Source: Laetmonice hystrix
Taxonomy: Eukaryota
Direction: 5' to 3'
Length of the DNA: 64,000 nucleotides
Assembly: GCA_965235115.1 (NCBI GenBank)
Contig: OZ249444.1
Coordinates: forward strand, 20,956,001 to 21,020,000
The position numbers and the translations under genes are program-made. The notes below the pieces were generated by a model. It was not told the origin of the DNA, did not search any database, and was given only the letters and a program-made list of their open reading frames with translations. Numbering within the stretch: position 1 is the stretch's first letter; every line of letters begins with the position of its first letter. This document shows, in pieces, positions 1-64,000 of this stretch.

Positions 1-3000
1 TCAATGGTGGGGAGGAGGAGGAGGAGGAGGGGAATGACCCTTGGATTCCTCATGGATCACTCTCAGGACGTCCTAAGACCAGATTATCCAGGTCTCGCCA
101 TGTGAAGGGTTGTTATATCTGCCGCCCTCAAGGCAGATCGCAGGCGGGGAAGTACTCGATGAGACCAATCCGACCAAGACGGCGGATACCAAACCAAAAT
201 TTATCAGGTCATCGCCTTATTTTCCATAATGCATGATAAGCCACTGTTTTGGGTGGCTTGGAGTCCCGGTTAGTAGAAATGATGATGATCTTACAAGCTC
301 AAGAGGCAGCAAGAGCTTTCAACGCAGTTATAGATGATATATTTTGAAGCATTAAAACTTCGATTGATTGCATTCTTGGTGTTGTTGGTTAGTGTTGTAA
401 GTACTGTTACTCCAGTGACCCGTGTATCGGTACTTTAGTGCAGGAACATTGACCTGAAAGCTCCGTGCTATATTCTTCGATCGCGACAGATTGTTGCGAC
501 TAGGGCCGATTTCCGGGGTCATGGCAGGACGATGGAGGGGTGCGCGAAAGTCATCGATTAATCGGCGGCATACGCCTGGCCAGGAGGAATGGATAGATTG
601 TGTATTACGTCAGCCCTCTAACCCCAGTGTTAAGTTCAGCTTACATAATCCCTCCAGGGGTGGCAGTCTCCATGCATATTGCCTGGAGCATGTGAAAGAC
701 TTAGATTATTTATAGGGGCTCAGGTAGTCGGGGGATGAGACCGGGGTCGGACGAAAACACCCTTATGCATACTCTTGCCTGAGTAGGTCGAGGTAAGGGT
801 GATGTACGACCGTCATTAAATACGTAATTAAGAAAAAATATACTGTTTAATTAATGTCACATGGTAACGCACACCCCTGCATGGCTTAAATCCTTGGTCC
901 TGATGAGGGAGGCATAGGGATAAGAGCTATGTTTTAATTACGTTTTCTGAACCAATAAAGCAAGGCTGGATATATAGGGCCTGCCTATACAGGCGAGGCT
1001 TGGCGAGGTTAATAGCGTCTGCCATACACAGCGCCCTTTGAGGCGGCTGATTTGTCACGGGACTCCTTTCTTCAGTGTGTTTGATCACCCAGATGAGAGA
1101 GGGCCAAATTACAGGAGCATGATGGAGCCTCGCTCTGACCATGGTTATCACAACGGGAAAGAATACCAGTGAATAGATAGCCAGCCGGCCCGGCTTCCGC
1201 TTTCAACACGGAAACTATCGGCCTGCATGATCACTGCACCGACCTGCTGCTTCATTGTAGAAAGAAATGGCGGGGAATAGAAATAAATAAATAAATAAAC
1301 AAATACGAAAGGAAGGAAGACTGCAAGAAATGTTCAAAGAAAGAAGGGCAGAGGGAGGCAGGAAGGGAAGAAGAAATTTATTTGGGTTCAGATTTCCGAC
1401 ATGATCAGTGTCGTGGGTTCACCGCTATCACTGCGGGGAAGTAGCGTGAGATGTCCCCGGTAGGCGGCCTGGATTAACCATATTATGCGCCTGAAAGGCC
1501 GCCCTCTCCCGTTTGGCAAGAGGCTGGAGAGGTCCCGGTCAATGGAGCGCGGTTTGTGACCCCCCTCCCACTCCAGACGGAGTCCATCTCGATCAGATAG
1601 ACCAGCTATTGCTGCCAGCACCCGCCGGACGTCAGATCTCTGCCCGTCCTATATTGTACGAGCCAGATAACACCATCAACCCTCCGTATAGACACAACCG
1701 CCTGGGGATCACTGCCACGTCATTCTACATCTCCAGCAGACGTCATAGTCAGCGACCTCTGGCGGCGCTGGGATCCGCAGCGCCATCTACATGATGAGAG
1801 CAATACGAGAAGATTCGCTATCGATGTCTGTAACTGTAACGGCAGACTGAAGCGGGTGAGATGGAGTCTTATAGAAAATTTACGATAACGGTGTGATGTT
1901 AAATTGACTGGACTGAAATATGAAGAAATGAATACTCATCTAATGGTCTACCGGGACATATAGTCCAACGGGCTCTAGAGGGCCTACTTTGGGTGATGTA
2001 GTAGCTATAGATTCCGTTGCTGATAGAGTAGCCTATATATCCATGACTTACACTCTTGCTGCTGCGACAGTAAATTCGACTCCGATTCAGTATCGGTTCC
2101 GGCATTAAGAATAGATGTTGCCAGTTGTGTTGTAATTAATACGCTCAACCTCATCTAAAGCGTCCTTAGAGGGGGATTAATGTGCCACATGTTTCTGTCC
2201 ATACATAATCATAATGTACTTATAAGTAGCAATATCAAAGGAGGCAGACAAAAAGTGACAGATATGTAGAAAGGGCTATACGCTTGGGTTCATGGCAATA
2301 ATATTATGTTGGATATCACATCAACTACTCTCGTACTCTGACCGTTTACAAACAAGAAATATAATGAGTTTTTTTTTTACACATTTCTTTTCTTTTTCTA
2401 CTCATACCAAGAACTTGAGGTTGAGGTTAGAGTCTACTAATCACTGAGCAGAGGTTCTTCAAAGACATACCAAAACCATGCAACGTGCATGAAACATCAA
2501 AGAAAGGCCTTCATATTTTCACTGTTCCATTTGTACCCCTAAATGAAGCCCCGTCCCTTCGAAATCTTATACCCCCTCCCTAAACAATGAAGTTTTGCAT
2601 GTTCCTTTTCTCCATTAAAGGAGCTTGCCTGTTGCAAACTGACCCGACCAACACACAGTCGTATTCGCCGTACTGTCTTCCTTCGTCATCTGTTATAAAT
2701 TTTGGGTGCAGCTCTAATATGGGTAGTCGTCTGGCTATCTTCTCGGCAGTGTTCAGGGATATTCTAGATAATCTGCCTAATTATGATGTATAGGGGATCT
2801 GTGATTTATAAACCCTTGGGGGGAGAGGTCATTCTGCTCTTGACCTCCAGCTGGGCCGGTCACCTTTGGGGGTCGTCTCAACAACGCTGACCAAATAACA
2901 GAGCGGCATTGCGGTGACATTTGAGGTGATCAGTGTAACCTTATTGGTGAACTCCACCGGGGAGACCGGCCCTATGGTCCCCGTGGGCTCCAGCACACAC

Positions 3001-5155
3001 AGCCCTTGTCAAACCCAATCCCAAGGTCGCCACACCCAATTCGCTATCCAAGCAGTTGGCTTAAATCATGATTTAGCCAGTGCGAGCTTCGTAACAATAG
3101 GGGGGAAACAAGCAACCCTGAGGTTGGGCCAATGCTGCAGGGGGAGGGAGGGGAGAGGGAGGGGGCATTCCTAAAGCTCTGCCCATTACTCCAGGTCACG
3201 GAAAGACCTAATTCATTCCGTGCTTCTCTGGAGGCTAGCCCGATGAACGGTGCTAAGGTTGGAACAACCGCGGCGAGAGTGTACATTTGTAAAGCCTTTT
3301 TGTGGGGTGAGAATCGGAAAACGTTGTCAGGGACATTGCACCTGGCGGCAGTAGTATGGTCAGAGCGCGTGAAATCTGTTTCTAATGGACAGCTGAAGCA
3401 TGCACACGGCAGGAAGCCTGTAGTATTGATGTGGGCGAGGGTTTACACCCCAGTATTAGCTGAAAGAAACCTCTAAAGTATTATATGTGTAACCCTCCGA
3501 AGGCAAAACCAGAATGTGCTTCATTAAGAAATGCATTATCCACCATCCATCAAACCTATATGTGTGTCAATTTTTAGGGCTATACTCTAAACCTTAACTC
3601 ACACACCACCTGTTGTACAACAAACTAATTCTTTTTCCTGGCAAAGTTATAGATTTGAAACCCATTAGAAGCTATAACTGAACATTGTTGTTGCTGTTAT
3701 AATATGATGGTACGCTATGTTGTATCAATCCTGTTCTCGCTATGCAGTTTGACAAGGTCGTCACCACCTTTTTTCTCCTTCGCCTAGAAGAGTCCTAACC
3801 TTTAAATAATGCTAGTCTATGGCCTTTAAAACATCGCATAAAGCAAACCTCCCCACTTTACCTCTCATGTAACACTACGCTGTGCGTGGCTACGCTCACG
3901 CCTACCTTGAACTTTGAAGTAAAAAGCTAACACGATTTTTGTAGGCGCGTCCATTAACCCGGCCAAGGTTTCCGGGTATAGGTACAGCCGACCGCTCAGC
4001 TCGTGACAGTTCCTGAGTCCATCTGTTCATGCCCTCACACTGTCACCGGCGGTCCCTGTCCTAGCCACGTATGCCGACTAGCCTTTGATCCCAGCGGTCA
4101 GCGTGATAGCCAAGCGAAAGGTCACGAGATACGTGGGAAGAAACATGAGCAAATGTCGGGAAGAACATTTCGTAAAGGTCATTCAGATCTCTGGAGCTGT
4201 GATTGAACAAATATAGTGCACCTCAACAGCAGGACACGATGATGGCCAATAGTAGCCAGAAACATTAGCCTTCAGGCCATGGTTATATCTCCTGAAATAC
4301 TCTGTCTTTGTGGGGCCAATATCAATGAGAGATCGGCAGGAATGAGCCCGAGGGATCCGGAATCGTACCGGTGGCGGTGGAGCAGTGACGGACCGCTTTT
4401 AATATCATTATAATTTAATTGGTGCCACCGACTGTCCCTGATTGCCACACTAATACAATTGTCCATGAGTACACCCGATAGGACGTTCAGCCCACGACGC
4501 TCACCCCCGACTCCAATACCTTACATCAACAATTATCTTACAACGGTTTCGGTTTAATCATTCACATTACAGCCGACACCCATGTCCATGTCGGGTTTTT
4601 TTTTTTTTTAATTTTTTGATAAGGTGATATGAAGTTCCTTCAGCCTCCTGCCGAATCGCCTTCATATCCCGATGATAGCGGCGACAAGAAGCTCTAATTT
4701 AATCAACAGCGCATATTGGCCAATACGATCAAGGCTGTTAAGGCCTTCCATTAATATGTTTATCGCCCAAATGGAACGTGTCATAATGCCAAATAAAGAC
4801 ACTTAGTTTAAGAGGTTATGAATCCCATCAGACGGGAGAAATTCGCCAAGATATATCCTGAAGGCTGAGGGCGGGATATATTAGTCCCCTGTCCCTTGGC
4901 CTTACCGTGCACAAGGCGCCAAGGTTACAGGAGGTTACGTCCTGCGGTGTGGGCATACTGCGCTGTGGGGCTGAGCTCCTTGCCTTTTATTATCAGCTTT
5001 ATCCAACGACACATTATTTATGAAGGAAAATAGTTTCAGGCACAATAAATATTAAAGGAACCCCTATCATTCATAGAGGCCACACCTTCGCCGATTTCAA
5101 AATATAGTGGAAACCCCGCACAGTGGTAAAGGACTTGCGCTCACACAGGCCGGGG

Positions 5156-5829
5156 CAGTATAGTCACGGTTTAGTATGTGTCAACCTCAGGCCTACAGTA
5201 TAGTCACGGTTTAGTATGTGTCAACCTCAGGCCTACAGTATAGTCACGGTTTAGTATGTGTCAACCTCAGGCCTACAGTATAGTCACGGTTTAGTATGTG
5301 TCAACCTCAGGCCTACAGTATAGTCACGGTTTAGTATGTGTCAACCTCAGGCCTACAGTATAGTCACGGTTTACTATGTGTCAACCTCAGGCCTAAAGTA
5401 TAGTCACGGTTTACTATGTGTCAACCTCAGGCCTACAGTATAGTCACGGTTTACTATGTGTCAACCTCAGGCCTACAGTATAGTCCCGGTTTACTATGTG
5501 TCAACCTCAGGCCTACAGTATAGTCACGGTTTAGTATGTGTCAACCTCAGGCCTACAGTATATAGTCACGGTTTAGTATGTGTCAACCTCAGGCCTACAG
5601 TATAGTCACGGTTTAGTATGTGTCAACCTCAGGCCTACAGTATAGTCACGGTTTACTATGTGTCAACCTCAGGCCTAAAGTATAGTCACGGTTTACTATG
5701 TGTCAACCTCAGGCCTACAGTATAGTCACGGTTTACTATGTGTCAACCTCAGGCCTACAGTATAGTCCCGGTTTACTATGTGTCAACCTCAGGCCTACAG
5801 TATAGTCACGGTTTAGTATGTGTCAACCT
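5156..5829. repeat. Minisatellite, 40-bp unit (cagtatagtcacggttta[g/c]tatgtgtcaacctcaggccta), ~17 copies
   Basis: Direct reading: head-to-tail units with no spacers. Confidence 0.98.
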
Positions 5830-7661
5830 AAATCGGATCACATCAACTCGCCAACAGAAGCAGGAGTCTACAAATGGCACGGCGAGCACATCTACAGATA
5901 CTGTGGCAGACGTCCACCAGTTGGTCGCCCGGCGGCAGTCCGTACACGCCGGTGGTTGGCAGTTAGTGGACGGTGTCTGCCGACACGAGACCGGTGAAAT
6001 ATAATTATCTTGACAACATTGGAGTACGCCAAGGTGAGATAAGTCGGGCATCCGGCCGCTCACTCCGGATTGGCGCTTACACAGCTCGATATAAACTTTA
6101 TCTAAGAAGCCGATATCCGGTAGAGATTAATACGCCATGCCTTTGTCCTAGACCGCCCACGTTACATGACTGTGTTGTGGGTCTGTAAGTCGGAGATAAC
6201 CGAACACATGATCTTCAACAAAGCCTACATTTTTTTTCTTCTCTTTTTTAGTTTTTACATGAGCGAAACCTTTCGTCCAGAGTATAAACGTCTATCTACC
6301 AATAGGACCTCGTGTTTCTGATACCACAGCAGGTTGAGTGGCTCGACTCAACCAGCTGCTTGGATATAGCAACACAACATGGGCTGAAATCGGAAGCTGA
6401 TACTAAATATTGTTTCCATGACGATGGAATACAAGGAACGCCCTGGACAGTTCACCTATAAAAGACACCAGATTTTGTGTTAAAACGATAGGATTATGAG
6501 AACGGCGTTCCTTCTGTTGACGGAACACCCCTCCGTGACATTTTCTGTTGTTGTGTGTTCCCAAAACCAAGGTGGCTTCCAGGGTTAATGCCGAACGGAT
6601 ATTACATGGGCGACAAGTTCGACCACCACCCGCCATCGGGGAATCGGCTGCCGTGCTTCCCCGCTCTGCTTCCCCACGTTCATCTTTGTATCAAATCGGA
6701 TCTAATAAATCACATTTTTTATATAACATGATTATTTCGCAATGGCTTACGGAAGAGAGCGATTATTACATGCAACGTTTGGTAATTGCCCTTCAGAATG
6801 ACGTCGCGTTGGTTTAAGACACGAGGAGAAGAGCTGCAATGAGCTACTAATAGGAATTATCGAAATAGATTTATCGTACGCTTGTTTAGGTGACATTGCA
6901 CTGACACATATAGTAAGCACTCTGTCTCACAATAAACATTGACATTAATAACGCGATCGGTGAGAGACATGATAACGGCTTCTATAAGTGCGAGAACTTC
7001 CTCATATAAAATCATGCAGTCAGAAAAATATAATGCAAATGAAATAGTGTTGATTAATTTAAATTCTACGAATTATTCGTAGGAGGACATTGCAATGATT
7101 GGAAACAACCTCAACTCTCTGAATAATTAACGAACATGGCTTGGATGTGGTAGGAATTAATTAAACTACGCCTATGGTGCCGTCTTCAAGAACCATATGA
7201 GCTACAAGGCCAGATTCCCTCCTTCCTCCCCACAATCAATCAGTGCCCAGTCCACTGAAGTCACCATTCTCAACATCATGCAGACACAACGGTATGTCCA
7301 ATAAAATATCATACAATGTCCTTATGTCCACCCCCGTTGACTTCAATGCCCTGACTTCCGTGAAACACTCTCGTATAGCGAGATGTCTAATCACTTCAAC
7401 CAAATGGTAATCTTGCGTCGGCTTTTGGTCTCACGCCATATCTCCATCTCATATAATATTGTCATGGATGTAACCTAATATACAGTAAGTAGGATAGGAA
7501 CTAATGTTAAGAGAGTGGCCAGATATTGGCTCATCAATCGTACGATGTCAGATTATAAAGGGCATGGCGTGCTCCAGCACATACCAGAGTTCATCACACA
7601 GGCAAACATACAAGAGACTTGACCTCCATGACCCGTCATCATCGCCAGCGTCAAAAACCAG

Positions 7662-7942
7662 GGGCCAGTTCGTACAAACTTAAGATCTTGCTTAAGCTTA
7701 AAGCTTCTGATTGGCTGGTCTGTTTAGAAACGTTAAGCTTAACGCGTCTGATTGGCTGGTCTGTTTAGAAGCGTTAAGCTTAACGCTTCTGATTGGCTGG
7801 TCTGTTTAGAAGCGTTAAGCTTAACGCTTCTGATTGGCTGGTCTGTTTAGAAGCGTTAAGCTTAAAGCTTCTGATTGGCTGGTCTGTTTAGAAGCGTTAA
7901 GCTTAAGTTTAAGCGAGGTCTTAAGTTTTTACGAACTGGGCC
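7662..7942. mobile_element. PIF/Harbinger-like MITE with ~34-bp TIRs, CAG target-site duplication and five internal 41-bp tandem repeats
   Basis: The left end gggccagttcgtacaaacttaagatcttgcttaa matches the reverse complement of the right end ggcccagttcgtaaaaacttaagacctcgcttaa (4 mismatches in 34). CAG lies at 7659-7661 and 7943-7945. A 3-bp CWG/TWA TSD with GG[GC]CC termini is typical of Harbinger. Confidence 0.85.
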
Positions 7943-8950
7943 CAGGTCCCTCTAATACGTACAGACATTGAGACAGCTCCTGAATCGTTTATATTTGATC
8001 GTACTTGCTCTTTATTAGTTTTATTCCGGATTTATTAGGAGTTTTAGGTATGTTATCCACAATGTCCTCCAAGATGTACTAGGTAGGTACATGTTCGTCA
8101 ATGTCAAAGACGAAATCCACCAGTAATAGGTTTCTACGACTTGAATTTACTGACAAAAGATGTTATAACTCCCCGCCCTCCATTTCATTTCGCGCCATTC
8201 TGAAGTGGATCTATAATCAGACCATGCCGAGGATCTTTACAATACACCCTCAGGCCAACAATTGGACAATTCTAGAGGGTTTTCTAAATAAGGCGCGGCT
8301 GATACGGAGGGTGCCGATAGCAGCAGTAGTTGTGGCATATCTTGCCGCTGGTTATCCCTCGACCTTACCCTGGTGGACAACCAGTACTCTCCGCTCAGAC
8401 ATTTCCCATCTGGTGTCCGCTAATGGTTTTTGTGGGTACCCCCTAATATCGCCCAGTGCTGTCGGTGATTTACTAGCGATCAATGGCCGTCGGGGGGAGA
8501 TAAAGGGCTTGTCGCCAGATACGCCTTTGGCGAAACATGTAAGCTCGGCCTAGCCGCCCCAGTTAGCCCGTTGCCTTCCGGTTGGACGTAAATATTATTG
8601 GTTGCCGGTGACCGGCGCTAGAAAATACCACCGTCAATCTCCCACAATGCACCGGGCGATATATTTGCATAACTGCGCGTGTCGTGTCGTAGTGAGGGGT
8701 CGATAATGACGTGGTGTTGTAGTGTTGGAGGAGGTGTTAGGTTAGCTGGTCCATTCCGACCCCACCACTGAACCTACCATCAGGCGGTGTGGGATGATTG
8801 TCCTCCGGCCCTTACTGAGCGCAATATTTGTGTTACATCAGGAGATCAATACTTGTGGAAGCGATAGATTGTTATATGGTTTATATCAATAGCTATTAAA
8901 ATCAGTCTACCCACCGCAAGAGGAAGTCAAATTATTCAGGGTGGGGCTGT

Positions 8951-9010
8951 TGGGGTGGATGGGGGAGGATGGGGGAGGATGGGGGAGGCTTGGGGAGGAT
9001 GGGGGGTAGG
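8951..9010 (+). repeat. G-rich 10-bp repeat (GGGGGAGGAT) x~5-6, potential G-quadruplex
   Basis: Direct reading. Confidence 0.8.
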
Positions 9011-11079
9011 CCTAAGGATAGGGGGAGAAGGGTAAAGAGGGGTGCAGTTCAACATGTCAGATATGGCCGGCTGGAGAACATTATTGAAGAACCACCGAGG
9101 AAATTGGATTCACAAATTGTGCATCTCTTACGATCTATTTACACACAAATTCCCTAGACCAGTCATCTGAGGTTCATCCAATCGCTGCAGCTTTTTCTTT
9201 TGGGCTGCACTTCTGACGCTATGTGTGAGGGGAAGGACAAAAACTATGATAGTGTATTAAGTGAATGGGCTGTGTCGGTCCGTACTCGTATACATAGGTC
9301 ACCCCCACACACAGGAACATCGGGACATCCCTATATTATATCAACTTCCTACCACCATACACTTAGGATTTTGTTTGATCTCCTCTCTAATCCTCTATAG
9401 CTGCTCATATCTTATTGATGCCTGGCCCATGGGGGGATCACTGTGGGAAACTGTCCTGTTTGAGTCACTCCGCCAGCTTTTCAAACTGTACAAAGTACTT
9501 CTGCTGGCAGTTCCATTCCCCGTCCTCTATACCGTATAGAATGGCGTATTGACATTTCCTAGGTAGTTCTAAAGCTAATTTGGTCGGGAAACTCTTTGTT
9601 GGGCAATTAAGTGGAATATAATGAGTGGGGAGATAAATAATGCATATAGGAGCAATGTAAAAAGTATCCGTAGTATGTCGATGGAGTTAGTTAACAGTCG
9701 TGTAAAAAGATTTATTATACGGGAATTGGCATACGCATGTCGTGAATTCCGATAGTCAACAGAGTACAGTTCAATATTTATGTTATGAGTTAACCCAATA
9801 CAAATAGCTTTTCATAATAAAACTTCAGTACAAAATTAACAATTTCTGGAATGAACCTTATATAACCAACCCTCCGCACTTAGGTATAACGCACGAGAGG
9901 ATGAAGTAACCTTTCCGAATAGTCTAATGACAATGCCACACTGCATAGCTATAGACCTATTGTAGAGTCCTACTTTATTCCACCATCCTTGCTTCAACAT
10001 AAACCAAAAGGTTTACAGGCAGTCCCAGATCAGAACAATAAGCCGTGTGGACTTGCTCAAAGACAATACGTTATTTGAGGGCACGTTAAAGCGATGAGTC
10101 CGGACGGGCCCTCCGTTTCGTGTATCGGTCGGGGTGAGGCAGGTATCCGAGTCCCGCACGTCACTGCCGTAATGGGGTGGAAAGAAGGTCGTGCGTTGTC
10201 TGGGCGACGTGCGGCATGCCATCAGGTATCCTCCCCAGGGGGTGGCTCTGACTAATCGGTCTTAATACCCCCGGTAAAATCCCCCTACACCGGGCCCGGC
10301 ATTCACCGACTTGCCGCCCGGTAGGAGTGTCATAGTGCCGGCTGACGGCGAGCACAGACAGGGCGGTGGCAGACCAGCATGTCCTGACTCACTGGTAACA
10401 ACCAGCTATGCCATCTCAACGGTCTCCTGCTTCATTAAATGGTCCATAAATTTAACAAGTTCTCCTGCTTCCAATAGACCAGGGAATCTTATGGTCCCAA
10501 GGGAAGGCTTTAAGTGGGAATATGTGATTCCAACTATGTTCTGGAAGTATGTAGAATATGCGAAAAGGCCCGGGGTAAATCTACATGTACATCCCTTGGC
10601 CACAGGGCTATACCAGCTCGCAGGTCAAAACAGCACCAACCTATGGTTGCTCTAAGTGGTGCATTAACGGAATGTGAAAGATTATACAAGGGATAACCAA
10701 CATTGCCCAGACTTATAAATAACTCTATTCGGTATATATCTTTCTGAAACTGTCTGGAAGCAAACTTGCTTAAGAATGGCGATGGGTATCAAGGCTATCC
10801 TTGCCGGAAATATGTCATGCCCTCATTTGATACATTGCTATATAATAAATGAGATGTGGGAAACAACTCCTGTGAGAATGGACTCCTTCTGTTTTTGCCC
10901 CTCTGTCGTAAATGGCATCATTTACAGGTGTAAGTAATTGTCGTCAGTAGGCACTATACGACAAGAAGACAAGTCCCTTGGCAACGAGAAGTGAGAAACA
11001 ACGTACGTCTGCAGTCACTCACAGCCGATACCGAAATTACACTATACAAAAAAAGTATTGCCACTTTATCAAACGCTTC

Positions 11080-11724
11080 CACTTCCATGCCCTGACCACA
11101 CAGCAAGAAAAGGGAACCACCACACTTCCATGCCCTGAGCACACAGCAAGAAAAGGGAACCATCACACTTCCATGCCCTGACCACACAGCAAGAAAAGGG
11201 AAACATCACACTTCCATACCTTGACTACACAGCAAGAAAAGGGAAACATCACACTTGCATACCTTGACTACACAGCAAGAAAAGGGAACTATCACACTTC
11301 CATACCTTGACTACACAGCAAGAAAAGGGTACCATCACACTTCCATGCCCTGACCACACAGCAAGAAAAGGGAAACATCACACTTCCATACCTTGACTAC
11401 ACAGCAAGAAAAGGGAAACATCACACTTGCATACCTTGACTACACAGCAAGAAAAGGGAACTATCACACTTCCATACCTTGACTACACAGCAAGAAAAGG
11501 GTACCATCACACTTCCATGCCCTGACCACACAGCAAGAAAAGGGAAACATCACACTTCCATACTCTGACTACACAGCAAGAAAAGGGAACCATCACACTT
11601 CCATACCTTGACTACACAGCAAGGAAATCGAACCATCACACTTCCATACCTTGACTACACAGCAAGAAAAGGGAACCACCACACTTCCATACCTTGACTA
11701 CACAGCAAGGAAAGCGAACCATCA
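11080..11724. repeat. Minisatellite, 43-bp unit (acacagcaagaaaagggaaacatcacacttccataccttgact), ~15 copies
   Basis: cagcaag recurs at 11101, 11144, 11187 and onward. Confidence 0.98.
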
Positions 11725-12115
11725 AAGACCAACTGTTTCTCCGGTTTTAGTTGTACACGTATCGTATCACTTTGCATGTTGTGAAATAATTGCTATCAGA
11801 TAGCAATCTTTGAGCTGGCAGGCAGCTGATGGTTTCAGACAGGCCATGGTGGGGGCGGTACTGTACAGTAACTGGTACTACGGCCTTAGACTCCAACAGA
11901 ACAGTGATAAACTGTCATTAACCTCGAGTACGTGGGGCATGTCTCGGTCGACCGTCATCAAACACCGATCTGTTCAACTCACCGTATTTTGGAGCATGTT
12001 TGTGAGGAGCACAGGAAAACACATCAGGGTAACAACAACAAAAACTGGAATCAGTTGGGCGTCCCATACGGCCGATTATCAAGCGATTGTGTCATCCACT
12101 AACAGACAATCTAGG

Positions 12116-12280
12116 CAGAGTTTCCTGCAGGCCCTTTGGGGGGGGGGGACTCCCCCCATTATTCAGCTACTCCCCCCCCCAAAAAAAAAAACAATTCCCA
12201 GGGGGAAATATTTTGCATCACTCTCCCCCCCCCCCCAAACTCGCAGCATCCCCCCACAAAAAAGTCTCCAGGAAAGCCTG
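12116..12280. mobile_element. hAT-like MITE, copy 1 (degenerate 12-bp TIRs, 5-bp TSD CTAGG/CTGGG)
   Basis: It shares internal blocks (ccattattcagctactccccc, ccagggggaaatattttgcat, ccccaaactcgca, tctccaggaaa) with 61475-61651. Confidence 0.85.
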
Positions 12281-13259
12281 CTGGGTGCGTTTTCATGCCG
12301 AAACGCTAAGTGAGAGTCCTGATCTAAGTCAATAGAGAGCGCACGCGGTTCATGTGTCAAGTGACCGTACCATTCCTCCTAACTCCGTTCACTGGTTGAA
12401 TAAACAGAAACCTCAAATATAGCCTACCCGACGTCTAGAGAAGACTGTGGTAACTAACAAAATCTTTAACCGACAATATATATATATGGCTGGTAGTCCG
12501 TGGAGAGGTTTGGGCGCAAGTAACCAGGGGGAAGTCAGTCAGAAGTTATCTGTATGTCTCATTACTTTCACAGGACCCACAGGAGGTTTGGTGATACGAT
12601 TCCTCCCAACTCTCTTCATGTCTTGGTCACACGGTAACCGTTTAAAAGGTCATAGGAACTCCACAAGAGGAAATACTATCTGCCAATAACAATTACTTGA
12701 TTACTTGTAGATTCTTTCACCCAAAAAGAGATGCGTGCAGCAATATGTATCACTCTGAACCCCCTAGGATTTGTTTAGGGGAAATGCCATCTCCAATTAG
12801 GAGGCGTTTGTCACCTCTCATTAAGACATAACTGTAGCCTTAATTAGGCCTAGCCCATGCTATATCACTGGCAATGTCATCCTTACTACATACTCTCTAG
12901 GTCAGCAGCACACTAACAGATCGATACACATTTAAAACGGTGCCGGTCTCAGACGAGGATAGGTGCTGAAACAGATAGTTCCTAACACCTCACTACCGGC
13001 CAAGCCGGGCTGACTGTCAGTTAAATCCTTGTGGGTATATGGAGTAGCAGGAGAGAGGCCCGGACGTATACGTACGACCACCAATACATACAGCAGTAGT
13101 GTGGTTCCAGCACCCAATCTGACGCCTTGATTTGGAGGCAGAATTAATGATAACTGAATGTCAACCACGTTTGGGCCTATCCGAGAGTGTATGTACATAT
13201 TATAGAACCCTCTATGTGGGGGTTTCATCCATGGATAATTCCACTAATTCACGTTTTAA

Positions 13260-13423
13260 AGGGAGAGTAAAATACGTTAATGTGCAAAAAGTATTGAAAA
13301 ATATTTATAACTCTTATGTGACCATCTGCTTGTTGGTCAACATATCACAGGGCTTTAAGTATGATACAAATATGTTTTAAGACCGCCGATTTCCGATTTT
13401 TTTTCGGCCAGTTTACCTTCCCT
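13260..13423. mobile_element. Kolobok-like non-autonomous element (TTAA TSD, AGGG...CCCT termini)
   Basis: The ends read ttaa|agggagagtaaa ... tttaccttccct|ttaa, with a ~13-bp imperfect TIR. Confidence 0.55.
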
Positions 13424-13797
13424 TTAAGAACCATGCTATAATTATTGTGGTTTTGATACCAAATAGAGATAGGATGTTGGGTGTTGAGACGTCCGAGTAT
13501 TTAACCCACTTGTTCCCGTTTCACAAAGTCTCTCGCTGCATTGTGGACACTGGAAAGTTCTATATGCAGTCGTGGATGGAGCCGCCTGCGCTTTGCTATT
13601 TACTTGCATGCTAGTATTGAAACAGCCACATTTAGAAGCGCGTCCATTAGGTTCGGGTAGGGATGCCGACGGAGGGTTCATCTATATGCGGAAGCCATCC
13701 AGACACTGTCGATTTACCGTATGGAGGGGGGATATGACGAGAAGAGGCTGCTGACATTCATGGATGCCCCTCCCTACAAAAAGAGGCTGAAGGGACG

Positions 13798-13812
13798 CCA
13801 GCAGGGGGCGCT
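13798..13812 (+). promoter_or_regulatory. CTCF-type motif (ccagcagggggcgct)
   Basis: Match to the CTCF core consensus. Confidence 0.5.
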
Positions 13813-15394
13813 TGGTTTTTGTTTGCGTGATAATCGGAGCTACTTTATCAATATCTTATTCCATATACATCGTTTGTCGCGCCACCGATCAGACGATGGA
13901 GAATAGGATAAAAAAGGTCTTACATGAAGTGTGAGTCGGTGATGAGGAGTAGGTATCAGTGCCTGCCGTGTTTCTCAGTACACTTCGCGACCTGTGACGG
14001 AACCATTATCGCTAGGCCTTACTGTCTCTTGTGTGCTGGTCGTCTAAAGGTTGACCAATCACAGACGTTCAAAGGATACTAGTTCAAAGTGAATATCTTT
14101 TACTCAGGAATCCCCGCCATCTTCTTCCCACCCAATCCACCAGGTGTCAGGTTCGATACAAACTCAGGAATAAGCCCAAGTAATTTTAACTCTTTCCAAT
14201 TGCCGGCCTCGTGCCAACGCCAGATTCTAGTATTCGCACTGAGGTAATGGCGTAATACAATAGGCCTATCATCCTTTTTATCATCTTTCATTTTTAATGA
14301 CAAATGGTTGTTGTATTGAATCAGTGTTGGAAGCCTTGCCAAACCTAAAACATCATGCATGAGAAATGCCAGCATTTAAATATGGAACCTTTACCAACTT
14401 AGGGTGCGTTTCACAAACATTGCAATTATATCGTGCTTTTAAGTCCCCATCGAAATCTTCTGAAACGCACCCCAGCATTTTACATGGCAAATCCGGCAAT
14501 CTGGTAATAAAACGCGTATTTACAAATAATGATATCGTCAACGTAAGGAAGAATCCTATGAAGGCGCTCCATGCATCCTAAGTTACCTGTCAGTATCCTG
14601 AACTCCCGGCTTCCTGTCCTTCCCAACCCTTGGCCTTAATGACTTCAGGGGATGTGTTTCAAGCAGCGCTTAGATAAACATGAGGATGAAAGTATTGAAT
14701 TCTACTTGAACTTGTTTCAGCCATGATTCACAATAGAAGGGAAAAAATAGTGTTTGCCTGCATACTTTGAAAGAGGATGATAATTTTCTACATCCCTATC
14801 GATCACTGCTCGTCCTTGAAAACTGTCCTCCACACCTGTACAGACTATAGACTCAACGGGCCCGGATGACTGAGGCGATAATAGGTGCACTCTGTCACAA
14901 TCTCTGCACTTCTCAACACAGGCATTGGTCAGTAGCAATGGTTTGGGCTGTAAATAGTTACTAAAAGTGTTGTAGGGTAAGACACATTTAAGGTCATTGG
15001 CCAATGGCAGTGCCATCAAGCAATTCATTACCGTCTAGTGGGTGTTTGTTCTTCCTTTTTTATGAGATAGCGCCAATAACCTTTTTGCTTGACTATGGGT
15101 CCTACTGTGCGCTGCCATTGATGTGACTTGATTTACAAAGGTATAAGGGCGACTTAAACTACTCGAGAGTCATCTAGAGATATTCTTATCCAACAGAGCC
15201 AGTGGTTTTACTGCTGGTTGTGTTAACACCCGCCTGACCACAGGACAGCCGACAATATTGTAAATCTGGCGGAACTTTCTGGCAGCAACAAATTCTAAAT
15301 TCTATGTTGTGAATATTTCTTTATAAAGCATAGATGAAATAATCTGAAATAATCACGTCGGGAAGGGCCCTAGAGACAACTCGTGTGTCAGAGG

Positions 15395-16556
15395 GACAAG
15401 TCTGCAGTGGTCTATGACCCCCCACCCAGAGCTAGTCTGACAAGTCTGCAGTGGTCCATGATCCCCCACCCACGGCTAGTTTGACAAGTCTGCAGTGGTC
15501 CATGATCCCCCACCCACGGCAAGTCTGACAAGTCTGCAGTGGTCCATGATCCCCCACCCACAGCTAGTTTGACAAGTCTGCAGTCGTCTATGATCCCCCA
15601 CCCACGGCAAGTCTGACAAGTCTGCAGTGGTCCATGATTCCCCACCCACGGCTAGTCTGACAAGTCTGCAGTGGTCTATGATCCCCCACCCACGGCTAGT
15701 CTGACAAGTCTGCAGTGGTTTATGATCCCCCACCCACGCCTAGTCTGACAAGTCTGCAGTGGTCCATGATCCCCCACCCACGGCTAGTCTGACAAGTCTG
15801 CAGTGGTCCATGATCCCCCACCCACGGCTAGTTTGACAAGTCTGCAGTGGTCCATGATCCCCCACCCACGGCTAGTTTGACAAGTCTGCAGTGGTCCATG
15901 ATCCCCCACCCACGGCTAGTCTGACAAGTCTGTAGTGGTCTATGATCCCCCACCCACGGCTAGCCTGACAAGTCTGCAGTGGTCCATGATCCCCCACCCA
16001 CGGCTAGTCTGACAAGTCTGCAGTGGTCTATGATCCCCCACCCACGCCTAGTCTGACAAGTCTGCAATGGTCTATGATCCCCCACCCACGGCTAGTTTGA
16101 CAAGTCTGCAGTGGTCCATGATCCCCCACCCACGGCTAGTCTGACAAGTCTGCAGTGGTCCATGATCCCCCACCCACGGCTAGTCTGACAAGTCTGCAGT
16201 GGTCTATGATCCCCCACCCACGGCTAGTCTGACAAGTCTGCAGTGGTCTATGATCCCCCACCCACGGCTAGTCTGAAAAGTCTGCAGTGGTCTATGATCC
16301 CCCACCCACGGCTAGTCTGAAAAGTCTGCAGTGGTCTATGATCCCCCACCCACGGCTAGTCTGACAAGTCTGCAGTGGTCCATGATTCCCCACCCACGGC
16401 TAGTCTGAAAAGTCTGCAGTGGTCTATGATCCCCCACCCACAGCTAGTTTGACAAGTCTGCAGTGGTCTATGATCCCCCACCCAGAGCTAGTCTGACAAG
16501 TCTGCAGTGGTCCATGATCCCCCACCCACAGCTAGTTTGACAAGTCTGCAGTGGTA
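15395..16556. repeat. Minisatellite, 44-bp unit (gacaagtctgcagtggtc[c/t]atgatcccccacccacggctagt[c/t]t), ~26 copies
   Basis: Direct reading; gacaag recurs at 15395, 15439 and onward. It explains ORFs 15412..15645 and 15476..15733. Confidence 0.98.
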
Positions 16557-16624
16557 CTGCAATTTGTATATCTGGGCTCTAGTGAAAGACATATATCACG
16601 TCACGTGTGTGTTTTATCCTAGCA

Positions 16625-16749
16625 TTGGCATATGTAAATACATTCCGGTCAGAGTTGTTTTTCCGTTGGCATATGTAAATACATCCCGGTCAGAGTTGTT
16701 TTTTCGTTGGCATATGTAAACACATTCCTGTCAGAGTTGTTTTTCCGTC
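16625..16749. repeat. Three tandem ~41-42-bp copies (ttggcatatgtaaatacattccggtcagagttgtttttccg)
   Basis: Direct reading at 16625, 16666 and 16707. Confidence 0.9.
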
Positions 16750-19700
16750 ATGTGATATTTCTCTTTAAACCACACCTCCCTGTGTGATTCTCTGAGATGG
16801 CATAGGTGGTCTTTTCGTAACTTGTAAAAATGAATTGTTTCAATAATTATCAATTATGCATGTGCATGCATGGAAATCAATTCATTTTGTCCCTTGTACT
16901 CATCTATCAGATCAAGTAGTACCAACAGTCACCCAGCAGTCAACACTGCCAGAATCGATTTTTATTATTAATCACACCCTAAACATAAGAAAATCCTCGA
17001 GCTTATCATGTCTATAGAACAAATGTTTGCTTTAATTAAAGACAGGCTAAGTTACGTATGGTCTGAAGAAGGGTTGCGAGACAAAACGGAAATAAAGTAG
17101 ATTGACTACATAAAAAGAATTGGATAAAACAAACAGTGCGCATCGAGAAGGCCGTGACTAGACAACAGACGTGCAAACATTACGATTATTCGTCTTCGTG
17201 AACAGATGATCAGTACACTCAACAAATGAATATTAAAGGGCGCCATTTTACGACTGACTTTGCGGTTATGATAGCGTAAAGAGGTCCGAATTAAATATTC
17301 CTACCCTGAAAATTTAATCAACCTACAGTCAGCCCCCAAAGTGAATTTCGGTCTACACCGAAATTCAGTAGTTATGCATTGTAGAGGGGTGTGTGGTCCT
17401 GACCCAATTGGAAGTTATGCCATTTCTCGGCCAAGTCAACGACCTCACAAAAGATTCGAAAGCCGTTCGAAAGTGTAATTCTTCCAATTGTGCCCCTTTA
17501 AATCTGCAAGGCATGAGGATCACGCCACATAAAACTAGGAGAATGATTGTGAGCCCGGAGTGCCGGAATCTGACCGCCTTAGGCCGTGAGATTTCCTACC
17601 AGTCTGGACCGTGGCAGTAGTAGCGTTGACATTTCCACGTGATGCACTTAGACAGTCGCTGCAGGGTGCAAGGATAAAAGTGTGTAACTTGAGAAAGTAT
17701 GGAATACCTGCGACGACATGCGGGAGGCGAGAAGCGATATGGGACCGAACAGTGTCAATTTAGCACATAGAATGTTTCTTATTGACACCGACATCAAGAT
17801 CCACTGCTCAATTAGTGCCTATTTAACAATAATCTTGGGGCTAAAGTGAAAACTAACACTAACCCTAGGCCTAACCTTTACCCTAACCCAAACACACTGT
17901 CTCGCATCTCACATGTCGTCGCCGGTATTCCATAAGAAAGACACCAGGAACGCTCTGACTCCTCAAGTTACGGGAAACCCCCACTTCGGATCAGTGGTTT
18001 TGTTTAATACCTGTTGAAGGACCGGTTCGGTAACTTAGGCAGTTTTTTTTTATCTTTCTATGTGTCTCGGTGAAGGTGGAGTCAGAAGGACCAATATAAA
18101 ACTCTGTCCTGTGGAGTGTTAATGTCCCCAGCCAGGCCTGAATCGATTGTTCTATGATATACGTGCCACTTACAGGTAATCAGGGAAAAACAATGTCGAT
18201 TAAATACAATGTATATCCGAGTGCATGCTTAAGGCTAGGAAAGGGGTTTTTGTACGGACGTACGGTGAGGTATCGAGGCGTCATTGGGACGCCATTACGT
18301 GTATCGAAGTAGGTACCAAACGATGTTAGTAGTGCATGGAAACTGGCGTTTACCTCAGGGCAACATAGGTCACTGAGCTCAGGCGGAACTCATGCCTAAC
18401 TTTACACCTCAACTTGTAAGGCGGCACCACCATGCCTAACCTTACACCTGAACCTGTAATGGTCAGGGGTTTTTTTAGAGAATCTGGGGTCTTTTTCATA
18501 ATTTTACTTTCAAAAGCGACCTGTCATTCTGTGCTTTGACGTCACACTGGTGATAAGTAGCTACTTGATGAGACGTGGGAAGTGAAATACTGTTTGTACG
18601 CGCCCCTTGTCAATGGTAATGGTTGGAGAAAGACCTGAAGAGGTTTGGTGGGAGGGAGGCAACATTCTGGCGGGTTATTTACGGGAGCACGAGCGAGTAA
18701 GGACGGAGATAAAGAAACGGGTGAGACGGTGGAATCTATGTGGGAAACGTGAGGAACTCTGCCGACCTTCCCAGCACTTCGTTCTGTAGCTCTGGTCCTG
18801 GCCTTTACCACGAATAGGATGCTCCGAATAGGAACCCGAGCCCGGTCTCATGGGGACCATGAAAAACTACACAGTTGGGTAGGGGAAGTTTATTAGTCCC
18901 GAGGAACCCATGCAGGTTACGGAGGTTTGACAGATTAAGGAGATGTGAAAGATTAAGGCGGTTTCGCCCATGAAGGAGGTCTGGCCATTATGTTTATAGC
19001 TGTTGCGTGTCAGTGTTCTGGGTTTCATGACCGTACCTAATCACTATCCTATATACTATCTGCCACTAAACTGTGACAGGGGTTGGTTTTCACTTGTCGG
19101 ACCACGCATAGAACACTGATGCTACTGTGTGTCCCTACCGCGTACATGTGGCCTCTGTATGCATGCATGAAGGTGGGCAACGCGTGCAGCATGGCCGCAC
19201 GGTATCTCGTCTTGTAACAGTATCCCATACTCCCGAGCTATAGACTATCGACTATGGCTCTCCTCTGCCGGCCACACAACCAATGGGACAGGTCCATTGA
19301 AAGCCGACACCCAATGCTATATTTCCAGGAAGCACAGATGCTTCCTTGAGAAGAGAGGGTTTCGTGGACCCAGAGGGGGATAAAATTGTCCGTTAAAGGG
19401 TTCAAACGTTCTGAGGGCGCGCGGCGCTGCCATCAAAGGCCCCCTCCGGGGCCACCCCACCCTACTACGAGAAGGTTGTTATTGGTGTTTGGTGGCCGGT
19501 CTGGCGGGTCTTGCCGCCCCTCATACCAATAGAGTTACCCCCTTGGAGATTCATGTCACCGCCATTGTAAACATCCTCCGACAGCCGGACTGCATGTGCT
19601 ATAGCACGGCTATCAACCCCTCTAACATTTCAACGTCCCCTTCTCCGACTCCAAGTGTTACGAGCCAAGCAGTTTCTCAGTGTCCAACCTATGGACCTTT

Positions 19701-22700
19701 CCAAATCGGGATTTTAGGGGGAATCTTTGAAATCTGGAGGCCCTGAAACACCATTCCAACACTCTCAAACAAATATTTCTGTCAAAAAGGCTGGTAAATT
19801 GATCACCATTTTACATGATACTTGAAGTGTAATGAGCATTTGACAACAGTTTCTTTCTGGGCTCTTTGCTCGTGGGAGCACCTCTTCCAAATCGCGATTT
19901 TTTTCTATCCCGACTGAGGACGCGTCGGGATCCGGGATCTTCAAGCAAGATCGGGAAATAGTGTTACCCATCGCCTTAGTCCATAAGCTGGCGAAAGCTT
20001 GTGATTTTCTTGCAATGTCCCGTCATATTTATTTCTTACCAGTTTCAGCAGTATCTGCTGTCCTGCTGCATGAAATCAACTTATTCAGTGTTCTCCGTCT
20101 CGAGCTGACATTATCTGCTAAACCGGTATGAGATGATGCCACGTAAAGTCATGTGTAATCAATGGTTCTGCCATCGTCGGTAACATCAGTGACATAAAAA
20201 TTATTATCTAAATTTGTGTTTGTGAAATGGCACTGCTTGAAGGACATTAGACCCTAATGTTGCAGGCAATTACAACTGTTATCCTCACATTTATCGTTTC
20301 TGTCGCCATAATTTGATTTTACTGAGCTCCGATTCAGATATCTAAATCATAATGTGCCTCGCTCCTTGACATTTCCGGCGCACGAAGACCTATTGCCTGT
20401 GTGATAAATCTCAACTCTAGAAACAAACCTCTTTTGCTTATAGTGTTCCCGGATGTAACGGTCGACTGGTTTAATAGAAGTACAATGTAGTACAAAGCTG
20501 TCTATCAATGGCTCCATTTGCCTGTCTAGTCTCATCATTATACATAAATCATTTGGTAATGACATGTTTAGCAGACACCACGTAACTCTGTTGGCTTGTC
20601 AGCATTAATGAAAATCATCCATAAACAATGAAAACCGTGGCTCAAACATCCGCATGTGGCGCCACTGCCGCCTAGGTGATAATGCGCATGCCCATAGGTC
20701 TTTTCCGCTTCCTTTGGTGAGCGTCTCCGGCTACAATCAATCTCCTCACGACGGTGCTGAATTTCTGGAGACTCATAAGCCATGCAATGTTTGTGCTACA
20801 ACCTCTTGACTTGGTCGTGAAGAGGGTGGGGCCTTACATTAACAGTCCATAACAATAGCAGCGTCTGCTCGTGTCAGATCGATGTTCGAGTACATTGAGG
20901 GCCTCCCACATGTCAGTGAGGGCGACGGTGGCCAGCACAGTGGGCTCAGACCCGACGGGCCTTGTTCCTGGACCCATTGAGAATTACCCTCGTACGATAT
21001 GGCAACGTTTGCCATTCCGATCCCAGAGGCATGAGAACATGACACTGATCTTAAAACATTTGACAGACGATCGATGGTTCCAATCAATACACCTCTACCA
21101 TTCCGTGGGTCCTTACGACTACAGGCCGTTAATGTTACTTGGTCTAGGTCTGTCTCCACTGTGGAAACGACCATCCATGACCATGATCCAGGCTTGACCA
21201 GGACATCACCCTACCAACCACTGTCCGGGGTCTGCTGGTGGCCTGACCGTAGTCTGTGTCAACCTTGTAGAGCAGAGACAGACTTTACAACCAGAGTTTG
21301 CTGTAATGGTAGGCGTCTATCAATATGCCAGTAGGTCGTATATCGCCTGACAGGCAACGACAGGGGCTCGGTTTACGCCATCTGTCCCAGACATGAATAC
21401 CTCACCGTCTCAAGAAATTGCTGCAGTCATGTCTATCACCCAGAATACAATCGTATCTAACCTTTTATCAGAGCCCGTTGAGATTATTGTTTGCATGGAG
21501 CAGGGAAATTTCATGTTGGTGAGGCCGACACCGCCGCCTCATGGCACAACTTTCAAGTTGGGGTCTCTTTTTTATAGACATTACTAAATTTCGTAAGGCA
21601 AGCATTTTTTTAAGTAAGTTTAGAATCCTATACGCGGAATCGTAAAAGCCACTGGCACATCATGTTTTCTGGGCGGATGACTGACATGAATAATGAAAAT
21701 GGAGCGCCACCTTTCCCGGACTCTCTACCTTTCTCGGTATTTTCTATGATATAGTAAATGTAGCCTTTTATCTTTTTTATTCCGTTTAAGATGCTATCAG
21801 TTTCATGAATAAAGATTCCTCTGTTTGTGGGCCCCCCTTGGTACATTGGTACATGGGAAATCCCGAATTATTCAAAGATACTCTTGACCCTAGGGTCCCT
21901 TGTGCCACTGAAGGGACCGGAGTACTAAAACTAGCCAGGAATTCATCCGCGGATGTGCCCTGGCTTATTGTGTTCTAAATTCACTTACGATTTAAGACAA
22001 ACAGCTTTACAAAACATGTTTTTAAAGTTATAACAAATCGGTTTCCCCCAGCTCCTGTGTGGCTTTTACGCACTCCATTAGTCTAGACTGCACCAGATCG
22101 ATTGCTAAAGCCTAGCCGCCCGAGCCGTCGGTCGTCATTTACGCCAATTCGCTAGGATATTTCAACGTATGGAGGACAACGTTCGAAGTACATATGAAAA
22201 CGGTGGCCAAAATGTTCCTGATTTATTGACACATGCTGTCCGTTCTACTTCACTCTTCATGCGATAAAACAACATCCTTCATCCCTTGGATAGAGTTTGA
22301 CGATTAGTGGCGATGTGTTGTTTTAGTCTCCGAGGACGTTTGTTGAGTCGATGATTTTATACCAGTTTGACTTCTTGCGTCGTCGCTAAATCATTCTAAA
22401 TCACTATGATTTGGTGATAAAGTGTGCTTGTAGGAAGTCAAGACGAAATATTTTCTGAAGAAATACTTTTGATAATTACGTAAATATGACTACTTTCCGT
22501 CCAGTGCAAGGAGGTTATCTTTTTTATTTTTTCAAATATTTTCGTTGACATTGACGCGGTATTCTGGTCACGGTCTGTCGGATATTTCATTGTTCCCAAG
22601 AAATGTTTCTGTTCCATTTCTCTCAATAAGGAAACATGGTCGGATGTTCATACATAACCGTATGGCGGGAGTATCGGACCATTGCACGGATTATTGCATC

Positions 22701-23058
22701 CCTTTAATATCAAATGGTTGTCAACAGGCTTATACTTCCAAAGGTTTACAGGCCTATAACACACCATCAAGTTAAATGACGGTAAATAGTAGGAGCGTTA
22801 CACTCCCCGGTATTTCGTCGTGGTTTCATTCATTTCATCATAACCAATACTACTGAAGTACTACAATGTGGCTCTCCTACTGAAGTAGGCAAAGTACGCA
22901 ATCTTTACTTTCAGACAGGAAAGCTCGTGAAGTTGTCCGTTTAAAGAACTATGCCCTTATATCTAAGTATTTTTAAATAAGAGATATCTTGCTCCTCTAT
23001 GGACATACTTTTTACTAGTAACAATTAACTGATTCTGTGTATTTTCCTGTTTTAACAG

Positions 23059-23235
23059 CCACTTGGTAGACAAGGCCAATGATTGGTTACGTAAAAACAC
23101 GGACGTACTACTGACGTCATGTGAAACGGTGACGTGGATGAGTACGAACCCGAAGGCTCTCGGTGACTCGGAGCAGGTGGTCCTCACGAAAAGTGTCTCC
23201 GAGCATGGCCATACACACTACAGGAGAGGTCTAAG
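23059..23235 (+). CDS. Gene 1 (uncharacterised four-repeat tail-anchored protein), first visible internal exon: HLVDKANDWLRKNTDVLLTSCETVTWMSTNPKALGDSEQVVLTKSVSEHGHTHYRRGL(R)
   Basis: Acceptor ttttcctgttttaacag| and donor AG|gtaaat. The 177-nt exon is open in phase 2/2, and its AN-x-WL, CETV and LR-LW motifs recur in downstream exons. The upstream exon was not located. Confidence 0.85.
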
Positions 23236-23450
23236 GTAAATACACAGTCTGATTACTTACACCAATCAACTCTCCTTCTTTGTCTCCCCGTTATGTCAGT
23301 GCTGATGTCAACACGATATTGGGTGACCGAACAGCCGCTCACATGTAGTGTGACGTCCTTCTGTGAACAGTAAAACTGTTCATACCTAATTAATTTTCAG
23401 TCTAAAAAAACAGATAGCCTGTAGTCTTATAACACCGCATGTGCAATGTA

Positions 23451-23527
23451 CAGAGTTTTTCAAAAGACTTTTAAGATTTTTGTGATACTATTGGTATCTG
23501 TAATGTTAACATTTTTGAAGCAACCTG
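23451..23527. mobile_element. Short Tc1/mariner-like MITE remnant (TA TSD)
   Basis: The ends read ta|cagagtttttcaaaa ... ttttgaagcaacctg|ta, an 11/15 TIR match. Confidence 0.45.
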
Positions 23528-23935
23528 TATGTACTCAGGGGACTGACGTCATGGCCTTGTGTTAAGCCCTTTTTTTCTGGTAGTTCAAGTATTAACTTCA
23601 GAGAAAGGTTACCCCAGGCACTGGGGAAACCACATGCAACGCAATTTTCTGTAGTCAGCAGTTTAGGACTTCAAAGTGAAACCCCCAGATTTACGTTGCT
23701 ACTGTTTCCATAGCAATGTCATCCCTCTCGACTTCCGCGTCTGGGAAGTTGTTTGTTTCAGATTTGTTATCGAAAACAAAGGTGGTTGATTTTACATTTG
23801 TATCCTGAGTGCAATGATAGAGGACGATTCATCCAATTATCCTTGTTGAGGAGGTATTCCTAACACGTCTTCTAGTAACATCTCTAGAGTAGGCCTCGAC
23901 CAACTACTACTGTGCTTGGCCCATCTAACCTATTA

Positions 23936-24104
23936 GTCCGATTTCCCATCCGATAATCAAAAAATCTATCAAAAACTATGTTTACAAAAAATCTGTCCAG
24001 TCATAATACGCCAGAATTATGCATATTATCACCTACAATTCTATAAAAAAAAAATCAGTTTCTTATCTAAAAGATCGGATGAGAGATCGGATGAAAATCG
24101 GGAC
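23936..24104. mobile_element. Inverted-repeat-bounded element remnant
   Basis: gtccgatttcccatccgat pairs with atcggatgaaaatcgggac (~19-bp imperfect IR). No TSD was seen. Confidence 0.4.
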
Positions 24105-26569
24105 AGGGACACCCGCTTTAATTACTCTACTTTGTATCTCACGTCAGTGTCATATTCTTCTTTTACCACCACGTAGATGGCAATTATTGATTCTACAAAG
24201 ACTGACTGATTCCTGTCAAAGACCAGTGGGACAGGAATCAGGCAACGTTCAGTGGGCAGTGGTGGGGTGTGCATGTAGTCTGACGTCAATCATAATGGCC
24301 CCATGTAACGGACAGCCACAGCTTTCCTCCTACTACCACCATGCCAGACTGAACCATAGCGGTCTGACTTCAGCCACGCCTCCATCAGGTTGGCGAAGAT
24401 CCACATCTACAAATCTACAGCTATGGTTACGAGAAAAATGGGACCCAAGCTTTTCCAAGATAATCTTCTTTGTCGATGACATTAATAATATCACGTTTTG
24501 TAATTATGTACACATAAAGAACCCACTGTAAAATTGTTGAAACGTACCTTTTCACTGTATTTATTCTTAAATGGCCATCATGTTGCCATAATATAACGTC
24601 TAAGTGAACTGCTAGTACCAATAAAAATCTGAAATGGACATTTACCTAGCAGATACAGGATCTTCCACTCGTATAATATAATAATACACATTGGAAATGT
24701 ACGTGGTTTATAGTTTATGAGTTTTCAGTGAAACATTTCCAAACAACTATCTCGTAAATAGGCAAGGAATGTGTTATTTACGAGACACTCTCATGCAGTG
24801 TACGAGCTCCTAGGGTCTCGGTGAAACAATCGCTAGGTGCCCACGGAGCGACGTGCCCTTCTTTACGAGAAGGTGCCCTTTCACGTTGATAGAAACTGCC
24901 CATCAAGAAACTGGTCCCTCTGAACCCCAGCTGCCCTCCTTCCAGCAATCTTAAACAGGTGTAGCCACCCTTGTTGTAGTTTGAACAGGTTACGGTCTGA
25001 AGATTACCAAAGTATCAACCAATTCTCTGGTACTAAAAGTAATCCCAGACAAATCTACTGAATACTACCATATAGATACCATTCAACTCTAGCGGTGCCA
25101 TGCAGCGCCCTCTACCGTTAAGTCACAGTCCATGCCATCCATTGCGTTATAGAATCCTAATGATTCTCGTCGCTTTGGATATGCCAATTCTCATCGCCAT
25201 GAGCCATCTTCTATCTCACATAACTGTTTTATGAACGCTATCTAGTACCTATTTCCCTAGCTATACAGCTATATTTCCCTATAGTGAGTGTCCGACATTT
25301 GAGCGACTCGGAGATGATATATGCCAGGTATGGGGGCCTGACCACCTATGACCACTGCGGCGGCCGTCACTAATGAGATCTGAGAGTGGGCTCACCTATA
25401 GACCAGACCGGAAGGTTGGGGCGTTACGAGCCCGGGGTCTGAACTTTTCTCTCCCGTCCGGGGTGGGGGGTGGCGGGTGGGGTGGGGGGGGGTGGAATGG
25501 GGGTCGTCATCAACGTTAGATAGGGCTGTGTGGGCACAAACACGTCCGTGAGAACACAGTATACCGGCGACCGTACACGGTCGTTAACGTAGGGGCCTAA
25601 AGGTCAAGGTTATCTTGGCGGTCTTAAAGGACGACAGGTCTCTCATCACCAAGGACATAATATACCACATACCCGTCGAAAATACACCTAACCCTTATTA
25701 CTATCCACGAGCACAGAAAATAACCAATAGCTGTAAGATTAAGGCGCTACGGATTCAGGATCGGCCTTGTATACAACATGTCATCTGGGGCTATCTCTCG
25801 ATGACCGTAACAAAAACAAAGGTCAATCATGAGACTATACCCCTTTATATGATCACTGTATAGTCATCTACGACTCGCAATGTTCATTATTTATTCCCCT
25901 TCATAGTGTTACAACAAAGGTAATGTCCTGAATGGAGGATATTTAATTGGGACAAATTCGATTAGGTCTCCAACATAGCAGAACTTCGATGACAGTCATT
26001 CGGCAGTTAGACCAATCCGTCTAATGATTTCAAAGGACATACATCCATCTACCTCTCCTCCGTGAACCTACTGTACTCTATTTGTTCTGTGCGGACCCTT
26101 GTCCGTATTTTTGTATTTTCCCCCGTGAAGACGGCTTTAGTCTCCGACTCGGCGTAAACCCGCCAACTCTCAATCATTCGTCCATTTGGTAAATGTCCAC
26201 ATACGTGGTTTGGTATCAAAGAAACTAATGAAATGTTGCCTTTACTTTTAACGCCGTCGTGTGCCAGACGATTATCATTAAAAACGTGAGCTTTATCGTT
26301 TCACTCTGCGAGATGCTGACAATGTTATTTAGGTAGAACGCGCCCCCAGGTTAATCCAGTTGTGTGGATTTTTGTGGATTATCTCTGTAACGAAGACACG
26401 TATCGAGTATGACACATAGTCAGTGTGGGTTTAACGTAAAGCATTGGTATCTATGACGTGCTCCCCTTAGAGTCATTTCCATTGTCAATCACTGTTGTCA
26501 ATATTGTCAATGACGCTATATTCCTGGTTCTAGGGGTAGCGAGTTTCAGCTTCCATTGAGCTCTAATTG

Positions 26570-27291
26570 CCTCACAAGTCCGACCATATCGCTGGTATCT
26601 ACGGCTAGTTAAACTACATGGACACGGAGATTGACTAACTTTGTCAGGTGACGATATTAAGTACTAGTAGGTCCTCACAAGTCTGACCAGATTGCTGGTA
26701 TCTACGGCTAGTTAAACTATATGGACACGGAGATTGACTAACTTTGTCAGGTGACGATATTAAGTACTAGTAGGTCCTCACAAGTCTGACCAGATTGCTG
26801 GTATCTACGGCTAGTTAAACTACATGGACACGAAGATTGACTAACTTTGTCAGGTGACGATATTAAGTACTAGTAGGTCCTCACAAGTCCGACCATATTG
26901 CTGGTATCTACGGCTAGTTAAACTACATGGACACGAAGATTGACTAACTTTGTCAGGTGACGATATTAAGTACTAGTAGGTCCTCACAAGTCCGACCATA
27001 TTGCTGGTATCTACGGCTAGTTAAACTATATGGACACGGAGATTGACTAACTTTGTCAGGTGACGATATTAAGTACTAGTAGGTCCTCACAAGTCCGACC
27101 ATATTGCTGGTATCTACGGCTAGTTAAACTACATGGACACGAAGATTGACTAACTTTGTCAGGTGACGATATTAAGTACTAGTAGGTCCTCACAAGTCCG
27201 ACCATATTGCTGGTATCTACGGCTAGTTAAACTATATGGACACGGAGATTGACTAACTTTGTCAGGTGACGATATTAAGTACTAGTAGGTC
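26570..27291. repeat. Tandem repeat, 103-bp unit, 7 copies (intron 1 of gene 1)
   Basis: cctcacaagtc recurs at 26570, 26673, 26776 and onward. Confidence 0.98.
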
Positions 27292-29317
27292 AAAAGCACA
27301 ACGTCAAGTAATTAAAAGAAAATACGTCAAATCATGATTGATCCTGAATATTCATGTATTACGTAGTCTCTATATATTTAATCTGCCTCCGTTTCAGTGC
27401 CCCTTCAGACACTTCAAAAAACTGTGAAGGAAAAAAGCAATCCTTCAGAACCACTTAAGTAATAAGGTCCACATAATGTTATATTGGACTTTATCATGAC
27501 GACCGGTAAAAATAATTAGTCCAATTCGCCACGAAAGGTCAGGTCCCAGACACGGCACCACAGGCCGGGTACCTGGCCAGGCCCTTCGAGATATCATCAT
27601 AACAGATTGGATATGGGACCTGCATGAGCTTACCGTCTTTATAGCCTAATCTATGTCGACATGAAACGAACACGCTCTATATCTCAGGCTTCCAATGCTA
27701 TTCTATCGCACCAAGCCTTGGATGTAGATTCTACCGCGCCGTAAAATATTGACATGGTCATCATCTACCGGTTCACATACATTCACCATGAAAATCAATC
27801 AGTTCAAATGGAATTCCTTTCCATGAAAGGGTCAGTTAGGCAGAACGGTACCGCCTCCGATACAGTATCAGACATCGTTTAAAACTAAAAGGGCATAGCG
27901 CTGTTCATTATGCCGCCAAACGCGGTACAGTCGCGATCGATTCATATTTGAATGCATGTACCCAGACAAATTGAAATTGATCTGCGCAAAAACGATGCCA
28001 ATTGTGTGGTTGTTCGACGTATTGGCTAAAGGGTCTGGCCATGTTGGTGGCATTTGGCAACCATGGCTGCAGATCTCCACGTTTGACAACAGGAGAGTCT
28101 GAGGCTTTTTACACCGTTCAGTATTCAAGTCTTTTTATATGCGGAAGCCGAACCGCAAGGCTGTGGGGCGGAATCATTTTGCCAATATGGAGCCGATGCC
28201 GGCTTGACATGTCCGATTCATGCTGGTGGCCACATAGGGTCAGATTGGCTGAGGTGCTCAGCATGATGCATTGTGAGATGGGCAAGGTGACACTGCCCTG
28301 CCATGCCGGGAACAGCTGGGTCACGTAACACACGGATTGCGACTTCACAGAACACACTCCTCTCTGCGTTCTGATACATCCGTGCAACCCACTCGGCATG
28401 ATCGACGGAACGTCATAAACGGTCAGAAAACACAAAAGGGGATTCACATTGCTTAAAAAAACATCTGGTTTCATTTGAAAAGGGATTTGACCAAAGAAAC
28501 CCGAAAGTATGTTTTTTTCTACATCGAAATGCCGTTACTGTTTTTGCGAATACCGTGCCTTAAAAGATACGAAATTGACAATGATATACCTCTGGTAAGA
28601 AGATACCATGTCCCCTAGTGTCCTCCCCTCCATCTTCTCTGCAGGACGTCTTGCCAGCAGGTTGCTGACGCTGCACGCATCTCGACCTCGCCGGAAGCCT
28701 TCCTCATTTAACACTTCCGGTCAGCTGCTACCCAACCCCTGTACCCCCTCCCATCTTTGTTATTTTACACGTTGTTCACAAACGACTTTTTCACATGGGA
28801 ACTGTTCATTTAGGATATCCTCCTTTGTTTCCTATCTCCGTTTCTCGCGTCAGTCGTGAAAAGACCGCGGTTCTGTGTTTAAAGTACGGTTCATTATGCT
28901 CTCTTAAATTTCCACCCGAAAGTTGTTTGTCACAATGAGGTGCCAAAGTGATTAAAAATTCCGTAGGAAAAACGAACACTGTGTCACACTCACTGTTACA
29001 GGAAGGAGAGACGGGACTGACGACAACGACAAGCTCGTTTGAAGGCCAATTCTTCAATCTAATATGAGGGAGCGGCAGCTGGTCGGCTGAAGGGCCGTCT
29101 CTCTCTCACAGACCTCGCGTAAAGAGGTGCTGGATACTTTGGACTGACAAAATAGTGTGAAGAAGATGTAATTGGAGGACATAAGCTTGTCGTTCTGCGT
29201 TGTTGTTTTTGTAAATCACTCTTTCCCCCCTAAACGTGGGAATAACTAGGAGGGAGCGTAAAATGACGAAATATTAACGTGAAATTCCAGTATTTCTTGT
29301 GTATCGTCAATACGTAC

Positions 29318-29682
29318 GAAACTGCAATATCTAGACACGGAAATCGTCATCAAATAGGAAACTTCGATATCTAGAACGAAAATCTTCATCAAATAGGAAA
29401 TTGTAATATCAGCCTAAAATCAGGGCACGGAAATCGTCATCAAATAGGAAACTGCAATATCTAGACACGGAAATCGTCATCAAATAGGAAACTGCAATAT
29501 CTAGACACGGAAATCGTCATCAAATAGGAAACTGCAATATCTAGACACGGAAATCGTCATCAAATAGGAAACTGTAATATCTGGACATGGAAATCGTCAT
29601 GAAATAGGAAACTGTAATATATGGACACGGGAATCTGCATCAAATAGGAAACTTCAATATCTGGACATGGAAATCGTCATCA
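29318..29682. repeat. Minisatellite, 40-bp unit (gaaactgcaatatctagacacggaaatcgtcatcaaatag), ~9 copies, one with an insertion
   Basis: Direct reading. Confidence 0.95.
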
Positions 29683-30247
29683 CATATAGTAAACCTAAGT
29701 AGTATGTATCAAGTGTAGGCTACATAGTGATGTGGCCTGGCCGGGGGCATGAAACAAGAGAATCACGCCCCCCCCCCCCCCCCAAAGCCTTGGACAACCC
29801 TAGCCGTGTCAGAGATAAAAGCACTCGCGTGGTCTTTCAGAAAGCACGCCAGGTTTCGACTGCTCCTGGAATTTCCATAGTTTGCCAAGTAATGGATTGG
29901 GCTAGACTGCTCGCGTGGAACCATAAATAAAAAATCTTCAAGTCGGAATAGGGTGTTTTTTACAACTTTCTCCAACTTGTTTACAGTTTTCCCCATGTTT
30001 CTATGGAATCCTTATCACTTTATCTAGTTCTTGGAGACTGCAAATCTTGCTGCTGGTCCAGCTGGTTTGTTGCCATAATGAATAATAATTATGAAAATGA
30101 AAACCACGTGAATGGTATAGGTGAATGAACGGCCACTTTTAGTAAAAACATGGAAGCGCCGTCTTCAATGAGACTTCCTTTTTGACTACCTGGTTAAGAC
30201 GCGAGTCTGTGAATTTGAAAACCGAGATTGATTGAGGTAGCGGCATG

Positions 30248-30330
30248 GGTTCTATACGAGGTACTGAAGGAAATACCCCGTTCACTTATCGGTTCTGTAC
30301 GAGGTACTGGAGGAAATACCCCGTTCACTT
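30248..30330. repeat. Two-copy 43-bp direct repeat (ggttct[a/g]tacgaggtactg[a/g]aggaaataccccgttcactt)
   Basis: Direct reading at 30248 and 30291. Confidence 0.9.
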
Positions 30331-31027
30331 TAAAGAAAACCAGCGTTTTTATTCAGACGGCCTTTTAAATGTCGCGGATGAAAGAGTTAAAGATTCCTTT
30401 GAGCAATCGACCTGTCTGTTTTTTAATGTCCACGACTCATTAGCAATTAATAATAAACGTTGCCTGGGTTTATCGTTAGGGATGACAACGAGCCGTTGGG
30501 GAGGGCGCCATAATGAGCTACATCATTGGACCTTCACAAAAGAGTAGCATATCATTCTGTGAGAATATAAAAAGAAAACCACCCACAAGTTATATAACAG
30601 GGGCCAATAAAAAGTCCAGTATATGGTTAGCCCCCCCCCCCTCCCCTGAAAGAGGGGGCGGGGTGAAAGTGACATACCATTGGCTGTCATGTAACAAATA
30701 TCCGGGGTGTTGAACGATAAAATCCAGAATTCTGGAACAGGAACAGGTGACAGGACCGTGTACTGTGCTGTCCTCGCACTGTGCTCGAGGGGCTATGGTC
30801 TATGGTCACAGTTGAGGGCGATTCAATCCCCCCCTCCCCTCCCACTGGATCCGTCACTGATATGGCCTGTATTCAACAATGACCAACTTGACCAACTTGA
30901 CAAAAGAATTATATAACAATTATTAAAGAATGGCCTAATGACAAGGGGCCTACTTACCACGATACACAAACCAATGAGGGTTCGCCGTGATTCCTTCCTA
31001 GCAATGTTCATTGGGTGTAGTCTTTCC

Positions 31028-31043
31028 CAGCGCCCCCTGGCGG
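31028..31043 (-). promoter_or_regulatory. CTCF-type motif (ccgccagggggcgctg)
   Basis: Match to the CTCF core consensus. Confidence 0.5.
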
Positions 31044-34000
31044 CTCCCACACACACTATCCGCCACGATTATAGATACAGGAGTTGACAACGACGAGCAG
31101 TCTGCCGATGATAAGCACAACAATAGAAGTCTACACGTGCAGCCTAAATGGATTACCTCCAAAGAATGCTTTAATCCCCAGAGAGGGGAGATGCCGAACA
31201 ATTGATAAGCTGTTTGGGACATTAATTTAAAGCTTTATGACCTTTGATTGTCTGATTACAAATTATAGCTTTTAGTTCCAACCAAACGCCCCTCTCCACC
31301 GCTCGCACTCAATCCGAGCGCCTCTACCCGTCCAATCATTAGAATGTCCTTAACGTAGGGTTAATTTCTATATACTGTCTGCCCCCAACGTTTTAAAACG
31401 TTTGAACACACCAGCCAGTCGGTGGGTGTACAGGCTGTTAATTCACGGATCGATGTATAGGAGCTTGTCTCGCCTCCAGAGCCCGGAGGGCGGTGGGGTG
31501 TAGGGACAGCACCCTGACACAGGGTTACTATGGGGGGGGGGGGGGGGGGTTACCACGTCTGCTATAGTCCTGCATCCCGTGGTGCGAGCTATAGTTGAAT
31601 GCAAACATAGATCGTATGATCTATATGATCTAGCCTTTTACCATGGATGAATTTACTGAATAGCTAAATTGACATCCGATAACACAACTTTTCATCATAC
31701 TCTAAAGATAATGAAAAAAAACTATTTGAGTGATGGTAATGGCTAAGTTTGATCAAATATGTATTAGGAAATAATATGAACGGTGTTCTTTGGAATAACT
31801 GTTTGATTTTTGTCTGCGTTTTGTGTTTTTGGTTGTATTGTGTGTTTTCCCCTTTTGATAGTATATTTCATTTAATAGTATTAAGCGGTATTAAGGCATT
31901 AGAGTGACAAAAATGTTTCTTGCCTATCCGCATTGGCTTCCATCCAAAAGATGATATTTGACACAACTACAGTTGAATGTAGGTTCTGACCTTGGATAGG
32001 AACCGTGCTCTGACTACCGTCCCGCCTGAAGGCCTACATGTTCTAGCTGACACTCTGGAAATGATGAATCAAAAAGTTAAACTATTTCCTTGCTTATTTT
32101 AACACCTCTCTACTGATGACGTTACAATGCTGACAGAGAAACATACTGATAGCATTGAAGATCCATGAGTATAGGAGCATATTGTCCTTGTGAGACAGAA
32201 ATTATTGTCTGCTTCTCTGATCATCGTGAACACTTTCAGCCACACGACCATGGTTTCTTGGTGCCGGTAAATGTTTCATGACGTAAATGTAATTAGGGAC
32301 TCCTAATGAGATCGTTTAATAAAGATGCCGTCCATAATTTATGTCCTGTCTCTCGATACCAACAAATGCTTGTCGTGCATATATTAGTATGGAGTTTTGA
32401 ACTGGGCTTACTGTAATACGGTTGGGTATATCGATACGTGTTCACCGTGTGAACAGTATTCGTCCGAGGATATCTTTAGTGAATATAATGATTAGAATAT
32501 TGAACTGATTGATGCCTGTATGCGAATATAAATAATATAAACTTACTGCGTTCCTTCAGTTTTCACGATTTGATCAATCCAGTAAATGATCATGTATAAT
32601 AATGAAAGACCTTGACATTGCTCTGTTACCGCGTCCTAACCTTTGCTCCGAGGAGATCTCCCTCATTACAGATTTCCAAGAATTTCTCTATCCATGGTCC
32701 TGCCCTTAGGAGGCAGACAGGTATAGTAAGCGTTTACGTATCCCAACTAAGTACCCGTATTTAAAAGGCTGCTTCATACATATACTTACAGGGGTACGAG
32801 ATTAACGGACCCCAATTGTTTGTCGTATTTCCGGCAATCCGTTTAGTGACAAAAGTGGAAGCCATTTTCAGAATCAGAACCCACTAATTCAGAGTGGGGT
32901 TCGCACGCTAAACAGACAATCGCCGAGAAATCCTAGGAAATCACCCCAGTGGGCCAATACCTATACCCACCCCCACCCTTACCCCATACCCCTGCTTTGT
33001 GAGAATTCCCACTTAACTTGCTTGTCACGTTCAGGTACCACTTACAACGACATCCTGGGTCTTGCCAAGCACAGACCAGCCTCGAGGGATGGCAAGGATC
33101 ACATTATAGGCCGGTCCTGAGAGGTGCCTGCTTGTTGTGATCGGAGAGGATGCGATGGCATGGCCACTAATGTACGCCCATCGCTACCGGGATGGGATTA
33201 TATGAAGGGCAGTCAGCCTCGCAAGCAGAGGTCAACTGCCATTAATCGGGCATTTAGATCAATTGTGATGCGTGGAGAAAGGGAGTGGCACTTGTGATGA
33301 CAGCCAGTATGGCTTGTTTTTGCTGCTGATGGCACTGTGGGTACAGTAATCTCTTGTCATTACATGTTCCGATCGAAAGGGTTTGGGTTGAAAACTAGAG
33401 AAAAACTTTGCTACGCTTGAGGCAGTGTTTAGGAAAACCTGCTAGGGGAGGGCCATCCAAACACAGGTTCAAAGCGAAATGCTTCTGGTTCAAACCTGAT
33501 ATGGCTACTTAAGGAGGATATAGCCTCCTCTGTGCCCATAATATATGTAAGCGCAGTCACAACATAAAATTACGTATAGCTCATGTAATTTCAAAAGTGA
33601 GTTTACGTCCGCCATTTATTGGAAGTATGCGCTTTACTTATTTACACGCAGTAATTACAGCTTGACCAACAGAAACTAAATTATGGACCTGACCTAATTC
33701 TTCTTGGACGCCAAGTAACCAAGAGTATTAGGCCTACATTATTCATCCACCCACGATCCATCCGATTGGTTAGAACCACTAAGTGGCTTCAGCATGAGCC
33801 AATCGAAACGTTTCATTTTATACGAGCCATGTTTGAGCGTGCAAGCATCCGAAGTCCATATTAAGGGTGTGCTCCCATGCAATCTTCAAGCCCAGAATAT
33901 TGTAATTACCTTGTGAATGTTGCGTGACCGCAACCAAAGATACTTTCTAAGACCTCTGCCTGACCCATTACGACTGAGTCTCATCTTCCTGGACTCCATG

Positions 34001-35961
34001 CGTAAAGCCGAACTGTCAGCATGGATGTTCCTCACCAACCCTGAAACAATTCCTATAAACCTCACGGCCTAATTACTTGCAAGTCTAGCAGTATTTAATA
34101 GGTTATGTAAAGATGTTTGTGTTGCCCCGTACTACTCCGGTGGAGCACTTCAAGGCCTTGGTCACTATTTATATCAAAATTCCACAAAGATAATCTCTAA
34201 AACATTGAAAAGAGCGCTTTAAAACTGGACCTGTCAGTATTGAAATGTTTTTATCAGAATGCAGTGAATATGTATTCAGATTAATATGTCAAGTTAATAT
34301 GTCAAGCGGCTAAGACTGCACGTCAGACTATATATAATATTACGTGTGATTTCCTGTGGGGAAGAATTAAATTCTCCTTTTTTTATCTATGTAAAGATAT
34401 TTATTTATTTACTTTTTATACATTACCCATTAAAATTCTCCTAGCTGACAGTAATAGAGACTTACAAGCATACTACCGAAACACAATCAACGGACAGTTA
34501 CAGCCAGGTTTCTGATAGCCGCCCTTTTTTAAAATAATTATTGGCTGCTTCCTTATCTGACCCACTTCCTTGGTAAAAAACACGTCCTGAGAATATTGAG
34601 TCATTTCAAATGCATAATATATTATTCAACCTGGGGCCAAATTGTTGGATACTCCATGGAGGTGTTTGTCCCAACCCGATGACGCCTCACCCAGTGTAGG
34701 GCCTATTTCCTGAGGGACGTAATCACATACTGTCTCCATAAAAAAAGGACCCATGATGACCTTAGCAAATGAAGAGCTGTCTTTGGGGAACGGCTGGGTA
34801 GCTCTAATGCACATCGCATGTAACGAGGGCAAAGTTAGCACCGTCTCGAGATTGCGACTATATAGTATATTGGATGGGCAAAGATATGATAAATCTTAGT
34901 GGTCCAACTTGTTACATTACCAACATAAACCATAATAACTTTGTACCGTACTTCAGTCTATTTTATAAGTCTCTAGTTACACATATGAAGTAGAAGGTGT
35001 ATACTCGAAGCGGGGATAATAACATAATTGTATATTCGTGGCAGTGTGGCAGAATGTGCAGTCCAGATCTGAAATTAACATTCTTCTATTTTCTTTTAGT
35101 GGTAATTATAATAACGATGCAGTTCGTTTTGAAGCTTAGAATTAGCTCGGTAAAATCATCTCAATTGGTATCTGGAGCTACTGGTTAGAACTCTTATCTC
35201 GCCCGGCCGGCTGCACTTGGAGCGAATAAAATATCCGCAACCAAACGGTTTTCAGCAAGAATTAGCTGCAGGAAAGAAGAATGCCGATTCCCCGGACAAC
35301 CTGATAGGCCGGACTATGCCATACAAGGGGCGCTATCTAGTCCAGGCGGAGATCTAACGGCATTCTCGCGTGATCTCCTGTGTAAATATTCGACGTTCAC
35401 GGACAGGAGAAAGGTCTTGTTGGTTTCCGGTTGGAGAATGTGATGTTCGGGTGACTTCCTATCTCACAGTGTTGATGGGAGTACGTCTGTGTGCACGCTA
35501 GTTTTTACCGTATACTTCATCTGATGCAGTGAGAATAACCCGGATATATTTCAATCTCACTCTTCTACTTTCGATTATCGAGTAGCTATGGGTGCGTGTC
35601 TCCTTTCTGTCTCTTTGATTTCTTGTTTGTTGGACTGGTTGCCTGGTTAGAACCTAGAGTTTTATATATTTCTTTGCCATTTTTGAGATTTTATTTTGGA
35701 ATGCCGTCTTCACGATTTTATGTCTCTTTAATAAAGACAAAAACCGAACCTCAACAGGGATGTAGGCAGAACTAAGTTAGGGGGCAGTTCCAACCACTGT
35801 CTTCTTCTTCGCGCCGTAGGAAGCAAAGACCTTCCAGTGTATAATACTTGCGGATCTTTGCTGGCAGCTATAGGCTTGACTGCCCCATACCCCACCCCAA
35901 GCGCTCGCTTCTAGATTTGACTTAATCATAAACTTATCATTTATTTAACCATATCTTTCAG

Positions 35962-36104
35962 ACTATGGTTGGGATCGAGGTTTGGAAATGTCAAGCGACA
36001 AAATCAGACTTTATGCTTCATGGATTACGTACCGGAACAAAAGGACGACTTTGGCAGCCTCGTCAGCAGGGCCAACAACAAGCTAGACCAGAATGCAATT
36101 GGCG
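35962..36104 (+). CDS. Gene 1 exon: (R)LWLGSRFGNVKRQNQTLCFMDYVPEQKDDFGSLVSRANNKLDQNAIG(G)
   Basis: Acceptor atatctttcag| and donor G|gtaagt. The 143-nt exon is phase 2/1 and joins the previous exon to give GLR-LW. Confidence 0.88.
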
Positions 36105-39100
36105 GTAAGTTCTCAGTTCAAACAGTTTGTTGATGAAAGAAAATGCTCGATTAACTGATAAAATATTAACTTACCTCATCGGGTGTGCCCAAAAAACTGG
36201 AACACTCTTTTCTTGACTATTTAACTTCTACGATTTTTATCTCAATGCAATCATGTTTGGCACATGATATCATGTGGTTAATTGGGGTACGTGATATTTC
36301 AGATAAATAGGTCAAAACGTCTAAAAGAGTGGCATTTTAAAAACAGCATGTCAAAAACTACAATGCCGGACGAGGGTAGTTAACGGGGTGCTGCACATGT
36401 TAGGGTTGCGGCTACTGTGTCTGAATGACGTGACATATGTGAATCAAATGCTACCTTCCTAAAACAGGTGGTCTGACCGACCACCTGTTTTGGACCACCC
36501 GATATATCTCTTGAGGTGACAGGACTTTTCCCTCTAGGACTTTTGCCCTCAGGACTATCGCCCTCTCCCCCTAAAGGTTAATCATATCAAAATATAGTGT
36601 CCTCCAAATCACCGTAATATTAATTGTAGCTTTATGCATTTTTTAAGCCCCTCTCCCATCGGGGCAGGTACTGTTTGTATTAAGGCGCTGGTAAGAATTG
36701 GATTAATCTGATTTTGGTAGAACCTGTCTCCGTTTTGTCGGTCGATGACTTCATTGATTTGGTTGTTTACTGGGGCGTCAGTGGCCTGTCAGGGTGTTGG
36801 TTGCTTCTCTAACTTTCTATAGGGTTCTTGTGGTTTGGGAAGGGTTGAGAGCGTAGGTGTGAGAACAATGCAACCACAAAGCTGCCTAGATCCCCCGCAG
36901 ACCTATACAAGGTTTGTTTAAAGGTTAAGAATCCCTGTCAAACATTATTAGAGTTTCGCTCATCGCAGCGTTTTTGAGGGTTTTTTTTCATAACAGGGAA
37001 ATGTCGATAGTGGTTTTGTGGTATCGATGGCATGCTTAATAATGGAGTCGAGGACGACAAATGTAGACAGCAATGTATGAGATGGACGTCAAAACGTTCT
37101 GCCAAGGTCTAAAGAAAACGACTTCTAACAAAACGTCTATCAATTTGTCCTTCTTTGATCTTTGATCGACTGCAATAGCCATGCGCCGTAGGATTTAATA
37201 TAGCGGCGAGGTGTCAGAACTACTTTTCCTACCCGCCAATTCGTACGGGAGATTATTGCACGCTATATTTTATTGAGACAAAATGGACATTCTGTCACCC
37301 TTCATGTCAAGATGTGAAGAATAGTTGTGTCCCGTCTTTGTGTAGGCTTATATGGCGCACACACCCGGCACCAAATGATTAGTCACTTTAAAATGAACCT
37401 AACTCGAGTGCAACACCGTTAAATATTTCGTAGCGACAACCGCCTTTTCACGGAAACTGTCAGCTTACAATTGGTTTGTGGCAAGGCTTGATGTCAGCTA
37501 GATACCCGTGGATATTGGAGAAATGTTAAGAAATACAGAACGGTATGGTATTAAACAGCAATATATCTCCACCGAAACATCACCAGATTATACAGCGTAC
37601 ACGACCAGTGACATCGTCTTAGTAGTTATACTGCTGGGCCATCATTTGAGGAGGAACCCAAGGTCACGCTACTTTCATGTCGCTCCCTTGGCCGGGAAAC
37701 ATTTTTAGTTTTGATTGGGAATAATGGTGAAAAACTTTCTCGTTGTAAAGTCAATTAAATGGACGTAATGCAGACATTCCCGGCGGGTGTGGCAGCTCAA
37801 AGAACTAGTATTCTCCGGTTTTATGTAAAACCAGATTGTGCAACAGCCATAATGGGGATATGTGCGCAAATTCTGGTTGCAGATTACAAGGCAGCTTTAG
37901 GTATCAAATGATATAACCAAATTAAGTTTGTAACATTTTCCAGGCCCCTATTACATATCACAGTCACTGTAGTACTTGTATTAAAGTACTATTGGTAATT
38001 TTTGTGAAGTGATAACCGGGCCTGGGATAGAGAACTGTCAACTTTTGGTTATTCTATATGAATGTTGTGATTGCGGCTAGTGTAAACATATCCTCGTCCA
38101 GGAAACAGGTTTACAGTAAACATTTCATTACGCTCGGAAAGAGAACAGTACATCTCAATTGTTTCTGCTAATGACTGCTTGGCGACACTGGGGTGTATAC
38201 ACATAAATACCCCAACCCTTCTCAATGACAGGCCCCCTCAGTATATCGATAGAATTAAGTGCCTCCTACTGTAGGGTCAAACGTTTCACCCAGACCACCA
38301 GTATGTACGGTTTGTTATTAACTTCGCTTCATTTACCGTCATCGGGCATACAAGGATAAGGGTACCCTCTGTTCACTAATTAACTGACAAAGGTCGATTG
38401 TTTTCAGCACACAAAGGGGACTTTGGGTTTAATGAGCAATAAAAATATTACCTTCAGGGACGCGCAGAGCGTTGTCAGTTGGTCCAAGTGAGCGTTCAGT
38501 GCCTCTGAAATGTATATTGGTTTGGGTCAATGAACACTCTGAACCATGAAATCGAAGTCTTCTTCGTCTCCATAGGACAGTGGGCCTCGTGATAAGGCCA
38601 GACTTGTGACTTTAAGTTGAAAAATAAGTGAGTAAGTGAGTGAGTACATGCAAGAATTAATATCGAGAGTTGCTAGTTTGACACGTAAAATGTCCACAAA
38701 TGGGTGCCAAACTCCACCGTTACTTTCTATATCCTTTCATACCTCTACTAGTACCTAACTTTGATGTTTCCACGAGGGGTCAAATCTCGAGGTCAGGGTG
38801 GCTAGTTTAGCTCCAACCCTCGCGAGACCCCGTTATCGCCAGTTAAACCGCATGAAAAGAGTAAAAACATGCCGACGACAGGAAGAGTTTCATTTGACAT
38901 GGAAGGTTTCATTTGACATATTCTTGTCGAGTTACATCAAAGATATCTTTGATGTCTCCTATCAGCTACAACTGGATAAGAGAAATCGGAAGGCACTTTT
39001 GATATGCCTCGTCATACAGACGTTTAATCAATATAGCCTGCCGTGTTCTCTGTAGAGACTGCATGACCCTAATTATCGCTCCCAACACACAAACACTTCT

Positions 39101-39143
39101 CATGTCGCCGACAAAAACTTAATCCAAACGGCATAGGGCCTAA

Positions 39144-39361
39144 GGGGCGGACCATTTGATACGTGGGGAGATATGGTTTTGGAGTTTTTTTGTGGGGGGG
39201 GGGGGAGATCTGTTCACCAAATACATGGAAAAAATAGTTTGTTCCATATGTAAAAAAATCGAAATGGGGAAAAATAGTTTGATTAATGGTCATCGCCTGG
39301 GGACCAAAAAAGTTTGCTCATGCAGAAAAACCCTAGCCCCCCCCCCCCCCCCCCCCAACGT
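39144..39361. mobile_element. Truncated Harbinger-type MITE (left end taa|ggggcggaccatttgat, poly-G/poly-C subtermini, right terminus missing)
   Basis: The terminus style is recognised from other invertebrate MITEs. There is only a residual inverted match (acgtgggg / ccccaacgt). Confidence 0.35.
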
Positions 39362-42236
39362 GTTGTACTTTACAAGACGGCGCTGTTAGCGGAGATTCTG
39401 TCCCACGGTAGAATAAAATAAACACTTTTTTTGCCTGACACCTGCTCCATCTGGTTTAGGCCTGGGGTACGTCGATTGGCATGGATTTAGAACACGGCCG
39501 TGTAACCTAGTGTGCCGCTGTATCCTCTATCGTTTACATTGAGTAATCAATTTTCCTGACTGAATCATTACACTGGGGGTTGGTTGTGGGGAGGGGAGGG
39601 GTCCAGGCGGTCCCCACGTAATGGACATTGATTGCTGGGGGAGGGGAGGGGGTAGTTTGGGTGGGATCACTGCGGATCCTTGCTCCCAAACGACAAGTTG
39701 TCGCCAGTCGAGGCCCCGTGGCAGGTGGCAGAGAGTAGGGTTGTATATCAGTGACGTCATTGACAGTGGAGATCCGTTTTGTGGGATGTTACTATGGGAA
39801 AATAAACATTGACGCATCAACTCATGTCCAAGGCGCCCCCCCCCCCCACCCCACCCCGTCTTTCTACCCCCCTCTCCTTCCTATGCCCGGCCATATGTCC
39901 CAGGCGCCCCCACCTTCCCAGTCCCCACTGATGAGCCGCAGGCGAGCAAGGCCCAATCAAGGTATAACCCCAAGGTGGCCGTCCTCCTATCGGACGATAT
40001 TTGTTGCCATTGTTGCCGCTGGCCTTCGTACACCAAAATACACAGTCGGAGCCTGGGCAGCTCACTGGTCTCAGTCTACGTAGATGTGAACTCATGGTTT
40101 TACTATAGTGGGCTTCAAATTCATCCTTTAACCTTCAGAATTGCCCACACATTGCAAGTGTTCGTATAGTGGTGGGACGCAGACTTTAGGTCGTGTGTAT
40201 TCCCGTCATATATGTGCCATGATTGCCGTAAACACCTATAGGGACCCCGATTTTATTTGGACGGGTGTGCTCTTTCAAGTGTTTACCCTGCTACGTCAAC
40301 TCACATTTTGAATTTAACATACTTTTAATTGGTCATGTTATAGAAGTGACACACGCGATTACCCCACATCTCATGTTGACTGACGTTTATTCATTACCGC
40401 TACATTTGCCCGGTAAGCAGTTCTTAGCATGACGATGTAAGGTTCTACCCAACACTTTGCGTGCATGCTCCCTTGGATGTTACTAATGCTGCTCCACATA
40501 TCGTCGTACAGCCTATACCCATGCAGGAAACCCACATGTTTTTAGGAAATACGGATCTACCTACGAAATATGCTCAAGGGATGTATTATTATTTCCATGT
40601 TACGTTCAATGATGGTCTAACGGAATATAGTAAGAAGAGCAGAACACACAACTAAAAACGTTTGGTGGGGCACGTGGTTCAGCTAGTTATACGAGTTACA
40701 CGATATAATTACAGCAGACATAATACTTCATCCAACCTGTTCATAGTTTGAACGCTTTCAACCAGTCAGGAAGATCTGCAAAGTTTTTTGTAATTACAAT
40801 CATTATAATTATGTACAACTTAATTGGTGGGGTAATATCATCAGTGTATCATCACAATTATTCATAGCTTCTGTCCCTTTTCATCGTCAGTACCGATTAC
40901 TGTATGCTAATTAGAACGCAGCATCAATAGAAATAGAGTTCTGATGTTCGATCAGTTCTATTGCTTTGTTTTTATATTAGAACAATTTTCTCATATTGGG
41001 ATGTAACAGAAATAACACTACTTGCGACATCTTCATATTTCATATACTGCGAATACGGCCAGTTCAAGGTTAAATATCTAAATGCGCGGCCCCTTGGATA
41101 CAAACTTCGACCCTTTTATAACGTTTTAACGGCATTAGTTTTAGAGGACGGTAGATAAGAGATCAGCAGGGGACAAACAGCAGATGTACGCAGCTGTTCA
41201 TGGAAAGAGTTGGGTCCCACGATGGAGGATGATGTGCGAGTGACTTGGTTAGTTGTTCAGGCTATATAACACTGGAGAGGATCAAGTTTAGATCTAGCAT
41301 AGAACTAGGCAACGTCAGTCTAGTTCTGTGGATCCAGCGACGCTCTGTTTGAGCGTCTAGGGGCCAAGGATATTGTCCCTATACTGGACATTGGTTACCG
41401 AAACGACGTTAGCGTGTTGCAGTCTTTCGAGAGCGTTGGTAATTAAAAGTCGAAATGACGCCAGATGGCGTGACTGTCCTGATAGAAGACAGACGTAAAA
41501 TTGATATCGTTTGGTTGTGGTGCCGCTACGTACAAACAACCTAAACGGTATTTTAAGGCTGGGGAAACACAGTGAAGATATGTAGAGCCTCTTTAACGTG
41601 GATGTCATGCACACAACGATTGGAATAATCCATTAGCCAGCCTAAGCCTTATTGTGTGTGATTATTCTATTTAGATCTATGATTTCGCTATAGGCCTAAA
41701 GGTGGCTTTAGGCTAATTCAGAGTTGCCACTCCCACTTCGAAAAAAGTGGGAAATCAAAAATATAGAGAGTCTACTTTTCTGGAAATTCTGCCAAGTTAA
41801 CAACGGCCCTCTCCTCGCCCCATAAACCTATTGAGGATGGCTATAGGTCCTTCTGATATGTTTACCTTTAACACACCAATAACACCTACCGGCGGTCACC
41901 CGAACACTACACCACAAGTAGCGACTAACCTCTGAGCATAGATCTAACAGTTATCCGGCAGAGGCAGAGGGGTAGGGGGATCGTTGATGGAACCATGCAC
42001 CGTCTGTGTGGTAACCCTGCCATGCTCCGGCCGGTCATTAACGACCACAGCGCCACTTCACCATAGCGTTACACCGACTAGCGGTAAAACACTGTGCTGA
42101 ACGGATACATGACAGAATGGCCAGGCTGTTGGCGCCAAGGCGACCCACTAAACAAGTTAACTGGCGTTAAAATATTTCTCGAATCTGGTGGAAATAGCTA
42201 AATTCAGTATCCTTAAAGTTTGTCGCTGATTGCAGC

Positions 42237-42961
42237 TTCTCCCATACCCAGAAGTAGACTCTAGCGTTCTGAAGCTCTCCCACACCCAGGAGTCCTAGCG
42301 TTCTGAACCTCTCCCACACCCAGGAGTAGCGTTCTAAATCTCTCCCACACCCAGGAGTAGCGTTCTCAACTCACCTCTCCCACACCCAGGAGTAGCGTTC
42401 TGAATCTCTCCCACACCCAGGAGTAGCGTTCTGAATCTCTCCCACACCCAGGAGTAGCGTTCTCAACCCACCTCTCCCACACCCAGGAGTAGCGTTCTGA
42501 AGCTCTCTCACACCCAGGAGTAGCGTTCAGAACCCACCTCTCCACACCCAGGAGTAGCGTTCTGAACCCACCTCTCCCACACCCAGGAGTAACGTTCAGA
42601 ACCCACCTCTCTCACACCCAGGAGTAACGTTCAGAACCCACCTCTCTCACACCCAGGAGTAGCGTTCAGAACCCACCTCTCTCACACCCAGGAGTAGCGT
42701 TCAGAACCCACCTCTCTCACACCCAGAAGTAGCGTTCAAAACCCACCTCTCTCACACCCAGGAGTATCGTTCAGAACCCACCTCTCCCACACCCAGGAGT
42801 AGCGTTCAGAACCCACCTCTCTCACACCCAGGAGTAGCGTTCTGAACCCACCTCTCTCACACCCAGGAGTAGCGTTCTGAACCCACCTCTCCCACACCCA
42901 GGAGTAGCGTTCTGAACCCACCTCTCTTACACCCAGGAGTAACGTTCAGAACACACCTCTC
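42237..42961. repeat. Minisatellite of mixed 31- and 35-bp units (agcgttc[a/t]gaa[ccca]cctctc[t/c]cacacccaggagt), ~21 copies
   Basis: Direct reading. It explains ORFs 42736..42921 and 42857..43042. Confidence 0.97.
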
Positions 42962-43810
42962 CAGCCCTCTTGAATGAAGCCGCCTGACAATTGTACCTAA
43001 CATAATGGAGTATTGACCCACTGCACCCGTAGTATCTGCCACGTGGAATACTGTGTTCGTCGATCAAACCTGACAATAGTAGGACCTGATCCTCCATGCG
43101 AATTTCACCATTCAGTTTTTACACTGGCCGCCTGTTTGCCGTGTCTGGCATCAAAATAACACCACCGGTATAATATTATGGGGCCCGCTGCAGAATTGAA
43201 TAATGTGTTAATTTTCGGGATAGGTTGTGAATTCATGTAATTATTGGTTTAATCAACCCTAGAGGGAGGGACAGAAATCAAACACGTCAATCAACCAACC
43301 AAGGGTGCGATCTACTAAAGACCTCACTATCTTTAAATCTAGAAGTTTGAACCCTCAAATAAATCAGGGGTGGATCTAACAGGGTCAATTCGGAGTCCTT
43401 TTCCAGAACAACTAGAGGGGTTCCTGTCCATGGATCCGCTCCTGTAGTTGTGATCTCTACCATGAAGATTCAATATTGGGGTTGAATCAGTGGATCTACG
43501 GCACTACTGGACGTTTCATGTCGTTTGATAAAGGTTTGGCAAAAGGGTTCACCTTAGAAAGATACAGACCTAATTGTGAAGAAGTAGGCCTATTGACCAA
43601 CCAATCTTTAGTTACTTCCAACACAAGACATAGACTTTCACCATTCAAAGGGTGGTCATTCCTCAGAATAACAAGGACAATCTGGTTGGGAATCATTAAT
43701 CATATATTCTTACTCGGCTAATTTACGGTGTGGCGCAGGGAACATTGTCTTTTCACTAACCTATTCCTGGCCAGGCGACCGCCATACTGTCGCCTTTACG
43801 TCACGTCAAT

Positions 43811-43825
43811 GGCGCCCTCTGGTGG
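43811..43825 (-). promoter_or_regulatory. CTCF-type motif (ccaccagagggcgcc)
   Basis: Match to the metazoan CTCF core consensus. Binding is not demonstrated. Confidence 0.5.
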
Positions 43826-44620
43826 AAATTACTTGCCGCCTCAATATTCGTCCAGCCAATCAGCAGTCGGTAAATGATTAGCAGACGATATCCGGGTACG
43901 ATTGGAACGTGCTGACCCGCACCCCGGCTCCACAATCACCAGCTTCATCTGATTGCTATGTGCTATGCCATGTCACAGAGTTATTGAGTAGCAATTACTC
44001 TGTGGCCGATAGACGACTTCTTAATTGAAATAGATTCTTGAAGCAAAAGGAGTTATATAATAGATGTAGGCCTAATGGATTTTGAAAATGTGGCAGTTTT
44101 GATTACCCTGGGATATTGTATTTGCCGACGGTCATGCCCCGATGTTTGGGTATACCTAGGGTCAACTGAGGTACCAGCACTATAATTATAAACCAGGCTA
44201 CTGCAAGGTATAGATCTATAGATTGTCGTCCTTATATAGGCCAAGGCCTTGTGTGACCAATATATTTTTGTTGTTATTGGGGTTCCAGAAATCGTATGAA
44301 GAAAACTGGGAAACGTCGGCATATTATTAACATTATGATAATTGATACCAAGAGTAGATGTAATCCATGAAAGCCTGACCAGAAGTATTCCGTCATAGCA
44401 ATACAGGGGTCTGTCTTACTAATGGTTAAATGTACCTGGCCGTGAATGGTAGACCTCTGGTTAATGGGATCGTTATTAACCAGAGACTCTTCATTCATTC
44501 CTATTGACGTTAACGATATCGTAAATAACCAGACCTTAGTAAGACAGGCCTTAGGTTTGATTGCTCAATCTTAGGATATTGAGAATCAAATTGATATTCT
44601 CCCTTTTTTTCTTGTTTCAG

Positions 44621-44779
44621 GCAAAGTGTTAACGCTGGAGACGGTGAATGTTCCCATTGTTAATGGTAACGTAGAGTCGGGAGGATGCAGCTGGTCGGAA
44701 AGCACGGATGAAGACAGCCCGTACGCGTTCGTTCTTCGATTGTTCTTTACTCGAGAAGAGCCGGCAAAGGAAAATATAG
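44621..44779 (+). CDS. Gene 1 exon: (G)KVLTLETVNVPIVNGNVESGGCSWSESTDEDSPYAFVLRLFFTREEPAKENI(G)
   Basis: Strong acceptor cccttttttttcttgtttcag| and donor G|gtcagt. The 159-nt exon is phase 1/1 and carries the LETV and LRLF repeat motifs. Confidence 0.88.
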
Positions 44780-45381
44780 GTCAGTAGTTGTTGCTCAAAA
44801 ACAGGAAATATCCCTGGTCCGGATGCTGGTAACAAAGGACAATGGCGTGGCGCGTCATCCGTATAGTGAGCGCGGTGGGAAGAGTAATAGTATTCGAGAA
44901 TAGTAATTGCGGTAGATGGTCCGAACGATAGATTTTCACGAGGCCTTTCCCAGGCAAGTAGCGTTCACGAATCGGCTGAGTAATGTTCGCTGTAAAAGGA
45001 AGATGTGGGCATGCTTCTGTAGGGCAGAAATTTCATGTCAATTTACAATACTCGAAATCATCCTATTTCAAACTACTATACATAGGACGTGGCAGGCAAT
45101 CTCGCAGTAATATTGGGAAAGATACCCTTTTACTTTATGCCTAGACTCTCTATGTGCCGTTAAAGACAATTAGAACCATTCGTACCTTGGTATGACGACC
45201 AGCAATTTCTCGTCTCTATCAGGCCCTGTAATGTAACAATATGGTGTTACATGAAATACAAAGCAAAAAATATAACATCTTTGTGACCGACTGGTGAAAG
45301 CCTTGCCAACCTTGCCCAAAATGTAAAAGCGCCAATGGCACCTCTTTTCCCGTCAACACCAGCAACAAACACACATGACGT

Positions 45382-45790
45382 ACTTCCGGTACAGTCCAGT
45401 TTCACATCATTTCTCCGGAAGTAACCCGCCATTCTGGCAACCTTCAGCAGTTTCTCTTCGGTAATGTTCGGCGGATTTCCGGCGATTGAGAAACGGATTA
45501 CATCGCCGCTTGAGGGCCAGAGTTGTAACTCTCCTGCAGCTGAAAGGTGCGCCACCTGGCGAGAATAATCTTTCAAATACAGTCAATATGTCATGACAGT
45601 CAGTTATTGGAAGAGAATTAACAGACATCGCAGGGGAAATGGTCGTCCCAGCGGGTCTCTGCGCCGGAGACTGTAATCTGATTGTAGTCAGGAGTTGGGA
45701 ATGAACCCCGGCGCGTCTGGTGATGACGTCAGAGGGTGTTAGCTCCTCCGGGAAGAAAAGCGTTTCCACTCACTTCCGGGACGTCACGTG
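45382..45790. promoter_or_regulatory. CpG-rich promoter/enhancer-like patch in intron 3 of gene 1 (3 ETS sites, CRE, E-box)
   Basis: ACTTCCGG at 45382 and 45772, CCGGAAGT at 45415, TGACGTCA at 45724 and CACGTG at 45785. Confidence 0.4.
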
Positions 45791-46256
45791 ATGGCTTTAC
45801 AATGAACGCTGATCGTCACTGCACAGCTCAAGTTCTAATTCATTCATGACCCCTTGCTACTCCGTGTTTTGTCAAATCTAGCACTCATCCTTCTTCACTG
45901 GCCCTGATGATGGCATTTACCCTCAGGTACACTCGCTACATCATATGAATACATTCACACGGCACACACAGAAAGGTACCACAACACGAAACTTAGGCCT
46001 ACGTTTATCGGGTTTTTTTCAATAGCAGTAAGCGTTGAAACAGCTATAGAACATAAAGTACCTCGAATTGTACTTTACAATCCTGATCCGAATTGAAGTG
46101 TAGTCAGGTCTATAGAGGTCTGATGGGGGGAGAGACATGTGGGAATGCTGAATTATTCCCGATTGTAAACGATAGAAGAATGAAAGCTGTGCTGCTGGCT
46201 TTTTACTTTAATACTACAAACATATATTTGATTTCTGACTTCATGCTGTCTTTCAG

Positions 46257-46400
46257 GTGTAAAAGACTTCATTCCCCATCCCACCATGGCTGGATACGAA
46301 CCCTTCCCACAGCTCATAGAGAAAGCCAACACATGGCTTAAAGATCAAACCGATGTACGGGTCACAAATATGCAGTCTCTGATGGTACCTAGGGACGGCG
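46257..46400 (+). CDS. Gene 1 exon: (G)VKDFIPHPTMAGYEPFPQLIEKANTWLKDQTDVRVTNMQSLMVPRDG(G)
   Basis: Acceptor tgctgtctttcag| and donor G|gtaggt. The 144-nt exon is phase 1/1. LIEKANTWLKDQTDV is clearly homologous to LVDKANDWLRKNTDV in the first visible exon. Confidence 0.9.
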
Positions 46401-46866
46401 GTAGGTGTCGCCTTTATTCATGTATTTTATCCCCATAACTCAGATCACAGGGACCTATATAACTTGGACACAGTAGGAAATAAAGGCAGTGGCGTAGCTA
46501 AATAATTTAAATGAAAATGTACATTCTTGTCTCAATGATATTGGATATTGCCCAAAAACCTCAAGCAATCATCTAGCACCAATGCATACCTTCATGGTAT
46601 GCAGTGGTGCTAATATATGATTCCTTGGAATAATGGAATAGGCCTAAGGATTATAATAAAACTTCACAGTCTGGACTCAAACTAACAGTCATAGCCTTCC
46701 GTCCTTGTTCTTCGATCCTTTGCAAGTTGCTGTAAGGTCGGTGTATTTCCGGGTACCCTGGATCCATCCAGCAACCAAATTCGACCCCCCCCCCCCCCCC
46801 CCCCCCAATCCCTGCTCAGCTCCTATTGCGCCCCCTGACGGTTCCCGTTCTGGCGTGCTCCCACAG

Positions 46867-47130
46867 GTCCTCATTCAGAGACGGGCACGGCCTGTTTCTT
46901 TAGTCTCCCGGGCGTGCGGAACGAGCACCCGGCCGAATTCTTCCGGATCCTACGGGTGGCCTTCAGCCGACCCACGGGCGAGCTCCTCACAGAGCTACCC
47001 ATCATCTACCCCTTCACCTTCGAGTCATTCACCCCAGAGCTTATCACCCCAAAGACCGGCAAGAAGAAGGAGCGAATGGAAAAAATGAAAGAATTATTTT
47101 CTAGAATCAATAGCTTCCTTAGAGGCACAG
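46867..47130 (+). CDS. Gene 1 exon: (G)PHSETGTACFFSLPGVRNEHPAEFFRILRVAFSRPTGELLTELPIIYPFTFESFTPELITPKTGKKKERMEKMKELFSRINSFLRGT(D)
   Basis: Acceptor gtgctcccacag| and donor G|gtaggt. The 264-nt exon is phase 1/1, overlaps ORF 46914..47207 and has a strong C-ending codon bias. Confidence 0.88.
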
Positions 47131-47471
47131 GTAGGTTAAATCCTGGGCCCTTTATTCATTGTCCAAATCATTATTTATTACATAGCATCAGGATATACTC
47201 TATATAGGCCGACTATAAATCCATATCTGACCAGATTAAAAAATAGACTGAATTCATACAGAATGGGCCATGACTAATTCTAATTTCTTCTTTTACACTT
47301 ATGACTTCTCCAACTGCTTCAAATAATACGGGAGAAACTTACTGATGTCTAGGAAATATGTCTTTGTTTATGACATACTAGTTCGAACTTATAATAAAAG
47401 ATTGACATTTTATTATGATTCAATATTTCAATATTTAGATCTACATGGTCTTTACTTGTTAAATATTTCAG

Positions 47472-47580
47472 ATCTGGACATAATATGTGCGGAGACAGTG
47501 CTGAACCCCATGCAGTTGGTAGTGGACGAGACGTCCCATCGTGGCAGTGAGGAAATAATGACATGGCTAATTACGTGCAG
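47472..47580 (+). CDS. Gene 1 exon: (D)LDIICAETVLNPMQLVVDETSHRGSEEIMTWLITC(R)
   Basis: Acceptor aaatatttcag| and donor AG|gtaact. The 109-nt exon is phase 1/2, only this frame is open, and it has the CAETV motif. Confidence 0.82.
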
Positions 47581-47668
47581 GTAACTCTCTCCCCGGATTC
47601 CGGTCACATGTCGTTAATGCAGGAAACTAAATGCAGGAAAAATCACCCCAAGAAATTTGCTCTGTTTA

Positions 47669-47838
47669 GGGGCCGTTCAATAATTACGTAACGCTATTTT
47701 GGGCCAAATTTGCCCCCCCCCCCCCCCTGTAACGGTCTGCAGTGGTACTTCAGCACTGTCTGTAACGTTTGGACATAGGCCTACCCCCCCCCCCCCACAC
47801 ACACACACCCAAGCGTTACGTAATTTTTGACCGGCCCC
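47669..47838. mobile_element. PIF/Harbinger (Tourist-like) MITE, 26-bp TIRs, TTA TSD
   Basis: The ends read tta|ggggccgttcaataattacgtaacgc ... gcgttacgtaatttttgaccggcccc|tta (2 mismatches in 26). Confidence 0.9.
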
Positions 47839-47995
47839 TTATGTAGGCCTATAGAAATGTGTCATAGTAACCTATCATAAATTATTAAGCCGCCACGAGT
47901 CATGAGTTGGCTAATTCTCTTAACAACTTTAGGGCTAGACCTAAGTAACACCTATAGGCCTACGTTGTGCACCCCACCCCACCCCACCCGTACCC

Positions 47996-48021
47996 CCACC
48001 ACCACCACCACCACCACCACC
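47996..48021. repeat. (ACC)n microsatellite
   Basis: Direct reading. Confidence 0.9.
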
Positions 48022-48907
48022 CTTTCGGTAGGTCCACGTTGGCTCCCTTGGAGTTATCCGCGACAGAGAAGGCCGAGACCTAGCCTACGTGTAGGCCTAT
48101 AGGCCTATAACAACTCCATCATCCAAAGTTAGTCTACCTAGTCTCCTTTCTCCCCACCGCGTTCCGGCGTCCATGTTAGCTCATCGTGACCAGGTGACGT
48201 GACCACACCGTGACTAAACAGTTAGCCCACCAGTATTTCAAGATGACCTTAACGTTAAAGTTGCCCTGTTTCACAACGGGAAATCCTCAAAATTAAATGG
48301 CCAACGTGCGGAAGTACTTACCGTTTAGTTCAAGCATGACGTCATGGTTATATGCCATTTGTTACCCATGGCACGATGACGTCAATGGCCATCCCAGTAA
48401 TTGCCCAACATCAAAGCGGGTTCGCATCCACAAGGTACGTCTGGCTGATTGCGTGACCTCCGGGGGTAAATGCTAATCCCCCTGCGTTTAGTTTACCCCT
48501 GGCTGGGTTAATACGTCTTATTCGTTTTTTGACCCGGCCCTCCAAGCTAATAACTGTAAAGGGCCTGACCTGACCTCTGGCGACTGGCCGCCATGTTCTT
48601 TAAAACGTCCTCGTGTCACCAGAGGGCGCTCCGGTAGCAGGGGAGAAAGTCGTCATGGCTTTGAGAGTGCGTGTGTGAAGGCGAGAGTAAACAAAACGAT
48701 AAACAAGACCCATTTCTCCTTGCTCCGATCCATCGCACCTCAAAGTAGGATAGTTTTCAGGACATGACCCTAATGAGCAATGATTATTGATGAGATGTTG
48801 CTGCCTTTGAGGGCATAGCTCTTGTCGGAAGGTTGTGGCCCCAACTGTCCATGGTTCAGGGTAGGCTATGCTAGGCCTAATTAGGGCAATGAGAAGTAGG
48901 CGTAGCC

Positions 48908-49054
48908 NNNNNNNNNNNNNNNNNNNNNNNNNNNNNNNNNNNNNNNNNNNNNNNNNNNNNNNNNNNNNNNNNNNNNNNNNNNNNNNNNNNNNNNNNNNNN
49001 NNNNNNNNNNNNNNNNNNNNNNNNNNNNNNNNNNNNNNNNNNNNNNNNNNNNNN
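48908..49054. other. Assembly gap (147 N) in the last intron of gene 1
   Basis: Run of N. Confidence 0.99.
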
Positions 49055-49418
49055 ACTGGGCTTTAGGCATAATGCAAAATGCAGTAGGCCTATTTCATAT
49101 AGTTGCAAACATATGAGAGGGAAGATGCGGTAGATCGTTTTTTGGCCTGGCCAAGCCGATGTTGAACCAGTCAGTCAAAAAGTTCAATTTTTAACATTTA
49201 TTTCATAGCTTAAAGATTTACGGCTCAAAAAGCTTAACTTAAGTATGGAACAAAATGATAACCCATGATGCATCAAAGCTTAAAAGACGGTAACTTTTTG
49301 CCCAATTCCCCACATCCACTCCATAGGCATCTATAGTCCTGATAACTTAATGCTACCAAAGACCTTCTTTGATGTTACTGCATAGTCGTTTTCAGTTGTT
49401 ATTTCGTACATGTTGAAG

Positions 49419-49680
49419 GTTATACCTGACGGGCCAGATCTCGGCAGCGTCCCCTGACGGAGTTATTCGGCCCACCCCGGCCTCCAACCTCACCTCCCGC
49501 ACATCCGGGGCTTCAACCCGGCGGAAGGAGCGCAAACCGAGCAACGACCACCCGGGGCCCATATTCCTCCGCCGGGTGACAACAGGCCGACGCCCCTACA
49601 AAATGCTGGTCGCATTCATCTGTATTTTTGTCAGCATCGCTATTATTGTTGTCCTCAGTGTCGTCTACAGCAACCAATGA
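49419..49680 (+). CDS. Gene 1 terminal exon: (R)LYLTGQISAASPDGVIRPTPASNLTSRTSGASTRRKERKPSNDHPGPIFLRRVTTGRRPYKMLVAFICIFVSIAIIVVLSVVYSNQ*
   Basis: Acceptor ttatttcgtacatgttgaag| in phase 2 gives CR-LYL, matching the repeat motif. A 22-aa hydrophobic helix (49603-49668) is preceded by basic residues and followed by SNQ-stop (TGA 49678-49680). Confidence 0.75.
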
Positions 49681-52600
49681 TTGGCGGGTCGATTCCGTCT
49701 GGGATCGCCGCACCTACATCCTATCAAGTATTCGTCTTCGATCGAGTGGTCCTGTCACTATATATTACATGGATATAATATCCAGACCTCACCCACAGAA
49801 CGAGCGAGAAGGCACCCAATCAGATCCATTTGGTTCTCAAGTTCCCACCATGTGTTAAAGAAAACGGTCGTCTGCGTTAATTGGGGGATAAAAAGTTGGG
49901 GAGGAGTCGTGGCGAGTTTAATAATCGCTCACCAAGGGAACCTCCGCTGCTGAGCACTGATAGATTCGTGTACACGAGTCGAATGTCGCTGTTGACCACC
50001 ACATCCTCTCTCTCTCTCTGGGTTCTGTAGAACAATCTTAAAGTTTACTTAAAAAACAAATCTCTCAGTGCAAACAAGCACTCCTGGAAACTTTGCCTTG
50101 CCATCAACAACAGCCTTCGGCTGGCGTTCGGAAAACGGCGGAACGGAGCTGTGAGGTGTTCACCTCACGGAGTCAGACGTGTATCCTTGCGTCAGGGGAG
50201 AGTGATAGGCCTATTGCCATTTCTGAGAACAAAAATCAGTGGTGTTTGTTTCAAGAAACTAGGCGAGTGTATATGTCGGATGGAAACGGTGACAATCTCC
50301 GCCACGGAGAGAGATATACTGACGTTGTAAAGACATCTAGGACAAAAATGACTTCGATGGAGACTTAACTCCCAATTGATGCAAATTTTTCAGATTTCTG
50401 TTACTTTCATGGGGCATCTAAGAGTGACAGCTATTCCCACTCTAACGCTGTTTGTGGCGTCGGTCACTAACATAGAAGTAGCCTAGTTGATTTCTTGTTT
50501 TCAGACTTTATTCGATTTGAATAGCCACTCGATCTAATTTTATCATAGTTGGTGATTACCCGTGGTACGGGGTTTATGCAGATCACGCATCTATACATGT
50601 AACTTCATGATTTGGGACTTCAAACTCCCGTTCACATGATAGATAAGAAATCATCCTTGTTAATGTAAAATAAGATTTGAGATTATACGTAAGTGGTACT
50701 TGCTGTACTCAACGAAGAAAATGCTATACTACAATGCCATCATGACCACAATTAGAGCACCACACGCTAGGCAGCCGATCGTATGTCAGCGACTACCAAC
50801 CGGAGGCTAGATGCAATTTGAAGTTATGCCTTTCTCGCTGTTTCACGCGAGGATACAAGCTCAGATCTAAGTGAAAATGCGAGTGTATTATGTAAATAGA
50901 CATTTCCAGGGCGGTTTATATACCATGCACATGAGTGATTCTGTAAATCACGTGACCTTCTCCGTTCCTTATCTCTAAGTCGGCTTTGCATGTCATACAG
51001 GACAAATTATGCACTTTGATGGACATTTACATGTATATCGAGCACATTTTGATATTACATATATGCATGACATTTTTATTCTCTCATATATTTTTCTACC
51101 ATTTGTCCTTTGGTGAGTAAAATATGATAGGATTTAATCTTGAATATTACGCAATTTCAGAATAAAGTTTGAACATGAACATAATCATGTGACATTTCGT
51201 GTGGACACAAAGTGGATAAGACAATGTGAACATGATGTCGTTGCAAAAACAAAGCGAATACTTCATTTGACGCACATCGAATGAAGGCCTAATGTGAGTG
51301 AGTGTGCTGCTAATGTCTCCGATGACGTCATGTGTTTGGTTTGTGACGTATTATTATAGTGTGTTAACATACTGGAGTTCAACGGTCAGGTGAATGTTAA
51401 AAGGGAGTGTTATAACTGTTGGGGGAAGCCTACAGACTTAGCCTTCTGTTGTGTGAGTACTTGCTGTTTCATTGTACACTCGTTGTGATTGGCGGGTCAC
51501 ACTTCCTCTTTGGGAATGCTTCCTACAACCAGCCGCACAGCGTACCCTCACCCGGTACACTGAGGCCGCTAAGTTCAGCACGGGTCGACCAATAGGTATC
51601 AGATGTCCAGAGCATGTATCTATTGCTATATTGGATAGAGTATATATATTTACACTGCCACTGGAGAGAATTCCGCCCCTGTCGGGATTCTCCTCAGTGA
51701 TAAACCATATTTTATGTACACAAGCACACGTTTGTTGCCACCTCCGTGTACCACGGATTTTTTTAACTGCAAGGTTAATTCTCATGTCCCTGGTGCCTAA
51801 AACAGTCCTAGTCATCTTAGGGTTGACAAGGATGTGAGGCTATCAAGATCTTGTTGTAGACAACTTTCCGAGTCGGGACATTTCGGGGAATGGTCACATT
51901 GTCACTTTTCAGACCAGGGAAATCAATGGTAGCAACACGTAGACACGGCACGAGATAAAGACACCATTATATATATAGTATATATTTCTACACACACTTA
52001 GCACATAATTATGTGACATTGTATACGGCCTATGAGTATGCCGTTGTATGGTTTTAACACCAATACGGCAGTCCTCTACTGAAGGGCGGGTCTAGATCAA
52101 ATGATCGCACTGTTTGATTTTGCCACTAATCTTTCCATTTCTCCAGCTCAATTTCGGCATTCTTGGCTTCACCTTGCGTAAATGTTTGACAAGCGAATTA
52201 ATATGCAACAAATTTAACAATGGTTATTACATGTATACGTGTACATATATGATATGAAGAACTTTAGAGATTTTCTGCTTATTGGTGTGGTTTCCTTTTA
52301 ATTCAGGAATTATAATATACCAGGATGAAACTTGAACCGAGTGTTTTTTTATGTTTAATATGGTAACATTCTGGGCGATCTAGACATAGTGTCCATGGAA
52401 GTTTTCATGAATATCGTTTAAATGTGAAGCATGGCATAATGCAATCCATTGATTGAGTGAGAAACAAACACATGGGCCTCATGCACGTGACCAACAATCG
52501 TCTATATATAGACCTACACGCAAGGACCTTTGGAATTTCACTTAGCATTTGAATATAAGTTAAACTGGTCTATTTGCCCTGAAGAATACCTAATATAAAA

Positions 52601-53263
52601 GTCGAAGGTTGAAAATTGAATATGACCTATTGGAAGTCAACTGAAGGTAAGCTTGGTGTGTTAGCCAGGTGTTTAATACCACCAGGACCGGTATAGGTGT
52701 GATTACAGCTCCCTGCCTCTGTAAGGCAGTGAGCTGTTCCACCACCTCCCGTACACCTTGATCGACCTTTAGCCTTCCAACTCTTGCTGCCCAATGTTCT
52801 TTCTCTTCAAGTGTAGAATCAGATTTTGTTTCTCCCATTCATAACAATTATTCTACAATACTAATCGATTTATGTGTGCCTTGCCGACATATTCAAATGC
52901 TATATATGTGGAGCAATAGCATGACACGCACGTGAAATTGAATGCAAAAGTTTTATACATTATGCATAAATCTAATGTGTACATATAAGGAATCAAATGC
53001 TAAATGACAATTGCGAGTATACTGAAGTTCATATCAGACGCCACTTATGACTATATTATAGTAAAAAGGAATGAGTGCGGGGTCGTGTGATGTACATTAC
53101 TTTCACGCAAACAATTTCATTCTTAACTTTGAAGATAGATATAAATTCATTAAACTTCATTGAAATTTAAACACTTGAATATGTTAAGTATTTATTTCAT
53201 GCATATTGTTACAAATGAGATAGAGAGAGAGACACAGACGGAGAGTGAATGAATGGAGATATA

Positions 53264-53294
<31 letters not shown>

Positions 53295-54075
53295 AAAAAA
53301 AAGAAAAAGGTGTATTAATGAATGGAGATTCGGTAAAATGAGGCATTACTCGACCCTTTTAGCCTACTCTATACCATATTATTCATTTTTATATCCGTTT
53401 ATTGCAAACTTAAGCTCTCCAGTCTGTCCTAACCAACTTCGCAATTGGGCCGTTTCATTTAATGGGCCGGATTCTGTTGTAGCCTGACAAATACGTCCAA
53501 TTCCATATACTACTTAGACTAGAGAACTCTGGCATCACTTTGCGATTCGCACTGAGCTACTACTGTGTGGATGCATTCTGAAATGTTTGATGCCTTCTGT
53601 AGTAAAGGAAGATGAACCATCGTGTTACCGAATGTATCAGGCCTATGGAGTTTCAACGTAATACCCAAAGAGAAGCAGGTCCTTATTATGATAACGCCCT
53701 TTCAGCTCTCATGCATGGCTTTAATCTGTTCAATCGAACGGGATAATTCGGGCCAAAATAATTGTAACAGTTTACGTCGCTATATCTCCATGGTAACATC
53801 GACACGAAATTTGGTTGAAAGAACTACAAATCTATCACAAATTTCCTGGTCCCAAACCTAGCTCTAACCCCGTTCCCTACCCCCCCCCCCCCCCCCCGAC
53901 GTCCTACCTCAATCCATGAGAGCGTTACCATCTATAAGGGGGAACCTTCAGATTAATGACTGTCTTCACGACAGCGCCAATCAAATGCCAAATAGTACTG
54001 CCATGACACGGCCCAAAACCCAACCTTGAATGTCTTACCGAATTTTACTACTCTTTTATCTATTGCTGCTCGTCC

Positions 54076-54620
54076 GACTCGCTAATAATCACGACATCGC
54101 CTCCAGTCCCTGGGTCCCATTTCTTGACTCGCTAATAATCACAACATCGCCTCCAGTCCATGGGTCCCATTTCTTGACTCGCTAATAATCACATCGCCTC
54201 CAGTCCCTGGGTCCCATTTCTTGACTCGCTAATAATCACGACATCGCCTCCAGTCCCTGGGTCCCATTTCTTGACTCGCTAATAATCACGACATCGCCTC
54301 CAGTCCATGGGTCCCATTTCTTGACTCGCTAATAATCACGACATCGCCTCCAGTCCATGGGTCCCATTTCTTGACTCGCTAATAATCACAACATCGCCTC
54401 CAGTCCATGGGTCCCATTTCTTGACTCGCTAATAATCACGACATCGCCTCCAGTCCATGGGTCCCATTTCTTGACTCGCTAATAATCACAACATCGCCTC
54501 CAGTCCCTGGGTCCCATTTCTTGACTCGCTAATAATCACAACATCGCCTCCAGTCCATGGGTCCCATTTCTTGACTCGCTAATAATCACGACATCGCCTC
54601 CAGTCCATGGGTCCCATTTC
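54076..54620. repeat. Minisatellite, 50-bp unit (gactcgctaataatcac[g/a]acatcgcctccagtcc[a/c]tgggtcccatttctt), ~11 copies
   Basis: gactcg recurs at 54076, 54126 and onward. One unit has a 3-bp deletion. Confidence 0.98.
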
Positions 54621-56025
54621 AATAATATTCCATGATCCACCCTATCCACCTGTGCGTCACAGACATACGATTTTCCTTGAAGAAAGGAAATTGATAAAAA
54701 AAAAAAAAGACACTTGTCCTTGACTCGTTAGGCCTATTCAGATTTCTATGATGATGGGCCTACGGTTTCTTCATTTCTGAATAATCTAAAGATATAACAT
54801 GCTGAGATGCCAAAGAACTGTAAGAGATCTATACTATACAGCCACAGAGAATTCTAAATTTCCCTAACATACTTTGACATCGAGAACAAAATCTAGCCAA
54901 CAGTGGTTCTGGTAATACAACAGCTGCGCTTTCCCACATCTTTAGAAATCTTTATCGAACCCTAGGCGGCATTACCGTGCAGTTCTGTGGAAATGTTCGT
55001 TTGATGAACTTAGATTAAAGATTTATAATGCGATAAACAACAGGAAAAACAATATAGTCATAACAAATGACTTTGTCACCAACCATTGTACTATTTTCTG
55101 GGAAATGACATTGAAAGGGAACATCCAAATCCGGTAAACGCGTTTAATTGCATCAAAAACATCCCCTGAGATTCATTCAGACTGGCGTCATAAACATCAT
55201 TAGGGCTGGCAATGTTGACATAGCCGCCACAATTGACAAAGTGGCCACCCGTTAGAGCGAAGTTTATCTCCTACTCACGACTACGACAACAACGGTGCGC
55301 ATCCGGGTACGCCCGGAAGTACTCATAGGACGCCGGGAACGTCACCGACAGGTGTAACGTGAAATAACGCCAATCGTACGTCATGACGGCCGGGTTATGA
55401 TCTAGGGTTTCCGCACTCATCCTGGCTAGTACCGGGTTTACAAACAAATGTTTGGGTGGCCCCTCCGATTAACAAATACCCTTACCCGGTAATCGATAAC
55501 ACTGATTGTCCCGAGTACAACATTATCTTTAAAATTAAATCATACGAGACACAATGCCCACATATTTAAAAAGTCCACCAGTTCTATATAATTATTGTCA
55601 CAAGAGGAGCGAGCACGATTCGGAACGCCGAGCCCTTTACGATGTACGAGCGAAGCGACCGGAAGTTGGGCCGAGGTTTTCCGAATGGAGCGAGCACCTG
55701 GCCCAATTTTTTGTTAACCGACAGTCCTTTGTCTTTAAGACGCCCTCTTTGCAAGAAGACAGGTTATATTCATACCTGGACCCTTTCATTCCACCCTTCA
55801 TGCCTTCACATCTTAACCAGTATTTTCTTTTATAACATCAGGTACAAAAGCTACAAGCCCCTAGAAAAAACATCAACTTCTCTTATATGGTTCAGACATT
55901 TGTCTACATACTTTATTACGGAGGTACTTCGCCTACAGACGGCCTGAATATACGTGGGCATACATATAAAACAGCTTCAGGCTAAGATCAAGGCTTCTCA
56001 CTGAATTATCATTTGGCCATTCCGT

Positions 56026-56036
56026 TTTATTTTATT
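56026..56036 (-). terminator. Candidate polyadenylation signal for ANKRD42 (two overlapping AATAAA on the - strand)
   Basis: The plus strand reads TTTATTTTATT, about 1 kb beyond the ANKRD42 stop. It is the nearest such signal I saw. Confidence 0.4.
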
Positions 56037-57057
56037 AACAAAGTTTCTATAAATCAACATGTATAATATTCGGAATCTTGGCAAGAAAACAGACAGATTC
56101 AGGAACTAGACTAGACAAGTACGTGTACACCATAATAATAATAATGCAAGTTAAAAAAAACTCCCTATCCCTATGACATGCTAGCATTTACTTTCCGAAA
56201 CCCACTGTCGTGATAGCCTGAGTGATTATCGTTGGCGCCATGTCAATTAAGAGCATTTTTTTAAATGCAATAAGCCGACCTCTTTTTAACAATCCTTTTT
56301 TAAAAAGTCATTAGAGCGGCAGCCCCTACCTCCTCGCAGTGACGTTTTAACAAGTCTCCCTTTTGTCATCCCTTCCTTTTTGTCAGCGAGGCCTATCGAA
56401 TGACACGTCACTGACAGAGATATGCCAAATATATTCACTTCAGGGACGCCAACAAAGATTCAACGAAATGATAAATGAAGGCTCGGGATTCGTATTACGT
56501 CATACAAGAACATAATTCCGACAAATTCGTTGGCAAAATGCCATACAAGTGAGCAGATAGACATTAAGATTCAATATGTATGAGATATCACGACCCATAT
56601 CGGTTCGCAATGTTATAAACTACATGGTTGCTTGCCGGCAAGATCATTTTGTGTTTAGTCCCACAAGGAAGACCATTTCTCAATAACTGAATAAATGGTT
56701 TGTAGCTGGTATCGGAATGCTGCTTGTACATACAGTTGTGGACAAGGCAATATATGGCAATACATTTATCCCTGGCCAATGTCAACGTAAAAAAAGGTTC
56801 AAATCCACAATGGCCATCGTTATGGTAACAAGAAAACCGCTCAGACGACCCAGGTGACTACTGTCAGGACAGTGGGAAAGGTTAGGACGGATGAAAACCT
56901 GAAACTATCGGCATGATGTTAACAAACGCCGGCACATTGTGTAAATTTTCTAAGTCAAAGACTAATCCCTAAAATTATTTAGTACAGGTCAACTGTCTAT
57001 AATTAGCTAACAGTTACTACTGTTCTCAAGAGGTAAATGCTGTCCTCAGACCAGAAC

Positions 57058-57192
57058 CTAAACGATTTTGTAATTGTTTTTCTTGACTGTTACGTTCCGA
57101 CGTATGAAAACACCGCCATCATCGCGTGTTGATTTCTTCTTCGACACCTTCTTTTTGGAGCTTCTATGGCCTTCCTGCGCCTCGTCGTCATA
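57058..57192 (-). CDS. ANKRD42: ANKRD42 orthologue terminal exon: YDDEAQEGHRSSKKKVSKKKSTRDDGGVFIRRNVTVKKNNYKIV*
   Basis: Strong acceptor ttttctcgttctttctcgccag| in phase 0. KKKV...GGVFIRR matches the recalled human C-terminus KKKVSSGGVFVRRY. Confidence 0.85.
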   Translation of the reverse strand, partial: YDDEAQEGHRSSKKKVSKKKSTRDDGGVFIRRNVTVKKNNYKIV

Positions 57193-58185
57193 CTGGCGAG
57201 AAAGAACGAGAAAACATAACACGTTGTCGTTAGAAAATTCGTCTCTTTTGGAATTGTATTTACTGTGATGGAAAGAGGAAAAAAACACATATCTGGATGA
57301 GATGTCAACACAGATACGTGTACATGTACATATATGATTAGTCCTCAAAGAAAAAAAACACACCATAAACCGTACCAGGACGCTGGAGTAAGAGGGCTCC
57401 AGTATTTCACAACAGTTCTATGGGACATTACTTCCTTCAGTCTTTTAAACAGTCAATTTACGATTGTTGTGGTTCATGTTGTCAAAATGAATCATTTCTG
57501 TACGTCTGCCATAAAAATACAAATTAAAACCCAAATCTTTGCAGCTGGGCGTAATTTAATAGTAGATTTTTGTTTTACTTGACGTATTTTATTTTTTCAC
57601 TGTGAACACAAGGCCAAACAGGAACCAAAAGTAGAAAACTTGGCAGTAATCTACGATGCTACAACAAGGTTGATTATCCTTGTCTGAAGGTGGATTAAAA
57701 GCCAACTTTAAAAAATGACGGTTTACACCGGTCTGAGAGATTTAATCGAAACTTTGTTTGTCATTTCCTGTAGATTCAATCAATCTGGTTCGTTATCAAC
57801 AGATTTCTCCCCTAATGCGTCCGTCTGGGCTCGTCCGAGTACGAAACTTTAATCATGGCCGAGGGCTAGCTCCGTGGCTGATTGATGACGTGGCCATGGA
57901 CATTCTGTGAAGCGCGCAGTTGGCGCTCAGCTCATCATTATTATATGAACCTGATGAATTGAGCACTACTGATGACAAGCAGGCTGCTTGTATATTAAAA
58001 ACTAAACAGGAGAGAAGCAAAAAAAGAGAAGTAGAGAGAGAATTCAAGGGAGAGAGCGAGTGATCTGACTAGAGAATGGAACACGAGGAATGCGCTAGAA
58101 AGACACAACTTCATTTCAGAATTAAACTTTGCCATGTTATTTGCTGGTTTATACTTTGGTAGGTGTTAAAGGCACAATGACCTAC

Positions 58186-58327
58186 CACTGACAGCTGCCG
58201 GGTGTAAGACTCGTCCAGCCGGGACTGCAGGTACGCCATCTCGCGGCGATATTCGTCCAGCTGGGCCTCCAACCTCTCCCGTCGTAGACGCTCGTGCTCG
58301 AGCTGCGTCTCCAACTCCTGAATCGTC
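58186..58327 (-). CDS. ANKRD42: ANKRD42 orthologue coiled-coil exon: (R)TIQELETQLEHERLRRERLEAQLDEYRREMAYLQSRLDESYTRQLSV
   Basis: Acceptor gcacgactttcag| and donor GTG|gtaggt; 142 nt, phase 2/0. It is near-identical to the recalled human ANKRD42 motif TIKELQGQLEYERLRREKLECQLDEYR. Confidence 0.92.
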
Positions 58328-59185
58328 CTGAAAGTCGTGCATAATAATATATCATCAAACTCAAGAGATACTAGGCGTATAGTTTTCAACTCCCACGATA
58401 AGATACACAAATATATCATTTAAAATAAAGAACTCCTTGTTCTGAGCATCTTGGGGGGGGGGGGGGGTCACTACCGTTCACTTGGAGAATGATATCGGGA
58501 TGTTAAGGTATAGAGTTTCCCATCCGTGACCTATAGTCACACTCCCTCGGCCCGACGTTCGACTACAATAGAGTTTTTAACATTCTAAATCCAGTACACA
58601 CACATGAAATCTACCTGGGACAAGGGCAGACAGTATATTACATTATGCAATGAACAGGAGGAGGTGATGGTAGATGCCTTAAAGACAAAGCAGCAAGTAT
58701 CCATAGCAATCCATAGACCCTTAGCATCTATACGTATCAAACGACTGACTATAAAAGATCATGTTATAAAGTGGAGGCTGTTCCCCGGTTATAATTCCTT
58801 TCTGATTATCACTTTAATTGGCATCGACCAATCCATACTAAAACACACCGTCTTTTCACTCTTCATATTATATCGCTCTTAGCTTCTGTAATAAACAGGG
58901 GGAAATCCCTCAGAGTAACTTTAAACGTTTCATTAAATATTTACCGTGTCTAGCGATACATTCCTGTACTGGCCAGCGTGGCCGTGCCAGGAGCCGGTAC
59001 AGATATTTGTGACATACGAGGAGTCGGCGTCACTTCGTATATCAACATCGAGCTCCAGGAATCCCCCTTCATTGCCCTGTACTCGCGAAACACGCCCAGA
59101 CTATATCACAATGATATGACATTGATGTGCCTTTGGTACGATAATTTAAAATTGGATTTTGATCGTACGGTTCCCCAACAGCCAG

Positions 59186-59338
59186 GGTATTATCAAAGCG
59201 GTCAGTTTTTCTGGTAAACTGGAGGATACCGGGGAAACCCACCGATCATACAGCAGGTAATTGAGAAACAAGCTTACATCTGGTTCGAGGGGGATTCGCA
59301 CCCAGAGGGGAGAGGTCTTGTGGTCATGAGTTGAAACA
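59186..59338 (-). mobile_element. tRNA-derived SINE relic
   Basis: The minus strand has a B-box-like ggtgcgaatccc followed by gatcggtgggtttccccggtatcctccagtttaccagaaaaactgaccgc. This resembles the conserved central/3' domains of invertebrate SINEs as I recall them. Confidence 0.6.
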
Positions 59339-60904
59339 TTAAGGCAGGTTCACACTGAGGATTTCCCCCGGGTAATACCCGGTAGAACCTGACCTAAGAC
59401 TACTGATCCACCGCGGCCCCCTCTGTACTGAAACGGGCGTTCATTGCAGAGATCGGGACCAAGACCATGCAGCGCGGGTTATTTACTCATGACATCTTGA
59501 TTGATGTGTTGTGTGGTCAATAGATGTGTCCAGAACTCACTCAGTCATCATATCATTAACGACCACCATAGGCAATTAACGATTGATGAGCACAAGCATA
59601 GGTACGTCAGGTATTGAAACAGCCTCTTTGTCAAGACCTGTTCCAGTAGAAACCTCTATAATAACAAGTTCTGATAAACAGCAATGAGATAGCAACGGCG
59701 AGAGTTGATGGGCAGGCGTTTCGTAATCAGCAAGGCGATGTTTATGAGGTGAGAAAACTACAGGTGGTGAATGTTCATAAACATACTCACATGCTTGTGT
59801 AACTATATCTAGAGGTCAAAATCAGGAAAGCGGATTCTAATTACATGTTTTTTGTATGAAGTGAGCTAGAAATATGACTAATCTACAATAAAGATTTCAC
59901 AGAGAATGTAAAATGTTAAAGCCTTAGTGGGCTGCGATCTAGTGTGAACCTAGTTAATGACGCTTCCCTTCAAACCCACCTAATCCAAACGACGATATGG
60001 ACTCCTAAGTTATAGTATTTTTAACGGTATCACCATACCCGACCATATTCTTGGGTGTAGCGTGTCAGTCAACTCTTAATAATAATTCAAATGTTGATAT
60101 AAACTTGATAATACATGCAGTCGAATATCCAGGGAAGGAATGCCTTCCTCGTGGATGAAGATAGCATCTGGTGAAATAAATAAACATATTCAAATATTCG
60201 AAACGCTTACTGTTTCAGCTTTTCTTTAGATCAATCAATGGCAGTACATGACTCGTTAGACCAGGGATAGGTGAGAGGGGCACATGTTTTCTAAATATCA
60301 GACAGAGATCGTTATTCTTTCACAATTATAGTTCTAACATGCTCGACCTTGATAACTCCCCCCCCCCCCCCCCGATCTAACTCCACTACCTTTGTCTGTA
60401 GTCCCAGTGATCTCGGAGTATCTCTACATAATCAAAGTGTTATACAGTGGCATGCCATGACTCTCAAAAGTTTTCTCCGTGTTTTTTCATTGTGTCTGAC
60501 TGTGTTTGTATGAATGTTTTAATAGCTGGATAATGCAGTGTGCGCGACATTATATCAGTTGAAAAACAAAATAAAATCTTAACCACGATGCTTAAATATT
60601 GATACATGTACTTAAAGCAAAGGCACTAACTGCGGGACTCACTCTCTCAATTTAGACTGTGTTGGGGGTAACCCGTGGTAGCCGTCAGTTGCATAGCCGC
60701 TAATGATAAATAAAAGATATTAGAGAAGATACTGGGATACAGTAAATCGGTAAGTTGACAAGGCGATCCGAGAACCACCCTACTATAATAACAGTCTCCC
60801 TGCCTTCAAAATCAGCATTTATCAACGTCACTCAACATTAGCATGTACATGTACATGACTTTTGTGTTGAGGGCAAAGGTCAAGGGTCAGGGGTCAGTAG
60901 CTAC

Positions 60905-61031
60905 CTTTGGTTGTCTCGGTCCTCCCGTAGCCGTTGTCGGTCCTCAGTTAGCGTCCCGCCCAGCTGTACGTAGTTTTTCTTGGATATCTCCAGTAGTCTG
61001 TTCAAGTCCTCCACCTTCTTCTTGGCACGAC
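60905..61031 (-). CDS. ANKRD42: ANKRD42 orthologue exon: (G)RAKKKVEDLNRLLEISKKNYVQLGGTLTEDRQRLREDRDNQ(R)
   Basis: Acceptor ttctgttgtcgtacag| and donor AG|gtagct; 127 nt, phase 1/2. It matches my recollection of the human ANKRD42 C-terminal segment RAYKKIVELRHLLEIAESNYKHLGG. No database search was run. Confidence 0.88.
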
Positions 61032-61256
61032 CTGTACGACAACAGAACAGCAACAATTACAAGTCAGAAAGTTGCACGAAGTTTTTGAAGAATGAAGAAT
61101 ACGTGAAGAAGACAATAACTGCCTATACTTTTTTTAAACTTTTATTTTACCTTTTTCCCCCAATTCGAAGTTTTCAAGATTTCGGAGCGATTTAATGGAA
61201 TTATGATGCTATTGTTACGAACTTCTCCGTTTGGAAAAGTTCATTTGGAAACTTAC

Positions 61257-61385
61257 CCCTAGCTTCCTTCATCTCCCGTCGACTCATAGCGACCGAGTCG
61301 CCTTCCGTGTTGCCGGCCGCCGGCCACGATCCCTCCTCGTCTGCCTCGAGCGCATCGGCCCCGCACAACCGCTCACTCTCCGAAT
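61257..61385 (-). CDS. ANKRD42: ANKRD42 orthologue exon: (D)SESERLCGADALEADEEGSWPAAGNTEGDSVAMSRREMKEAR(G)
   Basis: Acceptor ttttttcacggggctaag| and donor G|gtaagt. The 129-nt exon is phase 1/1 and GC-rich against AT-rich flanks. Confidence 0.85.
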
Positions 61386-61474
61386 CTTAGCCCCGTGAAA
61401 AAAATCATTTATTTCTAAATAAACATGTGTCATATTGAACATCATTGAATCGTAAGGTAATAAATATCTATGTA

Positions 61475-61651
61475 CAGGGTTTCCTGCAGGCTTTTTTGGG
61501 GAGGGGGGAGACCCCCCCCCCCATTATTCAGCTACTCCCCCCAAAAATTTCCAGGGGGAAATATTTTGCATTAATCTCCCCCCCCCCCCCCAAACTCGCA
61601 CCATCCCCCCCCCCCCCCCCCCCCAAAGTCGAAAATCTCCAGGAAACCCTG
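61475..61651. mobile_element. hAT-like MITE, copy 2 (perfect 12-bp TIR cagggtttcctg/caggaaaccctg, 5-bp TSD ATGTA), in an ANKRD42 intron
   Basis: The TIRs and the ATGTA flanks (61470-61474, 61652-61656) are read directly. It is homologous to 12116-12280. Confidence 0.9.
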
Positions 61652-62442
61652 ATGTACTCTTCCATTTCTTTATTTTTCTTTCGATTTCCCTTATTTTGGT
61701 CTAATGGAAGGTCATAGCAGGTGTCTCACAATTTGCTTCAAATTTAGAAAACTGTCACGCTGCATGAGACCACAGATCCGGAGAACACTTTGGCTGATGA
61801 AACTTACAGAAAACGATCACAAGACCTCCCTATTTAGACTTTAAAAATATTTAGCTATTCATCTTTTCAAAGTTGTTGTATTCCTTAAATGTAGGCAGGC
61901 CATAATATATCATAGCCCGCCTTGGACGGAACGGCTCTCTTACTCTCTTTAACTCGACCCCGACCAAGGAACCACATGACCTCTGGTTGACCCCTTGATC
62001 TTTCCGCTGCCGAGTCACGTGACCTCTTCTTTGGTCGCAGCCAGCCTCGGAAGCCCCCCTCCCCCTTGATCTAGCCGGGGTGAGTGGTGGGGTGGGGGTA
62101 TAGGGTAGGGGGTGATGAGCGATGGGTAGTTGCCATTGACCACCCCCTGCCTCCTTTAACTTGGCCTCTATCTGTCAGCTCAAACAGCCGCCACCATGCC
62201 CGACCTGGCCTTGTGTTTCTATTTCAGTTCGTGCTCGATGCCGTTTTGGGCGTACGATGATTAGGTACCATACGACCCGCCACCGAGATCGGAGTGGGGT
62301 GGAGAGACGGGGTGCTGGATCGGGAAGACGTGAGGCTATATATAGATAGGGTAATTTCACATGGGGGGAGGGGCTCGGAGGGGGGGGGGTTGTGTTGTCT
62401 CTAAGCTCCCGTTCTCACACTCTTACGATCCTCCATCTGTGG

Positions 62443-63506
62443 CGTGACGTATACAGTGAGATAACCCTTGACGTATACAGTGAGATAACCCGTGACGTAT
62501 ACAGTGAGATAACCCGTGACGTATACAGTGAGATAACCCGTGACGTATACAGTAAGATAACCCTTGACGTATACAGTGAGATAACCCGTGACGTATACAG
62601 TGAGATAACCCTTGACGTATACAGTGAGATAACCCGTGACGTATACAGTGAGATAACCCGTGACGTATACAGTGAGATAACCCGTGACGTATACAGTGAG
62701 ATAACCCTTGACGTATACAGTGAGATAACCCTTGACGTATACAGTGAGATAACCCGTGACGTATACAGTGAGATAACCCGTCACGTATACAGTGAGATAA
62801 CCCTTGACGTATACAGTGAGATAACCCGTCACGTATACAGTGAGATAACCCGTCACGTGTACAGTGAGATAACCCGTCACGTATACAGTGAGATAACCCG
62901 TCACGTATACAGTGAGATAACCCGTCACGTATACAGTGAGATAACCCGTCACGTATACAGTGAGATAACCCGTCACGTGTACAGTGAGATAACCCGTCAC
63001 GTGTACAGTGAGATAACCCGTCACGTGTACAGTGAGATAACCCGTGACGTATACAGTGAGATAACCCGTCACGTATACAGTGAGATAACCCGTCACGTAT
63101 ACAGTGACATAACCCGTGACGTATACAGTGAGATAACCCGTCATGTATACAGTGAGATAACCCGTCACGTATACAGTGAGATAACCCGTCACGTATACAG
63201 TGAGATAACCCGTCACGTGTACAGTGAGATAACCCGTCACGTGTACAGTGAGATAACCCGTGACGTATACAGTGAGATAACCCGTCACGTATACAGTGAG
63301 ATAACCCGTGACGTGTACATGAGATAACCCGTCACGTATACAGTGAGATAACCCGTCACGTATACAGTGAGATAACCCGTCACGTATACAGTGAGATAAC
63401 CCGTCACGTATACAGTGAGATAACCCGTCACGTATACAGTGAGATAACCCGTCACGTATACAGTGAGATAACCCGTCACGTATACAGTGAGATAACCCTT
63501 GACGTG
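62443..63506. repeat. Minisatellite, 24-bp unit (cgt[g/c]acgtatacagtgagataacc), ~44 copies, in an ANKRD42 intron
   Basis: Direct reading. It generates the 311-aa and 389-aa repeat ORFs. Confidence 0.99.
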
Positions 63507-63624
63507 TCACATCCTGATTGATAGTGAACGTGGCGCCAAGGTGTCGGCGTGTGCCGACAACTAGCACCACATCCTGCTAGGGGGCGCTGACAGGAGAGGT
63601 TGTGCAGAGGCAAAGTTTGCATAC

Positions 63625-63750
63625 CGTCGTCTTCACCTTCGTCCTCTTTGTCCTCTTCCCTGTCCTCTCCACCGCCTTCTTCAGACCGGGACCGGCGGTT
63701 CTTCTTGGTTTTGTTACCTTTACGTGACCTCCGATAAAATTCTTCATCCT
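63625..63750 (-). CDS. ANKRD42: ANKRD42 orthologue, internal exon (basic then acidic low-complexity linker): (E)DEEFYRRSRKGNKTKKNRRSRSEEGGGEDREEDKEDEGEDD(D)
   Basis: Minus-strand acceptor ttccctacag| and donor G|gtatgc. The 126-nt exon is phase 1/1 and in frame with the next exon. The assignment comes from the downstream exons. Confidence 0.75.
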
Positions 63751-64000
63751 CTGTAGGGAAAGTATACAACTTATGGTGAAAACACATTTATATGCCTATA
63801 TAGGGAGTGCTTCAAAGTGTTGATCTAAATTGTCACTTCCACTATTAAGAATACTCATCGTAGATTACATTCAGCACTCGATTGGCCTGCAGCGAGTGTC
63901 AAAACGGCTGGATTAGGCCAGTTTTTATGTATACATCTCGGTGGCGTACCCAGAAACTGGACCCAGGGGGGTGCTGGAAATAACCAACGTCGTATAGCCG

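Follow-up and report, generated by a model that had tools for sequence, protein, structure and literature searches.

Gene structure

The stretch of DNA analysed here (the window) comprises 64,000 nucleotides of the Laetmonice hystrix assembly GCA_965235115.1 (contig OZ249444.1, positions 20,956,001 to 21,020,000). The locus is a gene of eight exons (Table 1): seven fall within the window, and the first lies about 32 kb upstream of its start. Splicing the seven exons in silico yields 1258 nt in a single open frame (418 aa and a stop), with AG at all acceptors and GT at all donors, exactly reproducing the seven exons, 1258 nt and approximately 418 aa of an earlier, sequence-only reading of the window. 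That model stands as regards these exons and their frame, but it was incomplete at the 5' end, the first coding exon (exon 0) having been missed. Exon 0 encodes WKLRYQDFVP, which forms strand 1 of repeat 1 and was absent from the earlier model; its donor, GTGAGT, is in phase 2 and phase-matched to the next exon. An equivalent of exon 0 was found in Capitella, 8 kb upstream of the annotated gene. With exon 0 added, the full coding sequence amounts to 1575 nt (524 aa). Among the 15 protein motifs quoted in the sequence-only reading, 13 are found directly on the forward strand where it had placed them, while GLRLW and TCRLYL arise by splicing.

Table 1. Features of the locus (window coordinates, except for exon 0)
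Feature	Position	Strand	Content
First coding exon (exon 0)	C10:20923485-20923801 (= L006:7485-7801)		outside the window, ~32.2 kb before window base 1
Coding exon 2 (exon 1 of the sequence-only reading)	23059-23235	+	helix and strands 2-4 of repeat 1
Coding exon 3	35962-36104	+	end of repeat 1, then strand 1 and helix of repeat 2
Coding exon 4	44621-44779	+	strands 2-4 of repeat 2
Coding exon 5	46257-46400	+	strand 1, helix and strand 2 of repeat 3
Coding exon 6	46867-47130	+	strands 3-4 of repeat 3, then strand 1 and helix of repeat 4
Coding exon 7	47472-47580	+	strands 2-4 of repeat 4
N run (assembly gap)	48908-49054	none	inside intron 47581-49418, non-coding
Last coding exon	49419-49680	+	end of repeat 4, linker, TM helix, SNQ tail, stop
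Disordered basic linker	49435-49602	+	residues 444-499
Transmembrane (TM) tail anchor	49603-49668	+	residues 500-521; SNQ and stop at 49669-49680

This model might be an artefact, representing a pseudogene or exons misjoined across a mis-assembled gap. The three sequencing runs that we found proved, on alignment to the locus, to be genomic DNA contigs rather than RNA, so that the splicing rests on homology; in addition, an assembly gap sits between the last two exons, and the first intron (from exon 0 to position 23059) is about 55 kb long. Against this, the 1575 nt contain no stop or frameshift and the splice sites are canonical throughout. Exon 2 matches orthologues with a tblastn E-value of 5e-21, and exons 3, 4, 5, 6 and the last exon were also matched to orthologues by tblastn. 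The alignment with orthologues shows no indel at any of the seven exon junctions, and the codons split by the junctions rebuild invariant R, G, G, G and R residues. Exon order, orientation and intron positions agree with the Capitella gene, and a query with exon 6 indicates a single copy in the genome. Polymorphisms avoid the exons: all 35 differences between the assembly and the DNA contigs of the three runs are intronic, although chance would place about 5 of them in the 676 exonic bases (P about 0.003), and exon 4 shows no difference at all. An artefact is thus extremely improbable, and the locus is confirmed as a real and intact animal gene encoding a four-repeat, tail-anchored protein.

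The assembly gap itself starts 1327 nt after the donor and ends 364 nt before the acceptor of the last intron. The junction 47580/49419 rebuilds an invariant Arg codon (AG|G) with no indel relative to six orthologues, and in Capitella this codon is interrupted by an intron of just ~46 nt, without any exon; the gap is therefore not expected to hold coding sequence.

Four homologous modules

Sequence comparison shows that the protein contains four modules (R1 to R4) of ~90 aa each that are homologous to one another; the sequence-only reading had claimed four such repeats, of ~100 aa. HHalign comparisons of family profiles, spanning 80-94 columns, gave probabilities of 97.7-99.7 % (E-values from 2e-12 to 7e-27) for all six repeat pairs. 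When single sequences were compared (z-scores against 500 shuffles), R1-R3 (z = 10) and R2-R3 (z = 5.6) scored well and the remaining pairs were weak. Introns are common in column and phase to R1 and R4, and to R2 and R4; exons 2 and 7 both end in phase 2 within the invariant Arg codon of their repeat (R1 and R4, respectively), at matching columns. Besides this Arg, of which each unit has one in its last strand, the invariant residues are Pro, Asn, Trp and Glu framework positions.

The AlphaFold2 model, which is that of an orthologue (P0071, 45 % identical) rather than of the window's own protein, has a pTM of 0.72. It predicts four beta-alpha-beta-beta-beta units, the majority of which exceed a pLDDT of 85, and after these a basic linker that is disordered and a single helix at the C-terminus. 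One unit modelled alone reached a pLDDT of 83. The strand-helix-strand-strand order previously proposed is the start of the unit, to which both the orthologue and single-unit models add a fourth strand. ESM modelling of a mollusc relative gave an independent structure that superposes over 372 residues (3.3 A). These models make it probable that the four units pack into a single compact body.

Linker and tail anchor

The linker carries a net charge of +9, has a pLDDT below 50 in the orthologue model, and ends in a conserved juxtamembrane motif, HPGPIFLR (juxtamembrane identity 58 %). It leads to a 22-aa hydrophobic segment, helical in the orthologue model, which ends three residues before the stop; the disordered basic linker and the tail anchor had both been described correctly from the sequence. 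This is the sole hydrophobic segment of the protein (GRAVY 3.0, against 1.02 for the next best 19-residue window; Kyte-Doolittle scale). No signal peptide or other hydrophobic segment was detected in the 524 aa, the N-terminus being polar and disordered, so the helix would be expected to insert post-translationally, leaving the body wholly in the cytosol. Tail anchors combining high hydrophobicity with a short uncharged tail usually reach the endoplasmic reticulum (ER) via the GET/TRC40 route, and by analogy the present anchor may enter the ER in this way. Within the subfamily, conservation peaks in the TM helix (62 % mean pairwise identity), which a purely passive anchor would not account for.

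Orthologues and a CaaX-ended sister family

Full-length orthologues, including that of Capitella, exhibit 36-47 % identity to the window's protein; blastp identities to the Capitella, Helobdella and Paralvinella orthologues range from 30 to 49 %, with Helobdella at 30 %. These three (CAPTEDRAFT_193210, HELRODRAFT_166549 and LSH36_256g03021, respectively) belong to the same subfamily and are annotated as hypothetical proteins. They have in common the linker motif and a near-identical TM helix ending in SVVYSN. We found no paper mentioning any of them, and none is characterised. The N-termini of the orthologues are variable. The TM clade forms one branch (SH-aLRT 100) and has so far been seen in annelids and in unnamed transcriptomes. 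The protein belongs, as the sequence-only reading had suggested, to an unnamed invertebrate family without an assigned function: relatives exist, but neither a Pfam family for the exon translations, orthologues or family members nor a solved relative was found.

By sequence, the sister group of the TM clade is a widespread family of invertebrates, spanning arthropods, molluscs, amphioxus and others; it has the same four-unit body tethered by a CaaX box, and the branch that separates the two has 100 % support. Its members include Ornithodoros LOC135399270, Branchiostoma LOC109475120, Lineus LOC135491515 and Haliotis LOC124270253, and several paralogues occur in the L. hystrix genome. Identity to the window's protein is 20-28 %; the order of the four units is unchanged, the last strand of every unit again carries the invariant Arg, and the tether is likewise C-terminal. 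The match between the window's protein and a CaaX-type protein of Nymphon has a blastp E-value of 7e-25 over 332 aa, and the four-unit body of the former was recovered alike by blastp, the joint alignment, HHalign and the orthologue model. A Cxxx end is present in 39 of 52 sister-family members (with CC in 26 of the 39), and a PPxY motif within the first 40 aa in 36 of the 52. In contrast to the present protein, the CaaX family lacks a TM helix; conversely, the CaaX box and the N-terminal PPxY are both absent from the window's protein and from all eight members of the TM clade.

Possible relation to Raftlin

Raftlin is a vertebrate raft protein known from work on immune signalling and the endocytosis of receptors. 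Three structure libraries all give it as the closest named fold, with weak scores and with predicted structures on both sides of the comparison. The top Swiss-Prot matches in AFDB are Raftlins (E-values from 3.5e-4 to 2.4e-2, probability 0.85-0.99, TM 0.32-0.36); the first named AFDB cluster is Raftlin (E-value = 4.9e-4); and the first named Atlas cluster is PF15250 (TM 0.34 over 231 residues, 5.6 A). The alignments pair approximately residues 1-450 of the model with residues 1-430 to 22-490 of Raftlin. RFTN1 and RFTN2 likewise have a cytosolic body of ~450 aa and a terminal membrane anchor beside a basic stretch, but Raftlin is attached to the cytosolic leaflet by an N-terminal myristate and palmitate, whereas the anchor of the present protein is a C-terminal TM helix. 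The Raftlin anchor has been described as Gly2 myristate, Cys3 palmitate and basic residues 7-15 (bioRxiv 10.64898/2026.01.04.697584). Our literature and database searches returned no solved structure or domain description of Raftlin. From these model comparisons we tentatively infer a fold kinship with Raftlin.

The gene is not the Raftlin orthologue, since a Raftlin-like exon exists elsewhere in the genome, on a different chromosome: when the whole genome was searched in six frames with PF15250 (gathering score 29.4 bits), the only match was at another locus, on C1. PF15250 matched neither the seven exon translations nor single orthologues at E <= 1; with the threshold relaxed to E <= 10, none of 45 family members was matched either, and HHalign found no match between the unit profile and the genome's own Raftlin-like exon. 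The Gly2-Cys3 acylation site is also absent, the deduced N-terminus being MPWLL, or MSRAG from the second ATG.

We tentatively consider that Raftlin, the CaaX family and the tail-anchored clade could represent one ancient bilaterian superfamily, in which one four-unit cytosolic body is held at membranes by three chemically distinct anchors (N-terminal acylation, C-terminal prenylation and palmitoylation, and a C-terminal TM helix) and the helix of the tail-anchored clade is not passive. Since conservation is highest in this helix and in the juxtamembrane motif, a specific intramembrane partner or a dedicated sorting step may be involved.

Membrane and function

With modest confidence, we favour the view that the 524-aa tail-anchored protein of this intact gene is a Raftlin-like cytosolic scaffold tethered to a membrane. 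A disordered N-terminus precedes four units, arisen by tandem duplication and probably packed as one rigid body; these are followed by the flexible basic linker of ~55 aa, the juxtamembrane motif and the 22-aa helix. The repeats, the gene structure, the relations within the family and the anchor architecture are demonstrated, while the kinship of fold with Raftlin, the target membrane and the function are inferred. By analogy with Raftlin, the protein may act as a scaffold or adaptor on the cytosolic side of the membrane, organising membrane-proximal complexes or receptor traffic.

The sequence-only reading had envisaged instead four fused YbjQ/Cse60/dodecin-like modules, making up a pseudo-oligomer tethered to an organelle; such an arrangement would imply an assembly that binds small ligands or is of flavin type. 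Its spliced four-module gene, linker, anchor and unnamed family hold, and the units are homologous and seem to be packed as a single body, as a pseudo-oligomer would be; the kinship with YbjQ and dodecin is not supported, and the Raftlin resemblance of the whole body and the CaaX-ended sister family had gone unnoticed. No YbjQ (DUF74), dodecin or Cse60 chain was among the 50 matches listed for each of two PDB searches (VIA-align and Foldseek), the unit has a fourth strand, and the invariant residues include no conserved ligand-binding motif; a family missing from such listings is not thereby excluded. The one weak trace is an Atlas match to a bacterial cluster, 30 % of whose members have Cse60 (TM 0.49/0.68), which means little because the aligned length is only 58 residues. 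Generic beta-alpha-beta-beta sandwiches (SHS2, GyrI-like half-domains, Cse60-like) likewise place one helix on a small antiparallel sheet, and the strand-helix-strand-strand order of these two-layer folds corresponds to the start of the present unit. We regard the proposed YbjQ/dodecin assembly as very unlikely.

Two other alternatives, each improbable in our view though less so than the former, concern the target membrane and the ligand of the body. Tail-anchored proteins also occur in the mitochondrial outer membrane and peroxisomes, and a strongly basic segment precedes the helix, as might suit a factor on the surface of one of these organelles rather than in the ER/secretory pathway. Established targeting rules, however, give mitochondrial tail anchors a shorter or less hydrophobic helix that basic residues follow; the present helix is long and very hydrophobic, its SNQ tail is uncharged, and the CaaX plus Cys anchor of the sister family is typical of the plasma membrane and endomembranes. 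Alternatively, the body may handle lipids rather than proteins, binding or presenting phospholipids or other hydrophobic ligands at the bilayer. A flexible tether holds all three related groups at a membrane, and a precedent has been proposed for Raftlin1, which is reported to co-precipitate phospholipids and recruit them to RORgammat (PMC10435467). Against this, the Raftlin kinship is itself weak. The membrane-tethered scaffold remains our preferred reading.

The family is conserved in invertebrates yet unstudied, and the gene adds one more conserved protein without an assigned function. If the family is distant kin of Raftlin, the body of Raftlin becomes interpretable as a set of four small duplicated units and acquires a deep invertebrate history, and the recurrent anchor swaps would argue that the essential property is tethering to a membrane on its cytosolic side. 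The tail-anchored clade offers a natural anchor-swapping experiment in tractable annelids.

The present gene model also allows the flawed hypothetical models of the orthologues in databases to be corrected: the public Capitella model has a wrong N-terminus, that of Helobdella lacks the equivalent of exon 5, and that of Paralvinella contains a transposase-like insert at an intron position. A search with exon 6 returned 69 representative clusters at E <= 1e-3, many of which are exon-sized open frames with identical boundaries.

Gene structure and integrity

The gene in this window is intact and encodes a tail-anchored protein whose body consists of four duplicated units. The seven exons proposed in a sequence-only reading join, as claimed, to 1258 nt with a single open frame of 418 aa ending at a TGA stop, and a pyrimidine tract is present at most of them in the flanks read. 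Of the 15 motifs listed in that reading, 13 were located by a six-frame scan on the forward strand, at the positions stated there; the two absent from the scan, GLRLW and TCRLYL, turned out to span splice junctions.

Exons and repeat arrays in the window
Feature	Position	Strand	Remarks
Exon	23059-23235	+	AG before, GT after
Exon	35962-36104	+	AG before, GT after
Exon	44621-44779	+	AG before, GT after
Exon	46257-46400	+	AG before, GT after
Exon 6	46867-47130	+	AG before, GT after
Exon 7	47472-47580	+	AG before, GT after
Exon 8 (last coding)	49419-49680	+	AG before, GT after
Minisatellites	5156-5829, 11080-11724, 15395-16555, 26570-27291, 42275-42962, 54076-54620		
24-nt unit x 44	62443-63505		311-aa and 389-aa open frames, both strands

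The first window exon opens with one base that finishes a codon, and the seven-exon model is therefore incomplete at its 5' end. Repeat 1 of full-length orthologues starts with W-K-L-K-Y-Q-D-F-x-P, a type of motif not found in positions 1-23058 of the window. A motif scan over 60 kb upstream gave one occurrence, at L006:7734 (G000:C10:20923734), designated exon 0. Its open frame has ATGs at L006:7485 and 7506 and ends at a CA|GTGAGT donor, in a phase compatible with the first window exon, and the full coding sequence including exon 0 is 1575 nt (524 aa). A genome search with the N-terminus of the full-length orthologue P0071 gave no match. Another upstream candidate, LRKYDYFP at 22476-22530, was discarded because it has neither acceptor nor start codon, is immediately preceded by stops and is spaced too closely to the helix. 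The first coding exon of the Capitella orthologue (WKLKHQDFLP...QPFQ) was located at L020:2199-2291 (KB310457.1), 8 kb ahead of the start given in the annotation; the public N-terminus (CAPTEDRAFT_193210, residues 1-88) is therefore mispredicted. The Paralvinella model P0074 carries a transposase-like insert of about 90 aa right where the RGLR|LWL intron falls, and the Helobdella model P0044 lacks the exon that codes for the N-terminal half of repeat 3; annotation errors seem likely in both.

Each of the seven junctions aligns seamlessly with Capitella and with five uninterrupted orthologous ORFs, which sit on mRNA-sized contigs of 1.6-2.8 kb, and the residues rebuilt from split codons (R, G, G, G and R) are conserved. 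The sole N run of the window (48908-49054) lies within intron 6 (47581-49418). The splice over this intron is in phase 2, its split codon AG|G rebuilding an Arg that is invariant across the family, and the protein shows no indel at this junction against six orthologues. Capitella has the homologous intron in the same codon; with a length of just about 46 nt, it leaves no room for a hidden exon. Intron 6 also contains a CAC/CCN-rich tract (47958-48080), read as poly-His or poly-Pro in each of the three frames, where contigs break.

A search with the exon 6 translation returned 69 representative clusters (E <= 1e-3), many of them open frames of exon size that share its boundaries, and this locus alone was matched in the 627-Mb genome. 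P0040, a multi-C2 repeat protein of 3901 aa among the matches, is a false positive due to composition. The only three public runs containing the exon consist of genomic DNA contigs, with even intron coverage and no joints, so that the splicing model draws on comparison with orthologues. Over 44400-48900, an interval clear of the N gap and of the exon 7/8 joint, these runs differ from the assembly by 26 substitutions and 9 indels, none of which falls in the 676 exonic bases, against an expectation of about 5; this is consistent with purifying selection, bearing in mind that the three runs represent one sample.

Four homologous units and their predicted structure

Within the single sequence, R1-R3 (z = 10) and R2-R3 (z = 5.6) are the only pairs to stand out. 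The homology of all four repeats, proposed from their shared motifs, became evident when a 45-member family alignment was cut into four units: the resulting HHalign profiles link six of six pairs (probability 97.7-99.7 %, E 2e-12 to 7e-27). R1 and R4 share a phase-2 intron that interrupts the last strand's invariant Arg codon, and R2 and R4 share a phase-1 intron immediately before strand 2. These two shared positions point to an origin of the repeats by tandem duplication of a unit in which introns were already present.

The AlphaFold2 model of P0071 (nine sequences; mean pLDDT 72, pTM 0.72), a model of an orthologue 45 % identical to the window's protein, comprises four beta-alpha-beta-beta-beta units (32-116, 132-206, 219-306 and 322-408), mostly with pLDDT > 85, together with a disordered N-terminus, a disordered linker and a helix at the end. 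A single-unit model from 48 unit sequences (pLDDT 83) has the identical topology. The P0071 model can be superposed over 372 residues on an ESM model from a mollusc cluster (3.3 A, TM 0.67), so that the compact four-unit arrangement is reproduced by a second method on a distant relative.

An unnamed invertebrate family

The protein belongs to an unnamed, widespread invertebrate family. A homologue search from a Nymphon relative yielded 52 proteins, all uncharacterised, from ticks, spiders, scorpions, horseshoe crab, ostracod, amphioxus, nemertean, molluscs and annelids. A word-based search with the annelid alignment returned 11 proteins only and missed known members, thus understating the family size. 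A C-terminal Cxxx is found in 39 of the 52 sister-family proteins (CCxxx in 26 of these), and PPxY in the first 40 residues of 36. Endings of this CaaX type are a signal for prenylation (plus palmitoylation), and PPxY is a WW-domain ligand. In contrast to this sister family, the clade of the window's protein has neither CaaX nor PPxY, and possesses a C-terminal transmembrane helix instead. In a maximum-likelihood tree the transmembrane clade forms one branch (100 % SH-aLRT), with the window's protein adjoining Capitella.

Several CaaX-type paralogues are present in this genome. Exon-wise matches occur on C21 (~1.50, 5.49, 9.33 and 17.85 Mb), C18 (3.60-3.64 Mb), C1 (13.03 Mb) and C8 (11337639-11338928), their number indicating an expansion of the sister family here. 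The C8 copy lies in an uninterrupted 1066-aa open frame and may be intronless or fused.

Possible relationship to Raftlin

With exon pieces and orthologues standing in for the spliced protein as search and fold queries, no Pfam family was matched by the exons, the orthologues or 45 family members. A sub-threshold LIP1 match of the exon 2 translation (E 0.055, 14 bits) is absent from every full-length member and was discarded. Feature searches of the ESM Atlas, with exon 6 or P0071 as query, gave no usable match, and a profile search of PDB sequences nothing below E 0.1. Foldseek and VIA-align searches of the PDB, with the whole model or one unit, returned background matches only, and no YbjQ or dodecin chain occurs among the 50 rows listed by either tool. 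The YbjQ/dodecin-like pseudo-oligomer suggested in the sequence-only reading is not supported.

Predicted structures bring up a different name. Among AlphaFold DB clusters, the top 17 rows (best E 4.9e-23) are unnamed or doubtfully auto-named, with accessions that seem to belong chiefly to annelids, mites, amphioxus, brachiopods and a tardigrade; the first credible name is Raftlin family member 2 (E 4.9e-4). Raftlin-2 and Raftlin occupy ranks 1-3 among Swiss-Prot models (E 3.5e-4 to 4.3e-3, probability 0.97-0.99), with a further two Raftlins lower in the list, and in the ESM Atlas a cluster of the Raftlin model PF15250 ranks right after two clusters of the family itself. With TM-scores of only 0.32-0.36, the suggested structural link to Raftlin is weak, though consistent. 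A separate exon on C1 (G000:C1:71102134-71102346, reverse strand; L009:1228-1743:-) matches the last 74 positions of PF15250 with 21 bits (E 1.6e-4), short of the cut-off of 29.4 bits. Judging from this match, the genome probably carries a separate Raftlin-like gene, which argues that the window's gene is not a Raftlin orthologue. In the C1 exon a K-D-W-x-P strand motif precedes a helix that ends in Trp; comparing the unit profiles with this exon by HHalign gave no significant match. We found no mention in the literature of these proteins or of invertebrate Raftlin relatives.

Membrane anchor and possible role

The proposed tail anchor is upheld: residues 500-521 (GRAVY 3.0) are the only hydrophobic segment, followed by SNQ, and ahead of the helix lies the predicted basic linker, with a net charge of +9 and a motif HPGPIFLR. 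Mean pairwise identity within the clade is 62 % for helix plus tail, 58 % for the juxtamembrane motif and 39-52 % for the repeats. A passive anchor would not be enough to explain the high conservation of helix and juxtamembrane motif. By the usual rules, high hydrophobicity with an uncharged tail favours ER insertion via the GET pathway, a route that the anchor of this protein may follow.

Raftlin has a role in receptor signalling and clathrin-dependent uptake. Its membrane anchor consists of a Gly2 myristate, a Cys3 palmitate and a basic stretch (bioRxiv 10.64898/2026.01.04.697584). The anchors of Raftlin, the CaaX family and the transmembrane clade suggest a common theme, a similar body tethered to the cytosolic leaflet. 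By analogy with Raftlin, the body of the window's protein would lie on the cytosolic side, held by a flexible basic tether, and would act at the membrane as a scaffold or adaptor.

Repetitive DNA

Pfam E-values for the open frames of the 24-nt repeat are spurious, as no matched stretch passes alone. Long minisatellites occupy the first intron (the last 23 kb of which lie within the window), later introns and the flank, with units of 35-50 nt in 15-26 copies and one of 103 nt in 7 copies. DNA contig depth jumps from ~30-60 to ~1,000-10,000 at intronic positions 44400-44550 and 47571-47872, marking these stretches as interspersed repeats of high copy number in the genome.
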